Below are positions 1 through 64,000 of a DNA stretch of 64,000 nucleotides, piece after piece. The DNA is taken from positions 73,939 through 137,938 of the forward strand of contig CAZYCL010000006.1 in the NCBI GenBank assembly GCA_964645795.1. Direction: 5' to 3'. The notes below the pieces were generated by a model. It was not told the origin of the DNA. It saw nothing but the letters and a program-made list of their open reading frames with translations, and ran no database searches. The translations under genes and the position numbers were made by a program. Within the stretch, counting starts at the first letter, position 1. Each line of letters begins with the position of its first letter. This DNA is from an uncultured Planctomycetales bacterium (lineage in GTDB: Bacteria > Omnitrophota > Gorgyraeia > Gygaellales > Profunditerraquicolaceae).

Positions 1-274
1 GAAGCTGGGTAATCTTACTTTAGGCAAAAGGCAGGGGCTGGTATTCCTTGGCCGAGACCTTATGGAGGAGCGCAACTACAGCGAGGAGACGGCGCGCCAG
101 ATTGATGAAGAAGTCAAGAAGATCATCGATGAGGCTTATGCGAAAGCCAAGGCCCTTCTTAAGCAGGAATCAGAAAAGCTGAAACTGCTCTCAGCGACGC
201 TCCTGGAAAAGGAAACCCTGGATGGAGAGGAAGTCAAGCGCCTCCTGGGGATAGACAAGAAAGACCTCACCTAA
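1..274 (+). CDS. ftsH: ATP-dependent zinc metalloprotease FtsH, C-terminal fragment (5' end lies outside the window)
   Basis: The translation ...ERNYSEETARQIDEEVKKIIDEAY... matches the conserved FtsH C-terminal helical region. The ORF runs in from the window edge. Confidence 0.75.
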   Translation, partial: KLGNLTLGKRQGLVFLGRDLMEERNYSEETARQIDEEVKKIIDEAYAKAKALLKQESEKLKLLSATLLEKETLDGEEVKRLLGIDKKDLT

Positions 275-287
275 ATAAGTTTGCGGA

Positions 288-1487
288 ATGCGTATATTTC
301 AGGCGCATAACCTTCATGAGATAAAAAGTATCATGAGGCAGATCTCGGTCGATCCTTACGGGGCCGGGATAATGCAGCCTAAGGGTTTGACCTTTTTAGT
401 CAAGCTTAGCGCTCTTTCTAATATTTGCGCCAATATCCTGAAGCAAGAAATGCTTTCTTTGGGCGCGGATGCGGCGGTTGCCAGGGGCGCCCTTACCGGC
501 AAGACCCGGGTTAGCGATTGCCTGCTGATGGGCAATCTTGATCAGCTCAATGACCTGTGCGCCAAACTTAAACGCCAGCCGTTCGGCTTAAGCAAGGTGG
601 CCGAAGACCTCAGCATGGCGCTGCGTCAATACCAGAAGCAGCATTTTCAGCTCTGCCTGGGCAGGCATAAGCTAAGGCTCGGGAGGCGCACGCACCTCAT
701 GGGCATCATTAACGCCACGCCCGATTCATTCAGCGGCGACGGAATTTACGCCAATAATCAGCTTGAGGATGTGGCGGAGTACGTCAGGAGGTTATGCGCG
801 GCAGGGGCGGATATAATCGATGTCGGAGGCGAGTCTTCCAGGCCCGGCGCGCGGGCGGTGACATTGAAGGAGGAGCTGCGCCGCACCATACCCGTGATAA
901 GAATAATAGCCCGTAGCATCAATGTCCCGGTATCCATCGATACTTGCAAGCCGCAGGTGGCCAGGCAGGCGCTGGATAACGGCGCAAGCCTCGTCAATGA
1001 CATAACCGGATTAAGGGATCCCGCGATGGCAAGGGTCATCGCCAGGCATAAAGCGGCAGTTGTCCTGATGCATATGAAGGGCAGGCCGCGCACCATGCAG
1101 AAGTCGCCCAGTTATGCCTCGCTCATCGATGATATAATCGCTTACCTGAAGAATGCCATAGACAAGGCCCTTGATGCCGGCATAAAAGAAGATAAGATAA
1201 TCATCGACCCGGGAATAGGGTTTGGAAAAACCCTGGAGCATAATCTTCAGATAATACAGAGGCTTTCCGATTTCAGGATCCTGGGCAAGCCCATACTTAT
1301 CGGGCCATCGCGAAAATCGTTTATCGGCAAGATCCTCGGTACGCAGGTATCCGACAGGGTGTTTGGGTCGGTGGCCAGTTGCTGCATAGCCGCCAAAAAC
1401 GGAGCTCACATCGTAAGGGTCCACGATATCGGGGATGTAAGGCAGGCTTTGAAAGTAGCAGACAGTATTAACAATAGCATTTCATAG
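288..1487 (+). CDS. folP: Dihydropteroate synthase with a ~130 aa N-terminal extension
   Basis: Pterin-binding DHPS motifs are present (GIINATPDSFSGDG, DIIDVGGESSRPG, NDITG, DPGIGFGKT). ftsH-folP is a common gene order. The N-terminal 130 aa have no recognisable DHPS core. Confidence 0.85.
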   Translation: MRIFQAHNLHEIKSIMRQISVDPYGAGIMQPKGLTFLVKLSALSNICANILKQEMLSLGADAAVARGALTGKTRVSDCLLMGNLDQLNDLCAKLKRQPFGLSKVAEDLSMALRQYQKQHFQLCLGRHKLRLGRRTHLMGIINATPDSFSGDGIYANNQLEDVAEYVRRLCAAGADIIDVGGESSRPGARAVTLKEELRRTIPVIRIIARSINVPVSIDTCKPQVARQALDNGASLVNDITGLRDPAMARVIARHKAAVVLMHMKGRPRTMQKSPSYASLIDDIIAYLKNAIDKALDAGIKEDKIIIDPGIGFGKTLEHNLQIIQRLSDFRILGKPILIGPSRKSFIGKILGTQVSDRVFGSVASCCIAAKNGAHIVRVHDIGDVRQALKVADSINNSIS

Positions 1488-1496
1488 GTTAGGGAC

Positions 1497-2267
1497 ATGC
1501 ATTCGATAAGCACGCTGTTGATCTGGAAACCGATACTCGAAATACTCATCCTTTGGGTCATTATCTACCACATCCTGCTTTTCTTTGAAGGCACGCGGGC
1601 GGTGCAGGTCCTTCGCGGGGTGGTGGTATTGTTGCTGATGTTTTTTTTGTTCCAGGGCCTTAAGCTGCAGGCGCTTGACTGGCTGCTTACCAAGCTTTTT
1701 GGTATCTCGGTCATCGCCATACTTATAATCTTTCACCCGGAGATCCGTCAGGGGCTGGCGCGTCTTGGCCAGCGGCATCTCTTCGCGGCAAGCTTGCGCG
1801 AAGAAGACATGGATTATATGCTTAAGGAGATCGCCAAAGCGATCGAGTGCCTTATCCGCGACAAGATCGGCGCCCTTATCGCAATCGAAAAGAAAGATTC
1901 GCTGGTAGCCTACACTGAAAACGGTATCGCGGTAGATGCCAGGGTCTCTTCGGAGCTGATACAGGCGATATTCACTCCCAATAACCCGTTGCACGACGGA
2001 GGGCTGATCATCCAGCACGGCCGCATCCTGTCAGCCGGCTGCCTGTTCCCGCTGTCCAGCGCCCAGGACATAAGCCGGATATTCGGCACAAGGCACCGGG
2101 CGGCGCTGGGCTTAAGTGAAGAGACCGACGCGGTCATAATTATCGTCTCCGAAGAGAGGAGAGATATGTCGCTGGTCTATCACGGAAGGATGTTCAGGGA
2201 CTTGTCCAAGGATGACCTGGTTTCCAAAGTTAGAGAGCTGCTTAAGAGAGGCAAAGAGTATGGCTAG
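1497..2267 (+). CDS. cdaA: Diadenylate cyclase CdaA (c-di-AMP synthase), N-terminal TM helices plus DAC domain
   Basis: A hydrophobic N-terminus is followed by DisA_N/DAC motifs (DGALII-like LHDGGLIIQ, RHRAALG). It follows folP as in many bacteria. Confidence 0.85.
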   Translation: MHSISTLLIWKPILEILILWVIIYHILLFFEGTRAVQVLRGVVVLLLMFFLFQGLKLQALDWLLTKLFGISVIAILIIFHPEIRQGLARLGQRHLFAASLREEDMDYMLKEIAKAIECLIRDKIGALIAIEKKDSLVAYTENGIAVDARVSSELIQAIFTPNNPLHDGGLIIQHGRILSAGCLFPLSSAQDISRIFGTRHRAALGLSEETDAVIIIVSEERRDMSLVYHGRMFRDLSKDDLVSKVRELLKRGKEYG

Positions 2268-2394
2268 GAAGATCAGTATTTTTTACAGGCTCAAACACGT
2301 CTTTACATACCATCCGTGGTTAAAGATCATATCCCTGGTCCTGGCCGTCATAGTGTGGTTCTACGTAAAAGGCAAGATCAGCGGCACCCCCTGA
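2260..2394 (+). CDS. Small membrane protein, possibly a truncated CdaR/YbbR-like remnant
   Basis: A 44-aa ORF with one TM helix that overlaps the cdaA stop and ends in a TGATG overlap with pdxJ. There is no homology support beyond position and hydrophobicity. Confidence 0.25.
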   Translation: MARKISIFYRLKHVFTYHPWLKIISLVLAVIVWFYVKGKISGTP

Positions 2395-3104
2395 TGAAAT
2401 TAGGCGTAAATATCGACCATGTGGCAACCGTAAGAGAGGCCAGGCGCGGGATAGAGCCGAGTCCGCTGCTGGCGGCCCTGTTGTGCGAAGCCGCGGGCGC
2501 CGACAGTATCGTCGCTCATCTGCGGGAAGACCGCAGGCATATAAAAGATGGCGACGTAGAGCTCTTGCGAAAGCTGGTGCGGACAAGGTTCAACCTGGAG
2601 ATGTCCTGCGCCAAAAAGATAGTAGATATAGCCTGCCGGATAAAGCCGGACCAGGCGACGCTTGTCCCGGAAAAAAGACAGGAGCTGACTACCGAAGGCG
2701 GGCTGGATGTTGCGGCAGGCCGTCAAAGGGTGAGGTCGGTGCTGCACAGGCTTAACGGCGAGGGCATCGAGGTCAGTCTTTTTATCGATCCGGTTAAAAA
2801 GCAGATCGACGCCGCCAGGGACATCGGCGCTTCCTGCGTTGAAATACATACGGGCGGTTACGCCGATGCCCGGACAAACTCCGAGTTGAAAAAAAGATTT
2901 GAAGAAATAAGGCAGGCGGCCATTTACGCGAAAAAGAATGGGCTGAAGGTATTCGCCGGCCACGGCCTTAATTACCATAACTGCAGAAAGATCTGCAGTA
3001 TTCAGGGGATCGAGGAGCTCAATATCGGCCACTCCATAATCTCGCGCGCGGTCATGGTCGGCCTGACTCAGGCAGTCAAAGAAATGAAGGAGATCATCGG
3101 GTAG
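2394..3104 (+). CDS. pdxJ: Pyridoxine 5'-phosphate synthase
   Basis: The N-terminus MKLGVNIDHVATVREARRG and the conserved HLREDRRHI segment are PdxJ signatures. It lies in the pdxJ-acpS arrangement. Confidence 0.85.
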   Translation: MKLGVNIDHVATVREARRGIEPSPLLAALLCEAAGADSIVAHLREDRRHIKDGDVELLRKLVRTRFNLEMSCAKKIVDIACRIKPDQATLVPEKRQELTTEGGLDVAAGRQRVRSVLHRLNGEGIEVSLFIDPVKKQIDAARDIGASCVEIHTGGYADARTNSELKKRFEEIRQAAIYAKKNGLKVFAGHGLNYHNCRKICSIQGIEELNIGHSIISRAVMVGLTQAVKEMKEIIG

Positions 3105-3190
3105 CGGGTCCTGCCTCGGCTTTTTTCTTCGCCGCTATGACGCGGCTCGGAAATCAAGCCGAGTCACCCGCGATCCGCAGAATTGTTGCA

Positions 3191-3556
3191 ATGATAGTAG
3201 GTACGGGCGTCGACATAACGGAAGTAAACAGGCTGCGCAAAGCGGTGGAGAGGTGGGGAGATTCCTTTCTCGGCCGCATCTTTACCGATAGCGAGATAAA
3301 TAACGCCAAAAAGAGGGTCAGTTTTTACCAGCACCTGGCCGGCAGATTTGCCGCAAAAGAGGCGATATTCAAGGCCGTGGGGGACAAGGACCTGGGGTGG
3401 AAAGACCTTGAGATATTAAACGACCCCCAGGGCAAGCCCTATTGCGTATTCCTCGGAAAGCGTTTTAAGAAAATGGATGTCCATGTTTCGATCTCGCATG
3501 TAAAAAATTATGCGGTTGCCAACGCGTTTGTCACAAAGAAAAGCCGCCTCTCATAA
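3191..3556 (+). CDS. acpS: Holo-[acyl-carrier-protein] synthase (4'-phosphopantetheinyl transferase)
   Basis: MIVGTGVDITEV...FAAKEAIFKA is the AcpS motif set. The internal ATG at 3191 gives the canonical N-terminus; an upstream ATG at 3137 is an alternative start. Confidence 0.8.
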   Translation: MIVGTGVDITEVNRLRKAVERWGDSFLGRIFTDSEINNAKKRVSFYQHLAGRFAAKEAIFKAVGDKDLGWKDLEILNDPQGKPYCVFLGKRFKKMDVHVSISHVKNYAVANAFVTKKSRLS

Positions 3557-4352
3557 AGGCGATTTCGGCCATGTATTTATCGTTGCCGGTTCTTTGAAAT
3601 ATTCTGGAGCAGCCCAGTTATGCGCCGAAGCTGCTCTGCGCAGCGGCGCTGGCCTGGTGACGCTGGGGGTCCCGAAAGCCATAGCCGCAGCCATGATAAA
3701 GACCAAGCCTAAAGAGCTGATGCTCCTGCCGCTGGCCCAGACTAAAGATTGCGCGCTTTCCCTGTTTGCGTTTAAGGGTATCGCGGATTTCAGCAGGAGG
3801 GCCGATGTTTTATTGATCGGCCCGGGATTGGGAGCAGAAGCCTCTACTCGCTCATTGGCGCGTAAGGTCGTATCCGGGATAGCGCTGCCCATGGTCATCG
3901 ATGCCGATGCGCTCAATGCATTTGCCGGCCAGGCGGGAAAATTACCCGGGAATTCCGTGCTTACTCCTCATCCGGGAGAAATGGCCAGGCTCCTGGGTTT
4001 AAAGGCGCAGAAGATCCAGGCTGACAGGAAGAAGTACGCTAAGGCCCTAAGCAGGCAGAGCGGCTGCGTCGTCATATTAAAAGGCCACAGGAGCATCGTT
4101 GCCTATAGGGATAAATTATACGAGAACAAGACCGGTAACCCCGGCATGGCTACAGGAGGCAGCGGTGACGTGCTTAGCGGCATTATCGGTGCGTTCATCG
4201 GGCAGGGGTTAAGTTTGTTTGATGCGGCCAAGTACGCGGTTTATCTGCATGGCTTGGCCGGTGATTTGGCCGCCAAAGATAAGTCGGAAATTTCCTTGAT
4301 TGCATCGGATATTATTGATAAAATTCCACAGGCGATTAAGCGTTGTTCTTAG
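3510..4352 (+). CDS. nnrD: ADP-dependent NAD(P)H-hydrate dehydratase (YjeF C-terminal domain)
   Basis: HKGDFGHVFIVAGS and GGSGDVLSG are carbohydrate-kinase-like YjeF_C motifs. It overlaps the acpS end in another frame. Confidence 0.8.
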   Translation: MRLPTRLSQRKAASHKGDFGHVFIVAGSLKYSGAAQLCAEAALRSGAGLVTLGVPKAIAAAMIKTKPKELMLLPLAQTKDCALSLFAFKGIADFSRRADVLLIGPGLGAEASTRSLARKVVSGIALPMVIDADALNAFAGQAGKLPGNSVLTPHPGEMARLLGLKAQKIQADRKKYAKALSRQSGCVVILKGHRSIVAYRDKLYENKTGNPGMATGGSGDVLSGIIGAFIGQGLSLFDAAKYAVYLHGLAGDLAAKDKSEISLIASDIIDKIPQAIKRCS

Positions 4353-4361
4353 GCGGATTTT

Positions 4362-4434
4362 GCCGATGTAGCTCAGCTGGTAGAGCAATTGTTTTGTAAA
4401 CAATGGGTCGGGGGTTCGATTCCCTCCATCGGCT
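4362..4434 (+). tRNA. tRNA-Thr (anticodon TGT)
   Basis: A manual cloverleaf fold: acceptor GCCGATG/CATCGGC, D-arm GCTCAGCTGGTAGAGC, anticodon loop TTTGTAA, T-arm GGGGGTTCGATTCCCTC. No CCA is encoded. Confidence 0.8.
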
Positions 4435-4479
4435 TTAATCGGATATGGTATGAACACCCGACCCGAAAGGGGTGCGGCA

Positions 4480-4510
4480 GGCACCTTGCCTTATCGGATA
4501 GGCAAGTGCC
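4480..4510. repeat. GGCACCTTGCC-TTATCGGATA-GGCAAGTGCC hairpin (family H), copy 1
   Basis: Read directly from the sequence. Confidence 0.6.
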
Positions 4511-4518
4511 CCGTTTTC

Positions 4519-4546
4519 TGCGGGGGAAGAATTTCCCCGCGGTTTT
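4519..4546 (+). terminator. GC-rich hairpin (CGGGGGAAGAATTTCCCCGCG) followed by GTTTTGG, a likely intrinsic terminator after tRNA-Thr
   Basis: Seen directly: a stem-loop followed by a T-run. Confidence 0.4.
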
Positions 4547-4612
4547 GGAATGACAGCGACGAACGCATTTTGTGTTGATCAAGCTTTTGGATAGATAAAA
4601 TTTTAATTAATT

Positions 4613-4695
4613 GGGTAGGTACCCAAGTGGCCAAAGGGGGCAGACTGTAAATCTGCTGCACTAGTGCTTCAGAGGTTCGAATCCTCTCCTGCCCA
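4613..4695 (+). tRNA. tRNA-Tyr (anticodon GTA) with a long variable arm
   Basis: Acceptor GGGTAGG/CCTGCCC, anticodon stem-loop CAGACTGTAAATCTG, long variable arm, T-arm AGGTTCGAATCCT. Confidence 0.85.
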
Positions 4696-4756
4696 TTTAA
4701 ATTTTACGACAAGGTTTTGCGCGGGTGCGCAGTATATAGAGGCACCCAAACTTATC

Positions 4757-4787
4757 GGCACCTTGCCCAAAATGACGGGCAAGTGTC
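4757..4787. repeat. GGCACCTTGCC-CAAAATGAC-GGGCAAGTG hairpin (family H), copy 2, preceded by CTTATCGG
   Basis: Read directly from the sequence. Confidence 0.6.
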
Positions 4788-4869
4788 TACCTTCTGGTAG
4801 AACGGATTGGTGCCGCGCCTGGTAAATTAGGCACCCAAATAGATGGCGGTTTGCACGCTGTTGTATTTT

Positions 4870-4918
4870 GCGCACCTGGCGCTAATAGGTATTGCGCCAG
4901 TGCGCGCTAGGTAGCGCG
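4870..4918 (+). repeat. 46-nt tRNA-5'-associated element (family U), copy 1: GCGCACCTGGCGCTAATAGGTATTGCGCCAGTGCGCGCTAGGTAGCGCG
   Basis: It is ~96% identical to 7572-7620, which abuts tRNA-Pro. Here it sits inside a duplicated tRNA-Gly leader/5' end and is flanked by GCG on each side. Confidence 0.7.
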
Positions 4919-5022
4919 GGAGTAGTTTCCCGTTCAGCTATAAGATATCGGACGGGATCCCGCCGTCTGAATTTAAGATGGTGCGGCGGGACAGTGGTAG
5001 AACAATAGCCTTCTCCCGCCGC
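4915..5022 (+). pseudogene. Degenerate tRNA-Gly-derived fragments: the 5' acceptor GCGGGAGTAGTT, then a minihelix GCGGCGGGA-CAGTGGTAGAACAATAGCCTT-CTCCCGCCGC
   Basis: Identical 21-nt D-arm/anticodon-stem segments (CAGTGGTAGAACAATAGCCTT) occur here and in the intact tRNA-Gly at 5094. The fragment has no T-arm and cannot fold into a complete tRNA. Confidence 0.45.
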
Positions 5023-5093
5023 TGCAATTGAGATTCAGGCGGGACTTCGCCGCCAGTGATTGATAGATGGCGGCTCGCAAGCTTTTCTATTTT

Positions 5094-5167
5094 GCGGGAG
5101 TAGTTCAGTGGTAGAACAATAGCCTTCCAAGCTATATATGAGGGTTCGATTCCCTTCTCCCGCTCCA
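5094..5167 (+). tRNA. tRNA-Gly (anticodon TCC), CCA encoded
   Basis: Acceptor GCGGGAG/CTCCCGC, D-arm GTTCAGTGGTAGAAC, anticodon loop CTTCCAA, T-arm GAGGGTTCGATTCCCTT, 3' TCCA. Confidence 0.85.
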
Positions 5168-5335
5168 GATTTTTCGTAGCAGGCGGGAGACCGAATTTCC
5201 TTTTAAAGTTCCAGACGCAGGAGGCGGCTGGTCCTGTGCGCTTTATGCACAGGACGATTCCCTTCTCCCGCTCCAGATTTTTCGTAGCAGGCGGGAGACT
5301 GAATTTCCTTTTAAAGTTCCAGACGCAGGAGGCGG
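5148..5335 (+). repeat. 80-nt direct repeat (5148-5227 and 5256-5335, one mismatch) made of the last 20 nt of tRNA-Gly plus 60 nt downstream; the copies are separated by a 28-nt spacer with a 9-bp hairpin (GTCCTGTGC...GCACAGGAC)
   Basis: Read directly from the sequence. Confidence 0.8.
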
Positions 5336-5351
5336 AGAAAGAAAGATTATC

Positions 5352-6104
5352 ATGCCCGAACGCCAATTCCTAGAGCCGGTACATATCGATGCCTTTGACC
5401 TGGATGACGCCTGGTTCCAGTGCTTGTCGCGCATACTCGACCATGGTCACGTCTATACGATAACCCGCGGCAGCTATGAAGGGCAGAAGAGGCTGGAGTT
5501 CGATTTTGTTACCATAAGGGTCAAAAAGCCTTCGCATCAGATCATCCCGATAATCCCGGAGGGGATGAGCATACCCGCGCCTACGGACATGGACTATATC
5601 CAGGGATACCTTAGCTACCTGCTTACGGGTGCCAAGACCGAGACCGAGGACTATACTTACGGAGAGCGCCTGGTTGATCCCAAGGTGCGGCTCAGAGAGA
5701 AAGTCGACGGAAAGGAGATGGCCAGGGAAATACCTCTTCAGGTCAACCAGATCGAAGAGGTGATCAGGATGTATAAAGACAAGGGCCACGGCACCAACCA
5801 GGCGACGATGGAGATAGGCATGCCATCCGATATAACGCTGGTAGATCCGCCGTGCCTGCGCATAATCGATACGCGCATACGTTACGGCAAGCTCAATTTC
5901 ATATTATATTTCCGCTCCTGGGATCTATGGGGAGGTTTTCCTTCTAACCTCGGAGGGCTGCAGTTGGTAAAGCAGTATATGGCCGAAGAGATCGGCGTCG
6001 AAGACGGAGAGATAATCGCGGCAAGCAAGGGCCTGCATCTTTATGATTACGCCTGGGATCTTGCCAAGATGAGGACAAATAAGACAAGTTTGGAGATAGC
6101 TTGA
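5352..6104 (+). CDS. Thymidylate synthase family protein (compact, archaeal-type ThyA-like)
   Basis: It aligns by eye to the ThyA catalytic core: DPPC (catalytic Cys), YFRSWDLW (the RSxD motif), FPSN (the Asn that specifies dUMP), and HLYDY. It is 250 aa and divergent at the N-terminus. Confidence 0.6.
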   Translation: MPERQFLEPVHIDAFDLDDAWFQCLSRILDHGHVYTITRGSYEGQKRLEFDFVTIRVKKPSHQIIPIIPEGMSIPAPTDMDYIQGYLSYLLTGAKTETEDYTYGERLVDPKVRLREKVDGKEMAREIPLQVNQIEEVIRMYKDKGHGTNQATMEIGMPSDITLVDPPCLRIIDTRIRYGKLNFILYFRSWDLWGGFPSNLGGLQLVKQYMAEEIGVEDGEIIAASKGLHLYDYAWDLAKMRTNKTSLEIA

Positions 6105-6105
6105 T

Positions 6106-6516
6106 ATGAGCGAAAACTTTTCTCGGGAACGCAGGGAGTTTGTGAGGATTGAGTATGATTCGCCTCTGTCTTTCAAAGTCTGCAAGAGCGAGACGATAAA
6201 AAAGATCCTGCAGGGTTATATTTCCAACATAAGCCAATCCGGCATACTTTGCAGTATCCGGGAAAAGGTAAGTGAGAACGATATCCTTTGGCTTTCTTTT
6301 GACCGGCAGGCGCTCAACATCTGTTCGGAGCTGGAAAAGAGAGCCCTGATATACCAGAACGGAGTTATCGGCAAGGTGGTAAGGGTAGAGGCTACGGGCG
6401 GCGGGATGTACGACCTGGGCATAAGGTTTGTTACCCGGGAGGAAGAGAGCTCAACTCATATATATCCTCCTATTAAATTTGGCGCGGATGTGGATTATGA
6501 TGACGGACAAGCTTGA
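6106..6516 (+). CDS. PilZ domain protein (c-di-GMP receptor)
   Basis: RERREFVR supplies the RxxxR motif and NISQSG the D/NxSxxG motif. Confidence 0.7.
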   Translation: MSENFSRERREFVRIEYDSPLSFKVCKSETIKKILQGYISNISQSGILCSIREKVSENDILWLSFDRQALNICSELEKRALIYQNGVIGKVVRVEATGGGMYDLGIRFVTREEESSTHIYPPIKFGADVDYDDGQA

Positions 6517-7504
6517 TATAGCGGTTTTGGGGGACGGAGGCTGGGGAACTACGCTGGCGCTGCTTCTGTCCGGCAAAGGACATAGCGTCAGCCTTTGGAG
6601 CGCCTTCAAGGATTACGCGGCATACCTCAATAAAAAAAGGGTCAATAAGACTTATCTGCCGCAGGTCAAGATCCCTGCGGACGTACATATAACCGCTAAC
6701 CTTGGTGCCGCGCTTAAGAATAAAAGACTGGTGGTCCTGGCTATACCTTCGGAGCACCTGCGTAAGATACTCGGCAGGATAAAGAAGCAGGGTTTTCTTC
6801 AGGAGGCCGTCTTCATCAGCGTGGTAAAAGGAATAGAGATCGGCACGCTTAAGCGGATGTCGCAGGTAATACATGAGGTGCTGGGAGATGTCAAGCTTGC
6901 GGTCCTTTCCGGCCCGACCATAGCCCAGGAAGTGGCAAGAGGCATCCCTACGGCAGCGGTAGTTACCTCTCAGGATATGCACATCCGCAAGTTCCTGCAG
7001 TCGGTGTTCATGACAGAAAAGTTCCGCGTTTATACTAATTATGATATAATTGGGGTTGAGCTTGGCGGCAGCCTTAAAAATATAATCGCCATCGCCTGCG
7101 GCATATCCGACGGGCTGGGATTCGGCACTAACGCGAAAGCCGCCATACTTTCGCGAGGGCTGGCAGAGATATCAAGGCTGGGCTCGGTGATGGGGGCGAA
7201 TCCGGCGACCTTCAGCGGCATAAGCGGACTGGGGGACCTCGTCACTACCTGCATCAGCCCTTACAGCCGCAACCGTTTTGTAGGCGAGCAGATAGGCAAG
7301 GGCAAATCGCTTAAAGATGTCGTCAGGCATATGCGCATGGTTGCCGAGGGAGTGCCTACTGCAAAATCCGCGTATGCCTTAAGCATAAAGTATAAGGTAG
7401 ATATGCCGATAACCGCGCAGGTCTACCAGGTTTTATATAAAAACAAACAGCCTTTAAATGCCGTGCGCGACCTGATGCTGCGCGAAGGCAAAGAAGAGAT
7501 ATAG
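6497..7504 (+). CDS. gpsA: Glycerol-3-phosphate dehydrogenase [NAD(P)+]
   Basis: DIAVLGDGGWGTTLA is a Rossmann motif, and the C-terminal GpsA motifs (GLAEISRLG, NRFVGEQIGKG) are present. The start was taken at the internal ATG that gives the canonical N-terminus. Confidence 0.85.
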   Translation: MMTDKLDIAVLGDGGWGTTLALLLSGKGHSVSLWSAFKDYAAYLNKKRVNKTYLPQVKIPADVHITANLGAALKNKRLVVLAIPSEHLRKILGRIKKQGFLQEAVFISVVKGIEIGTLKRMSQVIHEVLGDVKLAVLSGPTIAQEVARGIPTAAVVTSQDMHIRKFLQSVFMTEKFRVYTNYDIIGVELGGSLKNIIAIACGISDGLGFGTNAKAAILSRGLAEISRLGSVMGANPATFSGISGLGDLVTTCISPYSRNRFVGEQIGKGKSLKDVVRHMRMVAEGVPTAKSAYALSIKYKVDMPITAQVYQVLYKNKQPLNAVRDLMLREGKEEI

Positions 7505-7571
7505 AAGCAAATGGAATAAGTTTTCGCGCAATGACGGGGGCACCTTTGCCGAAAATACAGAGTGAATCTAT

Positions 7572-7620
7572 GCGCACCTGGCGCTGATAGGTATTGCGCC
7601 AGTGCGCGCTAGGTAGCGCG
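7572..7620 (+). repeat. Family U element, copy 2, ending at nt +2 of tRNA-Pro
   Basis: Read directly from the sequence. Confidence 0.7.
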
Positions 7621-7693
7621 GGGGATGGCTCAGCTTGGCTAGAGCGCTTGAATGGGGTTCAAGAGGTCGAGAGTTCAAATCTCTCTCCCCCGA
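7619..7693 (+). tRNA. tRNA-Pro (anticodon GGG), with a C1-G72 pair
   Basis: Acceptor CGGGGGA/TCCCCCG, D-arm GCTCAGCTTGGCTAGAGC, anticodon stem-loop CTTGAATGGGGTTCAAG, T-arm GAGAGTTCAAATCTCTC, discriminator A. Confidence 0.75.
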
Positions 7694-7781
7694 TATGTTT
7701 TTATAAGCACCAAATCCAACATGCCGTTGATTGGACTAAATTTGATTTGTCTGTTCCATAACCAACGAAAGGAGTAGGCAA

Positions 7782-8135
7782 ATGAGTTACGCTGGCCCGA
7801 ATCGCAGGAAAAGCCCCCGTGTCGTCGGCCGCTTCATCGTAAGCTACCGGATACTTGACGAGATCAATAACGTCGATATCACCCAGACCAAGAACTTCAG
7901 CCTCGGCGGGATGCTGCTTACCACCAACAGGTCGTTTGCCGCCGGCACCAAGCTTGCCCTGGAGATCCGCCTGCCCTTTGATCCCCATCCGATCATGCTT
8001 ATCGGCAAGGTGCTTGAATCCCATGAAGTCACCAAAAACCTTATCTATGATACCAGGCTCGTTTTCCTGGCTATTGACGATAGGCATAAGAAAGTGATGA
8101 ATGAGACCGTCGATTACTATTTGAAGAAAGGTTAG
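7782..8135 (+). CDS. PilZ domain protein (c-di-GMP receptor)
   Basis: RRKSPR supplies the RxxxR motif and NFSLGGM the D/NxSxxG motif. Confidence 0.7.
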   Translation: MSYAGPNRRKSPRVVGRFIVSYRILDEINNVDITQTKNFSLGGMLLTTNRSFAAGTKLALEIRLPFDPHPIMLIGKVLESHEVTKNLIYDTRLVFLAIDDRHKKVMNETVDYYLKKG

Positions 8136-8136
8136 C

Positions 8137-9435
8137 TTGATGAAGAAGATAAACGTAGGCCTTATCGGTTTCGGGACCGTCGGCTCAGGCGTAGTCAAGA
8201 TACTGCGCGAGAGAAAAGTGTTTTTGAGCCAGAAGATCGGCCTGGAGATAGAGGTCAAGAGGATCTGCGATAAGGATATCACCAGCAGACGCAACGTTTC
8301 TGTGGATAAGAGCCTTCTGGTAAAAGAGGCTGCGCGCCTGCTCGATGATCCGCAAATAGACGTGATCGTGGAGCTGATCGGGGGGATACATCCGGCGAAG
8401 GAGTTTATCCTTGAGGCCCTTAAGAAAGGCAAGAACGTGGTGACCGCCAACAAGGCGCTTTTGGCCCAGGAAGGGCAGGAGCTGTTTGCCCGGGCCGCAG
8501 ACCTGGGAAAGACCATTTACTTTGAGGCTTGCGTGGGGGCAGGCATCCCCATAATCAAATCCTTGCGCGAAGGCCTGATCGCCAACCGTTTTAATAGTAT
8601 TTTTGGGATAGTCAACGGCACTTCAAATTTTGTCCTTTCCCAGATGTCGCAGGACGCCTGTTCTTTCAGCGAGGCGCTCGCCCAGGCCAAGGCAAAGGGC
8701 TACGCCGAGAGCGACCCGTCGCTGGACATAGAGGGCCTGGATTCGGCGCACAAACTCATCCTTCTTACTTATCTGGGTTTCGGAAAGCTGGTAAAAGTTT
8801 CCGATGTTTTCATAGAGGGCATCACCAGGATCTCTCTTGCCGACGTAAACTACGCCAAGGAACTCGGCTTTGAGATAAAGCTTTTGGCCATAGCCAAGAA
8901 GGAAGCCCAGGATTTGGAGGTCAGGGTCCATCCTACGCTTATCCCCAAGAGCCACCTTCTTGCTTCGGTATCCGGGGTCAACAACGCCATATACACCACT
9001 AGCGACCTGGCAGGCAACCTGCTTTTCTACGGACCGGGAGCAGGGCAGATGTCGGCTGCTTCAGCGGTAGTATCGGACCTGGTGGATTTGACGCAGGATA
9101 TCAAGGCCGGGATGTTCAGGCCGCTTATACAGATAATCGCAGATAAGGATGTGCGCCGGATCCGCAGGATAGATGATTTTGAAAGCCGCTACTACATCCG
9201 TTTTATGGCCCCTGACAGGCCGGGTGTACTGGCAAGGATATCGGGGATACTTGCTAAATACGGGATTAGCATCGCCTCCGTGACCCAGAAGGAAAGAAGC
9301 CGCGCCAAAGTAGTGCCGTTGGTCATGATCACCCATGAGGCGAAGGAAAAAGAGCTGCGCAGCGCACTTGACGCCATTGCCAGGCTTGATGCGGTAGAAG
9401 AGAAGATCGTGGCTATCAGGATAGAAGAGTTATGA
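8137..9435 (+). CDS. hom: Homoserine dehydrogenase with a C-terminal ACT domain
   Basis: The N-terminus [15 protein letters not shown] and the central NKALLA/YFEA.VGAGIP motifs are typical of homoserine dehydrogenase. Confidence 0.85.
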
Positions 9436-10520
9436 TGCTTTTTAAAGGCAGGGACAAAGATGCCTGTCTATATCAGGGCATTATCCATAAATACGCCAAA
9501 TACCTGCCTGTAACTCAAAAAACCCCCGTCATCACCCTTAATGAGGGTAACACCCCGCTTATATTCTCGCCTTATCTAAGCACAGAGATAGGTAAAGGTT
9601 TTGAGGTCTGGCTTAAATACGAGGGGCTTAATCCCACGGGTTCATTCAAGGACCGCGGGATGACCATGGCCATCTCCAAGGCCCTGGAAGAAGGCGCGAA
9701 AGCCGTAATGTGCGCTTCTACCGGCAACACTTCCGCTTCCGCCGCCGCATACTGCGCCAGGGCCGGCATCAAATGCATTGTCCTTATCCCCAGCGGCGCT
9801 ATCGCGCTGGGTAAGTTAAGCCAGGCGATGATCCACGGTGCCGTGGTCCTGGCGGTAGAGGGGAATTTTGACGTAGCCCTGGATATGGTCAAGGAAATAA
9901 CCTCCAAGTATCCCATAGTCTTAGTCAACTCCATCAATCCTTTCCGCATCGAAGGCCAGAAGACTGCCAGCTTTGAAGTATGCGATAGCCTGGGCAGCGC
10001 TCCTGATTTCCAGGTGATGCCTGTCGGCAACGCCGGCAATATCACTGCTTACTGGAAAGGGTATAAGGAGTATAAGGAGAGAGGGGTTATCAAGGGCCTG
10101 CCCCGGATGCTCGGTTTCCAGGCAGAAGGCTCTGCCCCGATCGTGCGCGGGCATCCCGTAAAAGATCCGGAGACGATTGCTACAGCCATCCGTATCGGTA
10201 ATCCCGCCAGCTGGAAACAGGCCGAGGCGGCGCGCGATGAGTCGGATGGGCTTATCGATATGGTCTCAGACGACGAGATCCTCCAGGCTTACCAGATACT
10301 CGCCTCCAAAGACGGTGTTTTTGCCGAACCCGCATCCTGCGCCTCCGTTGCCGGCCTGCTCAAACTGAGTAAGTCGGGTTACTTTAGGCGACCAGCCAAA
10401 ATAGTCTGCATCCTCACCGGCCACGGCCTTAAGGACCCTGATCGGGCGATCAAAACCGTTAATCCTCCCAAGACGGTCAAGCCTGAGCTTAAGGAGGTTC
10501 TCAGGGAAATTGGCTACTAA
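9432..10520 (+). CDS. thrC: Threonine synthase
   Basis: The PLP-binding lysine motif FKDRGM is present, the N-terminus resembles ThrC ([20 protein letters not shown]), and the start overlaps the hom stop (ATGA). Confidence 0.85.
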
Positions 10521-11190
10521 TTATTGTTTCAAAAATAAAAAAATACTTATTACCGCAGGGCCTACCTGGGTGGCTATAGACAGCGTAAGGGTGATCAGTA
10601 ATATTGCCAGCGGCCAGACGGGGATGCTTTTGGCCAGCCGCCTGCAGCAGCTTGGCGCCAATGTCACGCTTATCCTCGGACCTATCGGCCCGCTTTGCTG
10701 CTTTAATAAGAAAATCAAGCTTATTCGTTACAGGCTGTTCGATGAGCTGAAGCCCGCATTGTTCTCCTCGCTCAAAAATCACAAATATGACGCCGTGATC
10801 CACTCTGCAGCCGTCTGTGATTACAAACCCAGAAAAAGCCTTCATAAAAAACTCAGCTCCGGTAATAAAAGCATGTGTATAGAGCTGGCCCCTACGGAAA
10901 AGCTCATCGATAGGATAAGGCCGATATTGCCGTCTGTTTATGCCGTAGGCTTCAAATTCCATCCTCAACTGGCCAAGGCCGGATTGATAAGGCAGGCCAG
11001 AAATTTGCTTGCGCGGGCGAAACTCGACCTGGTAGTAGCTAACACCACGAGTCAAGGCAGGTACCGCGCATTTTTTGTATCAAAAGATACGGTCAGTTGC
11101 GTATTAACCAGCAAGCCGGCCATGGTCTCAAGGCTTATCGATCTTATCGGGGAGGGAGTATGCAGGAACTTAAGTTGCCGCCGAAGATAA
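10510..11190 (+). CDS. coaB: Phosphopantothenate--cysteine ligase, stand-alone CoaB domain (no CoaC half), TTG start
   Basis: [29 protein letters not shown] matches the DFP/CoaB nucleotide-binding motif. The protein is only ~226 aa. Confidence 0.7.
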
Positions 11191-11885
11191 AGAAGAAGCT
11201 CGATGAGTTCGTTGCCAGGTTAAACGATATCTACCGCGCAAACCTCATCTCGATCATCGCCTACGGGAGCGCGGTCAGCAACGAGTATGTGGATAAGCAC
11301 TCAAACGTGAACCTGCTTATAGTGTTGGATAAGTTGAGCCTTCAGGAGCTCAAGCGCTCCTCTTGCGCGGTCAATAAGCTCTCCTTTGTCAGGCCGGTAT
11401 TCCTTGACCGGCATTATATCGATACCTCGACCGATATCTTTCCCATAGAGTTCCTGGATATGAAAGAGAATTACCTGCTTTTGTCGGGGATAGACGTGCT
11501 TAAGGACCTGCAGGTAGACCTCAAGCACCTGCGTTATCAATGCGAGCAGGAGCTTAAATCCAAGCTCATCAACTTAAGCCAGTCTTACGTCAAGTTTAAC
11601 AATAATCATGTCATGTTAAGGGGGCTGTTGATCAAGACATTTATCTCGATGACGCATATTTCAAGGAATCTTATCAGGCTCAAGGGCAGGGTCGTGCCCT
11701 ATCGTAAAGACGAAGTAATAAAGGCCCTTAATGCCGAGTTCGGAGTAGATATCAAAGTCTGTGAAGACCTGCTTTGGGCGCGGCAGAACCAGGAAAGGCT
11801 TAACGCCCCCAGGACAGAAGAGTTATTCTCGGCTTTTGTTGCCGAACTTGAGAAATTGGTGGATGCGGTAGACAAGATGCAGTGA
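11160..11885 (+). CDS. Nucleotidyltransferase-fold protein with a degenerate Pol-beta-like motif; hypothetical
   Basis: YGSAVSNEYVDKHSNVNLLIVLD resembles hG[GS]x9-13Dh[DE]h, but the acidic residues are replaced (S/N). A RBS GGAGGG precedes the ATG at 11160. Confidence 0.35.
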   Translation: MQELKLPPKIKKKLDEFVARLNDIYRANLISIIAYGSAVSNEYVDKHSNVNLLIVLDKLSLQELKRSSCAVNKLSFVRPVFLDRHYIDTSTDIFPIEFLDMKENYLLLSGIDVLKDLQVDLKHLRYQCEQELKSKLINLSQSYVKFNNNHVMLRGLLIKTFISMTHISRNLIRLKGRVVPYRKDEVIKALNAEFGVDIKVCEDLLWARQNQERLNAPRTEELFSAFVAELEKLVDAVDKMQ

Positions 11886-12766
11886 TGATCAAAATCCTGC
11901 TGTTCTTGATATGTCTGGCTTCATGCCTGCCGGCGCAGGCTTCCGACATTCCCCGGCCGCAGGGCTGGGTCAATGATTTTGCCGATTGTATAAGCCGGGA
12001 TTACAGGGATAAGATTAATACTCTTATCAGCGAGCTTAAGGAAAAGACTTCCGCCGAGATCGCGGTCGTTACCGTCAGCTCCATAGCGCCGTACGATGAA
12101 ACAGAGTACGCGCGCATGCTCTTTGACAGCTGGAGGCCCGGCGAAAAAGGCAAAGACAACGGGGTGCTCATTTTGCTGGCGCTCAAGGAAAGGCGCTGGC
12201 GCATAGAGACAGGTTATGGCCTGGAGGGGGTACTGCCTGACGGGTTGTGCGGCCAGATCGGCCGCCGTTATATGGTGCCTAGATTCAAGGAAGGAAATTT
12301 CTCGCAGGGGCTTTATCACGCGGCAGTCGAGATCTCCAGGATCATCGCTTCGGATGCAGGGGTTTCGCTTAATGAGCCAGATATCGAGGTCGCCGGCAGG
12401 GTGAGCGCAGCGACGCCGCTATTTATGTACATATTCCTGCCTCTTTTCTTTTTTATCTGGAACCTTCCCTGGCCATTTTTCATCGGCTTGCCGGTGACTT
12501 TGTTATTCGCGGTATCATTCTTTGCCGCATCCAGGCTCCTGGGGTATCTGGTGCTCCTTGGATATGCGGCTTCGCTGTTAGTCAGGTATCTTATCTGGAG
12601 TCATGCGCCTGCGGGCAGGAGAGGCAGTTACTGGGGAGCTCAGTCTTATGGCACAGGCAGGCATTCCGGTAGCGGCGGCTGCGGCGGCTTTGGAGGAAGC
12701 AGTGGAGGTTTCGGCGGTTTCGGCGGCGGCTCAGGCGCAGGAGGAGGGGCCGGCGGAGGTTTTTAG
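11882..12766 (+). CDS. TPM-domain (YgcG-like) membrane protein with a signal peptide, a TM helix and a Gly-rich tail
   Basis: The TPM/DUF477 signature is present (GWVNDFADCISRD...AVVTV...LILLALKERRWRIETGYG), followed by a TM segment and a GGFGG-rich C-terminus. Confidence 0.7.
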   Translation: MMIKILLFLICLASCLPAQASDIPRPQGWVNDFADCISRDYRDKINTLISELKEKTSAEIAVVTVSSIAPYDETEYARMLFDSWRPGEKGKDNGVLILLALKERRWRIETGYGLEGVLPDGLCGQIGRRYMVPRFKEGNFSQGLYHAAVEISRIIASDAGVSLNEPDIEVAGRVSAATPLFMYIFLPLFFFIWNLPWPFFIGLPVTLLFAVSFFAASRLLGYLVLLGYAASLLVRYLIWSHAPAGRRGSYWGAQSYGTGRHSGSGGCGGFGGSSGGFGGFGGGSGAGGGAGGGF

Positions 12767-12791
12767 AAATCAAAATTGATAGGAGGCATAC

Positions 12792-13352
12792 ATGAACAAA
12801 TTGCTGGTTATCCTGGGAGTAGCGGTAGTTGCCGCGGTTATTGCGTTTATTTCTGTATACAACGGGATTATTTCCCGTCAGGAAAATATCGTTGCTAAAT
12901 GGTCGCAGGTAGACAATCAGCTGCAAAGAAGGAACGACCTGATACCCAACCTCGTAAACTCCGTAAAAGGCTATGCTGCCCACGAGAAGGGAGTGTTCGA
13001 GTCCGTTACCAATGCCCGTTCCCAATGGTCAAAAGCCGCGGGGGTTGTTGAAAAGACCAAGGCTGCTTCTATCCTGGATTCAGCTTTGAGCAGGCTTCTT
13101 GCCGTGGCAGAGAATTACCCGTCGCTCAAAGCCGACCAGACGTTTTTAAAGCTGATGGATGAGCTTTCCGGAGCAGAAAACCGCATTGCTGTTGAAAGAA
13201 TGCGTTACAACGAGGCGGTGAAAGAGTATAATATTGTAGTTCGGACATTCCCCGGAAATATCGTTGCCTCAATGAACAACTTTAAGCCGGCGACGGAGTA
13301 TTTCAGGGCAGAAGACACAGCGAGGCAAGTTCCTGAAGTGAAGTTCAATTAA
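12792..13352 (+). CDS. lemA: LemA family protein
   Basis: An N-terminal TM helix is followed by the LemA conserved region (ENYPSLKADQTFLKLMDEL...RMRYNEAV). LemA is commonly paired with TPM proteins. Confidence 0.8.
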   Translation: MNKLLVILGVAVVAAVIAFISVYNGIISRQENIVAKWSQVDNQLQRRNDLIPNLVNSVKGYAAHEKGVFESVTNARSQWSKAAGVVEKTKAASILDSALSRLLAVAENYPSLKADQTFLKLMDELSGAENRIAVERMRYNEAVKEYNIVVRTFPGNIVASMNNFKPATEYFRAEDTARQVPEVKFN

Positions 13353-13360
13353 AGAACCAG

Positions 13361-13447
13361 CCACCAGTCACCGCGCCACCATGTCACCAGCCAAACGGGT
13401 GACTTGGTGACAAGTTCAATCTCATTCGCCGGGTGACTCGGTGACTC
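13361..13447. repeat. GTCACC/GGTGAC hexamer-block palindromic element (family G), copy 1
   Basis: CCACCAGTCACCGCGCCACCATGTCACC...GGGTGACTTGGTGAC...GGGTGACTCGGTGACTC, intergenic. Confidence 0.7.
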
Positions 13448-13467
13448 TGAATTGTCATTCTAATCAT

Positions 13468-14673
13468 ATGAAATATATTGTTATAGTGGGCGACGGCATG
13501 GCGGATTACCCTGTGGCTGAATTGGGCGGCCGTACTCCGCTGGAGGCGGCGCGCACCCCGAATATGGACCAGATAGTCCAGGGCGGGGTCCTGGGAATAG
13601 CTAAGACCATTCCCGCCAAGATGACGCCCGCTTCGGATGTAGCCAATATTTCCATCCTCGGGTATAATCCTGCAGAGTATTATTCTGGCAGGGCGCCGCT
13701 GGAAGCGGCAAACCTGGGAGTAGAGCTTGAGGAAGAAGATGTCGCTTTTCGCTGCAACCTTATCACTGCATCGGGCGATACGCTGCTTGATTACAGCGCC
13801 GGCCACATCCAGTCCAAAGAAGCGGCGACGCTGATAAATTGCATTGACGAGAACCTCGGCACCGATAGGATAAAATTCTATCCCGGCGTAAGCTACCGCC
13901 ACCTGATGGTCGTAAAGGGCGGCGCCAGGGAAGGATTGGACAGCCTTGAATGCAGGCCTCCTCACGATATTGCCGGCCAGAACATTTCGAAGAATTTTCC
14001 TAAGGGCCGCAACGCCGAAGTGCTTATTAAATTGATGGAAAATTCGCGCCCCATATTGGAATCGCAGGAGCTAAATCTGGTGCGCGTTGACCTCAAGGAA
14101 AACCCCGCCAACATGATCTGGCTTTGGGGGCAGGGCAGGAAACCCCGGATGCCTTCTTTTTACGATAAGTACGGCGTTACAGGCAGCGTAATTTCAGCCG
14201 TTGACCTTATCAAGGGGCTGGGCAGGGTGCTGGGGCTTGAGGTCATCAATGTGGAAGGCGCAACCGGTTATTACGATACCAACTATGCCGGCAAGGCAAA
14301 GGCCGCTATTGATTCGCTTGAAAACAATGATTTCGTTTTCGTGCACGTGGAGGCGCCTGATGAGGCCGGCCATAACGGCGACCTTCGGGAAAAGATCTCG
14401 GCTATTGAAAGGATAGACCAGTTTATCGTCTCGCAGGTGCTCAAGTCTTTTAAAGGCAGGCCGGATTTTCGTGTTATGCTGCTTCCCGACCACTGTACTC
14501 CTATTTCAGTAAGGACCCATACGTCTGATCCCGTGCCGTTTGCGATATGCGGCAGCGGTATTTCGGCGCGCGGGCTTTCTGGATACAATGAAAAGGAGGC
14601 CAAGAAATCCAGCCTTTACTTCGAAGAAGGCTGGCGACTGATGGATTATTTTATCAAAGGTTCGAATCCATGA
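13468..14673 (+). CDS. apgM: Cofactor-independent phosphoglycerate mutase, archaeal type
   Basis: IVIVGDGMAD, the metalloenzyme-superfamily motifs, and FVHVEAPDEAGH are present. The start was taken at the internal ATG at 13468. Confidence 0.8.
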   Translation: MKYIVIVGDGMADYPVAELGGRTPLEAARTPNMDQIVQGGVLGIAKTIPAKMTPASDVANISILGYNPAEYYSGRAPLEAANLGVELEEEDVAFRCNLITASGDTLLDYSAGHIQSKEAATLINCIDENLGTDRIKFYPGVSYRHLMVVKGGAREGLDSLECRPPHDIAGQNISKNFPKGRNAEVLIKLMENSRPILESQELNLVRVDLKENPANMIWLWGQGRKPRMPSFYDKYGVTGSVISAVDLIKGLGRVLGLEVINVEGATGYYDTNYAGKAKAAIDSLENNDFVFVHVEAPDEAGHNGDLREKISAIERIDQFIVSQVLKSFKGRPDFRVMLLPDHCTPISVRTHTSDPVPFAICGSGISARGLSGYNEKEAKKSSLYFEEGWRLMDYFIKGSNP

Positions 14674-16265
14674 GCTCGCTTTTTATTGTCATTCCCGCCA
14701 CCCTCTTGTTTGCCCTGGCCTATAGTTTTTTTGGCAGGCTCCTTGAACGCGTCTGGGAAGTCGATCCCAAAAAGGCCACGCCCGCCTACTCGAAGTTTGA
14801 CAGCGTCGATTACGTCCCGGCAAAAAATTGGCTCATCCTCTTCGGGCATCATTTTTCTTCCATTGCCGGAGCCGGCCCGATTATCGGCCCGACTATCGCG
14901 GTCATGCTCTGGGGTTGGGGCCCGGCGCTTGCCTGGATACTGCTGGGTAGCATTTTTATAGGCGGCGTCCATGATTTCGGCTCGCTTATGAGCTCCGTAA
15001 GGGAAGGCGGTTCTTCCATTGCCGATATCGCTGAAGACGCAATATCGCGCAAGGCCAAGATAATATTCTCAATTTTCGTGTGGCTGGCCCTGGTCCTGGT
15101 GATCGCGGTCTTCGCCTATTTATGCGCCGATATTTTCGTAAAGAAACCCGCGGTAGTGCTGCCTTCGACCGGCATAATCCCGGTAGCGATGCTTGTCGGC
15201 TGGATGCTTTATAACCTGAGAGCCGGAATCGTTACGGCAACCGCCATAGGGCTTGTTTGCCTTGCCGGGCTGCTGGTGGCAGGCAATTATTTTTCTTTTA
15301 ACCTTAGTTTGCACTCCTGGTTGGCGCTATTGCTGGTCTATTGTTTTTTCGCTTCGGTGCTTCCGGTGAATATCCTTCTGCAGCCCCGGGATTACCTTTC
15401 AAGCTTCCTTTTGTTCTTTGGAGTGGGCTGCGGTTATATCGGGCTCTTTATTAGAAGGCCTGATATAAGCATGCCGGCGTATCACCATTGGTCCTCGCAG
15501 GAAGGTTATCTTTGGCCGATGCTTTTTGTGACCATCGCCTGCGGGGCTGTCTCAGGCTTCCACTCTCTGGTATCAAGCGGCACGACCTCCAAACAGCTGG
15601 CAAACCAGCGTTACGCCAAGAGGATCGGGTTCGGGGCGATGATGGTTGAGGGGATAGTGGCCCTGCTGGCCGTGATCGCCTGCGTCATCATGTTTAGGCC
15701 CGGTGAAGATTTTGCCGGCATCCTTAAGCGCTTAAGCCCGATCGGGGTCTTCGGCGCCGGTTACGGTGAGATTACGCAGGATGTGCTGTTCGGGCACGGC
15801 TCATTTATCGCCATTACCATACTTAACGCTTTTATCTTGACTACTTTGGATACAGCCACTAGAATATCTCGTTACCTTAGCGAAGAGTTGTTCGGCCTGA
15901 AAAACCGCTTTTTGTCTACGTTCCTGGTGGTGGCTGCAAGCGGTTTGCTGGCTTTCAGCGGCAAGTGGCAGCAGATCTGGCCGGCGTTCGGCGCCTCTAA
16001 CCAGCTGGTGGCAAGCCTTACGCTTTTTGTGCTGAGCTGCTGGCTTATGAGCCGCAAGAAAGGCTCGCTCTTCGTGCTTATCCCGGCATTTTTTATGCTG
16101 TTTACCACTATTGCCGCACTTGGCCTTCAGGCTAAAAGCTATATTTTGGGCAGGCATCCCGTGCTTTCTACGATCTGCGCGGTATTGATAATATTGGCTT
16201 GCGTTATGGTTTGGGAAGTCGCTTGCGCCTATAGAAGGAGATTGAGTAAATGTCAAAAAGCTTGA
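14670..16265 (+). CDS. cstA: Carbon starvation protein A family transporter
   Basis: It carries the CstA signature LFGHHFSSIAGAGPIIGP and many TM helices. Confidence 0.8.
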   Translation: MSSLFIVIPATLLFALAYSFFGRLLERVWEVDPKKATPAYSKFDSVDYVPAKNWLILFGHHFSSIAGAGPIIGPTIAVMLWGWGPALAWILLGSIFIGGVHDFGSLMSSVREGGSSIADIAEDAISRKAKIIFSIFVWLALVLVIAVFAYLCADIFVKKPAVVLPSTGIIPVAMLVGWMLYNLRAGIVTATAIGLVCLAGLLVAGNYFSFNLSLHSWLALLLVYCFFASVLPVNILLQPRDYLSSFLLFFGVGCGYIGLFIRRPDISMPAYHHWSSQEGYLWPMLFVTIACGAVSGFHSLVSSGTTSKQLANQRYAKRIGFGAMMVEGIVALLAVIACVIMFRPGEDFAGILKRLSPIGVFGAGYGEITQDVLFGHGSFIAITILNAFILTTLDTATRISRYLSEELFGLKNRFLSTFLVVAASGLLAFSGKWQQIWPAFGASNQLVASLTLFVLSCWLMSRKKGSLFVLIPAFFMLFTTIAALGLQAKSYILGRHPVLSTICAVLIILACVMVWEVACAYRRRLSKCQKA

Positions 16266-17470
16266 TCGTTCAGAAGTTCGGCGGCTCATCCGTCGCCTGC
16301 GCCGAACGCATTCAAAACGTCGCCAGAAGAGTGGCGGAATACAAGAAGAAAGGGCATGATCTTGTGGTAGTGGTTTCTGCCATGGGGGATACCACCGACG
16401 AGATAATCGAGCTGGCCAATAAGATAAATCCCGATCCGCCGGAAAGAGAGATGGACATGCTTCTGTCAACCGGCGAGCAGATATCAGTGGCGCTCCTGGC
16501 CATGGCCTTGCACCGACTGGGCCTGGAGGCGATCTCTTTTACCGGCGCGCAGGTCGGCATCATAACCGATACCAAGCACACCAGGGCCAGGATAATCAAG
16601 ATCACCGCTGACCGTATACGTCATGAGTTGGACAGAGGCAGGATCGTCATCGTTGCCGGCTTTCAGGGGATAAACGAGAACCACGATATCACAACTCTGG
16701 GCAGGGGCGGCTCGGATCTGACTGCCGTTGCCCTGGCCAAGGCCCTGGATGCCGATGAGTGCGAGATCTATACGGATGTTGAAGGAGTCTATACTACCGA
16801 TCCGCGCATCGAGCCGAGAGCCCATAAGATCGAGATGATGACCTTCGATGAGATGCTGGAGATGGCTTCACTTGGCGCCCAGGTGATGCAGGCGCGTTCT
16901 ATCGAGGTAGCCAAGAAGTATAACGTAGTAATACACGTGCGTTCGTCTTTTTCCGATAAAAAAGGGACTTTAATCGTCAAGGAGGCCAAGAAAATGGAAG
17001 ATGTGGTAGTCAGCGCCGTGACTTTAAGCAAGAGCGAAGCCAAGATCACCATATGCGGCGTTCCGGATAAGCCCGGCGTGGCCGCTCGCATATTCAAGGA
17101 GCTTTCCGCAAACGGCATAAACGTAGGCACTATCGTTCAAAACGTCAGCCATACACGCCAGACCGATATATCGTTTACGGTCCCCAAGTCCGATTTTAAT
17201 AAGGCCGTGCGTCTGATCAGGGCGTTGGCCAGGGATATGCAGGCAGGAGAGGTGCTGGAGGATCAGGATATCGCCCGGGTTTCCATCGTGGGGGTAGGCA
17301 TGGTCACCAATCCCGGCGTGGCCGCCCAGATGTTCGATGTCCTGGCCAAGCAAAAGATTAATATCGAGATGATCTCCACATCCGATATCAGCATCTCTTG
17401 TATAATCAAGAAGAAGTCGGCCGAAAAGGCAGTAAGGTCGCTGCACGATAAGTTCGGCCTGGCTAAATAG
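16250..17470 (+). CDS. lysC: Aspartate kinase with C-terminal ACT domains
   Basis: IVQKFGGSSV and VVVVSAMGDTTDELI are aspartokinase motifs. Confidence 0.85.
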   Translation: MSKSLIVQKFGGSSVACAERIQNVARRVAEYKKKGHDLVVVVSAMGDTTDEIIELANKINPDPPEREMDMLLSTGEQISVALLAMALHRLGLEAISFTGAQVGIITDTKHTRARIIKITADRIRHELDRGRIVIVAGFQGINENHDITTLGRGGSDLTAVALAKALDADECEIYTDVEGVYTTDPRIEPRAHKIEMMTFDEMLEMASLGAQVMQARSIEVAKKYNVVIHVRSSFSDKKGTLIVKEAKKMEDVVVSAVTLSKSEAKITICGVPDKPGVAARIFKELSANGINVGTIVQNVSHTRQTDISFTVPKSDFNKAVRLIRALARDMQAGEVLEDQDIARVSIVGVGMVTNPGVAAQMFDVLAKQKINIEMISTSDISISCIIKKKSAEKAVRSLHDKFGLAK

Positions 17471-17483
17471 AAGGAAGGCTCTG

Positions 17484-19052
17484 ATGGCAGAAATCAAACT
17501 TTACGATACGACGCTGCGGGACGGCTCGCAGGGAGAAGGCATTTCTTATTCGGTCACGGATAAGGTGCGTATTGCCCAGGAGCTGGATAAGTTCGGCATC
17601 CATTATATCGAAGGGGGCTGGCCCGGTTCAAATCCCAAGGATATGGAGTTTTTCCTGAGAATGGCCAGGATTAAGCTCAAAAATTCAATGCTTGCCGCCT
17701 TCAGCATGACCCGCAGGCCCAATATAAAGGCAAAGGACGATTCCAATATCGCCTCGCTTGTCAAGTCTCAGGCAAAAGTAATTGCGATTGTCGGCAAGAC
17801 CTGGGACCTGCACGTCACCGACGTCCTGAAGGTCAGCCTCGATGAAAACCTCAATATGATAAGGGACACCGTCAGCTTCCTTGCGGGAGAAGGCCTGACT
17901 GTTTTCTATGACGCCGAACATTTCTTTGATGCCTACAAGGCAAACCAAGATTATGCCTTAAAGACGATTGCTGCGGCCCAGGAGGCCGGGGCTAAAGCCG
18001 TTTGTCTTTGCGATACCAACGGCGGCAGCCTGACTTCGCAGGTCGCGCGCCTGACCAAAGAAGTGCGCCCGCTGATAAAAGGCATACTCGGTATTCATTG
18101 CCATAACGATGCGGGTTTAGCCGTAGCCAATTCCCTGGCCGCGGTCGAGGCAGGGGCGGATATGGTCCAGGGTACGATCAACGGTTACGGAGAAAGGTGC
18201 GGCAACGCCGACCTTATACCGATCATCGCCAATCTCAAGCTGAAGATGGGCCTTGATTGCGTAAGCGGCGAAGGCCTGAAGAACCTTACAAAGCTCTCGC
18301 ACTTTGTCAGCGAAATTAGCAATATGAGGCAGAGAAACGACCAGCCTTATACCGGCTCATCCGCTTTCGCCCATAAGGGCGGCATGCACATTAACGCCGT
18401 GATGAAGAACCCCCTGGCATATGAGCACGCTGACCCCTCGCTCGTAGGCAGCCATCGCCGGTTCCTTATGTCGGAGCTGGGCGGTAAGACCGGGATCCTG
18501 CTTCGGGCAAAGGACATGGAGTTGGACCTTAGCAAGGATGACCCCCAGACAAAAAAGATCCTTAAGCTGATCCAGGATCTGGAGCATAAAGGTTATCATT
18601 TCGAGGCCGCGGAAGCTTCCCTGGAGCTGCTGATGAAGCGCGCGCTTAAGAAGTACCGCGATTTCTTCGAGCTTGAAGGTTTCCGCGTGGTCATAGAGAA
18701 GCAGTCAAAGAAGAAGATTACCTCCGAGGCGATCATCAAGGTCAAGGTAAAGGGCGCCAAGGAGCATACCGCCGCTGAGGGTGACGGCCCGGTCAACGCT
18801 TTGGATAACGCCCTGCGTAAAGCCTTAAAAGATTTTTATCCCACGCTTTCTAAAATGCATCTCTCTGATTTCAAGGTACGCGTGCTCGATGAGAAGTCCG
18901 GGACCGCGGCCAAGGTGCGCGTATTGATACAATCCCAGGACGAGTCCGACAGCTGGAGCACTATCGGGGTCCACGAGAATATAATCGAAGCCTCCTGGCA
19001 GGCTTTGGTTGACAGCGTGGAGTATAAGCTCCTGAAGGATAAAACCAAATAA
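17484..19052 (+). CDS. cimA: (R)-citramalate synthase / 2-isopropylmalate synthase family (LeuA/CimA)
   Basis: It has the LYDTTLRDGSQ HMGL-like N-terminus, the HCHND motif, and a C-terminal LeuA-dimer domain. At 522 aa it suits CimA. Confidence 0.7.
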   Translation: MAEIKLYDTTLRDGSQGEGISYSVTDKVRIAQELDKFGIHYIEGGWPGSNPKDMEFFLRMARIKLKNSMLAAFSMTRRPNIKAKDDSNIASLVKSQAKVIAIVGKTWDLHVTDVLKVSLDENLNMIRDTVSFLAGEGLTVFYDAEHFFDAYKANQDYALKTIAAAQEAGAKAVCLCDTNGGSLTSQVARLTKEVRPLIKGILGIHCHNDAGLAVANSLAAVEAGADMVQGTINGYGERCGNADLIPIIANLKLKMGLDCVSGEGLKNLTKLSHFVSEISNMRQRNDQPYTGSSAFAHKGGMHINAVMKNPLAYEHADPSLVGSHRRFLMSELGGKTGILLRAKDMELDLSKDDPQTKKILKLIQDLEHKGYHFEAAEASLELLMKRALKKYRDFFELEGFRVVIEKQSKKKITSEAIIKVKVKGAKEHTAAEGDGPVNALDNALRKALKDFYPTLSKMHLSDFKVRVLDEKSGTAAKVRVLIQSQDESDSWSTIGVHENIIEASWQALVDSVEYKLLKDKTK

Positions 19053-19059
19053 CCCTCTG

Positions 19060-21750
19060 ATGATCGAAATACCCAGTCGCTATAATCCCCACGAAACCGA
19101 GGATAAATGGTATAAGTTTTGGGAAGAGAACGGATTGTTTGCCGCAAAGAGCAATCCTTCCAAGAAGCCTTATTGCATCGTTATCCCCCCGCCCAACGTC
19201 ACCGGCATCCTGCATATGGGCCATGCCCTGAACAATACTATCCAGGATATACTTATCCGCTACCACCGCATGAAGGGCCGGGAGTCGCTCTGGATGCCCG
19301 GCACCGACCACGCCGGCATCGCCACTCAGAATGTGGTAGAGAAGAAGCTTGCCAGGGAGGGGATTAAGCGCCAGGACCTGGGCAGGGAAAAGTTCATCGA
19401 AAAGGTCTGGGAGTGGAGAGAGGAGTACGGCTCGACCATCATCCGCCAGCTCAAGAAGCTCGCAGCCTCCTGCGACTGGCCGCGGCTGCGCTTTACCATG
19501 GATGAGGATTATTCCAATGCGGTTATCGAGGTATTCAGCCGTCTTTATGAAAAAGGCCTTATCTATCGCGGCAGCTACATAATTAATTGGTGCCCGCGCT
19601 GTCAGACCGCGCTTTCTGACGAAGAGGCCCCGCATCAGGAAATGCAGGGCAGCCTTTATTACTTAAGATACCCCCTTAAAGATGTCACCAGGTCACCGGG
19701 TCACCAGGTCACCGGTCAGGAACATGTTGTTGTGGCGACAACTCGGCCTGAGACTATGCTCGGCGATACGGCGGTGGCGGTAAACCCTAAAGATAAAAGG
19801 TACAAAAAGCTCATCGGCAAAACTCTGATCTTGCCTTTGGTAAACAGAGAGATAAAAGTAATCGCTGATTCCGCGGTTGACATGAAGTTCGCAACCGGTG
19901 CGGTCAAGGTCACCCCCGCCCATGACCCCAATGATTATGCCATGGGTAAAAAGCATAACCTGGATTTCGTCAATGTCATGCAGCCGGATGGCCGCATGAA
20001 CGAGTCAGCAGGCGAGTATAAGGATATGGACCGGTTCCAGGCCCGCAAGCTCATCGTAGAACATTTAAAAGAGAAGGGGCTATTGGAGAAGATCGAGCCG
20101 CACGCGCTTTCCGCCGGCCACTGTTACCGCTGCCATACGATAATCGAGCCTTACCTTTCCAAACAGTGGTTTGTGAAGATGAAACCGCTGGCAAAAGAGG
20201 CTATTGATGTCGTCAAGACCGGCAGGATCAAGTTCCACCCTAAGCGCTGGACCAAGGTTTATCTTAACTGGATGGAGAATATCCAGGACTGGTGTATATC
20301 GCGCCAGATCTGGTGGGGCCATCGCATACCGGTCTACTACTGCAGGAACTGCGGCCAAGAGAAGTGTATCGTTTCCAAGGCCAGGCCCGAGAAGTGCCCT
20401 GATTGCAGCTCTGTTGATATTTATCAGGATGAGGATGTCCTGGATACCTGGTTTTCTTCATGGCTTTGGCCGTTTGCGACTTTTTACTGGCCGGATGACC
20501 CAAATAAGGAGGATCTGAAGTATTTTTATCCTACTTCAGTGTTAGTTACTGCTCCTGAAATCATATTCTTTTGGGTGGCGCGCATGATCATGTCGGGCTT
20601 AGAGTTCATGGGCGATATACCCTTTAAGGATGTTTATATCCACGGCACGGTGCGGGATGCCGAAGGCAAGAAGATGTCCAAGTCCCTGGGAAACAGCATC
20701 GACCCGCTTGAGATCATCAAAGAGTACGGCTGCGACGCCCTGAGGTTCAGCTTGATTTCTATTACAGCCCAGGGGCAGGATGTATTCCTGGCTAAGGAGA
20801 GGTTTGAGCAGGGCAGGAACTTTGCCAACAAGCTCTGGAATGCCTCGCGTTTCATACTCATGAACCTGGAAGATGAAGATTGCGGCAAGCGGGATTTGTG
20901 CGAGTTCTTTAAAAAGGAAGACCTGAGCCTGGTCAACCGTTGGATCTTGAGCAGGTTCTACTCGACCCTCAAAGACGTCAATAAGGAGCTCGATTCATAC
21001 CGTTTCAACGAGGCGGCCAATACCAGATATAGTTTTTTCTGGCATGAGTTTTGCGATTGGTACATAGAGATGGTTAAATCCGATATCAAGGATGCGCATA
21101 ATCAGACTGTGGCGTACAAGCTCCTGGAGAATTCGATAAGGATGCTGCATCCGTTTATGCCGTTCATCACCGAGGAGCTTTGGCAGAAAATTCAAGTCAC
21201 CAAGTCACCAAGTCACCAAGTCAGCAGTATTATGGCGGAGAGTTGGCCGCATGTTCAGGAGAATATGATCGATAAAAAGACCGAAACATTGATGAACTCT
21301 GTATTCGAGATCATCACCGCGATAAGAAATTTGCGCGCAGAGCTGGAGATCCCGCTACAGGATAAAGTGGAAATGGTCCTGTGCGTGCCGGGCAGGGAGA
21401 AGTCAAAGTTGATCGGCGGGCTCAGCCAACAGATAGCGGATCTCGCGGGGTTAAAAGGATTGTCTTTGAAGCCGGCGTACGCTGCGGCTAAAGGCCAGAT
21501 CAGTTCGGTGCTGCGTGATATGCATATCGTAATACCCGTATCCGGGATGAGCGAGCCCGCTAAATTCAGGCAGAAGATCATCGAAAGGACGGGGAGGCTG
21601 GCAGGTGAGATAGCGGTCAAGACGAAGATGCTGTCGAACCGCGATTTTGTTAAAAAAGCTCCCAAGGAGGTAGTGGAGAAAGAGAGGGCCAGGCTTTGCG
21701 AACTTAAGGATACCCTCAAAAAACTGGAGGCAGTCAAAGATGGAATCTAA
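19060..21750 (+). CDS. valS: Valine--tRNA ligase
   Basis: HMGH and KMSKS class I motifs and a C-terminal coiled coil. It contains two in-frame GTCACC-repeat insertions (19684-19720 and 21193-21224). Confidence 0.9.
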   Translation: MIEIPSRYNPHETEDKWYKFWEENGLFAAKSNPSKKPYCIVIPPPNVTGILHMGHALNNTIQDILIRYHRMKGRESLWMPGTDHAGIATQNVVEKKLAREGIKRQDLGREKFIEKVWEWREEYGSTIIRQLKKLAASCDWPRLRFTMDEDYSNAVIEVFSRLYEKGLIYRGSYIINWCPRCQTALSDEEAPHQEMQGSLYYLRYPLKDVTRSPGHQVTGQEHVVVATTRPETMLGDTAVAVNPKDKRYKKLIGKTLILPLVNREIKVIADSAVDMKFATGAVKVTPAHDPNDYAMGKKHNLDFVNVMQPDGRMNESAGEYKDMDRFQARKLIVEHLKEKGLLEKIEPHALSAGHCYRCHTIIEPYLSKQWFVKMKPLAKEAIDVVKTGRIKFHPKRWTKVYLNWMENIQDWCISRQIWWGHRIPVYYCRNCGQEKCIVSKARPEKCPDCSSVDIYQDEDVLDTWFSSWLWPFATFYWPDDPNKEDLKYFYPTSVLVTAPEIIFFWVARMIMSGLEFMGDIPFKDVYIHGTVRDAEGKKMSKSLGNSIDPLEIIKEYGCDALRFSLISITAQGQDVFLAKERFEQGRNFANKLWNASRFILMNLEDEDCGKRDLCEFFKKEDLSLVNRWILSRFYSTLKDVNKELDSYRFNEAANTRYSFFWHEFCDWYIEMVKSDIKDAHNQTVAYKLLENSIRMLHPFMPFITEELWQKIQVTKSPSHQVSSIMAESWPHVQENMIDKKTETLMNSVFEIITAIRNLRAELEIPLQDKVEMVLCVPGREKSKLIGGLSQQIADLAGLKGLSLKPAYAAAKGQISSVLRDMHIVIPVSGMSEPAKFRQKIIERTGRLAGEIAVKTKMLSNRDFVKKAPKEVVEKERARLCELKDTLKKLEAVKDGI
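19684..19720. repeat. Tandem octamer repeat GTCACCAG/GTCACCGG x4, in frame inside valS (encodes VTRSPGHQVTGQ)
   Basis: Read directly from the sequence. Confidence 0.8.
21193..21224. repeat. Tandem octamer repeat CAAGTCAC x3.5, in frame inside valS (encodes QVTKSPSHQVSS)
   Basis: Read directly from the sequence. Confidence 0.8.
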
Positions 21751-22621
21751 ATATTTTCTTTCGGATAAGAAGCCGGCACTCGATCAGACAAAAGTGGATG
21801 CAATAGTGAGGCACGCGCTGATAGAAGACATCGGCCACGGCGACATCACTACTCAGCTGACCATCCCAAAAGATAAGGAGATCAAGGCCTCTATCGTCGT
21901 AAAAGAAGATTGCGTGGTCTGCGGCCTGTTCATCGCCGAGAGGAGCTTCAAGGTCTATGACCCCGAAACCAAGTTTAGCGCACAGGTTAGCGAGGGCAGG
22001 AGCGTCAAGAAGGGCAAGGTCATCGTCAAGCTCGCAGGCAAGGCCAGCGGCATACTTACCGCGGAGCGCGTCGCCCTTAACATGCTGAGCATGCTTTCGG
22101 CAATAGCCACTAAGACCCGGGAGTTCGTGAGAGAGATCGAGCCCAATAAGACCAAGATCACTGATACCAGGAAGACATTCCCGGGGCTGCGGGAGCTGCA
22201 GAAGTATGCCGTGCGCACAGGGGGAGGCCATAACCACCGTATGGGGCTGGATGAGATGATCCTGATCAAGGACAACCATATTCAGGTGACCGAAGGCTAC
22301 GACCGCCTGCCCAGCGTCCCCAAAGGATTCAAGATCGAAATAGAGGTCCAGAACCTCGATGAGTTCAGGCACGCCCTTAAGTTCAAGCCTGACGTCATCA
22401 TGCTTGACAACATGGAGCTGGCCGACATTAAGAAGGCGGTGGAGATCCGGGACGGCACAAGCTTCGCGCATTCGCATCACCCCAGGACCAAGCTTGAGGT
22501 CTCCGGAGGCATAAACCTGGAAAATGTGAAGAAGATAGCTTCTGCCGGAGTCGATATCATTTCGGTAGGAGAGCTTACGCATTCGATAGAATCGATAGAT
22601 ATGAGCCTGGAGATAGAGTAG
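21740..22621 (+). CDS. nadC: Nicotinate-nucleotide pyrophosphorylase [carboxylating]
   Basis: The QPRTase-family motifs are present (DITT, RKT.PGLR, KDNHI, LDNM). Confidence 0.85.
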   Translation: MESKYFLSDKKPALDQTKVDAIVRHALIEDIGHGDITTQLTIPKDKEIKASIVVKEDCVVCGLFIAERSFKVYDPETKFSAQVSEGRSVKKGKVIVKLAGKASGILTAERVALNMLSMLSAIATKTREFVREIEPNKTKITDTRKTFPGLRELQKYAVRTGGGHNHRMGLDEMILIKDNHIQVTEGYDRLPSVPKGFKIEIEVQNLDEFRHALKFKPDVIMLDNMELADIKKAVEIRDGTSFAHSHHPRTKLEVSGGINLENVKKIASAGVDIISVGELTHSIESIDMSLEIE

Positions 22622-22624
22622 CCT

Positions 22625-23461
22625 TTGAACATGAAAAATACGGTCTACTGTTTGCTATTTTCGATTTTATTATTCCATACGCAGGCCTGCGCCCAGAACT
22701 TTGCGCAGCACAAGCAGAAGACCGCCATAGCCAGGCCGCATGATAAGCTTGTTGTCGGAGAACGGCTTATTTATGCCACCGAGTGGCTGGGGTTTCCGGT
22801 AGGTAAAGCCGTGCTTAAGGTGGAAAGCATTACCGGCATCAACGGCCGCGAATGTTATCATATCAGCGCCGAGGCCGTGCCTAACGATTTTCTGAGGCGT
22901 TTCATCAACCTCCAGTACCGCGTGGACAGCTTCATGGACACCAGGCTTTTATGCAGCCGTCGTTTTGAAAAGGTCAGGCAAATGAATAACGAGACCAACC
23001 ACGTGGTCATGGATTTTGACCAGGAGAACGGAACAGTCAAGTACGTCTCTGAAGGAGGGGCCGAGGCGATTGTAGTGTCGGAACAGATGCGCCAGCTCTA
23101 CGAACAGGTCCCGCCCACATATAAGATCCCGTTCAAGACCCAGGACCTGGTATCTGCTTTCTATCAGTTCCGGGTTACCGGCCTTAAAGAGAAAGGCGAG
23201 TACCCGCTTTCCATTTACTACCACGAAAGGAACTGGAAGACGATATTCAAGGCAGGCGAGCCTTACAACAGGGATTTCCGCAAGCTGGGGACGATCCAGG
23301 TCTTTGAGGTCTCTGTTTCCTCCGAGCTTAATGATTTCATCATCGGCAGGCGCGGTTTTAAGGTGGTATTCTCCAATGACGCCCGCCGCACCCCCTTGGA
23401 GTTCGTGTTCAACACCGCTATAGGCCCTATCCGTTGTCATTTGCAGCAGCCGGAAGAATAA
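22625..23461 (+). CDS. Secreted hypothetical protein (signal peptide; DUF3108-like?)
   Basis: An N-terminal signal peptide with no recognisable catalytic motif. The family call is weak. Confidence 0.35.
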   Translation: MNMKNTVYCLLFSILLFHTQACAQNFAQHKQKTAIARPHDKLVVGERLIYATEWLGFPVGKAVLKVESITGINGRECYHISAEAVPNDFLRRFINLQYRVDSFMDTRLLCSRRFEKVRQMNNETNHVVMDFDQENGTVKYVSEGGAEAIVVSEQMRQLYEQVPPTYKIPFKTQDLVSAFYQFRVTGLKEKGEYPLSIYYHERNWKTIFKAGEPYNRDFRKLGTIQVFEVSVSSELNDFIIGRRGFKVVFSNDARRTPLEFVFNTAIGPIRCHLQQPEE

Positions 23462-23467
23462 GCAATA

Positions 23468-25438
23468 ATGGAAAAGTTCAGGCTAATTTCTGATTTCAGG
23501 CCGCGCGGAGACCAGCCCGGGGCGATAAGGGGGCTTGTCGCCTCCATCAAAAGCGGCAGGCGCTACCAGGTGCTTAAAGGCGTGACCGGATCCGGCAAGA
23601 CCTTTACCCTGGCGAACGTCATCGCCGATATCAACCTGCCAACGCTGGTCATCTCTCATAATAAGACCCTTGCCGCGCAGCTCTACTCGGAGTTCAAAGA
23701 GTTTTTCCCGCATAATGCCGTAGAGTACTTTGTCAGTTACTACGATTACTATCAGCCGGAAGCCTACATACCCTCCACCGACACTTACATAGAAAAGGAC
23801 TCATCGATAAACGACCGGCTTGACCGGTTGCGCCTTTCCGCTACCACCAGCCTTATGTCGCGCAGGGATGTACTGATTGTGGCGTCGGTTTCCTGTATCT
23901 ACAATCTGGGCAGCCCTCAGGATTACCGCGATACCTTGCTGATCATCGAGAAAGGCCAGATGGTATCGCGCGACGATATCCTGTACCGGCTTATCCAGAT
24001 GCAGTATGAGCGAAACGACTACGAGTTTGTGCGGGGAAGGATCCGGCTAAGAGGCGACTGCCTTGAAGTGTTCCCCGCTTATCAGGAAAAGGCGCTGCGC
24101 ATAGAGCTTGATAAAGACAGGGTATCCCGGATCAGCGAAGTCGAGCCGGTTTCGGCGCGGGTACTTAACGTCCTCGAGAGGGCAGCGATTTATCCGGCAA
24201 AGCATTTTATCTTTTCCGAGGACAAGGTTGATAGCGCCATAGCCTCCATAAAAGCGGAGTTAGCCCGGCAGCTTGATTTTCTGCGTTCGGAAAACAAGCT
24301 TCTGGAGGCCCAGAGATTGGAGTCGCGCACCAACTATGATATGGAGATGCTCAAGGAGATCGGCTATTGCCACGGCATAGAAAATTATTCGCTTCACCTC
24401 TGTGGCCGGCCTGCCGGAAGCCGGCCTTACTGCATGATAGATTATTTCCAGGGCGACTTCCTGACCATTATCGATGAGTCCCATGTCACTGTCCCTCAGA
24501 TACGCGGGATGTATGAGGGGGACCGGGCCAGAAAAGAGACCTTGGTGCGCTACGGTTTCCGGCTTCCATCATGCCTTGATAACCGGCCGCTGAAGTTTGA
24601 GGAGTTTGACCAGATTACCCGGCAGATGATCTATGTTTCAGCTACGCCTGCCGAATACGAAGTCAGCCGGTCCGGGCATAGCGTCATCGAGCAGATGATA
24701 CGGCCCACCGGGCTGCTGGATCCAGAGATAGTCATCAGGCCCACAGACGGACAGATCGAAGACCTGGCGCAGGAGATAAAGCGGCGCTCCGGCAGGGGAG
24801 AGCGCGTGCTTGTCACGACCCTTACCAAGAGGATGGCCGAGGACCTTTGTGCCTATTTACAGGAAAAGGGTTTAAAGGTAAAATATCTACACTCCGAAAT
24901 AGAGACGATAGACCGCTCAAAGATCCTCAGGCAGCTTAGAGAAAAGGGTTTTGACTGCCTGGTAGGAGTGAATCTTCTAAGGGAGGGGCTGGACCTTCCT
25001 GAAGTTTCTTTGGTAGCGATACTGGATGCCGATAAGGAAGGGTTCTTGCGTTCGGCTACCAGCCTTATCCAGCTGGGAGGCAGGGCCGCGCGCAATATCA
25101 ACGGGATGGTGGTCATGTATGCGGATACGCTTACGGCTTCCATGAAAAAGGCCCTCCTTGAGAGCAGGCGCAGGCGCGTGCTTCAGGAGAAGTTTAATAA
25201 AAAGAACGGCATTACTCCCCGTTCGATACAGAAGGCGATAAAACAGGGTATCGAAGACCTGGAAGATGCCGAGGAGTTTGTGCAGGGGCTGACGGGTGAG
25301 CAGAGAGATGAGTATGAGCTTAGGAAATATATGGCAGAGCTAGGCTATGAAATGGAGCTGGCTGCGCGAAACCTTCAGTTCGAAAAGGCCGCCCAGCTTC
25401 GCGACAGGATAACCGAGCTTAAGAAGATAAAAGGATAA
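23468..25438 (+). CDS. uvrB: Excinuclease ABC subunit B
   Basis: Walker A GVTGSGKT, the YYDYYQPEAY beta-hairpin region, the helicase motifs, and a C-terminal UVR domain. Confidence 0.9.
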   Translation: MEKFRLISDFRPRGDQPGAIRGLVASIKSGRRYQVLKGVTGSGKTFTLANVIADINLPTLVISHNKTLAAQLYSEFKEFFPHNAVEYFVSYYDYYQPEAYIPSTDTYIEKDSSINDRLDRLRLSATTSLMSRRDVLIVASVSCIYNLGSPQDYRDTLLIIEKGQMVSRDDILYRLIQMQYERNDYEFVRGRIRLRGDCLEVFPAYQEKALRIELDKDRVSRISEVEPVSARVLNVLERAAIYPAKHFIFSEDKVDSAIASIKAELARQLDFLRSENKLLEAQRLESRTNYDMEMLKEIGYCHGIENYSLHLCGRPAGSRPYCMIDYFQGDFLTIIDESHVTVPQIRGMYEGDRARKETLVRYGFRLPSCLDNRPLKFEEFDQITRQMIYVSATPAEYEVSRSGHSVIEQMIRPTGLLDPEIVIRPTDGQIEDLAQEIKRRSGRGERVLVTTLTKRMAEDLCAYLQEKGLKVKYLHSEIETIDRSKILRQLREKGFDCLVGVNLLREGLDLPEVSLVAILDADKEGFLRSATSLIQLGGRAARNINGMVVMYADTLTASMKKALLESRRRRVLQEKFNKKNGITPRSIQKAIKQGIEDLEDAEEFVQGLTGEQRDEYELRKYMAELGYEMELAARNLQFEKAAQLRDRITELKKIKG

Positions 25439-25445
25439 TCAATAT

Positions 25446-26186
25446 ATGGTCTTAGCGGTAGATATAGGGAATACCAATATCAGCTTTGGTCTGATCGGTC
25501 CTAAAGGCAGGGTCTTTAAAAACTTCGTTCTGCCTACATCCCGTTACAGGCTTTCGCAGGTCAAGGCGAAGCTAAAAGGCCTAAGGGCGTCTGATGCCGT
25601 AATATGCAGCGTTGTCCCGCGCCTTACCGGCAGGCTTGCCGTGGACCTCAAGGGTTTTCTTAAAGGGCGGGTACTTATCGCGGGAAGGGATATGAAAGTC
25701 CCCATAAAGAACTTATATAAGTATCCGCGCCAGGTAGGCCAGGATAGGCTGGTAAACGCCTACGCGGCTCTGCGTCTATACGGGGCTCCGGTTATCTGCA
25801 TTGACTATGGTACGGCGATCACCTTTGACGCAGTAAGCGCCAGGGGCCAGTACCTGGGAGGATTGATCCTTCCGGGGTTGCGTATCTCCCTGGAAGCCTT
25901 ACATAAAAACACCGCCTTGTTGCCGAGGGTTGAGTTGGCGGCTCCCCGGGAGCTTATCGGCACAGAGACCCGCCAAAGCATGCTTGCGGGAGCAGTTTTT
26001 GGCGCCGCCTGCGTTACCGATGAGATCGTCAGGAGGCTTAAGCATCTTATCGGGAAAAAGGCACTGGTAATTGCCACCGGCGGCAATATCGGGCTCATCG
26101 CGAGGTTTTCCGGCGAGATAGACAAAGTAGAGCGGTTTTTAACGCTTAAAGGGCTTGGTTTTATATTTGGTCTTAAGCAGCCTTAA
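25446..26186 (+). CDS. coaX: Type III pantothenate kinase
   Basis: The N-terminus LAVDIGNTNISFGL and ASKHA-fold motifs. Confidence 0.85.
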   Translation: MVLAVDIGNTNISFGLIGPKGRVFKNFVLPTSRYRLSQVKAKLKGLRASDAVICSVVPRLTGRLAVDLKGFLKGRVLIAGRDMKVPIKNLYKYPRQVGQDRLVNAYAALRLYGAPVICIDYGTAITFDAVSARGQYLGGLILPGLRISLEALHKNTALLPRVELAAPRELIGTETRQSMLAGAVFGAACVTDEIVRRLKHLIGKKALVIATGGNIGLIARFSGEIDKVERFLTLKGLGFIFGLKQP

Positions 26187-27326
26187 GGCCATCGGCTTCA
26201 ATTTTTCCCCTACCAGCCTTGCGTAGGTATCCAGCCCCTCAAAGTTAAAATGCCCGAAAACGTCAGATTCGACGTAGAAGTTCTCGGGCCTTCCAGCAAA
26301 GGCCGCGATAAGGTCGGCCGTAGCGTCATAGTAGGCGGCGCCGGTCCTTGCGCATGCCAAGCTTATCGAGGATAGAACAATTGATTCTGCTTCGGTCGGT
26401 TTCTTTATGCGGATAAAATGCGAGTGATAAACTACCAGCACCCGGCGCTTGTCGCCGGTAAGCTCTATGAGGGTATCGAGCATCTCCACAAGGTTGCCTA
26501 CAAAGAAATCCTTATGTTTGGATAGCAGGCCTTCGCTTCTTCCCCCCAGGCCCCTGGTGTAATCGAGTATGAACCTGGATTCTTTTGCCAGATGCGGGTT
26601 CTTCAGCCCGATTATGTTCATGCGTATGCGCGTATGATAGAACTTCATTATGAGCCTGATAAGGTATAAAGGCTGTTTTTGGATGGCGACAAAACCTTCA
26701 AGGAACTCGCGGTATACCGGATCGGATCTGACCGCTATTATTTTGCCTTTGCGGTCACGGACCGCGAACTTATCATACCTGACCAGGTCGTCCAGGAAAT
26801 CCGTTTCATCTATATCGATGACCACCATATCCGGCTGTATTAGTGGAAGCAGCTTTTTTGCCTGGGCGGTATAGATTAGCGGTGAATAAGAGGCGCAGGC
26901 GGCATTAAGCAGCTTTATCCGATAAGAGGCCAGCTGAGTCTGCTGAAAATAGCGCCATACCTGCTGCGGGATAGTGTGCTCGTCGTCATAGCCCTCCATG
27001 AACGAATCCCCCATGAACAGTATGACAAACGGCCTGTCCTTGGCTCTATAATCGGGCCTGGCGCTTTCTATGCGCACGCCGTGCTTGTCGTAGAGTTTTT
27101 TTATCCCTTTAAGCGACGGCCAGTAATCCATTCGGAAATTGCATTCTCCGGGCGGGTTCCTGTGGTGGAGGGTGTCTGAACAGGCCAAGGCAGAAATGTG
27201 GCTGAAATCCAGCTCAACGAGCGGTCCGAGCTTTTGCTGCATCCTTAATAAGAACTCCGTCAGCGCCAGGAGTGCGAGTACGTAAAGGAAGAATTTTAAT
27301 AGCTTGGCAAGAGAAGGCAGTTGCAT
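26139..27326 (-). CDS. Membrane-anchored SGNH/GDSL-family hydrolase
   Basis: An N-terminal TM helix, then FVILFMGDSFMEG (the GDS(L) block I). The start was taken at the ATG at 27326 rather than the upstream GTG. Confidence 0.5.
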   Translation of the reverse strand: MQLPSLAKLLKFFLYVLALLALTEFLLRMQQKLGPLVELDFSHISALACSDTLHHRNPPGECNFRMDYWPSLKGIKKLYDKHGVRIESARPDYRAKDRPFVILFMGDSFMEGYDDEHTIPQQVWRYFQQTQLASYRIKLLNAACASYSPLIYTAQAKKLLPLIQPDMVVIDIDETDFLDDLVRYDKFAVRDRKGKIIAVRSDPVYREFLEGFVAIQKQPLYLIRLIMKFYHTRIRMNIIGLKNPHLAKESRFILDYTRGLGGRSEGLLSKHKDFFVGNLVEMLDTLIELTGDKRRVLVVYHSHFIRIKKPTEAESIVLSSISLACARTGAAYYDATADLIAAFAGRPENFYVESDVFGHFNFEGLDTYARLVGEKLKPMALRLLKTKYKTKPFKR

Positions 27327-27431
27327 TAAGCTATTATTATGTTTTTTGTCTGTCTTGTCAATATTTAAGCGATTTATCGGCTCAGGGCCTTGAAAACGCA
27401 CAAGGTTATGTTATAATTATCATGTAAGAAG

Positions 27432-27510
27432 AAAAGGGCAAGGGGCAAACTACCAGCGGGCAGGCAATGCCCAGGAAGTAAGAGAGAAAATTTCGCCCCC
27501 TTGCTCTTTT
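27432..27510. repeat. Long imperfect inverted repeat (AAAAGGGCAAGGGGCAAA ... TTTCGCCCCCTTGCTCTTTT) enclosing a small internal hairpin, in the divergent intergenic region
   Basis: Read directly from the sequence. Confidence 0.5.
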
Positions 27511-27514
27511 TTAT

Positions 27515-27556
27515 TTGGGGACGGTTCCGGGGACAGGTCCCAGAACCGTCCCCAAA
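27515..27556. repeat. 41-nt palindrome TTGGGGACGGTTCCGGGGAC-AGGTCCCAGAACCGTCCCCAA (family P), copy 1
   Basis: Read directly. It lies 20 nt upstream of the groES -35. Confidence 0.8.
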
Positions 27557-27573
27557 TTTTTTAAAAAAATTAC

Positions 27574-27601
27574 TTGACAACTTTTTATTTTTTCCTATAA
27601 T
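27574..27601 (+). promoter_or_regulatory. Sigma-70 promoter of groESL: -35 TTGACA (27574-27579), 16-nt spacer, -10 TATAAT (27596-27601)
   Basis: Exact consensus hexamers. Confidence 0.75.
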
Positions 27602-27627
27602 TAGCACTCTGTAGGGTGGAGTGCTAA
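27601..27627 (+). promoter_or_regulatory. CIRCE operator (HrcA binding site) TTAGCACTC-N9-GAGTGCTAA
   Basis: A perfect match to the CIRCE consensus, immediately downstream of the -10. Confidence 0.85.
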
Positions 27628-27663
27628 TAAACCATTTACAAATCTATTTAAGGAGGTGTTTGT

Positions 27664-27954
27664 ATGGAGATCAAACCCCTGGGTGATCGAGTGGTGGTTA
27701 AGCCCCTGGAAGCAGAGGCAAAGTCTAAGGGCGGGATACTTCTGCCGGACACAGCTAAGGAGAAGCCGCAGGAGGGCAAAGTCGTTGCAGTCGGAAAAGG
27801 CAAGACCCTTGATAACGGGAGCGTCGCGGCCCCCGAGGTCAAGGTCGGAGACAGGGTATTATACGGTAAGTACTCGGGAAACGAGATTACTACCAAAGAA
27901 GGCGAAGAGCTTTTGATAATGCGCGAGGAAGATATCCTTGCGGTGATTAAATAA
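27664..27954 (+). CDS. groES: Co-chaperonin GroES
   Basis: [16 protein letters not shown]...GGILLPD...GKVVAVG. A RBS AAGGAGG precedes it. Confidence 0.9.
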
Positions 27955-28064
27955 GTGAGGCCACAGCTTACGGAGCGAGCGATAGCGAGCGAACGTAAGC
28001 TGTAAGGCCGAACTTATCCCGCGCCTTTTGCGGGATGAACAAGGATAATTTAAGGAGGGTTTAT

Positions 28065-29696
28065 ATGTCAAAACAGTTGATGTTTCAGGACGAGGGGCGC
28101 AGGAAGATCCTGAGCGGCGTAGAGCAGCTGGCTAAAGCCGTAAAGGTCACCCTGGGGCCTAAAGGACGCAATGTCGTAATCGATAAGAAGTTTGGTTCGC
28201 CCACCATTACCAAGGACGGCGTTACCGTTGCCAAGGAGATCGACCTGGAGGATCCCTTTGAGAATATGGGTGCTCAGATGGTCAAAGAGGTAGCGGAGAA
28301 GACCTCTGATACCGCCGGTGACGGAACTACCACTGCTACCGTGCTTGCCGAAGCGATTTATCGCGAAGGCCTGAAGAACGTTACAGCGGGCGCCAATCCC
28401 ATGGCCCTCAAGCGCGGCATAGAGAAGTCGGTCGAGAAGGTTGTGGAGGAGCTGGGCAAGCTTTCTACTCCCATCAAGGGCAAGAAAGAAACCGCCCAGG
28501 TAGCCACCATTGCCGCCAATGCCGACAAGGTTATCGGTGAGTTGATAGCGGATGCGATGGATAAGGTAGGCAAGGACGGGGTCATAACGGTTGAAGAGGC
28601 AAAATCCACCGCCACCACTCTGGACGTGGTCGAAGGCATGCAGTTTGACCAGGGCTACTTATCGCCTTACTTTGTCACGGATGCCGAGAGGATGGAAGTG
28701 CTTCTTGAGGATCCCTATATTTTGATATACGAAAAGAAGATTTCCAATATCAAGGACGTCCTTCCTTTATTGGAGAAGGTCGCACGCGCCGGCAGGCCGC
28801 TATTGATAATTGCCGAAGAGGTCGAGGGTGAAGCCCTGGCAACTTTGGTTGTTAACAAGATCCGCGGGACGTTCGTCGCCTGCGCCGTCAAGGCCCCCGG
28901 TTACGGGGACAGACGCAAGGCCATGCTTGAGGATATCGCCATCGTTACGGGCGGCAAGGCAGTAACCGAGGATTTGGGAATAAAGCTTGAGAACGTCGAT
29001 GTAGAAGACCTTGGCCGCGCCAAGAAAGTCCGCATCGATAAAGAGAATACGACTATCGTGGAAGGCGCAGGGAAGAACCAGTCTATCAGCGCCCGTATCG
29101 CCCAGATCAAGAAGCAGATCGATGACACGGACTCGGATTACGACAAAGAGAAGCTGCAGGAGCGCCTGGCAAAGCTTGCCGGCGGAGTTGCGGTGATCAA
29201 TGTGGGTGCTGCCACCGAAACCGAGATGAAAGAAAAGAAAGCCAGGGTTGAAGACGCCCTGCACGCAACGCGCGCTGCCAGCCAGGAAGGCATTGTTCCC
29301 GGAGGCGGCGTGGCTTTTATCCGCGCTATCCCGGCCCTGGATAAGTTCAGGCTTGAAGGGGACGAGAAGATCGGCGTGGATATAGTAAAGCGGGCCATTG
29401 AAGAGCCGCTCAGGCAAATAGCCCAGAACGCCGGGCTTGAAGGCTCCGTGGTCGTTCAGCGCATCAAACAGGAGAAGACCAATATCGGTTACGACGTGTC
29501 GCAGGATGACTATGTGGACATGATCGAGGCCGGCGTTATCGATCCTACAAAGGTGACCCGTTCTGCCTTGCAGAACGCCTCAAGTATCGCAGCCTTGTTA
29601 TTGACCACCGAGGCCTTTGTTGCCGATAAACCGGAGAAAGAAGATAAGATGCCGCCTATGCCTCCGGGAGGCGGAATGGGCGGTGGGATGTATTAA
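28065..29696 (+). CDS. groEL: Chaperonin GroEL
   Basis: The [15 protein letters not shown]-terminus, [11 protein letters not shown], and a C-terminal GGM-type tail (GGGMGGGMY). The start was taken at the internal ATG after a RBS. Confidence 0.9.
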
Positions 29697-29723
29697 TCCC
29701 CGCGCCATATAGTAATTGCAGTC

Positions 29724-29762
29724 AGGGCGCTCCTTTTGTAAAAGAAAGGAGCGCCTTTTTTT
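29724..29762 (+). terminator. Rho-independent terminator after groEL (GGCGCTCCTTTT...AAAGGAGCGCC plus T7)
   Basis: A stem-loop followed by a T-run. Confidence 0.75.
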
Positions 29763-29802
29763 GCCCAGTAAGGGCACACCCAGCCATCCCCGCAGAAAGC
29801 GG

Positions 29803-29836
29803 GGCACTTGCCTTTTACTTTAAAAAGCAAGGTGCC
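29803..29836. repeat. GGCACTTGCC-loop-GCAAGGTGCC hairpin (family H, inverted orientation)
   Basis: The same arms as at 4480-4510 and 4757-4787. Confidence 0.6.
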
Positions 29837-29903
29837 GATAGGCTGGGGTGTAGGCCCAGCAAGGGCACAAAGAATTGGATTGACCATTTAATCTACGCGG
29901 GTT

Positions 29904-30623
29904 ATGATAAATCATATGTTCTGGCCTCAGAAATTGGATAAGAACGGCGAGGAGTGCTGGGCGGGCATCCGGGGCGGCGACAGGGTGGATATTGTCCTGA
30001 GCGGCGCGGGCCAGAGCACGTACTCCAGCACTATTCTGTCCGTTGATGAAGCGGGGGTTCATATCGAGACGCCCAGGCTTGGCGCCAGCGTTTTGGAGGT
30101 TGAAATAAAGAGCAAGGCGGTCCTTAACGTTTATAGCACGGAGTTCGGCATACTTAAGTTCGCCTCAAGCGTACTGGGTCAGGAGTGGGAAAAAGAACGT
30201 TCGATATATTTTTCCAAACCCGCCAGGATCGAGCGGCTTCAGAGAAGGCAGTTCGTGCGCATAAAAAAGGTGTTGAAGGTGTCTTTTGGCCTCCTGCCCC
30301 AGGACGCCAGCAACGCGCTTAGCCCCGACAGTATAAAGCTCGACCGTTCGGGCGTTACCAGGGATATCTCCGAAGGCGGGCTGCAATTGGTAAGCGGCGA
30401 GGATGTTCCTTCGGATAGCCTGGTCAGTCTTTTAATAGAGCTTGACGCTTCGGGCACGGTTTTCGCAGCAGGCAAGGTCTTAAGCCAGGAAAGCCTTGGG
30501 ATGGGAGGCAGGCAGCTGCTGCGCATTCAGTTTGTGATGATACGAAATGAAGATAAAGATATCCTTAGAAGGTATATATCCCAGGTCATAAAGCAGAAAA
30601 AGGAAGAGGGAGATCTGGTTTAG
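29904..30623 (+). CDS. PilZ domain protein (YcgR-like, with an N-terminal PilZN-like domain)
   Basis: RRQFVR supplies RxxxR and DISEGGL supplies DxSxxG. The start is uncertain (29904 or 29916), because a TTGACC-N17-TATGAT promoter overlaps 29880-29908. Confidence 0.6.
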   Translation: MINHMFWPQKLDKNGEECWAGIRGGDRVDIVLSGAGQSTYSSTILSVDEAGVHIETPRLGASVLEVEIKSKAVLNVYSTEFGILKFASSVLGQEWEKERSIYFSKPARIERLQRRQFVRIKKVLKVSFGLLPQDASNALSPDSIKLDRSGVTRDISEGGLQLVSGEDVPSDSLVSLLIELDASGTVFAAGKVLSQESLGMGGRQLLRIQFVMIRNEDKDILRRYISQVIKQKKEEGDLV

Positions 30624-30659
30624 CCCCGCCTTATCGAAATACCCTATATTTAAATATAG

Positions 30660-30688
30660 TTGACAACGAATCAAAATTATTGTAAAAT
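30660..30688 (+). promoter_or_regulatory. Sigma-70-like promoter (TTGACA-N17-TAAAAT) with a ~85-nt leader before the IMPDH-family gene
   Basis: Read directly from the sequence. Confidence 0.5.
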
Positions 30689-30773
30689 TGTCCATTCCTT
30701 TCAATCAAGCCTCATAATAAAGGGAAAAGTCTATAACCTGTTCTGAAACAATAACTTACAACTATATAAGGAG

Positions 30774-31940
30774 ATGGAGATGGCAGAGTGGATAGGTATA
30801 AGCAGGAGGGCCCGTAGATGCTACGGATTCGATGAGATCGCCTTGGTCCCGGGAGCGCAGACCGGCAATCCCAATGAAGTTGACAGCAGCTTTGAGCTGG
30901 GGGGCAAGAAGTTCAAGGTCCCGATCCTGGCTGCGGCCATGGACGGAGTTGTTGATGTAAGGTTCGCTCAAGAGATGTCGGGCCTAGGAGGGATCGCGGT
31001 ATTGAACCTTGACGGCGTGCAGACCCGTTACGAGAATGCGGACGAGGTCCTTGAAGAGATTGCCAAAGCCAGTCCCCAGAAAGCCACCGAACTTATACAG
31101 TCAATTTATACCACTCCGATAAAGGAAAAGCTTATCTTAAAGAGGGTCTCTGAAATCAAGAAAAAGAAAGGGACCGCCGTAGTTAGTTGTATCCCCGCTC
31201 ACTCCGAGAAGTTCTCCAGGATCGCCATCGGAGCCGGCGCGGACATCTTTGTGGTCCAGTCTACGGTTACCACCGTTAAGCACATAGCCAAGGAGTATAA
31301 GAGCCTGGACCTTTACAAATTCTGTAATTCAACGAAGGTCCCGGTAGTGCTGGGTAACTGCGTTACTTATGAGGTCACTCTTGAGCTGATGGAGGCAGGT
31401 GCTGCGGCGTTATTGATCGGTGTAGGGCCGGGCGCTGCCTGTACTACCCGCGGGGTCCTTGGGATAGGGGTGCCGCAGGTGACCGCAACGGTGGATGCTT
31501 CGGCTGCCAGGGATTTTTATCATAAACGCACCGGAAGGTACGTTCCCATAATTACCGATGGCGGGATGAACCGCGGCGGCGATATCTGTAAGGCTTTTGC
31601 CTGCGGCGCGGATGCGGTGATGATCGGCTCAAGCTTTGCCAGGGCCCAGGAAGCGCCCGGCAGGGGCTATCATTGGGGCATGGCTACTTCACACGTAAAC
31701 CTGCCGCGCGGTACGCGTATTTATGTAGGCACTACCGGCTCTCTGAAAGAGATCCTTTTCGGGCCCGCAAAGGTAGATGACGGTTCCCAGAATTTGATGG
31801 GGGCGTTGCGTACTTCCATGGGTTCGCTGGGAGCGATGAGCATTAAGCAGATGCATGACGTGGAGATTATTATCGCTCCTTCCATACAGACCGAAGGCAA
31901 GATATTCCAAGTAGGCCAGAGAGTGGGCATGGGTAAGTAA
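30774..31940 (+). CDS. IMP dehydrogenase/GMP reductase family protein lacking the CBS subdomain
   Basis: A TIM-barrel IMPDH active-site loop is present ([12 protein letters not shown]), along with GDGG-like GGMNRGGDI. There is no CBS pair. Confidence 0.7.
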
Positions 31941-31955
31941 ATCCGGGCCTCAGAT

Positions 31956-33374
31956 GTGGCGAAAGTAATACTCATCAATCCGCACGTTAAAGGCGCGACG
32001 GGGATCAATAGAGCGGTTACTACCGCTCCGTTAGGGCTGGCATATCTGGCGGCGGTATTAGAAAAAAACCGGCACAAGGTGCAGATCATCGACGCCTTCG
32101 TCTACGGCATCGAGGCGCATCAAATAACGAAAAGCTTCGCGTTTAGCCCGGACCTGGTAGGAATATCCACTAATATCATCAGCCATAAAGCCGGTGTTGA
32201 GTGCGCCGCCTGCATCAAAGGCGCATATCCAGGCCTGCCCGTGGTTTTCGGAGGCCCGCACAGTTCTTCATTGGCAGAAAGCGTGCTGGCCAGAAATCCT
32301 TCTATCGATGCGGTAGTGATAGGGGAAGGGGAGTATAGCCTGTTGGGATTGGTCCAGACGCTTGGCGAATCCCGCGCTTTTTCCAAGCTCCCGGGGGTTG
32401 CCTGGCGCGATGACGGCCGGATAGTTTGCAACAGCCGGCGCCAGTTGATAGAAAACCTTGATGAGCTTCCGCTGCCGGCCTACCATCTGTTGCCGAGCCT
32501 TGATAAATATAAGACGCGTTCCCGCGGGCATCCTTCAGGATATATCATTACCAGCCGCGGCTGCAGTTACCAGTGCAGTTTTTGTAACAGAAATATATTC
32601 GGCAACGCCTGGCGCGCTCATTCGGTCGACAGGATAATGGAAGAAATCGGGCTGCTGGTGGACCGCTATAAGATCAGGCAGCTTGATATCCTGGATGATA
32701 ATTTTACTTTTGACATGCGCAGGGCCGAAGAGGTCTGCGAGCGCATCAGCGCCTGCGGTTATAAGCTCAAGATCGACCTTCAGAACGGCATTAGGGTTGA
32801 CAGGGCCAGCGAAGGGCTGCTTTTGAAGATGCGCAGGGCCGGGGTTTTCAGGATCGGCTTTGGCATAGAGTCAGCTTGCCTCCAGGTCCAGAAAAAGTCA
32901 AATAAGCCGATAGACCTGGAAAGAGCAAGAACGCTTACTAACGCGGCAAGGTCGCTGGGGATTGTTACCAGCGGATTCTTTATGATCGGGCTGCCCGGCG
33001 AGACAGCCGCAAGTTTAAGAGAAACGATGGATTTTGCATTAAATCTTAACCCCCACTTTGCCAATTTTTCGCTCTGCATGCCGTTGCCGGGTACGCAGGT
33101 CTACGAAGAGGCAAAAAGAAGCGGGACGCTGCTTAAGGACGTGGATAACGGGGTTGACGCGGGGTTTTTTGGGACCGAGTTGTTCTTGAAGCCGGATTCG
33201 CTGGAGCCCGGGCAGGTCGTTTCGTATTTCAGCTACGCCTACAGGAAATTTTATCTGCGGCCGCGCAAGCTCATCGACATCCTGCTGACCATTAGGTCTT
33301 TGCATGAGCTTAGATGGTTTCTGGAAGAAGCAAAGGAGATGCTGATGCTGGCGCTGAAGAAGGAAAAACTATGA
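31956..33374 (+). CDS. B12-binding domain-containing radical SAM protein (class B rSAM)
   Basis: An N-terminal cobalamin-binding Rossmann-like domain, then the CxxxCxxC motif (SRGCSYQCSFC). GTG start. Confidence 0.75.
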   Translation: MAKVILINPHVKGATGINRAVTTAPLGLAYLAAVLEKNRHKVQIIDAFVYGIEAHQITKSFAFSPDLVGISTNIISHKAGVECAACIKGAYPGLPVVFGGPHSSSLAESVLARNPSIDAVVIGEGEYSLLGLVQTLGESRAFSKLPGVAWRDDGRIVCNSRRQLIENLDELPLPAYHLLPSLDKYKTRSRGHPSGYIITSRGCSYQCSFCNRNIFGNAWRAHSVDRIMEEIGLLVDRYKIRQLDILDDNFTFDMRRAEEVCERISACGYKLKIDLQNGIRVDRASEGLLLKMRRAGVFRIGFGIESACLQVQKKSNKPIDLERARTLTNAARSLGIVTSGFFMIGLPGETAASLRETMDFALNLNPHFANFSLCMPLPGTQVYEEAKRSGTLLKDVDNGVDAGFFGTELFLKPDSLEPGQVVSYFSYAYRKFYLRPRKLIDILLTIRSLHELRWFLEEAKEMLMLALKKEKL

Positions 33375-34912
33375 ATAGACAAACAGTAATAATCCTCGAT
33401 TTCGGTTCACAATATACGCAGTTGATAGCTCGCAGGGTAAGAGAAAGCAAGGTGTTTTCGGTGATCATGCCTTTCAATACCCCCGCAAGCCAGATCGCCT
33501 CAATGCAGCCGAAGGGCATAATCCTGTCAGGCGGGCCTGCTTCGGTAGTGGAGAAGAAGAGTCCGGTCCCGGACAAGGGCATATTTAAACTTGGCATCCC
33601 GATACTCGGCATCTGTTACGGCATGCAGGTGATATCGGAGATGCACGGCGGCAAAGTCAAGCATACCAAAGTGCGCGAATATGGCAAGGCCGAGCTTTTC
33701 GTTGACGATAACCGGGACCTGTTCGCTCATCTTCCGGGCAATTTTACCTGCTGGGCCAGCCACGGCGATTACGTCACCAGGCTGCCTGGGGGGTTCTCAA
33801 AGATCGCCCACACCATGAACGCTCCCATCGCGGCTATCGCCAATAAGAAGAAAAAGATCTACGCGGTGCAGTTCCATCCGGAAGTAACGCATACCGAAAA
33901 AGGCAATCAGATACTGAGTAACTTTTTGTTCAGGGTCTGCGGGTGTCTGGGCCGCTGGACCATGCAGTCTTTTATCAAGGAGAGCATCGAGCAGATCCGT
34001 AAGACCGTGGGCAAGGATCGCGTGGTCCTGGGCTTAAGCGGCGGAGTGGACTCTTCGGTGGCGGCACTGCTCATACACAGGGCCATAGGCAAGAACCTGC
34101 GCTCTATCTTTATAGACAACGGGCTTCTTAGGAGGGATGAGCCTGAGCAGATAAAACGTGTTTTTAAGAATATGTACCACCTGAACCTCGATTACGTGGA
34201 CAGGTCCAAAAGGTTCCTGGACCGACTTAAGGGAGTGCTTGACCCGGAAGAGAAACGCAAGATCATAGGTTCTGAGTTTGTGCGCGTATTCGAAGAGGAG
34301 GCTGCAAAGTTCAAGGGCGTAAGGTTCCTTGCCCAGGGCACGCTTTATCCGGACGTGATAGAGTCCGTATCGCCCAGTGGCGCCCCCAGCAGAAAGATAA
34401 AGAGCCATCATAATGTGGGCGGGCTGCCTGAGCACATGAAGCTAAAGCTCCTGGAGCCTTTACGGGACCTCTTTAAGGACGAGGTGCGCCTGATCGCCAA
34501 AGATCTGGGGTTGCCGGAAGAGATAGTCCACCGCCAGCCGTTCCCCGGTCCGGGGCTTGCGGTGCGGATCATCGGTGATGTGACCAGGGAACGCCTGGAG
34601 CTCTTAAGGGAAGCGGATAAGCGCGTCACCGCTGAGATCAGGAGCGCCCATTTGTACGAGCAGATCTGGCAATCTTTCGCGGTCTTATTGCCGGTAAAGA
34701 GCGTCGGCATCATGGGGGATGAGCGCACTTACGAGAACGTCTGTGCGCTGCGCTGTGTTATGAGCATGGACGGCATGACCGCTGACTGGGTGAGGCTTCC
34801 ATATGAAGTGATGGAAAAGATCGCAGGCCGTATCATCAACGAAGTAAAAGGCATCAATCGCGTCGTCTACGATATAAGCTCCAAGCCTCCCGCGACGATC
34901 GAGTGGGAGTGA
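33371..34912 (+). CDS. guaA: GMP synthase [glutamine-hydrolyzing]
   Basis: A GATase domain (GICYGMQ, HPE) and an ATP-PPase SGGVDSSV motif. ATGA overlap with the upstream gene. Confidence 0.9.
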   Translation: MNRQTVIILDFGSQYTQLIARRVRESKVFSVIMPFNTPASQIASMQPKGIILSGGPASVVEKKSPVPDKGIFKLGIPILGICYGMQVISEMHGGKVKHTKVREYGKAELFVDDNRDLFAHLPGNFTCWASHGDYVTRLPGGFSKIAHTMNAPIAAIANKKKKIYAVQFHPEVTHTEKGNQILSNFLFRVCGCLGRWTMQSFIKESIEQIRKTVGKDRVVLGLSGGVDSSVAALLIHRAIGKNLRSIFIDNGLLRRDEPEQIKRVFKNMYHLNLDYVDRSKRFLDRLKGVLDPEEKRKIIGSEFVRVFEEEAAKFKGVRFLAQGTLYPDVIESVSPSGAPSRKIKSHHNVGGLPEHMKLKLLEPLRDLFKDEVRLIAKDLGLPEEIVHRQPFPGPGLAVRIIGDVTRERLELLREADKRVTAEIRSAHLYEQIWQSFAVLLPVKSVGIMGDERTYENVCALRCVMSMDGMTADWVRLPYEVMEKIAGRIINEVKGINRVVYDISSKPPATIEWE

Positions 34913-34930
34913 TCCGATAAAAAATAGAAA

Positions 34931-34994
34931 TGGTCACCACGTCACCAAGTCACCACGTCACCGGTTTAACGTGTGACCTGGTGGCTTGGTGACC
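34931..34994. repeat. GTCACC/GGTGAC palindromic element (family G), copy 2
   Basis: GGTCACCACGTCACCAAGTCACCACGTCACCGGTTTAACGTGTGACCTGGTGGCTTGGTGACCG. The left arm is identical to copy 3. Confidence 0.8.
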
Positions 34995-35016
34995 GATTGA
35001 ATTTTCCGATAGATTT

Positions 35017-38000
35017 ATGCCGCACTCCGATTTCATCCATCTTCACCTGCATACCCAATACAGCCTTCTTGACGGAGCCTGCCGTATCCCTGAGATCATA
35101 GCTTTGGCCAAGCACCATAAAATGGACAGCCTGGCGATTACCGACCACGGCAACATGTTCGGGGCTATCGAGTTCTACCAGGAAGTCCAGAAGGCGGGGA
35201 TCAAGCCGATACTGGGCTGCGAGATGTATATTGCCCCGGCAAGCCGCTTTGACAAGACCTCCTCGATCGAAGACGCCTCATATCATCTGATATTGTTGTG
35301 TCGGGATGAGACCGGTTACCACAACCTGGTAAAGCTGGTATCCATCGGCTACCTCGAGGGTTTTTACTACCGCCCGCGCATAGACAAAGAGGTCCTGCTC
35401 ATGCATTCCAAGGGGCTGATAGGGATGTCGGCCTGCCTTAAAGGCGAGATACCCAGCCTGCTTCAGGAAAAACGCTTTAACGACGCTTTGAAGGCCGCGG
35501 ATAATTATCAGAGCATTTTCGGTAAGGACAACTTTTACCTGGAGCTGCAGCCCAACTCCATCCCCGAACAGAAGATCGTCAATGAAGGGCTGGTGAAGAT
35601 CTCAAGGCAGCTGGGCATACCGCTGGTAGCCACTAACGACGTTCATTATCTGTCCAAAGACAAGGCAGCGGCCCACGAGGCGCTCTTGTGCATCCAGACC
35701 CAGACTACCCTCGATGACCCCGACCGTATGCGCTTCCAAACCAACGAATTCTATTTTACTTCGCCGCAGGAAATGAAGGATTACTTCAGGGGCCTGCCTG
35801 AAGCGATAGATAATACCCGCAGCATAGCCGCAAGATGCAACCTGGAGCTGGATTTCTCAAAGCTGCACCTGCCAAAGTATGATCCGCCTGACGGAGAGGA
35901 TAAGGAAGTGTTCCTGCGCCGGCTTTGCGAAAAAGGCCTTAAAGACAGGTACGGCCGGGAAGACCCCGTGATCCGCCAGCGCCTTGAGCATGAACTGAAG
36001 ATCATCAAGGATATGGGTTTCATCAGCTATTTTCTCATCGTATGGGACTTCATCAATTACGCGCGCAGCCAGGGCATTCCCGTAGGTCCGGGCAGGGGCT
36101 CGGCTGCCGGCAGCATAACCAGCTACCTGCTTTACATCACCGATATAGACCCTTTAAAGTACGGTTTGCTTTTCGAGAGGTTCCTTAATCCCGAACGTAT
36201 CGGCATGCCTGATATCGATATCGATTTTTGTTACGAAAGAAGGCAGGAGGTCATCGATTACGTCACCAATAAATACGGCCAGGAGAACGTCGCCCAGATA
36301 ATTACTTTCGGTACCATGCAGGCCAGGGCCGTGGTGCGCGACGTTGGCCGGGTCATGGGCATGGCTTATGCCGATGTTGACCGTATCGCCAAGATGATAC
36401 CGCCTGACCCGAATATGACCCTGAAAGACGCCCTGGTGAGCGAGCTTGAGTTAAAGACCCTGTATAAGAACGACCCAGAGATAACCAAGCTCATTGATAC
36501 CGCGCTTTCACTGGAAGGCCTGAACCGCCACGCCTCGGTACACGCGGCAGGCGTGGTCATCGCCGATAAGCCTTTAAGCAGTTATATGCCTATCTTTAAG
36601 ACCGGCGACGACCAGATCACCACCGGCTATAGCATGGGGATGCTTGAAAAGATAGGGCTGCTTAAGGTGGATTTCCTGGGCCTAAGGACGCTTACGGTGA
36701 TATTCGAGACCATCAAGCTCATTAAAGAGACGCAGGGAAAAGATATAGATATAGTGAGGCTTCCCCTGGATGACCAGCCTACCTACAGGCTATTGGGTTC
36801 TGCGCATACTCTGGGTGTCTTCCAGGTGGAAAGCTCCGGCATGCGCGACCTGTTAAGGAAGCTTGAGCCCAGCAGGTTCGAGGACCTTATTGCCCTGCTT
36901 GCCCTGTACCGGCCCGGGCCTATCGGCTCAGGCATGCTCGATGACTTCATGAAGCGCAAGCACGGCCAGGTGCCGATAAGATATGAGCATCCCAGCCTTG
37001 AGCCGATATTGAAGGAGACCTACGGCATAATGGTCTATCAGGAGCAGATCATGCAGATCGCCTCTGTCCTTGCCGGATTCTCCATGGCCCAGGCCGATCA
37101 TCTGCGCAAGGCCATGGGCAAGAAGATACCCGAAGTCATGGAGAAGCAGAGGCACCACTTCATGCAGGGCTGCCTTAAGAACGGCATAAAAGAGTCGCTG
37201 GCAGCCAGGATCTTCGATCTCATCGAATACTTCTCGGGCTACGGTTTTAACAAATCTCATTCTACCGCTTACGCCCTTATATCCTACCGCACGGCCTACC
37301 TTAAGGCCAATTACCCCGTTGAATTCATGACGGCGCTCTTGACTTCGGAACGCGATAATACCGATAAGATTGTAGAGTATGTTAACGAGGCCGAGCGCAT
37401 GGGCCTGGAGGTCCTTTCTCCCGACGTCAATGAAAGCGAATGCCTGTTTAACGTAGTGGATCAGAAGACGATAAGGTTCGGGTTGCTGGCGATAAAGAAC
37501 GTAGGCCGCGGAGCGGCGGAGTCCATAGTCCAGTCGCGCAGGCAAAACGGCAAGTTTGCCTCTCTTCAGGATATGTGCCGCAGGATAGACCTGAGGCTGG
37601 TAAACAAGAAGGTGCTTGAGAGCCTCATAAAGTGCGGCGCGCTTGACCGCTTTGGCATGTCCCGGGCGCAGATGTTTGCCTCCCTGGAGACCATATTGGA
37701 TGCCGCTTCGCGTCATCAGAAAGAGAAGGCTACGGGACAGCTTTCTTTCTTTGACCAGGGTTTGGGTAATGCCGGCGGCGGCGGCGCCGGGAACGCCAGC
37801 CTTCCGGATATAAAGGAATGGCCGGAGCCGCAGCTTCTGGCGTTTGAAAAGGAGATGCTCGGTTTCTACGTAAGCGGCCATCCTTTGGCGCGCTACGCCC
37901 GTCAGTTAAAAAGGTTTGCCTCTACCTCAATAAGCAAGCTCACCCAGCATAACGATCAGGATGAAATTAAGCTGGTGGGCCTCATCTCCAAGGTGAAGCA

Positions 38001-38454
38001 GACTACCACCCGGGCCAAGCAGGAGAAGATGGCCATTCTCAAGGTTGAAGACCTTGACGGAGTAGTCGAGGCCCTGGTCTTTCCCAGGACTTTTCAGAAG
38101 GTATCACGCTATATCCAGCCCAACACCGTGGTGCTTATACGCGGGATCATCAACCTGAAAGAAGATACCCCTAAGATCCTGGTAAACGACATGTTCCCGG
38201 TCGACGAGATCTATCGGATGATCACGTCCATGAACATTAACCTTTCGGGATTAAGGGAGAATGTTTTCGCCAGCCTGAAAGACCTTCTGGAGTGTTCGCG
38301 CGGTACAGTGCCGATCTATCTGCATATAGACACGCCTGCGCGTTCCAAAGTGCAGCTGGTTGTCGGAGAGTCGCTGTATGTGGCAGCCAGCGAAAAGCTT
38401 ATCCGTGACATCGAAGAGCTCTTGGGCGAAGAACGCCTGAGCGTCCTTCTTTAG
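35017..38454 (+). CDS. dnaE: DNA polymerase III subunit alpha
   Basis: PHP N-terminus (HLHLHTQYSLLDG), polymerase core motifs, OB fold. 1145 aa. Confidence 0.9.
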   Translation: MPHSDFIHLHLHTQYSLLDGACRIPEIIALAKHHKMDSLAITDHGNMFGAIEFYQEVQKAGIKPILGCEMYIAPASRFDKTSSIEDASYHLILLCRDETGYHNLVKLVSIGYLEGFYYRPRIDKEVLLMHSKGLIGMSACLKGEIPSLLQEKRFNDALKAADNYQSIFGKDNFYLELQPNSIPEQKIVNEGLVKISRQLGIPLVATNDVHYLSKDKAAAHEALLCIQTQTTLDDPDRMRFQTNEFYFTSPQEMKDYFRGLPEAIDNTRSIAARCNLELDFSKLHLPKYDPPDGEDKEVFLRRLCEKGLKDRYGREDPVIRQRLEHELKIIKDMGFISYFLIVWDFINYARSQGIPVGPGRGSAAGSITSYLLYITDIDPLKYGLLFERFLNPERIGMPDIDIDFCYERRQEVIDYVTNKYGQENVAQIITFGTMQARAVVRDVGRVMGMAYADVDRIAKMIPPDPNMTLKDALVSELELKTLYKNDPEITKLIDTALSLEGLNRHASVHAAGVVIADKPLSSYMPIFKTGDDQITTGYSMGMLEKIGLLKVDFLGLRTLTVIFETIKLIKETQGKDIDIVRLPLDDQPTYRLLGSAHTLGVFQVESSGMRDLLRKLEPSRFEDLIALLALYRPGPIGSGMLDDFMKRKHGQVPIRYEHPSLEPILKETYGIMVYQEQIMQIASVLAGFSMAQADHLRKAMGKKIPEVMEKQRHHFMQGCLKNGIKESLAARIFDLIEYFSGYGFNKSHSTAYALISYRTAYLKANYPVEFMTALLTSERDNTDKIVEYVNEAERMGLEVLSPDVNESECLFNVVDQKTIRFGLLAIKNVGRGAAESIVQSRRQNGKFASLQDMCRRIDLRLVNKKVLESLIKCGALDRFGMSRAQMFASLETILDAASRHQKEKATGQLSFFDQGLGNAGGGGAGNASLPDIKEWPEPQLLAFEKEMLGFYVSGHPLARYARQLKRFASTSISKLTQHNDQDEIKLVGLISKVKQTTTRAKQEKMAILKVEDLDGVVEALVFPRTFQKVSRYIQPNTVVLIRGIINLKEDTPKILVNDMFPVDEIYRMITSMNINLSGLRENVFASLKDLLECSRGTVPIYLHIDTPARSKVQLVVGESLYVAASEKLIRDIEELLGEERLSVLL

Positions 38455-38464
38455 GCCGGCGTCC

Positions 38465-39913
38465 TTAGAGCCTGAACAAGAAATCCATCTTCAATACGTA
38501 TCTTCCCAACCCTTCCCCGTTTTGCTTCAAATCCTCGATTACGTTAGCGTAATAATCGAACGCGTTTTGTTTCTGCCCTATGTCGGTATCGTGCAGGCTG
38601 TATCTGGCTTCCACGAACAGCTTGGTCAGGAACTCAAAATCGGAAGCCGAGGATTTAAGCTTATTCGAGGCAAGTTTGGCTTGCAGCTTGGGGTCGATGA
38701 CCACGGGATAGCGCAGGCCGAAAAGAGACAGGCAGCGGCAGAGGAGTTTATAGGCCAGTATTATTGCCAGCCTGTAATCGTTGTTGCGTAAGGCCTGTTT
38801 GATCCTGGCCTTGTCCAGGAGGTAAGGGGAAAGCTTGGCCGCGATCGCCGCCAGCACCAGCATAACCAGGCCCCAGATGAGCGCGTAGATTATGATCTCG
38901 AAGATCGAGAGGCGGCTTTTTGACTCGGGTTCGGGTTGTTCTTCTCGGGGCTGCGAAGCTTCTTTTTCTGACAGTTCGCGTTCTTGCGGCGGCTGTGTCA
39001 AGCGCTCTTCCTGCGGTTGCCCCGTATCCTTGTCCTGATCGGGCTCCTGGTCCTGCGGGCTTGGTTCAGGCTCGCCCTGGAGTGTTTTTTCTTCGGTTTC
39101 TGTCGGTTTTTCGCTGTGCCAGAAGTCGGTTTTATCATCCTTGTCCCTGGGGTCGAGCAGTTTTTCCCTGGGTTGCTCTTTGGTAAAATCGGAGTTTTTT
39201 TCCGATTCATTGATACCGGTGGCGAGCTGGTCGAGGCTGGAGCTTAAGAAGCTGATGATGTTGTCTTTGGGGTAGTCGGCATAGTTTTGGGAGTAATTCT
39301 GGTTCCTGGGTATGAATACGGGAGAGGATGTCCTAATCCTGGGGATGGCCAGGTATATCGGCACGGTTGTGGCGATGATGATCGCGGCAAGTATGATGCT
39401 GAAGGCAAAATCCGCGCTGGGCTTGAGATTGCTTTTGGAAGTGGCCAGCTTTGAATTTTTTTCACTGGCCAGGTTGATCTTTCGCAATATCATCGTCCAG
39501 ATCGCCAGGAAACCGATTATGATCGCCAGGGTCATGCGGGCAGAGATGGAAGGCCAGGAGCAGGCCAGCATTATCAGGCCCAGCGATAGAACTTGTATAA
39601 GGTAGAAGTCTTTTTTTTCGTAGAGTATGAAGGTAAAAGCTACGATGACGTAGACCCAGGCCTTGATGAGTATCTTAAGCAGCTGGCCCTCTTCGGAGTT
39701 CAAGAACGGCAGGAGCGCCGTTACGGCTATAGCCAGGATCGCGGCGTTGACCGCTATTTTAAGGATGATTGGCCGCCGGTTGTATTCTGTCTGCCACCAA
39801 CTGATCCCAAGGCCTGCTGCGGCGATGAGCAGGAATATTTGAGGGTTGGAAAAGCTGTCCCCCAGCGAGAGTATCGCCAGGGCTATAAGCAGGCCGGTCA
39901 GTATGTAGGTCAT
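38465..39913 (-). CDS. Membrane protein with a C-terminal DUF4129 domain and an acidic/Pro-rich linker (third gene of the MoxR operon)
   Basis: Multiple TM helices, a low-complexity EPEP/QPQ linker, and a C-terminal DUF4129-like segment (FEFLTKLFVEARYSLHD). Confidence 0.55.
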   Translation of the reverse strand: MTYILTGLLIALAILSLGDSFSNPQIFLLIAAAGLGISWWQTEYNRRPIILKIAVNAAILAIAVTALLPFLNSEEGQLLKILIKAWVYVIVAFTFILYEKKDFYLIQVLSLGLIMLACSWPSISARMTLAIIIGFLAIWTMILRKINLASEKNSKLATSKSNLKPSADFAFSIILAAIIIATTVPIYLAIPRIRTSSPVFIPRNQNYSQNYADYPKDNIISFLSSSLDQLATGINESEKNSDFTKEQPREKLLDPRDKDDKTDFWHSEKPTETEEKTLQGEPEPSPQDQEPDQDKDTGQPQEERLTQPPQERELSEKEASQPREEQPEPESKSRLSIFEIIIYALIWGLVMLVLAAIAAKLSPYLLDKARIKQALRNNDYRLAIILAYKLLCRCLSLFGLRYPVVIDPKLQAKLASNKLKSSASDFEFLTKLFVEARYSLHDTDIGQKQNAFDYYANVIEDLKQNGEGLGRYVLKMDFLFRL

Positions 39914-41124
39914 CCCTTAAAGAATTTCAGTTCCAGGTTATCGCCCTGGTTGATCACATAGGTAACGACGTCAGAGCCTTTGACTTCCATAAAATTCGGC
40001 GCCTGGCGGGGGAGGCTGTTATTGAAGGAGGAGCTCACCAGCTGCACGTCTACCAGGGATACGCCTTTAGTATAGATGAACTTTTCCAGCGTCTTGGCCG
40101 TATCCGCATCATTGTCCAGGCGGATTACCAGCATCGTTGCTACGGCGGGGATGAGATAGTTCAATTTGTCCATGGTCTCAGAAAGCGTAAGGTGGCCGTT
40201 GGCTTCGGCCTGGGCCAGGTGCTCCAGGACCGTGAAAAGATGAGAGTAGTCTTTGCCCGCCGCAGATATCAGCGGTTTCTGGCCGTAGGCCAGCAATTGA
40301 AGAGAGTAGTTGTGCTCCAGGAAGTACTTGGCGGCCGAGGCGGCTATCTTTACCGCGTATTCCAGCGTCGTTTCTTTCCCCGAGCCCAGGTTGTTCTCCC
40401 ATTTAAGGTCGAGCATTATCACCGCGGTGTTTATCCCGGTCTGCTCAAAGTGCCTGACGATGAGCTGGTTCCTTTTGGCCGACGATGGCCAGTGGATCTT
40501 GCGCAAGCCGTCCTCCTGTTGATACTGGCGTATCCCGAAGAACTCTTCGTAATCTCCGCTGCGCCTTGCCGTTTGTGAGCCGTAGCGGGGAGTGACCATG
40601 CCGCGGTTAAAAGGAGTAAGGCTGGATATATTGAAGATATTCGGGTAAACGGTGAATTTTGACGGCTCGCTTATCAGGCGCGACTTCTTGAAAAGGCCGA
40701 GAGGATCGGAAATGGTAATGCTCAACGGGCCGATGAAGTACCTGCCTCGCTTAAAGCAGAACCCCTCGTAATCTTCGTTGACGCACTTACGGCCCCCCAG
40801 GTATGGGAATACCAGTTCTTTTTTCTGGCAGTAGGAGGCGTCAGGCGTGAACACATCGGTGACGTAAATGAAGTAGCTTCCCAGCAGGGCCGAGTTTACG
40901 AGCTGGATATTTACCTTCTGCAGTTCGTCTTCGTAAGCTACGTTGGGCAGCTTGCGCAGGCACGTAATGTTGAGGGGGGTAATGAGGAAGAAGACAAATG
41001 AGACAAGCAGCATGCTTGCCAGGGCCGCAGAGATAAAATAGATCAGCTCTATCTGCAGCAGCGATGCGATAAAAAGCGATAGGCCGAAAGATATCAGTAT
41101 GAGTTTGCACCGGTCCGTGATCAT
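39910..41124 (-). CDS. DUF58 domain protein (vWA-like)
   Basis: DUF58 signature GDYEEFFGIRQYQQEDGLRKIHWPSSAKRNQLIV. Confidence 0.75.
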   Translation of the reverse strand: MITDRCKLILISFGLSLFIASLLQIELIYFISAALASMLLVSFVFFLITPLNITCLRKLPNVAYEDELQKVNIQLVNSALLGSYFIYVTDVFTPDASYCQKKELVFPYLGGRKCVNEDYEGFCFKRGRYFIGPLSITISDPLGLFKKSRLISEPSKFTVYPNIFNISSLTPFNRGMVTPRYGSQTARRSGDYEEFFGIRQYQQEDGLRKIHWPSSAKRNQLIVRHFEQTGINTAVIMLDLKWENNLGSGKETTLEYAVKIAASAAKYFLEHNYSLQLLAYGQKPLISAAGKDYSHLFTVLEHLAQAEANGHLTLSETMDKLNYLIPAVATMLVIRLDNDADTAKTLEKFIYTKGVSLVDVQLVSSSFNNSLPRQAPNFMEVKGSDVVTYVINQGDNLELKFFKG

Positions 41125-41128
41125 CGGC

Positions 41129-42061
41129 TTATACCGGCACGGGGACCTTGGAGATTATTTCCTTTACGACATCGTGAGGCTTTATCCCCTTTACTACCAG
41201 GCTCGGGTGCAGCCCGATACGGTGGTTAAGGGCATGCACGCTGATGTCCTTGACGTCGTTGGGCGACACGAAGTCGCGGTTGTTGATCAGTGCCCAAGCC
41301 TTTGCCAGGCGCATGAGCGCCAGTGAACCTCTGGGGCTGGAGCCAAGCTTTATGCCTTGGTGGTTGCGCGTTGCCGCGACGATCTTGACTATATAGGAAA
41401 GCATATCGCGGTTTACGTGGATGTCGTTGGATTTTTGGATAAGGGAGTTGATCTCCGACAGGCTTAATACCGGCTCAAGGGATTCGATGGGGTCGCGGGT
41501 GAGGCGGTTCTCAAGTATGCTTACCTCTTCTGCTTCATTAAGATAGCCCATGCTAAAGCGCATAAGGAACCTGTCGAGCTGTGCTTCGGGAAGCGGATAG
41601 GTGCCGTAGAACTCTATGGGGTTCTGCGTGGCGATGACAAAGAACGGGTCAGGCAGGGGGTAGGTTTTACCGTCCACTGTGGTGGCGTATTCCTGCATCG
41701 CTTCCAGAAGTCCGGATTGCGTGCGCGGGGTGGTGCGGTTGATTTCGTCAGCCAGGATAATGTTGGTAAAGATCGGCCCCGGGCGGAATTCAAAGGAGTG
41801 GCTCTGTTGATTGAAGATATTGACTCCGGTTATGTCGGAGGGCAAGAGGTCCGGAGTAAACTGGATACGCTTGAAGTCGGAGTTAATGGACCTGGCCAGC
41901 GCCCTGACTAGCATTGTTTTGCCCAGCCCCGGGACGTCTTCGATCAGGATATGCCCTTTACTAAGCAGGCCGGCCAGCATAAGCTTTATGACTTCGCGTT
42001 TGCCGACTATTACCTTTTCGATATTGGCGATCAGCTTCTCTATTATATTCTGGTTGTTCAT
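41129..42061 (-). CDS. MoxR-family AAA+ ATPase
   Basis: Walker A GVPGLGKT, Walker B ILADEINR, and the MoxR C-terminal region. Confidence 0.85.
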   Translation of the reverse strand: MNNQNIIEKLIANIEKVIVGKREVIKLMLAGLLSKGHILIEDVPGLGKTMLVRALARSINSDFKRIQFTPDLLPSDITGVNIFNQQSHSFEFRPGPIFTNIILADEINRTTPRTQSGLLEAMQEYATTVDGKTYPLPDPFFVIATQNPIEFYGTYPLPEAQLDRFLMRFSMGYLNEAEEVSILENRLTRDPIESLEPVLSLSEINSLIQKSNDIHVNRDMLSYIVKIVAATRNHQGIKLGSSPRGSLALMRLAKAWALINNRDFVSPNDVKDISVHALNHRIGLHPSLVVKGIKPHDVVKEIISKVPVPV

Positions 42062-42153
42062 GCCGCCTCCTTAGTTTTGCATATTATATCACATAACCAT
42101 ATATTTTGAAATACTTTGTGAAAATTTCTCCGGAAAATTGCCAGAGTTTTTTC

Positions 42154-42182
42154 TTGACCGGGTTTTGTTTTTGTGGTATATT
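42154..42182 (+). promoter_or_regulatory. Sigma-70-like promoter TTGACC-N17-TATATT upstream of the HU gene
   Basis: Read directly from the sequence. Confidence 0.5.
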
Positions 42183-42252
42183 AGTTGCAATCATAAATGA
42201 ATGTAAGTTTCTGCCGTTATTGCAGTTAAAGAATAGAATTCAAGGAGGGGGC

Positions 42253-42525
42253 ATGACAAAGAAAGATATCATACTTAAAGTCTCGGACGAGACTAATTTG
42301 AAACAGATAGATGTGAAGAAGGTCGTGCAAAAGACTTTTGACTGCATAGTCGACGCCCTGATCAGAGGAGAGAAGATCGAGCTGCGTAACTTCGGCGTTT
42401 TCAAAATAAAGCAGAGAAAAAGCCGGACCGGAAGGAATCCTCGCACCAATCAGGTAATACCTGTCCCTCCCCGTAAGGTTGTTGTTTTCAAGGCCGGTTT
42501 GGAGATGAAGCAGAAAATTAAGTAA
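42253..42525 (+). CDS. HU/IHF-family DNA-binding protein
   Basis: A 90-aa protein with the HU fold motifs (RNFGVFKIKQRKSRTGRNPRT). RBS AGGAGGG. Confidence 0.8.
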   Translation: MTKKDIILKVSDETNLKQIDVKKVVQKTFDCIVDALIRGEKIELRNFGVFKIKQRKSRTGRNPRTNQVIPVPPRKVVVFKAGLEMKQKIK

Positions 42526-42575
42526 CTTGGCCCCCTTGATCCCGTATAATCACCTTTCATCCGACAAGCCAATAT

Positions 42576-43814
42576 ATGTATAAAAGGGTTTCCGGAACAA
42601 AAGACATCCTGCCTGATGAGACTGGTTTCTGGCAGGAGCTTGAAGAAAAAGCTCGCCTCAAATTCTCGCTCTATAATTACAGCGAGATCAGGCCGCCTCT
42701 GATCGAGGAGGCTTCGCTTTTTGACCGCTCTCTGGGCGCCTCCACCGAGATAGTCCAGAAGCAGATGTTTTTGATAAAAAATAAAGAAGAGGTCTATGCC
42801 CTGCGTCCGGAAGCCACGGCTTCGATAGTCCGCGCCTATATCGAGAATAACCTGGATAAGACCGCCGGCTTCTCCAAGTTTTATTATATCGGGCCGATGT
42901 TCAGGCTGGAGAGGCCGCAGAAAGGCCGGCTTCGCCAGTTCCATCATATCGGATGCGAAGCGATCGGCTCGGGCTCTCCCGAGCTGGATGTCGAGATCAT
43001 ATCGCTGGCTGAGTCGCTGCTTAAGGAGTTCGGGGTCTCGGGTTATAAGATCAAGATCAATACGCTTGGATGCCCCGAAGACAAGGCCGCCTTTGCCAGG
43101 GGTTTACGGGAAAAGCTGGCCGGTAGCGCCCAGGGGTTCTGTCAGGATTGCCAGGGGCGCCTGGAGAAGAATGTCCTGCGGGTCCTGGATTGCAAAGAGC
43201 AGGCTTGCCGCCGGATAGTCGAAGGGCTTGCGCTCTGCGGATCTCATGTCTGCGCACAGTGCCAGGAGCATTTTGACGGTGTAAAGAGGGGCCTGGATGC
43301 GCTTAATATCGCTTATGAAGTCTCGCCTTTGCTCGTCAGGGGGCTGGATTATTACACCCGGACTGTTTTTGAGCTTTCTCATCCGGATCTCGGCGCCCAG
43401 GATGCTTTGGGCGCAGGCGGCAGGTACAATGATCTGGTAAAGGATTTAGGCGGCAGCCCCTCCCCAGCCGTGGGTTTTGCGTTCGGGATGGAGAGGGTGA
43501 TGCTGGTTTTATCCGCCTCTCAAGCCGCCACCAAGAAAGGGCTTGTGTATCTGATTACCCTGGGTAAGGAGGCTTGCGAAAGAGGCTCACAGCTTCTTGC
43601 CCAGATGCGCCAGAACGGTATTACCTGCGACCGGGATTATGAATCCAGGTCCGTCAAGGGTGCGATGCGCAGGGCCAATGACCTTGGCGCCGGCCGAGTC
43701 CTTATCCTCGGGGAGGATGAGCTCAAGAAAAATTGCGTGACATTGAGGGATATGGCGTCGAGCCAACAAAAGGAAGTTGCCTTAGACCAATTGTTAAAGG
43801 AATTGAAATGTTAA
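42576..43814 (+). CDS. hisS: Histidine--tRNA ligase
   Basis: Class II motifs, the HisRS N-terminus (GTKDILPDE), and an anticodon-binding C-terminus. Confidence 0.9.
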   Translation: MYKRVSGTKDILPDETGFWQELEEKARLKFSLYNYSEIRPPLIEEASLFDRSLGASTEIVQKQMFLIKNKEEVYALRPEATASIVRAYIENNLDKTAGFSKFYYIGPMFRLERPQKGRLRQFHHIGCEAIGSGSPELDVEIISLAESLLKEFGVSGYKIKINTLGCPEDKAAFARGLREKLAGSAQGFCQDCQGRLEKNVLRVLDCKEQACRRIVEGLALCGSHVCAQCQEHFDGVKRGLDALNIAYEVSPLLVRGLDYYTRTVFELSHPDLGAQDALGAGGRYNDLVKDLGGSPSPAVGFAFGMERVMLVLSASQAATKKGLVYLITLGKEACERGSQLLAQMRQNGITCDRDYESRSVKGAMRRANDLGAGRVLILGEDELKKNCVTLRDMASSQQKEVALDQLLKELKC

Positions 43815-45199
43815 GGACCCATACTTGTGGCGAGCTCAACGTCTCGGATGTTAATAAGGAAGTAACGCTGGTAGGCTGGGTGGCGCGCAGGCGCGACCAC
43901 GGAAAGCTCGTTTTTATCGATATACGCGACAGGTCCGGCATGACGCAGGCCGTCTTTATCCCTAAAGAGTCAGGGCCGGCGCATACGCTTGCCCAGGAGT
44001 TAAGAAGCGAGTTTGTCATAAAAATAAGCGGTAAGGTAAATAAACGGCCGGCCAACACCATAAACCCGAAGTTGCCGACCGGCGAGATAGAGCTTTTGGT
44101 TACGGGTCTTGAGATCCTGAATTCCAGCCTTACGCCGCCTTTTGAGATCGAGAACGATATCGAGGTGACTGAAGAGATGCGCATGAAGTACCGCTACCTG
44201 GATCTAAGAAGGCCGAAGATGCTCTCCAACTTTGTCATGAGAAGCTCTCTTTATAAGATCATGCGCGGGTATCTCGACGAGCAGGGTTTTATCGAGTGCG
44301 AGACGCCGATCCTGACCAAATCCACGCCCGAGGGTGCGCGCGATTATCTTGTGCCTTCCAGGCTCAACCCCGGAGAGTTTTACGCCCTGCCGCAGTCTCC
44401 GCAGCTTTTCAAGCAGATACTTATGGTCTCCGGCATCGAGCGTTATTACCAGATCGCCAAATGCTTCCGCGATGAGGATCTGAGGGCCGACAGGCAGCCG
44501 GAGTTCACCCAGCTTGATATAGAGATGTCATTTATATCGGAAGAGGATATCTTCGCGCTGACCGAGGGGTTGATGAAAAAGGTGATGAAGGAGCTTAAGG
44601 GCATAGAGATAAAAACGCCGTTTCCCCGGCTGACCTACAAAGAGGCTCAGGACAAGTACGGCTCTGACAAGCCGGACCTGCGTAAAGACGTCGCCCAGGA
44701 GTATGCTTTTGCCTGGGTCGTGGATTTTCCGCTGTTCAAGTATAACGCGGATGAGAAGAGGTGGGAAAGCGAGCATCATCCGTTTACCGCCCCGTCACCC
44801 GATGACGTCGGCAAGCTTGACTCCTGCCCCCATGAAGTAAAATCCCGTTCATATGACCTGGTGCTTAACGGCATGGAGCTGGGCTCCGGTTCGATAAGGA
44901 TCCATGACCAGAAGCTGCAGCAGAGGATATTCAGCCTTATCGGGATAAGCGATGAGGAGGCGCAAAAGCGCTTCGGATTTTTGCTGGAGGCCTTTCAGTA
45001 CGGCGCACCGCCTCACGGAGGGGTAGCTTTTGGTATCGACCGGCTCCTGGCGATATTATCCAAAGAGCCCAGTATCAGGGAGACCATAGCTTTTCCCAAG
45101 ACCAGCGCCGGGCTCTGCCCTTTGACCGGAGCGCCATCGCCTGTTGATATCAGGCAATTAAAAGAGTTGCATTTAAGCATACTCAAGAGTAAAATATAG
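43808..45199 (+). CDS. aspS: Aspartate--tRNA ligase, bacterial-type core but lacking the GAD insertion domain
   Basis: FRDEDLRADRQPEFTQLDIEMSF and GGVAFGIDR motifs are present. DKPDLR is followed directly by WVVDFPLF with no ~130-aa GAD insert. Confidence 0.85.
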   Translation: MLRTHTCGELNVSDVNKEVTLVGWVARRRDHGKLVFIDIRDRSGMTQAVFIPKESGPAHTLAQELRSEFVIKISGKVNKRPANTINPKLPTGEIELLVTGLEILNSSLTPPFEIENDIEVTEEMRMKYRYLDLRRPKMLSNFVMRSSLYKIMRGYLDEQGFIECETPILTKSTPEGARDYLVPSRLNPGEFYALPQSPQLFKQILMVSGIERYYQIAKCFRDEDLRADRQPEFTQLDIEMSFISEEDIFALTEGLMKKVMKELKGIEIKTPFPRLTYKEAQDKYGSDKPDLRKDVAQEYAFAWVVDFPLFKYNADEKRWESEHHPFTAPSPDDVGKLDSCPHEVKSRSYDLVLNGMELGSGSIRIHDQKLQQRIFSLIGISDEEAQKRFGFLLEAFQYGAPPHGGVAFGIDRLLAILSKEPSIRETIAFPKTSAGLCPLTGAPSPVDIRQLKELHLSILKSKI

Positions 45200-45247
45200 G
45201 ATAATCGCTACGTTATCAAACGTTAAATTTTAAGAAAGGGAGGGGCG

Positions 45248-45817
45248 ATGAAGAAAAACGCATTGCTAGTTTCGGTGTTGATCAGCGCATTTTTATTGTC
45301 AGGTTGCGTCGTGCGCAGTTACCGGGTCGACAAAGACCGTGTCGACCAGGAGTTAAGCGGTAACCGCGGTTTTATCACCGGTATGGCATCGGAAGATATG
45401 GGCCCCAGGAAAGAGACGCGTTCCATAAGGGTGGTAGAGATGGAGCTGGGTCTTCCTTTCGGGCTGGGCAGGTCCGCCAAGAAAAAGAAACCCAAGAAGA
45501 TGTTCAGGCAGAAGGAGTCGGAAGTCGAGACGGCGATGCCCGTGTCGATGGAAGAGCCGTACGCCATGGAGAGCGCCCCCGGCCAGGAGTACGAAGAGTA
45601 TGTGGTTGAAAAGAACGATACCCTTCAGAAGATCTCCCAGAAGTTTTACGGCACCACAAGAAAGTGGAAGGAGATATTTGAATACAATTCGGATTCCCTG
45701 AAATCTCCGGATAAGCTTTATCCGGGTAAGACCATCAGGATCCCGGTTTCATCCGCAGCCAAAAGATCCGCTGAGCCCGCGGCCGCTTTAGAGGCACCGG
45801 CGGATTATCTCAAATAG
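45248..45817 (+). CDS. LysM-domain lipoprotein
   Basis: A lipobox LLSGC and a C-terminal LysM (YVVEKNDTLQKISQKFYG...GKTIRIP). Confidence 0.65.
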   Translation: MKKNALLVSVLISAFLLSGCVVRSYRVDKDRVDQELSGNRGFITGMASEDMGPRKETRSIRVVEMELGLPFGLGRSAKKKKPKKMFRQKESEVETAMPVSMEEPYAMESAPGQEYEEYVVEKNDTLQKISQKFYGTTRKWKEIFEYNSDSLKSPDKLYPGKTIRIPVSSAAKRSAEPAAALEAPADYLK

Positions 45818-45841
45818 ACCAGTCTTTTAGCTCGTTTCCAG

Positions 45842-45868
45842 GGCAGCCGCAGGGCATCTGCGGCTGCC
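45842..45868 (+). terminator. 11-bp perfect hairpin GGCAGCCGCAG-N5-CTGCGGCTGCC, with no strong T-run
   Basis: Read directly from the sequence. Confidence 0.35.
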
Positions 45869-45884
45869 TTATGTCGCATACCTT

Positions 45885-46844
45885 ATGGAAAAGATCATAA
45901 AGTTTCGTACCCACCGAGAGGCGCAGGTGCTCTTTGGGCCTCATGACGAAAACCTCAGGAATATCGAAAAAGAGTTCGGCGTCAAGCTTACTATCCGCGG
46001 AGAGCACCTTAAGATCAAGGGCACGGCTACGAAGATCAATAAGGCCGTTGGTCTTATCGAACACGTGCTCAATACCGTAAGGGACGGCCGCGATGAGCTC
46101 TCCAAGGCCGACTTTTCATATCTGGTATCCAACTTTAACAAAGACAGCCTGAAAGGCCAGGGGTTCGGCTCTCCTGATTTTGACCTGGCGCGTTCTACGG
46201 CAGGCAAGAGGATCGGCCCCAGGACCGAGGGGCAGAAAGAGTATGTAGAAGCCATAACCAAATACGATATAGTCTTTGGTATCGGGCCGGCGGGGACAGG
46301 CAAGACTTACCTGGCCATGGCTTCGGCGGTAGAAGCTTTAAAGAAACAGGATGTGCGCCGCATAATCCTCACCCGCCCGGCAATAGAAGCAGGCGAGTCC
46401 CTGGGTTACCTTCCCGGCGACATGCACGAGAAAATATCCCCTTACCTTAGGCCGCTCTACGATGCTTTATACGATATGATGGAGGCGGAGCGCATAGAAA
46501 AGTATCTTGATTCCGGGATTATCGAAGTTGCCCCGTTGGCGTATATGCGCGGCAGGACCCTTAACGATGCCTTTATCGTGCTCGATGAGGCGCAGAACTG
46601 CAGCGCCGAGCAGATGAAGATGTTTTTAACGCGGCTTGGCTTTGACTCCAAGGCCGTCATTACCGGCGACATGACGCAGAGCGATCTTCCCGGAGGCAAG
46701 CCCATAGGCCTCATGCAGGCCCAGGAGATACTCTCCGGCATAGAAGGGATAAAGTTCATATATTTTAGCGGTTCGGACGTGGTAAGGCATGCCCTGGTCC
46801 AGCTCATAATCGAAGCCTATGATAGATCAAACCATCAAAAATAA
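45885..46844 (+). CDS. ybeZ: PhoH-like ATPase (YbeZ)
   Basis: A KH-like N-terminus, Walker A GPAGTGKT, and the PhoH motifs. Confidence 0.85.
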   Translation: MEKIIKFRTHREAQVLFGPHDENLRNIEKEFGVKLTIRGEHLKIKGTATKINKAVGLIEHVLNTVRDGRDELSKADFSYLVSNFNKDSLKGQGFGSPDFDLARSTAGKRIGPRTEGQKEYVEAITKYDIVFGIGPAGTGKTYLAMASAVEALKKQDVRRIILTRPAIEAGESLGYLPGDMHEKISPYLRPLYDALYDMMEAERIEKYLDSGIIEVAPLAYMRGRTLNDAFIVLDEAQNCSAEQMKMFLTRLGFDSKAVITGDMTQSDLPGGKPIGLMQAQEILSGIEGIKFIYFSGSDVVRHALVQLIIEAYDRSNHQK

Positions 46845-48210
46845 GCTGTTCTTTACGCTGGCAGCGGTTTTTGTCTTCGCCTTCGCTTACTTTATACAGT
46901 TTAGCCTGGTAGTGGCGCTGTTCCTTGTGTTGTTGTGTCTCTACGCTTCAAAAAGCGCGGAGATCCAGAAGCACAAGCTGCTGCCCCAGGTCATGGTCTT
47001 TCTTATCCCGTTCGTCCTTGGTTACTATCTCATAAGGGAAAGCGTCAGCTTCGCCTACCTGCCTTTTTCTCTTGCGCCGATGCTGGTGACCATACTTTTC
47101 TCCAGCCTTGAGATGTCTTTTCTGATGGTGGTGGCCACCGCCGTTGCGATAGCCTCTATTTCAAATTCTCCGCTGCTGGTAGCTGCGCTGTTTTTGGTGA
47201 GCGGGATGATCTCCAGTTTTCTTGTCTATGGGGTACGCAGGCGAAGTACCGTTATCCGCGCCGGCATCCTTGTCGGCATTGCGCAGGTGATATCGCTGCT
47301 TTTGATAGAAAGGTTCATTGCCAACCAGGGCATCGAGACCTACCTTATTCTTTTTCTTAACGGCCTGGTCACCAGTATCGTGGTCCTGGGCGTGCTGCCG
47401 ATCTTCGAGTATCTTTTTTCAACGCTTACCAATATCAGCCTTCTGGAGCTGGCGGACTTCAATCACCCTTTGCTGCAGCGCATGGTGATGGAGGCCCCCG
47501 GCACATACCACCACAGCCTGGTTGTGGGAAATCTTTCTGAGGCCGCCTGTAGGGCGATCGGCGCGCACTCGCTTCTTGCCAGGGTCGGTTCTTATTATCA
47601 CGACATCGGCAAGCTAAATAAGCCCGGTTATTACAGCGAAAACCAGAGCGAGGAGTTCAGCAAACACGACGAACTGTCTCCCTCGATGAGCAAGATGATC
47701 ATCATGAACCATGTTAAGGAAGGCGCGGAGCTGGCCAGGAAGCACAGGTTTAGCCAGGTGCTGATCGATTTTATCCAGCAGCACCACGGAAACAGCCTTG
47801 TGTATTACTTTTACCGTCGCGCGCTGGAAAAGCTTGAGGAGGAGCAGGAGGTCCAGGAAGAGGTCTTCCGTTATCCCGGCCCCAAGCCCAATACCAAAGA
47901 GACGGCGATTGTGCTTTTGGCCGATTCGGTGGAGGCGGCGGTGCGTTCCATAAAGGACCATACCCCCAAGAAGATCGAAGAGACGGTGCACAAGATAATC
48001 AATAACAAGTTCATCGACAGGCAGCTTGACGAATGCGACCTGACCTTAAACGACCTGGAGAAGATTTCGGAAGTATTTATCCGCATTCTGTGCGGCATAT
48101 ATCACGGCAGGGCCGTCTATCCGGAAGAGGCCAAAGTTGAAGATAACAATAAAAAACCTCCAAAAGAGAATCCCAATCCATTCTCCAGGAATAAAAAAAG
48201 CAATTCTTAG
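46819..48210 (+). CDS. pgpH: 7TM receptor with an intracellular HD hydrolase (PgpH/YqfF-like c-di-AMP phosphodiesterase)
   Basis: Seven N-terminal TM helices, then an HD domain (HHSLVVGNL...YHDIGK). It sits in the phoH-pgpH-ybeY arrangement. Confidence 0.75.
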   Translation: MIDQTIKNKLFFTLAAVFVFAFAYFIQFSLVVALFLVLLCLYASKSAEIQKHKLLPQVMVFLIPFVLGYYLIRESVSFAYLPFSLAPMLVTILFSSLEMSFLMVVATAVAIASISNSPLLVAALFLVSGMISSFLVYGVRRRSTVIRAGILVGIAQVISLLLIERFIANQGIETYLILFLNGLVTSIVVLGVLPIFEYLFSTLTNISLLELADFNHPLLQRMVMEAPGTYHHSLVVGNLSEAACRAIGAHSLLARVGSYYHDIGKLNKPGYYSENQSEEFSKHDELSPSMSKMIIMNHVKEGAELARKHRFSQVLIDFIQQHHGNSLVYYFYRRALEKLEEEQEVQEEVFRYPGPKPNTKETAIVLLADSVEAAVRSIKDHTPKKIEETVHKIINNKFIDRQLDECDLTLNDLEKISEVFIRILCGIYHGRAVYPEEAKVEDNNKKPPKENPNPFSRNKKSNS

Positions 48211-48559
48211 ACTGCTTGCAAGCGAGCGTCCCGGGGCGCCGGGCGAGATCGCCGTTTACTTCGTAAGCGACGCAGAGATAAAAAAGCTCAATAAGTCCTA
48301 TTTGAAAAAAGACCGGGCAACCGACGTGCTTGCCTTTGACCTGAAGTGCGGGTTTTCCCCCGGGATCTTTGCCGATATATTCGTTTCCACCGATACCGCG
48401 GTCACCAACGCCGCTTTTTACGCTACCAGCGCGCAGTTTGAAGCCAGGCTTTATTGTCTGCACGGCCTCCTGCACATACTTGGTTACGATGACCACAGTG
48501 CCAAAGCGGCAAAACTAATGAGAAAGAAAGAGGCTGTTTATGTCCATCGATCGTTCTGA
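48137..48559 (+). CDS. ybeY: Endoribonuclease YbeY (rRNA maturation factor), TTG start
   Basis: Zinc-binding HGLLHILGYDDH motif. Confidence 0.8.
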   Translation: MKITIKNLQKRIPIHSPGIKKAILRLLASERPGAPGEIAVYFVSDAEIKKLNKSYLKKDRATDVLAFDLKCGFSPGIFADIFVSTDTAVTNAAFYATSAQFEARLYCLHGLLHILGYDDHSAKAAKLMRKKEAVYVHRSF

Positions 48560-49304
48560 CGCCATTGTATTGAGGAGGATGGATTTCCGGGAAACTTCCC
48601 TGATCGCGGATTTTTATACCCGTGATTTCGGGAAAGTCAGCGGCCTCCTGAAGGGCATACGCGCCGAGCCGGGGAAGTTTGCCAGCGCTGTGGAGCCGTT
48701 TTCCTGCAACGAGATAATCTTCTACCGCAAAAGGAACAGCTCGCTGCATCTGGTCAGCCAGTGCGACGAGAAAGAGGGCTTTGCCGCGATACGCCAGGAT
48801 ATCTCCCGGGTCGGCATCGCCAGCTTCATGATGGAGCTGGTCGGTGCGGTTATGGCGCAGGAAGACAAGAACGAAGAGGTCTTTAACCTCTCCCTTGATT
48901 GCCTGCGCGAGCTCTGCAACACGCCCTTCCCTGATAAAATATCCACTATATTCAAGATCAAGATGCTCTCGCTTTCGGGTTTTAAACCGCATTTTGATTC
49001 ATGCGTCTCCTGCGGCCAGGGGCTTGGCGGAGAGTCTCGCTTTAGCCTGGCTATGGGAGGGCTTTTATGCCCCAAGTGCCTGCGCAAAGACCCTTCAAGC
49101 CGCGCCATCTTCAGGGGCACCATCGCCACCATCCTTTATATCGAGCGCAATGATTTCAAGGCCAACCTTAATCTGGGGATGAACCCCCAGGTTAAGCGGG
49201 AGCTGGGGATGATCCTCAGCGCCTTTTTGAATTTTCACTTGGACAGGGAACTCAAGTCGCAGAAGGTAATGAACAAGATCAGCGCGGATCTCGCCGTCCT
49301 TTAA
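48540..49304 (+). CDS. recO: DNA repair protein RecO
   Basis: An OB-fold N-terminus and a C4 zinc finger (CVSCGQ...CPKC). Confidence 0.85.
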   Translation: MSIDRSDAIVLRRMDFRETSLIADFYTRDFGKVSGLLKGIRAEPGKFASAVEPFSCNEIIFYRKRNSSLHLVSQCDEKEGFAAIRQDISRVGIASFMMELVGAVMAQEDKNEEVFNLSLDCLRELCNTPFPDKISTIFKIKMLSLSGFKPHFDSCVSCGQGLGGESRFSLAMGGLLCPKCLRKDPSSRAIFRGTIATILYIERNDFKANLNLGMNPQVKRELGMILSAFLNFHLDRELKSQKVMNKISADLAVL

Positions 49305-49306
49305 TC

Positions 49307-49347
49307 TTGGGGACGGTTCTGGGGACAGGTCCCAGAACCGTCCCCAA
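49307..49347. repeat. 41-nt palindrome TTGGGGACGGTTCTGGGGAC-AGGTCCCAGAACCGTCCCCAA (family P), copy 2
   Basis: Read directly, between recO and panE. Confidence 0.85.
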
Positions 49348-49366
49348 CTCCGAAGATGGAGGTTTT

Positions 49367-50293
49367 ATGAAGATAGTGATCGTTGGGCCGGGAGCAATAG
49401 GATGTTTGTTCGCCGCGTTCCTCTCCAAGGCCAAAGAAGAGGTCTGGCTGCTTGATAAGAATAAGGAACGGGCTGAGCTTATCGGCAGGCAGGGCGTTAT
49501 CCTTGAAGGCGTTTCGGGAAACTGGCAGCAGAGTGTCAAGGTCACCGTTTGCGCCCAGGAGATAGGCAGGGTTGACCTTGCGCTGATATGCGTGAAGGCT
49601 TACGATACCAATGAGGCGCTAAAGGCCATAAAGCCTATAATCGCAGAGCCCTCCTATTGCCTTACCCTCCAGAACGGTGTCGGTAATATCGAAACGATCG
49701 CCGAGTTTACCGATGAGGACAGGGTGATCGGCGGGGTGACCAGCGAAGGCGCCACCCTTATCGAAGCCGGCCGGATCCGCCACTGCGGCAGAGGTGAAAC
49801 TGTGCTGGGGCTCGTGGATGGAAAGATCCCCGTGTTTATGCGCGAGCTGCGCGAGATCTTCAATAAAGCTGGGCTTCAGACCAGGATCTCCCGCGACATA
49901 AAAGGCCTTTTGTGGTCGAAGCTGGCTATCAACGCCGGCATCAACGCCCTTACTGCCGTCACCCGTCTAAGCAACGGCAAGCTCCTGGAGTTTGAAGGAA
50001 CGCGCAAGATCCTCAGGGAGGCCGTAGCGGAAGCGGTGAAGATCGCCAAGCGCAAACGCATCAAGCTTATTTACGATGACCCGCTGGCAAAGGCCGAGGC
50101 GGTATGCGAGGCTACCGCCCCCAACGTATCTTCGATGCTGCAGGACGTCCTGCGCAAAAAGAGGACCGAGATAGATTTTATCAACGGGGTGATCGTGCGG
50201 CAGGCCCAGGAGCTGGGGATCGCGGCACCGGTAAACGCCGTGCTTCTCGGTCTGATTAAGACCATTGAAACCAGCTACGGTTGCTCGCTTTAA
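49367..50293 (+). CDS. panE: 2-dehydropantoate 2-reductase
   Basis: MKIVIVGPGAIG is a Rossmann motif, and the ApbA/PanE family motifs are present. RBS GGAGG. Confidence 0.8.
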   Translation: MKIVIVGPGAIGCLFAAFLSKAKEEVWLLDKNKERAELIGRQGVILEGVSGNWQQSVKVTVCAQEIGRVDLALICVKAYDTNEALKAIKPIIAEPSYCLTLQNGVGNIETIAEFTDEDRVIGGVTSEGATLIEAGRIRHCGRGETVLGLVDGKIPVFMRELREIFNKAGLQTRISRDIKGLLWSKLAINAGINALTAVTRLSNGKLLEFEGTRKILREAVAEAVKIAKRKRIKLIYDDPLAKAEAVCEATAPNVSSMLQDVLRKKRTEIDFINGVIVRQAQELGIAAPVNAVLLGLIKTIETSYGCSL

Positions 50294-50308
50294 TGTTTTA
50301 ACGCCAGC

Positions 50309-51154
50309 ATGAGACTAAGACCCAGAATCAATGCGAAAAAGGCGCTTGTTTTTGTAATTGTGGCCGCTTGTGTTGTAGTTCTGGATTACTATTTTGTTTA
50401 CAATAAACCCGGTTCTGCGTTCGTAGCCGGACCCCCGAAAGCTTCTTTGCCGCAGCAGACAGGCAATCTTTCCATGAAGGAGGCTTTTGACGCGTTGAAG
50501 GCGCGCAGGGACCGCGACGCCCTGGCCCTTGCCGAGGCTGCCTTGATAAGCGAGCCTTCAAACCTTGATGCCATGTGCGTGAAGGCCGAGGTCTTAAGAA
50601 GGATGCGCAGGTATAATGAGGCAGAGGTCATCCTTACCCAGGTATTGAATAAAGACCCCGGCCGCTGCTCTGCCATTATAAGCTCTGCTTATATAAGGTA
50701 TAAGTACGCTGAGTTTGATAAGGCCCTGGAGCTTTTAAAGGCAGTGGTAGAGGGAGGGGCCTGCGATAAGGAGAACCTTGCTTTGGCCTACGCTACAATG
50801 GGGGCGGTTAATAGCAAACAGGTGGGTAACACCCTGTTATTGGGCAAACTCTACCATGTCAAGGCGATGAAAGAGTATTTCGCTAAAGCCAAGGACCTGG
50901 CGCCGGAGCTTGCGGAGACCAGGGTGGGGCTCGGTAGTTTTTATATGTTCGCCCCGTTTTTCCTGGGAGGCAACCTGGAGAAGGCGATAGTTGAGCTTGA
51001 GTATGCGGTCAAGCTCGCGCCGGATTTTGCAACTGCCAACGCCAGGCTTGCCCAGGCTTACAAAAAAAAGAAGGATACGGCCAAGTATCAGTTTTATCTC
51101 TTGCGCGCCAAAAGCCTGGACCCCGAGAACGAAGTCGTTAAAGAGATCGAATAG
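50309..51154 (+). CDS. Membrane-anchored tetratricopeptide repeat protein
   Basis: An N-terminal TM helix, then TPR-like helical repeats. Confidence 0.6.
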   Translation: MRLRPRINAKKALVFVIVAACVVVLDYYFVYNKPGSAFVAGPPKASLPQQTGNLSMKEAFDALKARRDRDALALAEAALISEPSNLDAMCVKAEVLRRMRRYNEAEVILTQVLNKDPGRCSAIISSAYIRYKYAEFDKALELLKAVVEGGACDKENLALAYATMGAVNSKQVGNTLLLGKLYHVKAMKEYFAKAKDLAPELAETRVGLGSFYMFAPFFLGGNLEKAIVELEYAVKLAPDFATANARLAQAYKKKKDTAKYQFYLLRAKSLDPENEVVKEIE

Positions 51155-51155
51155 G

Positions 51156-52865
51156 ATGGTAAACGCAGAAGTCGCCCGGATCTTCCGTTCCATAGCGCAG
51201 ATACTTCAAATTAAGGATGACAACCGCTTCCGCATCGCCGCCTACGAACGAGCCGCGCAGAACATCGAATCTCTCTCCGAGCCGCTGGAAACCATAAAAG
51301 ACGAGAACAGGCTGGGCGATATCCCGGGCATAGGCAAGGACCTCTCTTCCAAGATCTCCGAATTTATCGATTCCGGCAGCATCCGTTACTACGACGAGCT
51401 AAAACTTACCATACCTGCCGGATTGCTTGACCTGCTGGAGGTTTCCTCGATAGGCCCAAAGACCGCAAAGCTCCTTTTTGAAAAACTGGGCATCGGGGAT
51501 GTCCCGGGGCTTGAAAAGGCCATTAAATCAGGAAAGCTCAAAGGCCTGCCGGGGATAAAGCAAAAGTCCATAGAGAATATGCTTAAAGGCATAGAGCTTT
51601 ATTTCAGGCGCAGGCAGAGGATGACCCTGGCGCAGGCAGAGGAGGTTGCGGCGGAGTTTATTTCAAGGCTTTCCCGCTGCGGCGGCGTAAAACAGATCTG
51701 CGTTGCGGGAAGCTTGCGGCGCCGTACCGAGACCGTAGGCGATATAGATATACTTGTTGCTTCAGGCCATCCCGCTAAAGTCATCGATGCTTTTGTCAGG
51801 ATCGGCCAGGTAAAGGATATTCTGGCAAAAGGGAGCACAAAGGCTTCGGTGCGCACAAAAGACGGCGTGCAGCTGGACTGCCGCGTAGTCGGGAAATCGA
51901 TGTTTGGCGCGGCGCTCCTTTACTTTACCGGTTCCAAGCTTTTTAACATAAGGCTGCGCAAGCTCTCCCTAAGCCGGGGCTGCAAGCTCAACGAGTACGG
52001 TATCTTTAAGGGCAATAAGCTGCTTGCTTCTAAGACGGAAGAACAGATGTTGAAAGCCCTTAAGTTGCAGTATATCGAGCCGGAGTTAAGGGAGGATAAC
52101 GGCGAGATAGAGCTGGCTAAAAAAGGGCTGCTGCCCAAGCTTATTGAATCAAAGGACATAAAAGGCGACCTGCATGTTCATTCCGTCTGGTCCGACGGCT
52201 CCAACACCGTAGAAGAGCTGGCAGGCGGTGCGCGCAGGTTCGGTTACTCTTATATTGCCGTAACCGACCATTCTCAAAGCTTAAGGATCGCCAATGGGCT
52301 AAGCGTCCAGGACCTGGAAAATAAGCGCAAAGAGATTGAAGGGCTCAATAAGAGGCTAAAAGGGATCAGGGTGCTTTATGGTACCGAGGCGGACATCGAC
52401 CCCGAAGGGAATATTGATTACGATGACGGGGTCTTAAGGGATTTTGATATTGTCATCGCGGCCATCCACTCCGGTTTCAAGCAGGATAGGGGCAAGCTTA
52501 CCAGGCGCATCATTGAGGCCTGCAAAAATAAATACGTGCATATCATCGCCCATCCCACGGGCAGGCTCTGGGGGGTAAGGGATTCTTATGAGTTGGATTT
52601 CAGGGAAGTTTTAAAAGCCGCCAGCGACACTAATACCGCCCTTGAGATCAATTCTTTTCCCAGCCGCCTGGACCTCAATGACCTGCACAGCCGCCAGGCA
52701 AAGCAGGCGGGGGTAAGGCTGGCAATAAATACGGATTCCCACAGCGTTGACCAGTTACCCGGGATAAGGTTCGGCATATCAGTTGCCCGCCGCGGATGGG
52801 TCGAAGCATCGGGTGTCATCAATACTCTTTCCTGCGACCAACTGCTAAAAATAATCAAAAAGTAG
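51156..52865 (+). CDS. polX: DNA polymerase/3'-5' exonuclease PolX (family X polymerase plus PHP domain)
   Basis: HhH/pol-beta-like N-terminus (GIGKDLSSKI), nucleotidyltransferase GSLRRR...GDIDIL, and the C-terminal PHP motifs (HVHSVWSDG). Confidence 0.85.
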   Translation: MVNAEVARIFRSIAQILQIKDDNRFRIAAYERAAQNIESLSEPLETIKDENRLGDIPGIGKDLSSKISEFIDSGSIRYYDELKLTIPAGLLDLLEVSSIGPKTAKLLFEKLGIGDVPGLEKAIKSGKLKGLPGIKQKSIENMLKGIELYFRRRQRMTLAQAEEVAAEFISRLSRCGGVKQICVAGSLRRRTETVGDIDILVASGHPAKVIDAFVRIGQVKDILAKGSTKASVRTKDGVQLDCRVVGKSMFGAALLYFTGSKLFNIRLRKLSLSRGCKLNEYGIFKGNKLLASKTEEQMLKALKLQYIEPELREDNGEIELAKKGLLPKLIESKDIKGDLHVHSVWSDGSNTVEELAGGARRFGYSYIAVTDHSQSLRIANGLSVQDLENKRKEIEGLNKRLKGIRVLYGTEADIDPEGNIDYDDGVLRDFDIVIAAIHSGFKQDRGKLTRRIIEACKNKYVHIIAHPTGRLWGVRDSYELDFREVLKAASDTNTALEINSFPSRLDLNDLHSRQAKQAGVRLAINTDSHSVDQLPGIRFGISVARRGWVEASGVINTLSCDQLLKIIKK

Positions 52866-52917
52866 TGGGGACGGTTCTGGGGACGGTTCTGGGACCTGTC
52901 CCCAGAACCGTCCCCAA
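52866..52917. repeat. Family P palindrome, copy 3, with an internal duplication of GGGGACGGTTCT
   Basis: Read directly, between polX and apbE. Confidence 0.85.
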
Positions 52918-52924
52918 ATAAGAT

Positions 52925-53872
52925 ATGAAGTCGATATATATTATTTGCATGGTTATGCTCTTGGGCTGCCAGCACCAGGCTCATTTGTACCGCGATAACC
53001 GTGTCTTGATGGGAACGGTCGTAGAGGTCGTTACGCCTTATCCGGAGGCGGCAAATATTGTTTTCGATGAGATCCGTAGGCTGGAGAGCCTATTTGATAT
53101 TCACCGGCCGTCAAGCGAGGTATCGCGCCTGAACAGGTTCGGGCGCCTTGAGAATGCCAAAGCCGATACCGTGGATATCATAAAGCAGGCAAAGGAGTTT
53201 TACGCTATAAGCGCGGGCGCATTTGACGTGACCAGCGCCAGGCTTAGCGCTTTATGGAGGCGTTATGCAGGCGTATCGAGGCTGCCTTCAAAAGCCAGGA
53301 TCAGCGAGCAGATGCGCTTTACCGGCAGCGATAAAATCTTATTGAATGAGGACGATTATGTGATAGAATTTAAAGCTCCCGGAGTCGAGATTGATTTAGG
53401 GGCCATCGCCAAAGGTTGGGCACTTGACCGCGCCGCGCAAAGGCTAAAGAATCAAGGCATTACCGACTGCCTTATAAACGCAGGCGGACAGGTATATGCG
53501 CTGGGCAAATGCCGGGGACAGCCCTGGAAGGTGGGAATGCTTGATTTTCAAGCTGTCGGTGAGTCGATCATTATAGACCTGCAAGATGCCTCTGCTTCTA
53601 CGAGCGGAGATTCCGAACGGTCTTTTGTGATAAACGGGGTGGCCTATTCTCATATATTGGACCCCCGCACAGGCTACCCGGCAAAAGCCGGGTTATCCAG
53701 CGTTACTGTTGTCGCTGCCAGCGCTGCAGCAGCTGATGCCCTGTCTACAATAGTATTCATTCTTGGTATAGATGAGGGCCGCCGGATCGTCGAAAAATTC
53801 CCTGGTGCAAGAATAGCGCATTTTACTAAGCAGGCAGGCGATGGCAGATTGCCAGAGAAACAAAAGTTTTAA
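52925..53872 (+). CDS. apbE: FAD:protein FMN transferase (ApbE family) lipoprotein
   Basis: A lipobox LLGC, the RVLMGTVVEV motif, and the ApbE motifs. Confidence 0.8.
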   Translation: MKSIYIICMVMLLGCQHQAHLYRDNRVLMGTVVEVVTPYPEAANIVFDEIRRLESLFDIHRPSSEVSRLNRFGRLENAKADTVDIIKQAKEFYAISAGAFDVTSARLSALWRRYAGVSRLPSKARISEQMRFTGSDKILLNEDDYVIEFKAPGVEIDLGAIAKGWALDRAAQRLKNQGITDCLINAGGQVYALGKCRGQPWKVGMLDFQAVGESIIIDLQDASASTSGDSERSFVINGVAYSHILDPRTGYPAKAGLSSVTVVAASAAAADALSTIVFILGIDEGRRIVEKFPGARIAHFTKQAGDGRLPEKQKF

Positions 53873-54242
53873 AAGCGTAGTCTGTATCGCTAGCAGCGAT
53901 AGCGCAGCCAAGCAGCTTATCGGTGCCGCCAGGTCGTATAAAAGCTGCGGCAGCCGCACTATAATTATACTGGGCGGCGAGCTTAGCCGCATACAAGCTT
54001 TAGGGAAGTCGCTGTCACGGGTATCCGATGAACAGTTCTACGCCGCCAGCAACCAAGATTTTTCCAGCCGTTTAGGCGTAGTAGAGCTGCTCGGCGATCT
54101 TTTTGACTGCATTGAGAAGTCAACTCACACCCAGTATCCCGAGCTCATCCACGCTTTTGTCCCGGACGATATTGCCGGGCAGATCCTGCGGGTGGCCGAA
54201 GGCGTGAACGTAAAGACAATCATAGAACGGATAGAAGAATGA
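53841..54242 (+). CDS. Hypothetical protein
   Basis: An ORF only. It overlaps the apbE 3' end and the next gene's start. Confidence 0.3.
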   Translation: MADCQRNKSFKSVVCIASSDSAAKQLIGAARSYKSCGSRTIIILGGELSRIQALGKSLSRVSDEQFYAASNQDFSSRLGVVELLGDLFDCIEKSTHTQYPELIHAFVPDDIAGQILRVAEGVNVKTIIERIEE

Positions 54243-55567
54243 ATTATTCAACTAAGCCGATGTTCGTCTATTTCTCCAGGCTTTTGGATAAGCCCGTGGT
54301 AGACAGGAGCGGGTCGTTGATCGCAGAGGTCTATGATATCGTGGTCAGGCCTTCCGAAGTTTATCCTCAATCATCGCACCTTATCGTGCGCAAAGGCTTC
54401 CCCAACCGTAAATTCGCCATTATCGGCTGGGAAGACGTCTTGGAGGTTGATGATGACGAGAACGCCGTGCTTAAGATAGAAGAGGACAAGATTACCTGGC
54501 GCGAAAAGCACAATAATAAGGAAGAGCTGACGCTTCGCCGTGACGTGCTTGACCAGCAGGTCGTGGATACCTACAACCACAAGGTCATCCGGGTTAACGA
54601 CATTCATTTATTGCGCGTTGACAATTCGTTCATGATCGCCCATGTCGACATCAGCATGAGGGGCCTCTTTAGAAGGCTGGGTTACGAGAGGTTTATCGAC
54701 GGGTTGGTGAAGTTTTTCAACAAGGAAGCCCATTACCTGAAAAAGGAGCCGCTTATCTCCTGGAAGTATATACAGCCGTTGTCAGTGAATCCCGTAAGTA
54801 AAACCATTAAGATAAACGTTCCCCACAAGCAGCTTGATAATATACCTGCCGCTGACCTCGGCGAGATATTCCTGGACCTGGCGCCCCAGGCCCAGATAAC
54901 CCTCTTTAAGTCATTGGACGGGATTGCCCGTGCCAAGGTATTCAGGCACGTAGACTTCAAGACCCAGAAAGCGCTGGCGGAGCAGCTTCCTCTAAAAGAT
55001 GCGGTTGAGGTCTTAAACAGCATTCCCTCCGATGATGCCACCGATTTCCTGGAAAAGCTGCCGAAGGACAAGACCGGGGATTACCTGGAGATCATGGAAA
55101 GCAGGCAGTCAAAGAAGCTTTCGCAGCTGTTAGGCTACTCCAGCGATTCCGCGGGCGGCCTGATGATAGCCGAGTACCTGGCCTTCTTTAAAGACTCAAG
55201 CGTTGAATCGGTCCTGCGCCAGATAAGACAGAAGCACTTTAAGGTTGAGCCCGCCCAGTTCGTATATATTATTGATGAGGCCGGGCGGCTGGTAGGCTCG
55301 ACTAATTTCCGAAGGCTCATCTCCTCGGATCCTCATGAGCTGCTCTCCAAAACCGCTTTTCCCAAGACCTACTTCGTGCATCTTGACTCAGGAGTCAAAG
55401 AGGTCGCTTACCTCATGGAAAAGTATAAGTACTATGCGATACCCGTCGTGGATAATGACAATATCCTTCAGGGGATCATAACCGTTGATGACGTCCTCAG
55501 CCAGCTTATTGCCCTGGCCTGGAGGCGCCTTAAGAAGATAAAAGCCAAGCCTACTCCCGCGCAATGA
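54239..55567 (+). CDS. Soluble MgtE-like regulatory protein (PRC-barrel-like N-terminus, MgtE_N domain, CBS pair) with no MgtE transmembrane domain
   Basis: The MgtE_N helical repeats (PAADLGEIFLDLAPQAQ...SIPSDDATDFLEKLP) and two CBS motifs are present. The protein ends after the CBS pair, and its stop overlaps the start of the NRAMP gene (ATGA). Confidence 0.7.
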   Translation: MNYSTKPMFVYFSRLLDKPVVDRSGSLIAEVYDIVVRPSEVYPQSSHLIVRKGFPNRKFAIIGWEDVLEVDDDENAVLKIEEDKITWREKHNNKEELTLRRDVLDQQVVDTYNHKVIRVNDIHLLRVDNSFMIAHVDISMRGLFRRLGYERFIDGLVKFFNKEAHYLKKEPLISWKYIQPLSVNPVSKTIKINVPHKQLDNIPAADLGEIFLDLAPQAQITLFKSLDGIARAKVFRHVDFKTQKALAEQLPLKDAVEVLNSIPSDDATDFLEKLPKDKTGDYLEIMESRQSKKLSQLLGYSSDSAGGLMIAEYLAFFKDSSVESVLRQIRQKHFKVEPAQFVYIIDEAGRLVGSTNFRRLISSDPHELLSKTAFPKTYFVHLDSGVKEVAYLMEKYKYYAIPVVDNDNILQGIITVDDVLSQLIALAWRRLKKIKAKPTPAQ

Positions 55568-56802
55568 CCAGAGTAAGAAAATTCTGGAAAGAGTTCCTTA
55601 TATTCCTGTCCATAATGGGGCCGGGTATAATTACCGCCAACGTCGATAACGACGCCGGCGGCATTACCACTTATTCGGTGGCCGGAGCGCACTTCGGCTA
55701 TTCGCTTATCTGGTCGTTTGTGCCGATCATCATCGTCTTGGTGATCATCCAGGAGATGTGCAGCCGCATGGCCGTGGTCACCGGCAAGGGGCTTGCCGAT
55801 CTTATCAGGGAGGAGTTCGGCGTAAAGGTGACTTTTTACGCGATGATCGTCCTGATATTCTCCAACCTCTTTAACACCATAGCGGAGTTTGCCGGCATTG
55901 CCGCCAGCGCCGAGTTGTTCGGCATGAGCAAATACGCGCTTGTCCCGGCCTGCGCGGTATTCATCTGGTGGCTTATAGTCAAAGGCACCTATAAGAGCGT
56001 GGAAAAGGTATTTCTTGTTGCCTGCCTGTTCTACGTTACCTATATCATATCGGGGTTTATTTCTGCGCCGGACTGGAAAGAGGTGGCCGAAAGCTCTATT
56101 AGCCCGAAGATCTATTTCGACAAGGCGTATCTGGTGATGCTTATGGGGGTTATCGGAACGACCATCGCTCCCTGGATGCAGTTCTACCAACAATCCTCCG
56201 TCGTGGAAAAAGGCATAAGCCTCAAGGATTATAAGTACAGCAAGTGGGACGTGATCGTCGGCGCATTCGTGGTCAATATCGTAGCGGTCTTTATCGTCAT
56301 CGTCTGCGCCAACACCCTTTTTAAGAACGGAGTGCGTATTGAAACCGCAAAAGATGCGGCCTTGGCCCTGAAGCCGCTGGCAGGCCATTATTGTTTTTAT
56401 CTTTTCGCATTCGGCCTTCTTAATGCCTCAATATTCTCCGCCTGTATCCTGCCGCTTTCCACCGCCTACTCGGTCTGCGAAGGAATGGGCTGGGAGGTGG
56501 GCGTCAACCGCCGTTTTCGCGAAGCCCCGCAGTTCTATTCGCTTTATACGGCGCTAATTGTAGTGGGTGCTGCGATCATACTTATCCCCGGGATTAAGCT
56601 TATTCCCATAATGCTCATCTCTCAGGCGGCAAACGGCATACTCCTGCCGTTCGTGCTTATCTTTATGCTGCTTTTGGTAAATAACAAACGCCTTATGGGC
56701 GCCCATACCAACTCCCGTCTTTATAACATTTTCACGGTCGCCACAGTCATCGCCATGATCGGGTTATCCATTGCCCTGTTCCTGGCGGCTTTTTACGGTT
56801 AG
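55564..56802 (+). CDS. NRAMP/SLC11-family transporter with a non-canonical metal site (candidate NRMT-like Mg2+ transporter)
   Basis: The NRAMP TM1 region is GPGIITANVDNDAGG, where DNDAGG replaces the canonical DPGN. The TM6 region is IAPWMQF, where the canonical MPH has Met changed to Ala. About 11 TM helices. Confidence 0.8.
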   Translation: MTRVRKFWKEFLIFLSIMGPGIITANVDNDAGGITTYSVAGAHFGYSLIWSFVPIIIVLVIIQEMCSRMAVVTGKGLADLIREEFGVKVTFYAMIVLIFSNLFNTIAEFAGIAASAELFGMSKYALVPACAVFIWWLIVKGTYKSVEKVFLVACLFYVTYIISGFISAPDWKEVAESSISPKIYFDKAYLVMLMGVIGTTIAPWMQFYQQSSVVEKGISLKDYKYSKWDVIVGAFVVNIVAVFIVIVCANTLFKNGVRIETAKDAALALKPLAGHYCFYLFAFGLLNASIFSACILPLSTAYSVCEGMGWEVGVNRRFREAPQFYSLYTALIVVGAAIILIPGIKLIPIMLISQAANGILLPFVLIFMLLLVNNKRLMGAHTNSRLYNIFTVATVIAMIGLSIALFLAAFYG

Positions 56803-56815
56803 AGGTTTACGGATC

Positions 56816-57661
56816 ATGGACGCAAGAAAGAATACCATAAGAGATCTGATTTCCCTTAAAGGAAAGCGCAAGCTCACGATGCTGACCGCTTATGATTATC
56901 CCTTTGCCTCACTCGTTGACCGCTCCGGGATCGACATGATACTCGTCGGAGATTCCCTGGCAAACGTGGTGCTGGGCCTGGATTCCACGAATCAGGTCGG
57001 GATGGACCAGATGCTGCATCATGCCAAGGCAGTTACCCGCGCCGTAAAAAAGGCGCTGGTGATAGGGGATATGCCTTTTGAATCGTATCAGCTAAATCCG
57101 CAGGACGCCGTTAAAAACGCCGCTAAATTCATTCGCGAAGCCGGTTGTGATGCGGTCAAGGTTGAATGGTTTGACGAATGTCTTAAGGTCTGCGCCGGCA
57201 TCGTCAAGGAAGATATTCCTGTTATGGGCCATATCGGCCTGACCCCCCAGACCGCGGATAAGCTCGGAGGCTTCAAAGTCCAGGGCAAAGAAGCGGATGC
57301 TGCCCGCAGGCTCATCAATGAGGCCGTGGCCTTGGAGGATGTCGGGTGTTTTTCGCTGGTGCTGGAGTGCGTGCCGGACAAGCTCGCCGAGATCATTACC
57401 GCCAAGCTTAAGATCCCGACTATCGGCATCGGCGCCGGCCCTTATTGTGACGGGCAGGTGCTGGTGATCCACGATATGCTGGGGTTATTTGACCGTTACA
57501 AGCCGAAGTTCGTCAAACAGTATGCGGATATATCCGCTGCGATCCTAAAGGCCCTGGCTGATTATAAAGACGATGTCATCGGGATGCGGTTCCCGGCCAA
57601 AGAAAACAGCTTTGCCATAAAGGAAGAAGAGCTCCAAAAGATCAAAAAGGACAATGCATGA
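56816..57661 (+). CDS. panB: 3-methyl-2-oxobutanoate hydroxymethyltransferase
   Basis: TMLTAYDYPFA and ILVGDSLANVVLG are KPHMT motifs. Confidence 0.85.
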   Translation: MDARKNTIRDLISLKGKRKLTMLTAYDYPFASLVDRSGIDMILVGDSLANVVLGLDSTNQVGMDQMLHHAKAVTRAVKKALVIGDMPFESYQLNPQDAVKNAAKFIREAGCDAVKVEWFDECLKVCAGIVKEDIPVMGHIGLTPQTADKLGGFKVQGKEADAARRLINEAVALEDVGCFSLVLECVPDKLAEIITAKLKIPTIGIGAGPYCDGQVLVIHDMLGLFDRYKPKFVKQYADISAAILKALADYKDDVIGMRFPAKENSFAIKEEELQKIKKDNA

Positions 57662-58392
57662 GGGGTGCGGCCCGTAAGCCTAAAGGCGGTTTCTTGACTT
57701 ATGCGTATGCATCGGTACTCCTGGCACTGGCTTTGTTATTCATAGCGAAGTTTGCCGGACCGTCGCTGCTCAGGCTTTACATCCAGGGCGGCCTGGGGGA
57801 TTGCTCGAAAATGACGGTTTTTTGCAAACTCCCCTGGGAGAGCTTCGATAACGCCGCGCCTGACGGGGAGTTTATCGATAGCTGTATCGATTACGACTTC
57901 CCCAAGATGTCGGCTCTCGCCCCAAGGGGTTTTTCCGTCGTACACGAGCGGATAACCAGGGTCCCCCATAAGAAAAAGGTTGACCGCAAAGACGACTCCA
58001 TAATATATTTTTATCACGAAGGGCCGGATTTCTTCGTCAACCTTTTCCCCCAGGTCAAGAAAACCGGGATCAGCGATGATTACAAATTCATAGAAAGGGT
58101 GATGAATGCCCGTTTTAACGAAATCTCCACCATTGCCGACGCCTTTTACGTCATAGTCAAGGGGGTATTTACCCCTGACCTGGGCAAGGACCAGGCGCAG
58201 ATCCGGATGGCGCGCTTTGCCATAGCCGGCAAAAAAGGGTTTATCAATTACAGCCTTGGCACCGAAGCCAACTTTTTTGATTGCAACGTGATTGACAAAA
58301 GCGGGTACTTTAAGGTTTATATAAAGGATAAAGGCAGGCAGCTGGACATCAACAAGGTCTTATTCATTGTTTCTACCCTCAGAGGAAAATAG
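57658..58392 (+). CDS. Hypothetical membrane-anchored protein
   Basis: An N-terminal TM helix and no recognisable domain. It is translationally coupled to panB. Confidence 0.35.
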   Translation: MRGAARKPKGGFLTYAYASVLLALALLFIAKFAGPSLLRLYIQGGLGDCSKMTVFCKLPWESFDNAAPDGEFIDSCIDYDFPKMSALAPRGFSVVHERITRVPHKKKVDRKDDSIIYFYHEGPDFFVNLFPQVKKTGISDDYKFIERVMNARFNEISTIADAFYVIVKGVFTPDLGKDQAQIRMARFAIAGKKGFINYSLGTEANFFDCNVIDKSGYFKVYIKDKGRQLDINKVLFIVSTLRGK

Positions 58393-58446
58393 GCATCCGG
58401 GAATTCCCTTGACTTTTAATTTGTCTTGCGCTAATAATAAAAGGCT

Positions 58447-59766
58447 ATGGAACAGGGCTTGATAGAAAAGATCGTATCGCTTTCCAAGCGAAGGGGTTTT
58501 GTCTTCCAGTCATCCGAGATCTACGGGGGTTTAAGCAATACCTGGGATTACGGCCCCTACGGGGTAGAGCTTAAGAACAATATAAAGCGGGCATGGTGGA
58601 GGTCGGTGGTCTATGAACGCGACGATGTATACGGGCTTGATGCGGCGATCCTCATGCATCCCAGGGTCTGGGAGGCCTCCGGTCATGTCGAGAACTTCTT
58701 TGACCTGAAGAGCGACTGCAGATCGTGCAAGAAACGTTTCAAAACCGAGGACCTGAAGGGCGCCGATAAGTGCCCGGAGTGCGGCGGCGAGCTTACGGAA
58801 TCAAGGCCTTTTAACCTGATGTTTAAAACCTACCAGGGCCCGGTAGAAGACGCCGCTAATGCGATATATCTGCGGCCCGAGACCGCCCAAGGGATGTTCG
58901 TGAACTTCGCCAATATCCTGGATTCGCGCCATCCCAAGCTTCCTTTCGGCATGGCCCAGCTGGGAAAATCATTTCGCAACGAAATAACCCCCGGTAATTT
59001 TACCTTCCGCACCAGGGAGTTCGAGCAGATGGAGGTAGAGTATTTCGTCAGGCCCGCTGACGCCGAGAGCGCGCACAGGGAATGGGTGCAGGCGCGCTAT
59101 CAGTGGTACCTGCGCCTGGGTATGGACAAGGATAAGCTGCGACTGAGGGACCACGCTAAGGACGAATTGGCGCATTATGCCAAGGCCTGCACCGACATCG
59201 AATACAACTTTTCATTCTCGGGCTCCGGAGCCGGATGGGGTGAGCTGGAAGGCATAGCCAATAGAGGCGATTACGACCTAAGGCAGCATGCGGAGTCCAG
59301 CGGGCGCGACCTGGTTTTTTTCGACGACGCGACCAAGGAAAAATTCTTCCCCTACATTATCGAGCCTTCGGGCGGAGTGGACAGGAGCGTTCTGGCTTTT
59401 ATGATGAACGCCTACTGCGAAGAGAAGGTAAAGGATGAAACGCGGGTAGTCATGAAGTTCCATCCCGACCTGGCTCCGGTCAAGGCCGCGGTGCTTCCTT
59501 TGCTGAGGAACAGGCCGCAGCTGGTAGAGATGGCGCGCAAGATCGCCGCCGACCTTAAAACGTTTACCGTGGCGGTCTACGATGATACCGGCGCCATCGG
59601 CAAGCTCTACCGTCGGCAGGATGAGGTGGGCACGCTTTTCTGCATCACCGTTGATGTGCAGTCGCTTGAAGACAAGCAGGTGACCGTCCGCCACCGGGAT
59701 TCGATGCTCCAGGACCGTATCAGCGTTGACAGATTAAAGGAATATTTGTTAGAAAAGCTTAATTAA
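58447..59766 (+). CDS. glyQS: Glycine--tRNA ligase (homodimeric alpha2 type)
   Basis: Class II GlyRS N-terminus (IYGGLSNTWDYGPYG), a zinc-ribbon insertion, and an anticodon-binding C-terminus. Confidence 0.85.
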   Translation: MEQGLIEKIVSLSKRRGFVFQSSEIYGGLSNTWDYGPYGVELKNNIKRAWWRSVVYERDDVYGLDAAILMHPRVWEASGHVENFFDLKSDCRSCKKRFKTEDLKGADKCPECGGELTESRPFNLMFKTYQGPVEDAANAIYLRPETAQGMFVNFANILDSRHPKLPFGMAQLGKSFRNEITPGNFTFRTREFEQMEVEYFVRPADAESAHREWVQARYQWYLRLGMDKDKLRLRDHAKDELAHYAKACTDIEYNFSFSGSGAGWGELEGIANRGDYDLRQHAESSGRDLVFFDDATKEKFFPYIIEPSGGVDRSVLAFMMNAYCEEKVKDETRVVMKFHPDLAPVKAAVLPLLRNRPQLVEMARKIAADLKTFTVAVYDDTGAIGKLYRRQDEVGTLFCITVDVQSLEDKQVTVRHRDSMLQDRISVDRLKEYLLEKLN

Positions 59767-59915
59767 CACCTGTTGCCAAGAAGATAGATGTTTGTTGCCT
59801 GTTAACGTGTCAGGGGTTACGTGTTTTTCGCTAGAACACGCAACACGAAACGCGTAACTCAAAACAAAGATTTCTTTTTCGCGACAGCAACACGAAAAGG
59901 AGGGTTTTAAAGGAA

Positions 59916-62666
59916 ATGGCAAAGAAATATGTTTACTCCTTCGGCGGAGGAAAGGCCGACGGAAACGAAAGCATGAAAAATCTGCTGGGCGGCAAAGGCG
60001 CCAATCTTGCAGAGATGGCAGGGCACAAGGCGTTGAGGCTTCCCGTTCCGCCCGGATTCACCATAACCACCGAAGTCTGCACTTATTACTACCAGAATAA
60101 AAAGAAGTATCCCGCATCCCTTAAGGCTGAGGTGATCTCTGCCCTTAAGAAGGTGGAAAAGCTTATGGGAAGGGATTTCGGCGATCCGGAAAATCCTCTG
60201 CTGGTATCCGTCAGGAGCGGAGCGCGTAAATCCATGCCCGGGATGATGGAGACGGTATTAAACGTCGGGCTTACCGCCAAGACCATCCCCGGCCTGATAA
60301 AGCAAAGCGGCGGAAATGAGCGGTTCGTTTATGATGCATACCGTCGCCTGATCATGATGTTCTCCGACGTAGTCATGGAGAAGGCCGCCGGCATCGAGCC
60401 CAAAGACGATCAGGGCATACGCAGGCAGCTTGAGCGTATTATGGATGGGCTGAAGAAATCAAAAGGCTACAAGAGCGATACGGACATGAACACCGATGAC
60501 CTCAAAAAGCTCTGCGCCGATTTCAAGGTAAAGATAAAAGAAGTTTTAGGCAGGGAGTTTCCTGATGAGCCGATCGAGCAGCTCTGGGGAGGGATCGGTG
60601 CGGTATTCGCGTCATGGAACGGCAAACGCGCCATCTCCTACCGCCGCATCGAAAACATCCCGGATGAGTGGGGCACCGCGGTAACCGTACAGACTATGGT
60701 CTTTGGCAATATGGGTGATGATTGCGCCACGGGAGTGGCATTTTCGCGTAACCCCGGTAACGGCGAAAACAAGTTTTACGGCGAGTACCTGGTCAATGCC
60801 CAGGGTGAAGATGTCGTCGCCGGCATACGCACGCCGGCACCGGTCAACGAAGACTCAAAGTCCGAGCACAACAAAGGCCTGACCAGCCTCCAGATGTTGA
60901 TGCCCAAGCTCTACAAAGAGCTTTATGAATACCGCAATCGCCTTGAGAAACACTATCACGATATGCAGGATATAGAGTTCACCATTGAAAAGGGCAGGCT
61001 TTTTATGCTGCAGTGCCGCGTGGGAAAGAGGAATGGCCCTGCGGCAGTGCGCATGGCAGTAGAGATGGTTGGCGAAAAACTGACCGACGCCGCCACGGCC
61101 GTGATGCGCGTTACTCCTGCTCAGCTTGATGAGCTGCTGCATCCGGTGGTAGACCCTAAGGCAGAGGCTGCCAATAAGCCCCTGGTCAAAGGTCTTCCTG
61201 CCGGTCCGGGAGGGGCCTGCGGCCAGATAGTCTTTTCCGCTCATGACGCTGTAGAGTGGAGGAAGAACGGCAAAAAGGTCATACTCGTGCGCGAAGAGAC
61301 CAACCCTGAAGATGTCGAGGGTATGCGCGCGGCTGAAGCCATACTTACCGCCCGCGGCGGCATGACTTCGCATGCGGCGCTGGTTGCCCGCGGCTGGGGA
61401 AAATGCTGTATCGTAGGCTGCGGCGCGCTCCACATTGATTACGGCAAAAAAGAGATGCACGTTGAAGGCGCCAAGGTTTTCAGGGAAGGCGATTGGATAA
61501 CCCTTAACGGCACCAAGGGCGCGGTTTATGAAGGCCAGCTTCCCATGATGGATGCCGGCGAAGAGAATAAGATACTCAATGATTTTCTTAAGATGTGCAG
61601 CCGCATAAGAAAGCTGGGCATCCGCACCAACGCCGATACTCCGGAAGATGCCAGGAAAGCCAGGCAGTTCGGAGCCGAAGGCATCGGTTTATTCAGGACC
61701 GAGCATATGTTCTACGGCAAAGGCTCTGACCAGCCGCTGTTCTTATTAAGGAAGATGATCGTCTCTAAGACCCTTGATGAGCGAAGAAGCGCATTGGATG
61801 AGCTTTTCCCGTTCGTAAAGCGGGATGTCAAAGGCACGCTTGAGGCGATGGACGGATTCCCGGTGGTCTTTCGTCTGCTGGATCCTCCATTACATGAGTT
61901 CGTCCCGCGCGAGCACTCAAAGCTCGAGGAGCTGGCAAAGGACCTGAATATCTCGATGGATGAGCTAAAGGCTCGCGCCGAAGGCCTGCATGAGTCAAAC
62001 CCCATGATGGGCCATCGCGGAGTGCGTCTCGGCGTCACTTATCCCGAGGTCAGCTCCATGCAGATCCGCGCCATATTTGAGGCCGCGGCAGAGCTGATCA
62101 AGGAAGGCAAGAAGCCGTATCCCGAGATAATGATACCGGTTGTCTGCGACGTAAAAGAGCTGGATGACCAATTGGAGCTGGCAAAGAAGGTTTACGCCGA
62201 AGTCCTGTCCAAATACGCCATCAAGGCCATAAAGCATATGTTCGGTACGATGATTGAGATTCCGCGTGCAGCCCTGACTGCAGGAAAACTGGCGAAGACC
62301 GCGCAGTTCTTTTCTTTCGGGACCAATGACCTTACCCAGATGACGTTCGGTTTCTCGCGCGACGACATCGGGGGTTTTGCTCCCGAATACCTGAAGAAGG
62401 GGATTCTTGCCGAAGACCCGTTCCAGTCGGTTGACCAGGAAGGGGTAGGGGAGCTCATTCAGATCGGTATCGCTCGCGGCCGCGCCACCAATAAGAAGCT
62501 GGAAGTGGGTATCTGCGGTGAACATGGCGGAGAGCCGAAGTCTGTAGAATTCTGCCATAAGGTAGGCATGGATTACGTCAGCTGTTCGCCTTTCCGCGTG
62601 CCGATCGCCAATCTTGCGGCAGCGCAGGCGGTGCTCAAGAATTGCAAGTGTGCTAAGAAAAAATAG
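59916..62666 (+). CDS. ppdK: Pyruvate, phosphate dikinase
   Basis: ATP-grasp N-terminus (GGKGANLAEM), a phospho-His domain (GGMTSHAALVARGWG), and a PEP-utilising TIM barrel. Confidence 0.9.
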   Translation: MAKKYVYSFGGGKADGNESMKNLLGGKGANLAEMAGHKALRLPVPPGFTITTEVCTYYYQNKKKYPASLKAEVISALKKVEKLMGRDFGDPENPLLVSVRSGARKSMPGMMETVLNVGLTAKTIPGLIKQSGGNERFVYDAYRRLIMMFSDVVMEKAAGIEPKDDQGIRRQLERIMDGLKKSKGYKSDTDMNTDDLKKLCADFKVKIKEVLGREFPDEPIEQLWGGIGAVFASWNGKRAISYRRIENIPDEWGTAVTVQTMVFGNMGDDCATGVAFSRNPGNGENKFYGEYLVNAQGEDVVAGIRTPAPVNEDSKSEHNKGLTSLQMLMPKLYKELYEYRNRLEKHYHDMQDIEFTIEKGRLFMLQCRVGKRNGPAAVRMAVEMVGEKLTDAATAVMRVTPAQLDELLHPVVDPKAEAANKPLVKGLPAGPGGACGQIVFSAHDAVEWRKNGKKVILVREETNPEDVEGMRAAEAILTARGGMTSHAALVARGWGKCCIVGCGALHIDYGKKEMHVEGAKVFREGDWITLNGTKGAVYEGQLPMMDAGEENKILNDFLKMCSRIRKLGIRTNADTPEDARKARQFGAEGIGLFRTEHMFYGKGSDQPLFLLRKMIVSKTLDERRSALDELFPFVKRDVKGTLEAMDGFPVVFRLLDPPLHEFVPREHSKLEELAKDLNISMDELKARAEGLHESNPMMGHRGVRLGVTYPEVSSMQIRAIFEAAAELIKEGKKPYPEIMIPVVCDVKELDDQLELAKKVYAEVLSKYAIKAIKHMFGTMIEIPRAALTAGKLAKTAQFFSFGTNDLTQMTFGFSRDDIGGFAPEYLKKGILAEDPFQSVDQEGVGELIQIGIARGRATNKKLEVGICGEHGGEPKSVEFCHKVGMDYVSCSPFRVPIANLAAAQAVLKNCKCAKKK

Positions 62667-62685
62667 AAGTAACTCGTTGCTATTT

Positions 62686-62757
62686 GTCACCACGTCACCA
62701 AGTCACCACGTCACCGGTTTTAACGGGTGAGGTGGTGACAGGTGATCCGGTGACCGG
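62686..62757. repeat. GTCACC/GGTGAC palindromic element (family G), copy 3
   Basis: GTCACCACGTCACCAAGTCACCACGTCACCGGTTTTAACGGGTGAGGTGGTGACAGGTGATCCGGTGACCGG. Confidence 0.8.
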
Positions 62758-62779
62758 TTGTCTATAACTTAAGAGGACT

Positions 62780-63583
62780 ATGGAAGCCCTAAAATCCTAT
62801 CTGAAGGAAATCAGGCATATACCTTTGCTCACCGCAAAGGAAGAGGTGGAATTAAGTAAGCGCGCCAGGAAAGGCGATGAGCAGGCGCGCAAGAAGATGA
62901 TCCGGGCAAACCTGCGCCTGGTGATAAACATCGCCAAGAGGTATACCCATCTGGGCATACCTCTTCTGGATTTGATCGAAGAGGGTAACTTGGGCCTCAT
63001 GAAGGCGGTGGAGAGGTTTAATCCGCATAAAGGCTTCCGGTTTTCTACTTACGCGGCCTGGTGGATCAAGCAGGGTATTACCCGTTCGATAACCGAGCAG
63101 GGCAAGATCATCCGCGTGCCGGTTTACATGAACGACCTGATCTCCAGGTGGAAGAAGACGCGCGAGCAGCTTTCTCAGAAGCTCAAGCGTCTTCCTACGG
63201 ATCAAGAGATAGCCAAGAGGCTCAAGCTCACCAAGGCCAAGGCCGAACATATCAACTTCTGGATGTCCAGCTCTACTTCTTCCCTGGAAGCTCCCATCGG
63301 AGAAGACAGCGAAAGCCAGGTATCGGACCTTATTGAGGATGAAGCCGCTGTTTCGCCTGATGCCACCATCGAGCATATGATGGACAAGGAAAGAGTGGCC
63401 AGCCTCCTGGAGAATATGAGCGAGCGCGAGAAACAGGTCCTGGACATGCGTTTCGGCCTTACGGGCCACAAGAAGCCTCATACCCTGGCGGAAGTGGCAG
63501 ATGAGCTCAAGGTCTCGCGCGAAAGGGTGCGCCAGATAGAAGAAGCGGCGCTCAAGAAGCTGCGTAAATTCGCCCAGGAATAG
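62780..63583 (+). CDS. RNA polymerase sigma-70 family factor (RpoD/RpoS-like regions 1.2-4, no region 1.1)
   Basis: Region 2 DLIEEGNLGLMKAVERFNPHKGFRFSTYAAWWIKQ, and a region 4 HTH near the C-terminus. 267 aa. Confidence 0.8.
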   Translation: MEALKSYLKEIRHIPLLTAKEEVELSKRARKGDEQARKKMIRANLRLVINIAKRYTHLGIPLLDLIEEGNLGLMKAVERFNPHKGFRFSTYAAWWIKQGITRSITEQGKIIRVPVYMNDLISRWKKTREQLSQKLKRLPTDQEIAKRLKLTKAKAEHINFWMSSSTSSLEAPIGEDSESQVSDLIEDEAAVSPDATIEHMMDKERVASLLENMSEREKQVLDMRFGLTGHKKPHTLAEVADELKVSRERVRQIEEAALKKLRKFAQE

Positions 63584-63635
63584 ATTCAGTTAGGAAGCTT
63601 TCAGTTAAGAGGCTTCAGGAATAGGAGAGGCGGTA

Positions 63636-64000
63636 ATGGCACTGAAGAACAAGTTGGAGTCCTATGTAAGGAACATTCCCGATTTTCCCAAGCCCGGCAT
63701 CCTTTTCAGGGACATCACCACCCTTCTTAAGGACAAGTCGGCTTTTAAGGAGGCGGTCAGCCTCATATCCCGGAAATACAAAGATAAAAAGGTCGATTAC
63801 GTCGTAGCGGTTGAAGCAAGGGGTTTCATACTGGGCGGGGCAGTTGCCGCCAAAATTGGCGCAGGGTTTATCCCGGTGCGCAAAAAGGGAAAGCTGCCCT
63901 GGAAGACAAGGTCAGTGACTTATGAGCTTGAGTACGGAACCGATACTCTCGAGCTACATGAAGATGCGGTAAAAGAGGGCGACAGGGTCCTGGTCATCGA
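63636..64000 (+). CDS. apt: Adenine phosphoribosyltransferase, 5' part (runs off the window)
   Basis: [14 protein letters not shown] and VVAVEARGF are PRTase motifs. Confidence 0.8.

Follow-up and report, generated by a model that had tools for sequence, protein, structure and literature searches.

A disrupted tRNA-Gly copy beside an intact gene in an uncultured Omnitrophota bacterium as the probable scar of a short palindromic element that prefers tRNA loops

The tRNA-Gly locus described here lies in the window—that is, the whole 64-kb stretch of DNA analysed—from a member of the Omnitrophota with the conserved gene order tRNA-Thr, tRNA-Tyr, tRNA-Gly(UCC), thyA-like gene and, farther on, tRNA-Pro. 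Our verdict is that the locus constitutes the scar of a REP/MITE-like element with a preference for tRNA loops: we hold it to be fairly probable that an older tRNA-Gly copy was disrupted by a non-autonomous palindromic element, hereafter referred to as E, with the working gene remaining intact. One working tRNA-Gly(UCC) would then stand amid the remains of the older copy, which copy would have been split by a first E between nucleotides (nt) 12 and 13 and ended by a second at nt 34|35. The features concerned are collected in Table 1.

Table 1. Features of the tRNA-Gly locus and its surroundings (window coordinates).
Feature	Position	Strand	Evidence
tRNA-Thr	4362-4434		ARAGORN and Rfam
tRNA-Tyr	4612-4696		ARAGORN and Rfam
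Relic of older tRNA-Gly leader module (E'-type right end, CACGCT, AT-rich stretch)	4839-4872	+	repeat, alignment
Leader hairpin module of the dead tRNA-Gly, common to tRNA-Pro	4869-4915	+	fold -16.5 kcal/mol, z = -4.4 (DNA)
Pseudo-tRNA-Gly nt 1-12, GCGGGAGTAGTT	4916-4927	+	100% identical to 5094-5105
E copy 1, between tRNA nt 12 and 13 (TAGTT^CAGTGG)	4928-4991	+	R1 66.3 bits, E-value 4e-13
Pseudo-tRNA-Gly nt 13-34, with CCTTC of the anticodon loop at its end	4992-5013	+	100% identical to 5106-5127
E copy 2 (E' variant), at tRNA nt 34|35 (CCTTC^CAAGC)	5014-5077	+	R1 48.1 bits, E-value 8e-9
CAAGCT (dead-copy tRNA nt 35-40) and AT-rich leader of the live gene	5078-5093	+	alignment A3
Intact tRNA-Gly(UCC), CCA encoded	5094-5167	+	ARAGORN; Rfam RF00005 75.8 bits
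60-nt trailer unit, copy 1	5168-5227	+	repeat; E likeness weak
27-nt spacer between the direct repeats	5228-5254	+	hairpin GTCCTGTGC/GCACAGGAC (5231-5255)
Pseudo 3' fragment of tRNA-Gly, nt 54-74 (CGATT..CCA)	5255-5275	+	within 81-nt repeat
Copy 2 of the 60-nt trailer unit (1 mismatch); the thyA-like start comes next, at 5352	5276-5335	+	repeat
thyA-like gene	5352-6104		PF00303 E-value 5e-10; TIGR03283 104 bits (below TIGR03283 cutoff)
tRNA-Pro leader hairpin, paralogue of 4869-4920	7571-7622	+	98% identity
tRNA-Pro	7619-7693		ARAGORN and Rfam

All the repeats listed in an earlier note on this DNA exist, their coordinates deviating by no more than 1-4 nt; ARAGORN and Rfam agree with it on the intact tRNA-Gly(TCC), the sequence of which is identical to that of the tRNA-Gly of locus L023, and the thyA-like gene that it had placed after the locus was recovered through PF00303. 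The 5' acceptor piece that it had reported at 4915 starts at 4916, and of the minihelix that it had drawn at 4983-5022 the tRNA-derived segment stands, whereas the supposed acceptor stem—a 9-bp pairing of 4983-4991 with 5014-5022, which pairing encloses that segment—is built from the arms of two E copies. Judged from their sequence, the two pieces are contiguous parts of one dead tRNA-Gly, a contiguity that had been overlooked along with the palindromic origin of the minihelix stem and the leader copy at tRNA-Pro. The dead tRNA-Gly lacks nt 41-53 and retains its own leader hairpin; its 34|35 breakpoint is common to at least 11 other loci. At 4916-4927 neither ARAGORN nor Rfam (E-value <= 1) called a tRNA, and over 4300-5400 Rfam at that same threshold returned the three tRNAs plus chance matches and nothing else. 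We regard the pieces as non-functional relics, which the live gene may use as promoter and leader.

E measures 48-80 nt and consists of two head-to-tail hairpins with arms TCCCGNN/NNCGGGA and partly conserved loops, the centre reading GGCGGGATCCCGCC. In copy 1 (fold -14.1 kcal/mol, z = -2.9) the hairpins are TCCCGT..ACGGGA followed by TCCCGCCG..CGGCGGGA, and the same insertion site in the D arm is occupied, at about 75% identity, in L006 (5747-5809); copy 2 (-16.3 kcal/mol, z = -3.2), whose second hairpin is degenerate, aligns to the equivalent modules of L047, L067, L018, and L004. The scores of the two E copies in Table 1 derive from R1, a covariance model of E that was built from sense-strand copies and matches both strands; because E is, furthermore, nearly palindromic, its orientation relative to the tRNA cannot be called. 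Hairpins of the form TCCCGC-N-GCGGGA number 5 in the 64 kb against 0.18 expected, with four of the five at the tRNA-Gly locus, on account of which confinement a genome-wide REP reading was rejected inside the window; E is multi-copy only in other genomes and metagenomes, and not across the 64 kb.

The duplicated leader of the earlier note is likewise real, at 85% identity over 34 nt, although its limits are 4839-4872 and 5063-5096; the former stretch aligns to a leader module that is homologous across five species (multi-locus alignment A3). A 52-nt repeat, 4869-4920, contains the leader hairpin of the dead copy and is 98% identical to 7571-7622, and 4878-4927 shares 96% identity over 50 nt with the natural tRNA-Gly leader of L045. 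E-derived sequence and the adjoining CAAGCT appear now to be the leader of the live tRNA-Gly. TTGATA (5060-5065), 17 nt, and TTTTCT, spanning E copy 2 and 5078-5093, would form a possible promoter of putative role; a consensus promoter and terminator scan of the locus yielded nothing above the shuffled expectation and did not call that combination, and the aligned segment of L047 reads TTGACA-17/18-TAATAT, a good sigma-70-like promoter.

Comparison with other genomes and metagenomes shows E, on its loops, arms and flanks, to be a homologous multi-copy family in the Omnitrophota and related uncultured bacteria. The arms covary (TCCCGCC/GGCGGGA versus TCCCGAC/GTCGGGA and others), five pairs changing on both sides, with 92.6% of the cells paired and none of 500 shuffles reaching the observed score; the loops are conserved as well, and a TCCCGAC subfamily is common to the tRNA-Pro of L047 and the tRNA-Gly of L076 and L079. 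E sits exactly between two adjacent target nucleotides, with neither loss nor duplication, at TT^(C/A)AA, which sequence is typical of the T, D, and anticodon loops of tRNAs; the flank logo of 67 copies reads TTT|E|(A/C)AA. Its targets are the D, anticodon, and T loops of at least 10 tRNA species, one coding gene—the thrC of L002, with one 48-nt copy in frame, the sole such case seen—and many intergenic sites. An unbiased metagenome scan returned at least 120 E stretches, mostly intergenic and several per contig, with two to three copies on single contigs of 6-15 kb.

Within tRNA genes, 5' halves of tRNA-Gly that end at nt 34 and are followed by TCCCGCC occur in L001, L004, L018, L024, L031, L047, L055, and L067 (in L017 the breakpoint is present and the arm absent), and 3' halves that begin at nt 35 and are preceded by GGCGGGA in L031, L076, and L079. 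E interrupts the anticodon stem of tRNA-Pro in L047 and L077 and its T loop in L002 and L009, the T-loop position being used also in tRNA-Met, tRNA-Thr, and tRNA-Asn; the other tRNA targets are Gly(CCC), Met, Thr (two isoacceptors), Arg, His, Cys, and Asn. In at least six tRNA targets both E flanks match the adjacent intact tRNA contiguously and without duplication. Every E-split tRNA piece examined adjoins an intact copy of the same tRNA, and wherever both halves could be checked the E-bearing copy is truncated or has broken stems; some half-tRNAs outside the window have mismatched acceptor strands, each again with an intact gene. The type of the half-tRNA often differs from the resident gene, L018 and L024 contain tandem arrays of half-tRNA units, L142 and L154 have a copy of E in one and the same position, its loops having diverged, and one decayed 3' half is common to L055 and L077.

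E would owe its movement to an enzyme supplied in trans. An all-against-all BLAST of 138 neighbouring ORFs disclosed no protein family recurring beside the element, for which reason a transposase next to E was rejected and E is considered non-autonomous; among 1.5 Mb of related loci there was no complete element bounded by E ends. The precise, duplication-free insertion would fit a single-strand, hairpin-specific transposase of the HUH/Y1 type or a site-specific recombinase as candidate mover. We also rejected the proposition that E always occupies the loop of a host hairpin, in-register flank complementarity being 5.45 of 12 positions versus 5.24 in shuffled partners. Since the intact neighbour supplies the function, insertions would persist only in redundant tRNA copies. 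Against disruption by E it must be weighed that neither a transposase nor a recombinase is linked to it; that the loops of E copies sharing a contig are strongly divergent, so that no recent transposition has been caught; that the arms have the same sequence as the acceptor strands of the commonest tRNA-Gly, while loop 1 opens like its nt 35-42, so that some hairpins of the locus could stem from local tRNA-Gly rearrangement; and that the split copy mostly keeps 5-15 nt on the inner side with an intact copy always adjoining, which rule, together with the lack of two intact tandem tRNA-Gly genes in any of the 69 related species compared, a simple insertion into a spare copy would not predict.

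Among the known mobile palindromes, the REP/BIME/REPIN sequences of proteobacteria are mobilised by RAYT, a Y1 HUH transposase, and REPs are imperfect palindromes of small size whose stems are conserved while their loops vary, arranged in doublets, multi-copy, mostly extragenic, and long-lived. E resembles them in being short, palindromic, constant in its stems and variable in its loops, in doublets, multi-copy (the metagenome stretches cited above), mostly extragenic, non-autonomous, and long-lived, but has no 5' GTAG signature, its arms and its TTT and (A/C)AA flanks being others; no RAYT gene was found nearby; and E prefers TT^(C/A)AA and tRNA loops, with head-to-tail doublets whose arms abut. 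The Rickettsia palindromic elements are likewise small selfish palindromes, found inside RNA genes and in frame in protein genes, but those elements are of some 100-150 bp and of unrelated sequence, and no splitting of tRNA genes beside intact copies is known for them. With the palindrome-associated elements (PATEs) of the IS200/IS605 group, E shares hairpins at the ends, a short specific site, no target duplication, and a putative dependence on a transposase in trans, and its precise insertion at TT^(A/C)AA in the 67-copy logo conforms to what is expected of a PATE; the PATE hairpins are, however, subterminal and the target tetranucleotide lies at the left end only, whereas those of E reach the ends of the element, and no TnpA was found for E. 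The inverted arms recall IS-derived MITEs, from which E differs in lacking a target-site duplication.

Downstream of the live gene, the direct repeat of the tRNA end plus 60 nt with one mismatch was confirmed, yet it comprises 81 nt (5147-5227 and 5255-5335), of which 21 belong to the tRNA, and the 9-bp hairpin that had been noted between the repeats was found as one of 9-10 bp (5231-5255; -10.5 kcal/mol, z = -6.2). The 27-nt spacer ends in ..CAGGA, abutting the T-loop breakpoint, and the fragment 5255-5275 begins immediately 3' of the T-loop GGTT; the 81-nt repeat starts at the T-loop position used by E elsewhere. In trailer copy 1, GCGGGAGA (5183-5190) pairs with the 3' acceptor strand of the tRNA, TCTCCCGC (5156-5163), the hairpin 5157-5190 having -6.5 kcal/mol (z = -2.5) and the whole of 5147-5254 folding at -24.9 (z = -5.7). 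The 60-nt unit occurs in only two places in the window, versus 0 matches in shuffles, and a search that allowed mismatches, covering the window and 1.5 Mb of related loci, turned up no further copy of it or of the 27-nt hairpin. R1 gave trailer copy 1 only 16.8 bits (E-value 0.21); the distance from the tRNA end to GGCGGGA is as in L055, L077, and L031. Neither the hairpin nor the trailer appears to be a convincing E copy, and therefore E does not explain the origin of the 81-nt repeat, which may have arisen recently when the tRNA 3' end and trailer were duplicated or gene-converted locally, the junction falling at the T-loop site that elsewhere receives E. The tyrT locus of E. coli carries a 178-bp trailer unit about three times over, each repeat including the last ~19 nt of tRNA-Tyr and the unit containing a small ORF; the window is similar in having a tRNA 3' end and trailer in tandem directly downstream, presumably through unequal recombination, and dissimilar in the palindromic element, which is absent from tyrT. 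Possibly the 5' part upstream and the 3' fragment downstream are the two ends of one old gene that now encloses the live one, an arrangement like that of L055 and L151.

Such nesting is seen in L055, L151, L031, L077, and L056, where an intact tRNA-Gly stands within the first E loop, between 5' and 3' halves of older tRNA-Gly copies (in L151 the two halves can be shown to match); the spacing does not vary—TCCCGCC, 14-17 nt, tRNA, 11-20 nt, GGCGGGA—and the window has the same right-hand arrangement. We entertain as a speculation, to be taken as rather doubtful, that E is a parasite of essential tRNA genes which makes good its own damage: it would reach tRNA loops by way of a predicted single-strand, hairpin-specific recombinase, and its insertion would be tied, in its mechanism, to the provision of a substitute gene, with which proposal the lack of intact tandem copies as a spare target in any species would be consistent. 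E itself may descend from tRNA-Gly, and would then constitute a bacterial tRNA-derived repeat family.

If, alternatively, the locus had arisen solely by local rearrangement of a tandem tRNA-Gly ancestor, E would be the junction of a tRNA 3' end, a spacer, and a tRNA 5' end, formed by slippage and unequal crossing-over between repeats such as CCTTC (anticodon loop and T stem) or the acceptor strands GCGGGA/TCCCGC. Congruent with that scheme are the identity of the E arms with those strands, a CCTTC|TCCCGC junction obtainable by deletion between the CCTTC pentamers of a tRNA of the window type, the half-tRNA arrays of L018 and L024, and a 108-nt periodicity resembling tandem duplication. We nevertheless find it unlikely, for the same E, with conserved loops and covarying arms, is present in tRNA-Pro, -Met, -Thr, -Arg, -His, -Cys, and -Asn, in thrC, and at many intergenic sites with no tRNA-Gly sequence around them; the TCCCGAC subfamily spans tRNA-Pro (L047) and tRNA-Gly (L076, L079); the half-tRNA types are often unlike the resident gene; the tandem ancestor is seen in no species; and a plain tandem duplication cannot make the 27-nt hairpin. 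E itself may descend from tRNA-Gly, and would then constitute a bacterial tRNA-derived repeat family.

The earlier note had interpreted the rearranged locus as the footprint of site-specific integration or excision, and one might in that sense envisage a tyrosine-integrase element (a prophage or island) that had integrated in tRNA-Gly and was later lost, the 81-nt repeat being attL/attR and the upstream pieces earlier debris. Mobile-element integration is known as the main source of tRNA gene fragments (PMC9897764; Williams 2002, cited there), the repeat runs from the T loop through the tRNA 3' end beside an intact gene, which is the classic att sublocation, and L061, L080, and L013 have duplicates from the T arm to the 3' end 105-130 nt downstream of tRNA-Gly. 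Nonetheless, we give this interpretation little credence: the repeats enclose just 27 nt instead of an element of kilobase size; the pieces upstream are not 3' fragments of the att type but 5' tRNA parts split by 64-nt palindromes, and integration yields neither 5' fragments upstream nor such splitting; the repeat continues 60 nt past the tRNA with one mismatch, suggesting that a local duplication took place recently; and the flanking genes are housekeeping and syntenic across 80 species, with no island site visible in related ones. A motif scan of all window ORFs of at least 120 aa (4.3 kb being visible upstream), a weak test, gave for tyrosine and serine recombinases a single weak motif hit and no Pfam domain, in agreement with the earlier statement that no integrase remains; and viral contigs hardly contain E-type patterns (4 matches in 2.9 million), carriage of E by phages being likewise rejected. 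Of the two findings that the earlier note had named as telling against integration, the first is seen, comparable tRNA-Gly pieces without islands occurring in 19 of 70 loci (69 related species plus the window), and the second is not, the 60-nt unit being no common trailer repeat but unique in 1.5 Mb of related DNA. What endures of the earlier description is tRNA-derived debris shaped by mobile DNA.

Least probable, in our estimation, is a functional RNA design (for processing, termination, or regulation of the tRNA-Gly/thyA transcript) or an intron-like E that would be excised from the RNA of a bacterial split or intron-containing tRNA, since the pieces, though on the sense strand, strongly folding (z = -3 to -6), paired through the trailer with the tRNA 3' strand, persistent across species (the 3' half of L055/L077, the E site of L142/L154), and equipped with a leader module kept in five species and promoter-like in L047, are truncated or have broken stems wherever both halves could be checked, with an intact copy beside each, are never the sole gene at any locus, match no Rfam family, are lacking in ~70% of related species, and include a 60-nt unit found in this genome alone. 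The split tRNAs and mobile introns of archaea (Nanoarchaeum, Thermoproteales) do have breaks in the anticodon loop and the D or T arm, GC-rich complementary sequences beside the halves, and related inserts at many tRNA positions, as here; but those genes are functional, being joined by the splicing endonuclease at a bulge-helix-bulge, whereas the present ones are truncated bacterial pseudogenes, the window copy being without nt 41-53 and no split copy being the only gene.

Partial bacterial tRNA genes are routinely read as att scars of integrases; this locus and some 20 others suggest a second route, by which palindromic repeats would insert precisely into tRNA loops and leave half-tRNAs beside an intact copy, sometimes with a nested tRNA. 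E, which appears undescribed (a literature search found nothing on its core sequence, on tRNA introns of the Omnitrophota, or on palindromic elements in tRNA genes), would affect tRNA annotation and island prediction in uncultured phyla, represent a bacterial counterpart to the archaeal split tRNAs and mobile tRNA introns, and imply a putative enzyme recognising TT^CAA in hairpin loops; were the coupling of insertion to tRNA replacement true, a new selfish strategy against essential genes would be involved. For the window alone the consequence is modest, the pieces being relics and the tRNA-Gly gene intact.

All the loci compared are from metagenome-assembled genomes, in which repeats can misassemble—the array of L024 contains an N gap—but the repeats of the window are no assembly artefact: they are present in at least three independent samples (Logan assemblies of the same species, at least three runs), whose assemblies stop precisely at k-1 within the 81-nt repeat (window 5306, where unitigs start within trailer copy 2) and the Pro-leader repeat (7616). 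The relatives suited to a comparison of occupied and empty sites belong to the same species only, the unitigs of at least three samples sharing the branch points and the Logan contigs, which end at the repeats, yielding no alternative allele; the 100%-identity matches of the PilZ neighbour are likewise all of the same species, with the next relatives at 62-69%, and an exact match to the thyA-like protein was not found in protein records. In most of the 69 related species the same thyA-like gene directly follows tRNA-Gly, with a same kinase/regulator pair there instead in one subclade, and in about 50 of the 69 the tRNA-Gly locus is clean. The window has no match to the group I intron (Rfam RF00028), which is present in the tRNA-Tyr of 11 related loci.

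ARAGORN called four tRNA genes in the window, all of them confirmed by Rfam, whose search of the window gave no match beyond these four. Around the tRNA-Gly, a repeat comparison recovered all the repeats that the earlier note had listed for a rearranged locus; that list had, however, overlooked one match, since in a whole-window repeat search 4869-4920 proved to be a 98% copy of the tRNA-Pro leader at 7571-7622. The 81-nt direct repeat covers the final 21 nt of the tRNA and a further 60 nt, the 27 nt separating its copies contain a strong hairpin upon folding, and further copies of the 60-nt unit, for which a search had been proposed, were absent from the window (0 expected by chance).

Features of the tRNA-Gly locus and other elements in the window
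Feature	Position	Remarks
tRNA-Thr	4362-4434	ARAGORN, Rfam
tRNA-Tyr	4612-4696	ARAGORN, Rfam
Leader repeat, 34 nt	4839-4872 vs 5063-5096	85% identity
GCGGGAGTAGTT	4916-4927	identical to tRNA-Gly nt 1-12
E1	4928-4991	64 nt; between tRNA-Gly nt 12 and 13
Second tRNA-Gly piece	4992-5013	identical to tRNA-Gly nt 13-34
E2	5014-5077	after tRNA-Gly nt 34; second hairpin degenerate
tRNA-Gly(TCC)	5094-5167	ARAGORN, Rfam
Direct repeat, 81 nt	5147-5227 vs 5255-5335	1 mismatch
tRNA-Pro	7619-7693	ARAGORN, Rfam
GTCACCNN arrays	13367-13401, 19668-19718, 21188-21238, 34933-34983, 62686-62728	

With the thyA-like protein encoded downstream as query we retrieved 80 loci (82-88% amino-acid identity; handles of the L series, as for the metagenome loci), whose records are named Omnitrophota except for nine named 'uncultured Planctomycetales', and mapped the tRNA-Gly-like fragments in all of them. 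The breakpoints were recurrent: the 5' halves upstream of the intact tRNA-Gly stop precisely at anticodon-loop nt 34 (CCTTC) in L001, L004, L017, L018, L024, L031, L047, L055, and L067, with TCCCGCC following directly in all but L017; downstream of the gene, L031, L076, and L079 have 3' halves that begin at nt 35 (CAAGC) right behind GGCGGGA, and L055, L056, and L077 have decayed versions of these. Between the tRNA halves stands a palindromic element of 48-80 nt, here called E, composed of TCCCGNN-loop-NNCGGGA and directly thereafter a second such hairpin. Two copies, E1 and E2, interrupt the dead tRNA-Gly of the window, and L006 carries E at the insertion site of E1 with ca. 75% identity. The window has five TCCCGC..GCGGGA hairpin matches (0.18 expected), of which four fall at this locus. 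Since the right arm of E1 and the left arm of E2 flank tRNA nt 13-34, the "minihelix" previously described there does enclose that segment, but its stem is the pairing of those two arms rather than a tRNA acceptor stem. A micro-hairpin, GCGGGATACTCCCGC, which joins both tRNA-Gly acceptor strands by 3 nt and occurs some 20-30 nt upstream of the intact gene in L021, L042, L051, L053, and L059, may be what remains of a dead copy after extreme reduction.

The best explanation of the locus is scarring by a REP/MITE-like family of palindromic elements favoring tRNA loops, which family appears to be undescribed so far. The earlier note had instead read the fragments as the footprint of the site-specific integration or excision of an island, and in the textbook view tRNA fragments do come from integrating mobile elements (PMC9897764). 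That reading is only partly supported: the locus is rearranged, but the findings do not fit integration, as the neighboring genes are housekeeping and syntenic, just 27 nt lie between the copies of the 81-nt repeat, and the upstream debris comprises 5' tRNA parts split by palindromes. The note's statement that no integrase remains agrees with our motif scan, a weak test, which found no recombinase signature in the window.

The dead copy was once a whole gene, for it retains a 47-nt leader hairpin (4869-4915) nearly identical both to the tRNA-Pro leader of this genome and to the leader native to tRNA-Gly in L045. In the live gene the leader (5014-5093) can be aligned with what stands between half-tRNA and intact tRNA in L047, L067, L018, and L004; all share an E variant followed by GCTC(A/G)(A)CAAGCT, with tRNA nt 35-40 in it, and by an AT-rich stretch. 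This segment, with TTGACA-17/18-TAATAT in L047 and TTGATA-17-TTTTCT in the window, is a putative promoter; an older remnant of this leader module is preserved in the repeat at 4839-4872.

E is a repeat family and no by-product of tRNA-Gly. Through motif searches and a covariance model (alignment A1, model R1) we found E in tRNA-Pro copies on either side of the intact gene, namely in the anticodon stem of a dead copy upstream (L047, L077) and in the T loop of a fragment downstream (L002, L009). As a 48-nt in-frame copy adding 16 amino acids, E is also present in thrC of L002 (11301-11348), within a threonine-synthase loop that differs in length by 5-23 residues between species and has still longer inserts in L047 and L063. 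A TCCCGAC/GTCGGGA subfamily is common to the tRNA-Pro of L047 and the tRNA-Gly of L076 and L079. The arms covary, with 92.6% of cells paired, five pairs changed on both sides, and a score that none of 500 shuffles reached; the loops are conserved in part, loop 1 starting with CAAGC(T/G)AT. In an unbiased pattern scan of public metagenomes more than 120 stretches had the E pattern; those on AT-rich contigs were mostly intergenic, and several contigs carried two or three copies. The pattern is nearly missing from viral contigs. At least 10 of the metagenome copies interrupt other tRNAs (Gly(CCC), Met, Thr(GGU), Thr(CGU), Arg(UCG), His, Cys, Asn, and Gly(UCC) were split), each with the same tRNA intact at a distance of a few nt to ca. 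180 nt. Wherever both flanks could be compared, these were contiguous in the intact gene, without loss or duplication, and 67 copies gave the flank consensus TTT|E|(A/C)AA. A comparison of the ORFs next to E revealed no recurrent protein family, and the searchable literature contained no description of the core sequence or of such an element. A general location of E in the loops of host hairpins was tested and found unsupported.

An intact copy adjoins every split one; of the tRNA part beyond E, toward the intact gene, just 5-15 nt are usually retained. Two intact tandem tRNA-Gly genes were seen in no species among the related loci. Five loci have the intact gene nested in E's first loop, flanked by the 5' and 3' halves of older tRNA-Gly genes; at L151 the matching acceptor strands GCGGGCG and CGCCCGC show both halves to be of one gene. 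In view of these observations, the insertion of E might be coupled to tRNA replacement.

The second copy of the 81-nt repeat starts at CGATT, immediately past the GGTT of the T loop, which position holds E in tRNA-Pro, Met, Thr, and Asn fragments of other loci. The trailer has GGCGGGAG 15 nt past the tRNA end, the geometry of loci with an intact tRNA inside E (L055, L077, L031), and upon folding GGCGGGAG pairs with the 3' acceptor strand. Against an origin from E count the mere 16.8 bits of the trailer with the E model and the occurrence of trailer unit and 27-nt hairpin in this genome alone. An integrase event would have left its island, and plain tandem duplication is unable to create the 27-nt insert; in our view the repeat probably arose recently, by local duplication or gene conversion, where the T loop has an E-type junction. 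Duplicated fragments from T-arm to 3' end also occur downstream of the intact tRNA-Gly in L061, L080, and L013, set off from it by 105-130 nt of conserved structured spacer (..GGGGTGCGGGGGAAAAGAGATTTCCCCCGCG..AGGAGGGGGCTTGCC..), and the window has a similar GCGGGGGAAGAATTTCCCCGC hairpin in the interval from tRNA-Thr to tRNA-Tyr (4435-4560).

Logan unitigs start at 5306 and end at 7616, exactly k-1 into the 81-nt and the Pro-leader repeats, both of which are therefore real in at least three independent samples. Seven Logan contigs of other sequencing runs match the neighboring PilZ protein exactly; its next relatives are just 62-69% identical, so that no near relative is available for comparing occupied and empty sites. 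The thyA-like protein (5352-6104; PF00303), whose identity across 80 Omnitrophota species is 82-88%, has its closest match in TIGR03283, the methanogen-type thymidylate synthase, at 104 bits under the cutoff of 174. Its gene mostly lies directly 3' of the tRNA cluster, at ca. 2 kb in some clades, within the conserved order Thr-Tyr-Gly(UCC)-thyA ... Pro(GGG), whose spacers range from ca. 10 nt to several hundred. In L048 tRNA-Pro(GGG) and tRNA-Gly occupy each other's slots and in L064 tRNA-Pro is located between Thr and Tyr; these arrangements and the common leader hairpin point to exchange between the sites, 2.5 kb from each other. In the window (4453-4477, 4480-4508, 4757-4785), a 25-nt stretch after tRNA-Thr, fully conserved (100%) in L001 and almost fully in L065 and L033, and the hairpin GGCACCTTGCC..GGCAAGTG, found after tRNA-Thr and again after tRNA-Tyr, may be conserved spacer or terminator elements. 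All 11 related loci without an ARAGORN tRNA-Tyr call (L002, L003, L012, L013, L041, L047, L055, L061, L063, L067, L068) have a group I intron (RF00028, 82-113 bits) between tRNA-Thr and tRNA-Gly, evidently inside tRNA-Tyr(GUA); the tRNA-Tyr of the window is intronless.

Other repeats were also observed. The octamer GTCACCNN forms short tandem arrays at five sites, with 100% identity over 35 nt between two of them, and similar 7-9-mer arrays often flank E on metagenome contigs. The 41-nt perfect-stem palindrome TTGGGGACGGTTCYGGGGACAGGTCCCAGAACCGTCCCCAA, with four copies (27515-27555, 49307-49347, 52865-52917), is a second REP-like repeat of this genome, unrelated to E. A second abundant palindromic family sharing the GGCGGGATCCCGCC core (GTCCCGCCAC-AT-rich-GTGGGCGGGATCCCGCC..GGCGGTGATAAT) occurs in the metagenome loci L090, L100, L102, L107, L109, L110, L114, L119, L123, L131, L133, L137, L141, L146, L152, L153, and L163, in some cases as adjacent copies.

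Follow-up and report, generated by a model that had tools for sequence, protein, structure and literature searches.

The GTCACC-containing repeats in the window (the whole 64-kb stretch of DNA analysed, which comes from a Candidatus Omnitrophota genome) form a genuine tandem-repeat family with an 8-base period, present far above chance. Their unit is the tandem octamer GTCACCAN, that is, GTCACC followed by two nucleotides, and it is probably best regarded as a lineage-specific simple-sequence repeat (SSR) family of Candidatus Omnitrophota that occurs in one-armed coding and two-armed intergenic forms, is maintained by slippage or conversion and is filtered by selection. In character the family is a STRR/REP-like SSR with in-frame insertions resembling those of Rickettsia palindromic elements (RPEs). 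A preliminary description of this DNA had proposed intergenic palindromes built from hexamer blocks; the GTCACC core stands, but the bare hexamer gives way to the octamer, as the period of 8 assigned by TRF makes plain.

TRF recovered five arrays in the window with 3.8–4.5 copies each, arranged head to tail as in 6–9-nt SSRs and STRRs. GTCACC was counted 56 times, where chance would give 15.6; none of 100 shuffles reached 56 (shuffle maximum, 32). For GTCACCNNGTCACC, with up to two mismatches allowed, the count was 25 and the expectation 2.6. Over-representation of the hexamer as such was unremarkable under a maximal-order Markov model (rank 149), so what stands out is the way the units follow one another in tandem and not the isolated word. 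The dinucleotides that separate the hexamers are themselves patterned, with a 16-nt super-period (AG/GG/AG/GG and AC/AA/AC). Of the 28 scored in the window and in five related loci, 26 are AA, AG or AC, compared with about 5% (27/548) in other phyla. The density of the octamer family is five loci per 64 kb in the window and three loci per 8 kb in another locus, L058.

Three of the five arrays are intergenic palindromes (copies A, B and C; Table 1), all found where they had been described. They occupy the spacers LemA→ApgM, GuaA→DnaE and PPDK→sigma-70, respectively, which bears out the flanking genes named earlier (apgM, dnaE and a sigma factor), and each follows directly on a stop codon, ahead of the next co-directional gene. 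All share a two-armed build, in which a tandem arm and its inverted counterpart, separated by a short loop, form an interrupted hairpin of roughly 25–30 bp; the same architecture is found in L117 and L125. Folding, which had been proposed as a check, predicted long stable hairpins on either strand (ΔG −38 to −46 kcal/mol, z −3.2 to −6.1). Other details needed correction: the loop TTTAACG is exact in copy B, but reads TTTTAACG in copy C and CCAAACG in copy A, and copy A is degenerate, with its right arm split by a 19-nt spacer. The 32-nt left arm said to be shared by copies B and C is indeed identical, whereas their right arms clearly differ, a combination not expected if a hairpin had been duplicated and then simply decayed neutrally.

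Table 1. Positions and composition of the repeat copies in the window (coordinates from its first nucleotide).
Feature	Position	Strand	Sequence	Remarks
Copy A, left arm	13360..13390	+	GCCACCA GTCACCGC GCCACCAT GTCACCAG	Degenerate; 2/4 hexamers intact
Copy A, inner right arm	13397..13411	+	GGGTGAC TTGGTGAC	Pairs with last two left-arm units
Copy A, interruption	13412..13430	+	aagttcaatctcattcgcc	19 nt; splits right arm
Copy A, outer right arm	13431..13447	+	GGGTGAC TCGGTGAC TC	Pairs with first left-arm units
apgM ATG	13468			Downstream of copy A
valS array	19684..19718	+	GTCACCAG GTCACCGG GTCACCAG GTCACCG GTCA	In frame, one-armed; encodes VTRSPGHQVTG
valS site-5 array	21193..21227	+	GTCACCAA x3 + GTCAGCAG	In frame, one-armed; encodes VTKSPSHQVS
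Copy B, left arm	34933..34964	+	GTCACCAC GTCACCAA GTCACCAC GTCACCGG	
Copy B, loop	34965..34970	+	TTTAAC	
Copy B, right arm	34971..34994	+	GTGTGAC CTGGTGGC TTGGTGAC C	Three degenerate units
Copy C, left arm	62686..62717	+		32/32 identical with copy B left arm
Copy C, loop	62718..62724	+	TTTTAAC	
Copy C, right arm	62725..62757	+	GGGTGAG GTGGTGAC AGGTGAT CCGGTGAC CGG	

The definition of the family as intergenic does not hold, since the two remaining window copies (19684–19718 and 21193–21227) lie in frame within valS. In an alignment with the solved ValRS structure 1GAX both inserts fall opposite gaps, and in an AF2 model both map to loops; the loop that contains the peptide of the first is lacking in T. 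thermophilus ValRS. Further in-frame copies were found in other Omnitrophota, in pheS (two), pheT, hisS and a third ValRS site, so that, as with RPEs, unrelated coding genes carry in-frame insertions. The net length inserted into coding sequence is always divisible by three. The restriction of coding copies to a single, sense-oriented arm is explained by the genetic code: (GGTGACNN)3 contains a stop codon in 48/48 spacer-by-frame combinations, compared with 2/48 for (GTCACCNN)3. Because the GGTGAC orientation brings an obligatory in-frame TGA, hairpins and antisense arrays are confined to intergenic DNA. All GTCAC-type coding arrays seen are in aminoacyl-tRNA synthetase genes, in a sample centred on ValRS; arrays of other units also occur in QRPTase and GuaA, and an exclusive link to the synthetases was not established. 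Searching a protein database with the translated array was uninformative as to host families, with only seven weak matches to tiny ORFs. We also considered whether one-armed arrays fold on themselves through the quasi-palindromic unit (GTCAC/GTGAC, GGTNACC) and thereby promote their own expansion; they fold no better than shuffles (z −1.5 to +0.4), so the idea was set aside in this form, and no structural reason is left for unusually high slippage.

Comparison of orthologous sites shows how the arrays evolve. The valS site-5 array is orthologous across seven genomes (the window, L121, L122, L123, L181, L182 and L183), which are about 70% identical in protein, and it varies there in both unit number and unit sequence, as STRRs do. 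Unit number ranges from one (a single GTCACCAG in L181) to four in several lineages, and the variants are uniform within each array: GTCAGGCG x2 in L123, GTCACAAA x2 in L122, GTCACAAR x4 in L182 and AAGGAYAC x4 in L183. Between the window and L121, 11/11 third-codon positions of the site-5 array are identical, against a background of 0.40 (61/154) at four-fold sites of the same gene. Read from these alignments, the pattern amounts to concerted evolution, in which each lineage's variant unit is homogenised within its own array by slippage or conversion; an 8-nt SSR evolving in this manner had escaped the preliminary description. Other sites differ in occupancy, in line with the insertion-site polymorphism that had been put forward as a check. 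The 19684 site of valS is filled in L122 and empty in L121, L123, L182 and L183; the LemA→apgM spacer is empty in L121 (8 nt) and L181 (12 nt); and the guaA→dnaE spacer is an empty 9 nt in L179, whereas in L178 and L180 it holds hairpins of identical architecture made of different 7–8-nt units. The copy found in a low-GC population that is unrelated (L124/L125) has a B/C-like arm, the AC/AA/AC spacer pattern and the same architecture. The family is dispersed over several Omnitrophota genomes and not peculiar to the window; the approximately 197 kb of Omnitrophota DNA examined commonly contains arrays with a period of 7 or 8, built from many different units.

The occurrence of one repeat both as intergenic hairpins and as in-frame copies in the essential gene valS argues for a microsatellite-type 'junk' repeat, and not for a classical mobile element or a site of regulation. 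The arrays and their periodicity are kept by slipped-strand mispairing or by conversion within the array, with variant units spreading inside it, and frame and stop-codon constraints filter which arrays survive; sense arrays of three to four units in one-armed form are tolerated in frame in loops of housekeeping enzymes. New copies may arise by copying of an existing array, as the arm, loop and spacer pattern common to B and C would suggest, or alternatively by expansion of a single seed unit. Slippage accounts for the maintenance of arrays, not for their dispersal; the presence of the GTCACCAN unit at three ValRS sites and in three other genes calls for a copying or seeding mechanism.

This need for some copying mechanism to reach many sites and genes also speaks for non-autonomous mobile elements of the REPIN/MITE type, in which the hairpin would be mobilised in trans by a transposase with its gene elsewhere in the genome, such as a Y1/RAYT or IS200–IS605-like enzyme, and the coding arrays would be half-element remnants. 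Such an origin seems unlikely to us, although the inverted doublet with its short loop does resemble a REPIN (PMC3116915, PMC3337134), copies B, C and that of L124/L125 agree in arm, spacers and architecture, and orthologous sites are empty in relatives. An alignment of five copies with their flanks revealed neither a target-site duplication at the borders nor conserved termini beyond the arms, and the arms start with GTCACC and lack a GTAG-type (GT[AG]G) 5′ head. The coding copies are full 3–4-unit arrays in concerted evolution, unlike decayed half-elements. Arms of tandem octamers are not known from REPs. Pfam searches found no Y1_Tnp, RAYT or other transposase domain among the about 50 ORFs of the window, and no IS element lies within it; because RAYTs are usually single-copy, their absence from 64 kb is a weak test. 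Of the earlier suggestion of REP/MITE-like mobile repeats, the dispersed, REP-like family survives; of the hallmarks of MITEs and REPINs, no target-site duplication, no GTAG-type head and, in the window, no RAYT was found.

Functional readings of the sequences fare less well. In one of them the hairpins would act between operon genes as transcription terminators, attenuators or mRNA-stabilising 3′ structures and tune how strongly apgM, dnaE and the sigma-factor gene are expressed relative to other genes. In its favour, A, B and C each lie between a stop codon and a co-directional gene, the predicted RNA hairpins are very stable, and three of four genomes have a strong hairpin of differing sequence in the guaA→dnaE spacer. 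We nevertheless hold this to be quite improbable. None of the three hairpins is followed by a T-run and a terminator scan returned 0 sites, whereas the clade does possess canonical stem-plus-T-run terminators (after groEL in four genomes), and some relatives make do with 8–12-nt spacers that contain no hairpin. Neither a canonical terminator nor a promoter was recognised at B or C, and promoter-like matches near A overlap the apgM start. Covariation was uninformative as support for RNA structure, the pairs being almost all invariant with only one compensatory change. In Rfam, only tRNAs of the window reach the gathering score and the repeat elements do not; E-value mode added only miRNA-precursor noise (15–20 bits against cut-offs of 58–96), in agreement with the earlier remark that no known family was recognised. 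The hairpins would thus not be canonical terminators and at most form REP-like structure in polycistronic mRNA when transcribed; the likeliest reading of them is as neutral or selfish DNA. Very improbable, in our estimation, is the proposal that a sequence-specific protein, such as a regulator or nucleoid protein, reads GTCACC/GGTGAC and binds the arrays in DNA or RNA. It could draw on the strong conservation of the hexamer plus A next to a variable eighth base, on the conservation of the site-5 array above the synonymous background and on a preference for GTCACC over control hexamers. Yet orthologous arrays drift to GTCACAAR, GAYACAAG or GTCAGGCG with their periodicity kept, and an 8-bp period would probably be too short for tandem sites on double-stranded DNA. 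The presence of the unit inside valS, pheS, pheT and hisS, together with relatives in which the same spacers are empty or hold unrelated units, weakens the earlier idea of protein-binding arrays and, with it, any regulatory role of the copies ahead of apgM, dnaE or the sigma gene.

Similar arrays are not confined to Omnitrophota. Arrays of short tandem units were also seen in cyanobacterial, Chloroflexota and Planctomycetota loci, and (GTCACCNN)4 arrays occur in many phyla. The latter have TT, CT, CC or GC spacers (GTCACCYY), distinct from the AA, AG or AC of the GTCACCAN unit in the window and related loci, so a single homologous cross-phylum family was rejected and these arrays are treated as a parallel phenomenon. 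In a viral collection, GTCACC arrays number 34, compared with 4, 7 and 7 for three control hexamers of the same composition (5–8-fold commoner), which hints at some sequence specificity. The SSR model leaves this preference unexplained. An unlikely but more far-reaching possibility is that Omnitrophota, and perhaps other array-rich phyla, possess an active, sequence-aware repeat-generating process in place of passive slippage. Candidates would be a templated repeat-adding polymerase, a reverse transcriptase, or a site-specific nickase combined with error-prone repair. Such a process would seed tandem arrays and inverted partners genome-wide, including loops of aminoacyl-tRNA synthetases and other essential enzymes that permit insertion, and would hold arrays homogeneous at the DNA level across deep divergence; its footprints would be the preference for a GTCACC core and the repeated arrival of different unit families in the same loops of a protein.

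Among known systems, the octamer family is closest in several respects to the cyanobacterial STRRs and 6–9-nt SSRs, with which it has in common few-copy arrays of 7–8-nt units, probably many dispersed copies, lineage-specific units, and length and sequence variation at the same intergenic site, with slippage as the proposed cause (PMC4692102). SSRs of this size are known but little studied, and the heptamers have been attributed to polymerase slippage (PMC4692102). By contrast, the Omnitrophota arrays have a period of 8 instead of 7, are often paired as inverted hairpin arms, and are found in frame in essential genes, where they are retained across the divergent genomes compared here. Literature searches on the octamer and on repeats in Omnitrophota gave nothing relevant, and no account of 6–9-nt SSRs in Omnitrophota was found in the literature searched. 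With REPs and REPINs, copies A, B and C share two inverted sequences that form a long imperfect hairpin across a short spacer, as well as near-identical copies, extragenic placement in short intergenic spacers and possible effects on mRNA structure. However, their arms are tandem octamers and not a single 20–35-nt REP, the GTAG-type head is missing, no RAYT was found within the window, and the family is not overwhelmingly extragenic, with two of five window copies inside an ORF. Like RPEs, the coding copies lie in frame in unrelated housekeeping genes and add peptide segments compatible with fold and function (PMC10969869). RPEs are palindromic and about 100–150 bp long, whereas the Omnitrophota coding copies, from a different phylum, are 24–35-nt direct arrays that have no significant fold, are kept from being palindromic by the TGA constraint, and evolve as SSRs. 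Phase-variation loci likewise contain slippage-prone short tandem units within or near genes; the present arrays differ in that they reside in essential conserved genes with all orthologues in frame, show no sign of on/off frameshifting, and are stable at four units across several lineages.

A single octamer family supplies both REP-like hairpins and in-frame inserts in essential genes, and its orthologous arrays evolve in concert across genomes with only about 70% protein identity. As 6–9-nt SSRs are poorly studied in bacteria, it offers a natural system for the spread of short repeats, for selection by stop codons and reading frame on their persistence, and for the sequence 'noise' tolerated by conserved enzymes such as ValRS. 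In practical terms, such arrays make proteins seem more variable in length than they are, can lead gene callers astray and break candidate-phylum MAGs assembled from short reads.

Inspection of the sequence places the three intergenic hairpins (A, B and C) exactly at the coordinates of the preliminary description, and bears out its claim that B and C share an identical left arm (32 of 32 nt). The window contains 56 copies of GTCACC where 15.6 would be expected, and none of 100 dinucleotide-preserving shuffles attained 56; the two-unit pattern GTCACCNNGTCACC, allowing up to two mismatches, was matched 25 times, with 2.6 expected. However, the building block is not the hexamer proposed there but an octamer (Tandem Repeats Finder (TRF), period 8, 3.8–4.5 copies), with spacer dinucleotides that follow a 16-nt super-period (AG/GG/AG/GG and AC/AA/AC). 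Nor is the family purely intergenic: two further clusters, missed at that stage, lie inside an 896-aa open reading frame (ORF; 19060-21750) that encodes valyl-tRNA synthetase (ValRS). The observation is real and its first description was incomplete. Copy A is degenerate, its right arm being interrupted by 19 nt. The right arms of B and C differ, unlike their left arms, an asymmetry that goes beyond the present account. Upstream of both left arms lies a common 11-mer, AAAAAATAGAA, at a distance of 5 nt in B and 17 nt in C, where it includes the PPDK stop codon; it could belong to the element that was copied, or be a chance AT-rich match.

Repeat elements and associated features (L, loci recovered from other genomes or collections; P, homologous proteins)
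Feature	Position	Setting or composition
Hairpin A	window 13361-13447	LemA→ApgM spacer
Hairpin B	window 34931-34994	GuaA→DnaE spacer
Hairpin C	window 62686-62757	PPDK→sigma-70 spacer
11-mer AAAAAATAGAA	window 34917-34927, 62658-62668	upstream of B and C
GTCAC-type coding arrays	window 19684-19718, 21193-21227	valS
GTCAC-type coding arrays	L058 777-3999	pheS, pheT
GTCAC-type coding array	L178 14835-14867	hisS
GTCAC-type coding array	L183 7022-7045	valS
21193 array	L121	GTCACCAG-GTCACCAA-GTCACCAG
21193 array	L123	GTCACCAA-GTCAGGCG-GTCAGGCG-GTCACCAG
21193 array	L122	GTCACAAA x2 and more
21193 array	L182	GTCACAAR x4
21193 array	L183	AAGGAYAC x4; same array, register-shifted and diverged
21193 array	L181	exactly one unit, CAG GTCACCAG TATAATG, encoding QVTSIM
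GQSP/SGTVP carriers		ValRS P0002, P0003, P0055, P0077, P0080, P0103 and others; L181 site 3
guaA→dnaE spacer hairpins	L178 9887-10000, L180 2746-2835	units AGTCTAT/ATAGAC and TAAGTTnT
nadC heptamer arrays	L122 13477-13512, 13670-13702 (= L178 395-430, 588-620)	AGGTGTT and CCTAACA
TGGGGACGGTTC hairpins	window 27513-27557, 49307-49347, 52866-52916	near-perfect, dG -42 to -47 kcal/mol
groEL terminator	window about 29725-29762	GGGCGCTCCTTTC...GGAGCGCC then T7
Inverted repeat	window 4963-5042	29 nt, 76% complementary, 22-nt loop
tRNA-Gly	window 5094-5167	tRNA cluster (Thr, Tyr, Gly)
PolX	window 50991-52865	family-X DNA polymerase, PHP domain

Each hairpin is flanked by co-directional genes on the + strand and folds into a long interrupted structure, as RNA or DNA and on either strand (z -3.2 to -6.2). 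A reading of A, B and C as canonical terminators was rejected because no T-run follows them and the terminator scan was also empty at these sites; the clade does employ ordinary Rho-independent terminators, since groEL is followed by a canonical stem and T-run both in the window and in three relatives (L122, L123 and L179). No Rfam family reached the gathering score for A, B or C, the permissive mode yielded only generic-hairpin noise below threshold, and there was no covariation support for a selected RNA fold of the hairpins. Elsewhere in the window, a 12-mer, TGGGGACGGTTC, together with its complement forms the units of an unrelated palindromic family; the copy at 27513 has a T-run downstream and may act as a terminator, and in the copy at 52866 each arm consists of two tandem units. 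A separate inverted repeat lies just upstream of tRNA-Gly.

The insertion-site polymorphism that the preliminary description had suggested looking for is evident among syntenic loci recovered from seven other Omnitrophota populations, where intergenic sites filled in the window may be empty or occupied by other units. The LemA→apgM spacer is 115 nt long with element A in the window; in L121 and L181 it measures 8 and 12 nt, respectively. L179 has 9 nt between guaA and dnaE. The interval between these two genes is occupied in L178 and L180 by hairpins likewise composed of a tandem arm, a loop and an inverted tandem arm, made of 7–8-nt units unrelated to that of the window. The hairpin architecture is general in the clade, and the unit is lineage-specific.

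The two valS arrays are in frame, encoding VTRSPGHQVTG and VTKSPSHQVS. With a period of 8, an array passes through all three reading frames, and every combination of spacer and frame was therefore enumerated for both orientations (48 each). (GGTGACNN)3 contained a stop codon in 48 of 48 cases, invariably TGA, whereas (GTCACCNN)3 did so in 2 of 48; an ORF thus tolerates only the GTCACC orientation on its sense strand, and never a two-armed hairpin. The same sense-oriented, one-armed pattern is found in pheS (twice), pheT and hisS of other Omnitrophota. Both ValRS inserts fall at gaps in an alignment with the solved Thermus thermophilus structure (1GAX). In an AlphaFold model, whose N-terminal half is poor (mean pLDDT 54), insert 1 lies in the loop between strands E200-205 and E222-227, and insert 2 in a coil between helices where confidence dips locally. 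All GTCAC-type coding arrays met lie within aminoacyl-tRNA synthetase genes, and the unit GTCACCA includes ACCA, similar to the tRNA 3' end. Since QRPTase and GuaA hold arrays made of other units, this link may reflect insertion tolerance and sampling. The QRPTase gene (nadC) of a relative carries two in-frame heptamer arrays, mutual reverse complements about 160 nt apart.

The array at 21193 has orthologues in other lineages. When the window is compared with L121, third-codon positions across the array are identical in 11 of 11 cases, against a four-fold-site background of 0.40 (61/154) in the same gene. Variant units are shared within one array and differ between lineages; the arrays, homogeneous internally and distinct by lineage, thus bear the hallmark of concerted evolution by slippage or conversion, with which the 16-nt spacer super-period agrees. 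The window and L122 carry the array at 19684, a site that is empty in L121, L123, L182 and L183, and a third ValRS loop in L183 holds GTCACCAG x3. Of 120 ValRS homologues, most have a 7-aa linker at the 21193 site; 6–8 additional residues, with an 8-aa (or 7-aa) periodicity and differing units, are present in many lineages, and others have a palindromic GQSP-x-GTVP element. By contrast, DnaE homologues are nearly all 1144–1146 aa long, and insertion tolerance is gene-specific. GQSP and/or SGTVP-type motifs occur in 26 of the 120 Omnitrophota ValRS proteins, where they occupy as many as four distinct loops; the complete GQSP-x-GTVP insert resembles a palindrome in translation (GGACAGTCCCC..GGGGACTGTCC) and is an in-frame hairpin family separate from the GTCACC one. 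Pfam domains of the intein or LAGLIDADG type (PF14528, PF14890) are present in a few Omnitrophota DnaE proteins of about 1602 aa (P0170, P0182 and P0240).

The elements are not unique to the window. In a metagenome population of 39–40% GC, the exact 30-nt B/C arm recurs as a hairpin that separates secDF from mfd, and an Omnitrophota metagenome-assembled genome (L117) has a similar hairpin between two co-directional genes. A scan of a genome collection with (GTCACCNN)3GTCACC returned, among the matches listed, arrays from many phyla with TT, CT, CC or GC spacers, about 14% of which (18/130) have an inverted partner nearby. As these spacers differ from the AA, AG or AC that account for 26 of the 28 spacers scored in the window and related loci, the Omnitrophota unit GTCACCAN is treated as a family of its own, and the arrays of other phyla as a parallel, STRR-like phenomenon. 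As a rough specificity control, the IMG/VR viral collection (L126-L177) gave 34 stretches with such arrays, compared with 4, 7 and 7 for three hexamers of the same composition; the 5–8-fold excess suggests that the GTCACC core is favoured. When about 197 kb of Omnitrophota DNA were surveyed with TRF, arrays of period 7 or 8 numbered about 35; their units were diverse, and they lay between genes as well as in frame within them.

The reading with the best support is that of a simple-sequence repeat family of Omnitrophota whose unit is 8 nt long. The two-armed intergenic forms resemble REP/REPIN elements (PMC3116915, PMC3337134) in hairpin shape, but the octamer family has neither the defining head motif nor a strictly extragenic location, and no RAYT is demonstrable: neither a transposase nor a RAYT was found by Pfam annotation among about 50 ORFs of the window, which comprise housekeeping genes, four genes for aminoacyl-tRNA synthetases and one for PolX. 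The window belongs to a Candidatus Omnitrophota genome: the best non-self matches of the window ValRS and DnaE are 73–79% identical, and all named ones are from Omnitrophota/Omnitrophica. The coding copies behave like Rickettsia palindromic elements, whose insertions occur in frame (PMC10969869), though they are unlike these in size and structure. Simple-sequence repeats of 6–9 nt have rarely been studied, and an excess of heptamers has been ascribed to polymerase slippage (PMC4692102); a literature search turned up no account of these octamers or of repeats in Omnitrophota. PolX, whose gene is also present in L178 and L180, both syntenic, could, speculatively, carry out repair synthesis prone to slippage. 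In the best-supported reading of the octamer family, some copying or seeding process would disperse the arrays, slippage or conversion maintains them, and selection for reading frame, absence of stop codons and tolerance of the loop determines which persist.

Follow-up and report, generated by a model that had tools for sequence, protein, structure and literature searches.

The valine-tRNA ligase gene (valS) in the 64-kb stretch of DNA analyzed here (the window) contains two in-frame tandem arrays built on one general 8-nt unit, GTCACCNN, and it represents one case of a repeat habit that affects housekeeping genes across Omnitrophota. On balance, we favor the view that the two tracts are passenger in-frame long simple-sequence repeats (LSSRs), residing in permissive hypervariable loops of the enzyme and changing by frame-preserving steps or by conversion of units. 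The same sequence word forms three inverted arrays between genes in the window, and comparison with relatives indicates how such arrays may persist in an essential gene even though the unit length is not divisible by three.

Results

Two octamer tracts lie in frame within valS

The product of the host gene (Table 1) aligned with Thermus thermophilus ValRS (1GAX) with an E value of 6e-228, which identifies it as a ValRS; an identical protein exists at NCBI (P0001), and the orthologs there are labeled valine--tRNA ligase, Candidatus Omnitrophota. Both tracts leave the 896-aa reading frame intact. TRF described tract A either as period 8 with 4.5 copies (score 56) or as period 16 with 2.0 copies and a 100% match (score 64), and it described tract B, at 21193-21223, as 3.9 copies of CAAGTCAC with a 100% match (score 62). 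Both are thus head-to-tail repeats of a unit extending beyond chance length, as LSSRs are. Tract A translates to V209-Q220 (VTRSPGHQVTGQ), which lies where the editing domain begins, in loop A, flanked by "RYPLK" and "VVATTRPET"; tract B translates to Q712-S723 (QVTKSPSHQVSS), which lies in loop B of the anticodon-binding region, flanked by "ITEELWQ" and "SIM..WPH".

In the 1GAX alignment, an 11-residue gap stands opposite tract A and a 7-residue gap opposite tract B. Loops A and B are the two most variable loops among 50 Omnitrophota orthologs, in which their minimal forms are KDNPDEF and LPHEGES, respectively. An AF2 model built from the alignment of these orthologs (mean pLDDT of 71, with a poor catalytic core, and used for residues 211-219 only) places those residues in a low-confidence coil (pLDDT of <50) between strands 196-206 and 222-227. 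At the RNA level, the predicted structure of the coding tracts did not go beyond that of shuffled sequences (z = +0.8 for tract A and +1.35 for tract B). The original prediction that valS holds two octamer tracts in frame is therefore confirmed by sequence, TRF, and translation, and the gaps in the T. thermophilus enzyme, together with the variability of both loops among orthologs, identify the two peptides as lineage-specific insertions.

Table 1. Repeat tracts and predicted hairpins of the window, with the host gene of the coding tracts
Feature	Position	Strand	GTCACC cluster	Organization and context	Predicted folding
valS (valine-tRNA ligase), host gene	19060-21750	+		896 aa; from ORF list, translation, and 1GAX alignment	
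Tract A	19684-19719	+	19684-19713	GTCACCAG GTCACCGG GTCACCAG GTCACCGG TCAG = (GTCACCRG)x4; in frame	
Tract B	21193-21228	+	21196-21217	CAAGTCAC x3, then CAAGTCAG CAGT; in frame	
Degenerate hairpin	13356-13447		13367-13445	GYCACC / GGTGAC units; intergenic, LemA gene / apgM	-37.7 kcal/mol, z = -3.3
Hairpin	34931-34996		34933-34993	(GTCACCNN)x4 - loop - (NNGGTGRC)x3; intergenic, guaA / dnaE	-38.9 kcal/mol, z = -4.9
Hairpin	62684-62758		62686-62754	(GTCACCNN)x4 - loop - (GGTGA-type)x4; intergenic, ppdK / sigma-70 gene	-45.8 kcal/mol, z = -6.1

The same word forms hairpins between co-directional genes

The window contains 56 copies of GTCACC, compared with 15.6 ± 3.8 occurrences expected from 100 dinucleotide-preserving shuffles, none of which reached 56. 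The five clusters listed in Table 1 hold 29 of the 56 occurrences; the remaining 27, against 15.6 expected in 64 kb, amount to an enrichment of only about 2-fold. In the window, every one of the five arrays of period 7 to 8 with at least 3.8 copies is made of this one word, and TRF found no further arrays of this period with three or more copies there. Each of the three intergenic clusters is an inverted array lying between co-directional genes; these genes were named by a Pfam scan of the eight flanking ORFs. Clusters, unit chains, and folding bear out the earlier statement that GTCACC builds the intergenic palindromes at 13361, 34931, and 62686. The elements at 62684 and 34933 share an identical 35-nt stretch (GTCACCACGTCACCAAGTCACCACGTCACCGGTTT), which comprises the left arm and the start of the loop, and in one relative (L277) a heptamer-array hairpin occupies the spacer matching that of the 13356 element.

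Rfam returned four tRNAs only for the window, the hairpins having no family match, and neither a T-run terminator nor a promoter was found at the 34931 hairpin. Two of the hairpins fold better as the minus strand and one as the plus strand, with only two wobble (G-U) pairs; because the strand preference is mixed, this test between action at the RNA level and action at the DNA level is uninformative.

Coding potential depends on orientation. An array of (GTCACCNN)n has no stop in any frame and reads VT, SP, or xH; its complement, (NNGGTGAC)n, repeats GGTGAC at period 8 and therefore encounters TGA in every frame within three units, so that only the sense orientation can code. The absence of antisense-open cases among 129 arrays in other phyla is a logical necessity of the sequence and provides no independent evidence.

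Arrays are abundant in Omnitrophota relatives and keep their sites while units change

The loci of nine relatives (143 kb, all centered on valS) contained 49 arrays of 7- to 8-nt units with a length of 30.9 ± 3.9 nt, and 38 of the 49 lay within called genes. The nine valS genes accounted for 24 arrays, and others were found in nadC and in genes for a PALP enzyme, DFP, and DUF3108. Omnitrophota ValRS varies from 862 to 980 aa, largely owing to array tracts.

In 8 of 10 genomes, the loop-B array adjoins a conserved Ser-Ile-Met anchor (AGT-ATx-ATG) in one register, with units that differ but are related: AAGTCACC in the window, AGTCAACG in L276, GGATAACG in L126, GGCCAGCG in L277, and the 7-mer AATAACA in L275. 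This constancy of register with differing units suggests that the loop-B array is old and stable in site and that concerted evolution has probably replaced its unit sequence; a recent transfer into loop B from the hairpins between genes appears less likely. Loop A of L121 and L124, whose ValRS proteins are 89% identical, differs by exactly 24 nt, or three units (GCCACAAG in L121 and GTCACAAA GTCACCAG GTCACAAG GTCACAAG in L124), a whole-unit change in copy number of the kind known for LSSRs, here between related genomes. In loop B, units 2 and 3 are both GTCAGGCG in L123 but GTCACCAG and GTCACCAA in L122 at equal total length, which is a concerted change of units.

Selection against stop codons is indicated by substitutions in coding arrays of the relatives: in-frame hairpins carry CTATCGA instead of CTATTGA, the complement of the opposite arm, and CCATCC instead of CTATGA, and in nadC arrays TCAGG replaces TTAGG. 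In a neighbor-joining tree, which was close to a star, the window ValRS did not group with the other clade having GTCACC in loop B, and the word common to both clades is thus either convergent or very old.

GTCACC arrays are also present across many phyla, and in-frame copies occur in the PheRS-beta and DnaE genes of Anaerolineae and in a PKS linker. A period-8 scan of genome contigs recovered at least 120 loci, a figure that gives the breadth of the distribution and not counts. In IMG/VR, 102 stretches carried GTCACC arrays of period 8, compared with 8, 19, and 19 for three composition-matched controls, making such arrays 5 to 13 times commoner than the controls. Unit sequences were diverse, with 188 units in other phyla and dozens in Omnitrophota.

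Discussion

In our preferred reading, each valS tract consists of about 32 nt, or four 8-nt units, placed at a structurally permissive loop of ValRS, and belongs to a class of 7- to 8-nt tandem arrays, often arranged as inverted pairs or hairpins, that is abundant in the spacers and genes of Omnitrophota. The current unit in the window genome is GTCACCNN, which also forms the three hairpins between genes. Within genes, three filters act on such arrays: only the sense orientation survives; net length has to remain a multiple of three, restricting viable changes to plus or minus three units (24 nt, 8 aa) or to length-neutral unit conversion; and arrays would be retained only where loops accept added residues. 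Slippage or conversion would be the driver; most probably the arrays are passengers that play no part in aminoacylation, their neutrality being assumed. Two observations speak against slippage of the ordinary kind. The presence of five arrays of the same word, two of them with 35 identical nucleotides, argues for copying between loci and not for independent local slippage, and we infer an exchange of the GTCACC word between loci. The array length, almost constant at about 31 nt irrespective of the unit, points to a module of defined size, which free slippage does not predict.

Insertion of a mobile element is a possible but unlikely explanation. The GTCACC hairpins would then be a REP- or MITE-like family and the valS tracts truncated, one-armed copies that survived because they were in frame, in sense orientation, and in a tolerant loop, analogous to Rickettsia palindromic elements. 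The occupation of five loci in 64 kb by one word, the 35-nt identity between the 34933 and 62686 elements, and the uniform four-unit arm of all members agree with this, but the flanks of both valS tracts contain no transposase, no target-site duplication, and no remnant of a loop or right arm. Complete in-frame hairpins occur in loops C and D of relatives' valS (-25 to -36 kcal/mol), and these favor a mobile origin since slippage alone cannot build an inverted repeat; the same elements (GQSP..GTVP, the GGGACAGTCCCC hairpin) turn up again in scattered orthologs, at loops A, B, and D. However, the single loop-B register with different units in eight genomes fits descent better than repeated hits, intergenic GTCACC hairpins are absent from the approximately 85 kb of flanks of relatives that have GTCACC valS arrays, and the extreme diversity of units is unlike that of a single element family. 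The constant register and the lack of GTCACC hairpins in those flanks also leave unproven the original prediction that an intergenic family propagates into valS. What stands of that interpretation are the insertions, the variable loops, and the word common with the hairpins; the direction of spread does not, nor does the claim that such intrusion is unusual for a housekeeping synthetase, which fails within the phylum given the arrays in relatives' valS and other genes, with the octamer also found in two genes of Anaerolineae.

The constant module length, the conservation of position with turnover of units, and the 5- to 13-fold excess of GTCACC arrays are not explained by ordinary slippage, and we consider, as an improbable but broader proposal, a unit-agnostic process of repeat writing or homogenization in Omnitrophota and probably also in Chloroflexota, Planctomycetota, and Cyanobacteria. 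Such a process would install and maintain modules of about 31 nt (four to five tandem 7- to 8-mers, often with an inverted partner) at fixed sites, including sites in essential genes; selection would merely edit out stops, and GTCACCNN would be a favored product across phyla.

It seems quite improbable that the peptides, or the RNA or DNA tracts, are selected as a functional module such as a flexible linker, an interaction surface, an array of protein-binding sites, or a translational pause signal. In valS loop B and at two sites in nadC, distant genomes keep their arrays in the same positions, but the peptides found in any one loop show no relationship between genomes and are missing from many orthologs. 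The excess of GTCACC arrays over controls in IMG/VR and the consistent placement of hairpins between co-directional genes, as in Xanthomonas (PMC4692102), would suit a function; against this, the coding tracts lack RNA structure, and the hairpins have neither an Rfam match nor a consistent strand preference in predicted folding energies, the T-run terminator also not having been found. Coincidence, in which the tracts would be independent local duplications of Val-Thr codons unrelated to the hairpins, is highly improbable: GTC ACC is an ordinary codon pair, the VT frame at the start and end of both tracts fits one seed unit plus 24 nt, and lone GTCACC words are only weakly enriched outside the clusters, but the 64 kb contain five arrays that share one hexamer core and a length of four units, which is far beyond chance, and no other array of period 7 to 8 reaches three copies in the window.

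Coding DNA would be expected to lose repeats with a unit length not divisible by three; in this case such repeats are kept in frame in an essential synthetase and, among relatives, in nadC and further housekeeping genes as well. The valS tracts are natural markers for insertion-tolerant loops of ValRS, and the arrays constitute an unrecognized source of protein length variation in a poorly known, largely uncultured phylum as well as a trap for annotation and alignment. The data set lends itself to studying how microsatellites evolve in concert when the reading frame strictly constrains them, and any dedicated generating mechanism, should there be one, would be a new kind of genome-shaping process.

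Comparison with known repeat systems

DNA uptake sequences (single 9- to 12-nt words at about one per kb in coding and noncoding DNA alike, with inverted pairs as terminators) were rejected on the grounds of density and of the tandem-array form. A phase-variable contingency locus, in which unit changes shift the frame or the promoter spacing of a dispensable and usually surface-related gene, does not fit: valS encodes the only ValRS at this locus, an essential enzyme, and its frame is intact. The three hairpins (65 to 92 nt) resemble REP, REPIN, and BIME sequences in being imperfect intergenic palindromes between co-directional genes in several copies per genome (PMC3116915, PMC3733652), a likeness confined to the intergenic members. 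Of the tags found at the palindrome end of REPs (GTAG or CGTC; PMC3733652), CGTC is present in the 34933 and 62686 elements as an internal part of units (ACGTCACC), in a nonterminal position, and is absent from the valS tracts and the 13356 element. REPs carry their tag and depend on RAYT transposases, which are IS200/IS605-like Y1 enzymes, whereas the arms described here are internally periodic.

Rickettsia palindromic elements (RPEs) reportedly occur in Rickettsia alone, measure about 100 to 150 bp, and encode 30 to 50 aa. The valS tracts resemble RPEs (discussed in PMC1779305 and PMC10969869) in that a repeat family lies both between genes and in frame within conserved genes, adding peptides at tolerated sites without loss of function. 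RPEs, however, are not tandem 7- to 8-mers and are whole palindromes, whereas the valS tracts are 36 nt long, one-armed with no inverted partner in valS, and evolve by units.

The TAACTGA heptamers of Beggiatoaceae, whose orientation in ORFs is limited by stop codons (MacGregor 2015, PMC4679880), and of cyanobacteria are similar in having two to six copies of a short unit, an occurrence in distant phyla, and an ORF orientation dictated by stops. They are found mainly just upstream from start codons and, in ORFs, at protein termini, whereas the present arrays occupy internal loops of essential enzymes, with hairpins in spacers. The GGGAATC arrays of Xanthomonas show a four-unit preference and inverted pairs between aligned ORFs (Rehm et al. 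2015, PMC4692102). Together with the Nostoc GGGGAYT arrays, they share with ours about four units, convergent inverted pairs able to form stem-loops, and a location near stop or start codons between aligned ORFs; they differ in that GGTGAC offers only GG, that Omnitrophota arrays of any unit prefer four to five copies, and that most of the sampled ones are coding, the sample being centered on valS. The idea that four GG tracts in four units form a G-quadruplex was rejected, since at least four G-tracts of at least three G are required (PMC4692102), antisense GGTGAC has only GG, and arrays of G-poor units prefer four to five copies too.

According to the summary of Mrazek et al. 2007 in PMC4679880, LSSRs are arrays of 5- to 11-nt units, with heptamers the most abundant, in several bacterial phyla. 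The arrays described here match them in the head-to-tail 7- to 8-nt unit, few copies, greater length than by chance, sporadic phylogenetic spread, mostly intergenic location, and slippage as the presumed driver. Cyanobacterial STRR heptamers are comparable simple-sequence repeats. The Omnitrophota arrays differ from LSSRs in that they are in frame in essential genes although their unit length is not divisible by three, occupy the same protein loops throughout the phylum, and keep an almost constant total length of about 31 nt.

Tracts A and B are in-frame insertions in loops of ValRS

The window gene that carries the two octamer tracts encodes a valyl-tRNA synthetase (ValRS): the Thermus thermophilus (Tth) enzyme of structure 1GAX could be aligned to its product over the full length (E = 6e-228), the nearest database proteins are all annotated as valine--tRNA ligase from Candidatus Omnitrophota MAGs (approximately 72-75% identity), and one NCBI protein entry is identical to it. 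Tract A is translated as VTRSPGHQVTGQ (V209-Q220) and tract B as QVTKSPSHQVSS (Q712-S723), both in frame; their Tandem Repeats Finder scores were 56-64 and 62, respectively, with 100% purity across the 3.9 copies of tract B. The window contains 56 copies of GTCACC, compared with 15.6 ± 3.8 in shuffles, and 29 of these copies fall within five clusters, namely, the two valS tracts and three intergenic inverted arrays. The original prediction of two GTCACC octamer tracts that leave the valS frame intact was thus confirmed by sequence, translation, and Tandem Repeats Finder, as was its claim, by cluster positions and folding energies, that the same word builds three intergenic palindromes.

Repeat features of the window, with the gene that hosts two of them
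Feature	Position	Strand	Description
valS (ValRS)	19060-21750	+	ORF, 896-aa product
Tract A	19684-19719	+	GTCACCAG GTCACCGG GTCACCAG GTCACCGG TCAG
Tract B	21193-21228	+	CAAGTCAC CAAGTCAC CAAGTCAC CAAGTCAG CAGT
Inverted GTCACC array	13356-13447		LemA>apgM spacer; -37.7 kcal/mol
Inverted GTCACC array	34931-34996		guaA>dnaE spacer; -38.9 kcal/mol
Inverted GTCACC array	62684-62758		ppdK>sigma-70 spacer; -45.8 kcal/mol
Second intergenic hairpin family, TTGGGGACGGTTCTGGG / CCCAGAACCGTCCCCAA	27513-27557, 49307-49347, 52866-52916		GGGGACGGTTC family

Tract A lies opposite an 11-residue gap of 1GAX after Tth residue 203, and tract B lies opposite a 7-residue gap after residue 698. Aligning 50 Omnitrophota ValRS sequences showed the loops that hold them to be among the most variable segments: loop A, bounded by RYPLK and VVATTRPET (shortest form, KDNPDEF), carries unrelated insertions in about half of the orthologs, and loop B, bounded by ITEEIWQ and SIM..WPH (shortest form, LPHEGES), carries many different ones. 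In the ValRS structure, loop A comes before the threonine-rich editing-site motif, where the CP1 editing domain begins. An AlphaFold2 model computed from the alignment, of only moderate confidence (mean pLDDT, 71), renders residues 211-219 as low-confidence coil flanked by two strands. The gaps in 1GAX, the variable segments, and the modeled coil indicate that both tracts are lineage-specific insertions in permissive loops; the gaps and the variability across orthologs bear out what had been proposed from the sequence.

Arrays recur in valS and other genes of Omnitrophota

We compared valS DNA from nine other Omnitrophota (loci L121-L126 and L275-L277), all of which keep the synteny around the gene. 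One ValRS clade (P0012, P0015, P0005, P0025, and P0088) has 85-93% internal identity and 73% identity to the window ValRS, and loop B of this clade carries GTCAC-type octamers, from one unit (L124) to four (L122 and L123); in L121, such units are also present in loop A and a third loop. Loop A of L121 and that of L124 are exactly 24 nt apart, one unit (GCCACAAG) corresponding to four (GTCACAAA GTCACCAG GTCACAAG GTCACAAG), and a 24-nt step is the only copy-number change survivable in an essential gene. The loop-B arrays of L122 and L123 are equal in length, and two neighboring L123 units both became GTCAGGCG, a concerted change.

When ten loop-B sequences were anchored at the conserved AGT-ATx-ATG (Ser-Ile-Met), four to five tandem units adjoined the anchor in eight, in one register, with units that are different but related: AAGTCACC in the window, AGTCAACG in L276, GGATAACG in L126, GGCCAGCG in L277, and the 7-mer AATAACA in L275. 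A single unit is left at the anchor in L124, and another repeated segment breaks up the GTCAC-type units in L121 and L125. The simplest reading is that the loop-B array would be old, site-stable, and in frame while its unit sequence turns over; independent insertions may instead have occurred repeatedly at this single site, since the neighbor-joining tree is near star-like.

Loops C (zinc-finger region, reference residue ~434) and D (~480) of the relatives' valS hold complete in-frame heptamer-array hairpins (-19 to -36 kcal/mol). Their would-be TGA and TAG positions are mutated, giving stop-avoiding variants such as CTATCGA for CTATTGA and CCATCC for CTATGA; this is direct evidence that selection has edited an inserted repeat. 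Another in-frame insert that recurs, GQSP..GTVP, is the translated GGGACAGTCCCC hairpin and occurs in many other Omnitrophota, in valS loops A, B, and D; the window intergenic family GGGGACGGTTC is related to this palindrome. In nadC, inverted AGGTGTT- and CCTAACA-type arrays, in frame and ~160 nt apart, occupy matching positions in L121 (13477-13702) and L275 (13201-13418) despite the distance between these genomes, and their unit variants avoid TAG. L126 has other units at those two positions, and the window nadC (21740-22621) is without these arrays.

Across 143.5 kb of DNA from the nine relatives, Tandem Repeats Finder detected 49 arrays of period 7-8, 38 of them in called genes (24 in valS, which is over-represented in a sample centered on it) and 9 intergenic; further hosts are nadC, a PALP enzyme, DFP, and DUF3108. 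Array length is 30.9 ± 3.9 nt, with four to five copies, irrespective of unit sequence, and simple slippage does not explain this near-fixed module size of ~31 nt. The loop insertions of the earlier interpretation stand, but its view of them as unusual fails within the phylum: tracts of the valS type are ordinary for Omnitrophota, yet unusual by general expectation.

Two further placements were observed. One-armed (TAGTTCA)n arrays start directly after the groEL stop codon (L126, 12999-13039; L121, 20005-20038; also L276, 20602-20630, and L277, 8218-8241); next comes a classical terminator made up of a GC-rich hairpin and a T-run. In another Omnitrophota MAG (L010, JBFZAD010000193.1, 4904-4942), GTCACCAA x3 plus GTCGCCGG directly follows the ATG, in frame, at the 5' (N-terminal) end of a putative 529-codon ORF.

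Intergenic hairpins and reading frames

The three intergenic GTCACC hairpins have folding z scores of -3.3 to -6.1 against shuffles and co-directional flanking genes; a T-run was looked for at them and was absent, and an Rfam search matched no family. L277 has a heptamer-array hairpin of different units in the LemA-apgM spacer, where the window has its own element, showing that position can be conserved while units differ. Hairpins of the second window family have arms of 17-24 nt with 92-100% complementarity. The window also holds four tRNA genes (4362-5164 and 7619-7693; Rfam), two of which are separated by a spacer that contains an imperfect 29-nt inverted repeat (4963-5042).

Depending on frame, the sense unit GTCACCNN reads VT, xSP, or xHx and is stop-free in all three; with an 8-nt period, 24 nt pass through all three frames and hence encode VTxSPxHx. 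The antisense unit GGTGAC has a TGA in one frame, so that three successive antisense units always close every frame; as this logic requires, all 129 arrays from other phyla are closed in antisense. It follows that a full GTCACC hairpin is noncoding unless its second arm is mutated. An equivalent orientation argument from stop codons was made by MacGregor for TAACTGA repeats (PMC4679880).

Distribution beyond the phylum

When 185,579 species-representative genomes were scanned with GTCACCNNGTCACCNNGTCACC, at least 120 loci matched. The matches listed include Chloroflexota, Cyanobacteria, Planctomycetota, Bacteroidota, Gemmatimonadota, Verrucomicrobiota, Acidobacteriota, another Omnitrophota, and Streptomyces, the last possibly by chance in high-GC DNA. 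Many of the listed arrays form hairpins, (GGTGACAA)n-loop-(TTGTCACC)n, or adjoin arrays of other units; in the 120 listed loci, 342 arrays of period 7-9 were counted, built from 188 distinct units, and genomes with GTCACC arrays are generally rich in such repeats. By Pfam, in-frame GTCACC arrays lie within the B5 domain of PheRS-beta (L043), in the C-terminal part of DnaE (L091), directly upstream of a PKS ACP domain (L016), and in a PMT_2 glycosyltransferase family protein (L021). In IMG/VR, period-8 triplets of GTCACC were found in 102 viral-contig stretches, whereas three permuted hexamers of matched composition gave 8 (GACCTC), 19 (CTCGCA), and 19 (CCATCG); GTCACC thus seems to be favoured. 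About 20% of these GTCACC stretches have a GGTGA partner at most 80 nt away. One viral contig (L150/L200, IMGVR_UViG_3300042504_001487) carries at its end a higher-order repeat, with many blocks of three to five CACCAGGT units at 41-57-nt spacing, each closed by CAACAGCAG.

Origin of the tracts and comparison with known systems

The best-supported reading is that tracts A and B are passenger arrays of the long simple-sequence repeat (LSSR) type. Such arrays would be tolerated where loops permit insertions, orientation, frame, and stop codons would decide which of those in coding sequence persist, and they may evolve in steps of 24 nt and by unit-to-unit conversion. A copy-and-insert or mobile-element origin stays alive, because all five window arrays are built on one word and two intergenic copies share an identical 35 nt (34933-34967 and 62686-62720; GTCACCACGTCACCAAGTCACCACGTCACCGGTTT) that cover the left arm and the beginning of the loop, the right arms being unlike in unit sequence, spacing, and number. 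The case for a functional role of the peptides or tracts is weak: the loop peptides are not conserved among orthologs, the coding-tract RNA is without structure, folding no more strongly than shuffles, and predicted folding energies of both strands of the hairpins reveal no consistent strand asymmetry.

We found no account of in-frame octamer arrays for Omnitrophota in the literature searched. The window intergenic hairpins have a close counterpart in the GGGAATC heptamer arrays of Xanthomonas, which prefer four units, form 70-75 inverted pairs, and lie between aligned ORFs (PMC4692102), and both are members of the LSSR class defined by Mrazek, as summarized in PMC4679880. Assignment of the hairpins to the REP/REPIN elements would be tentative. 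Rickettsia palindromic elements are like the window tracts in their in-frame outcome but unlike them in anatomy.
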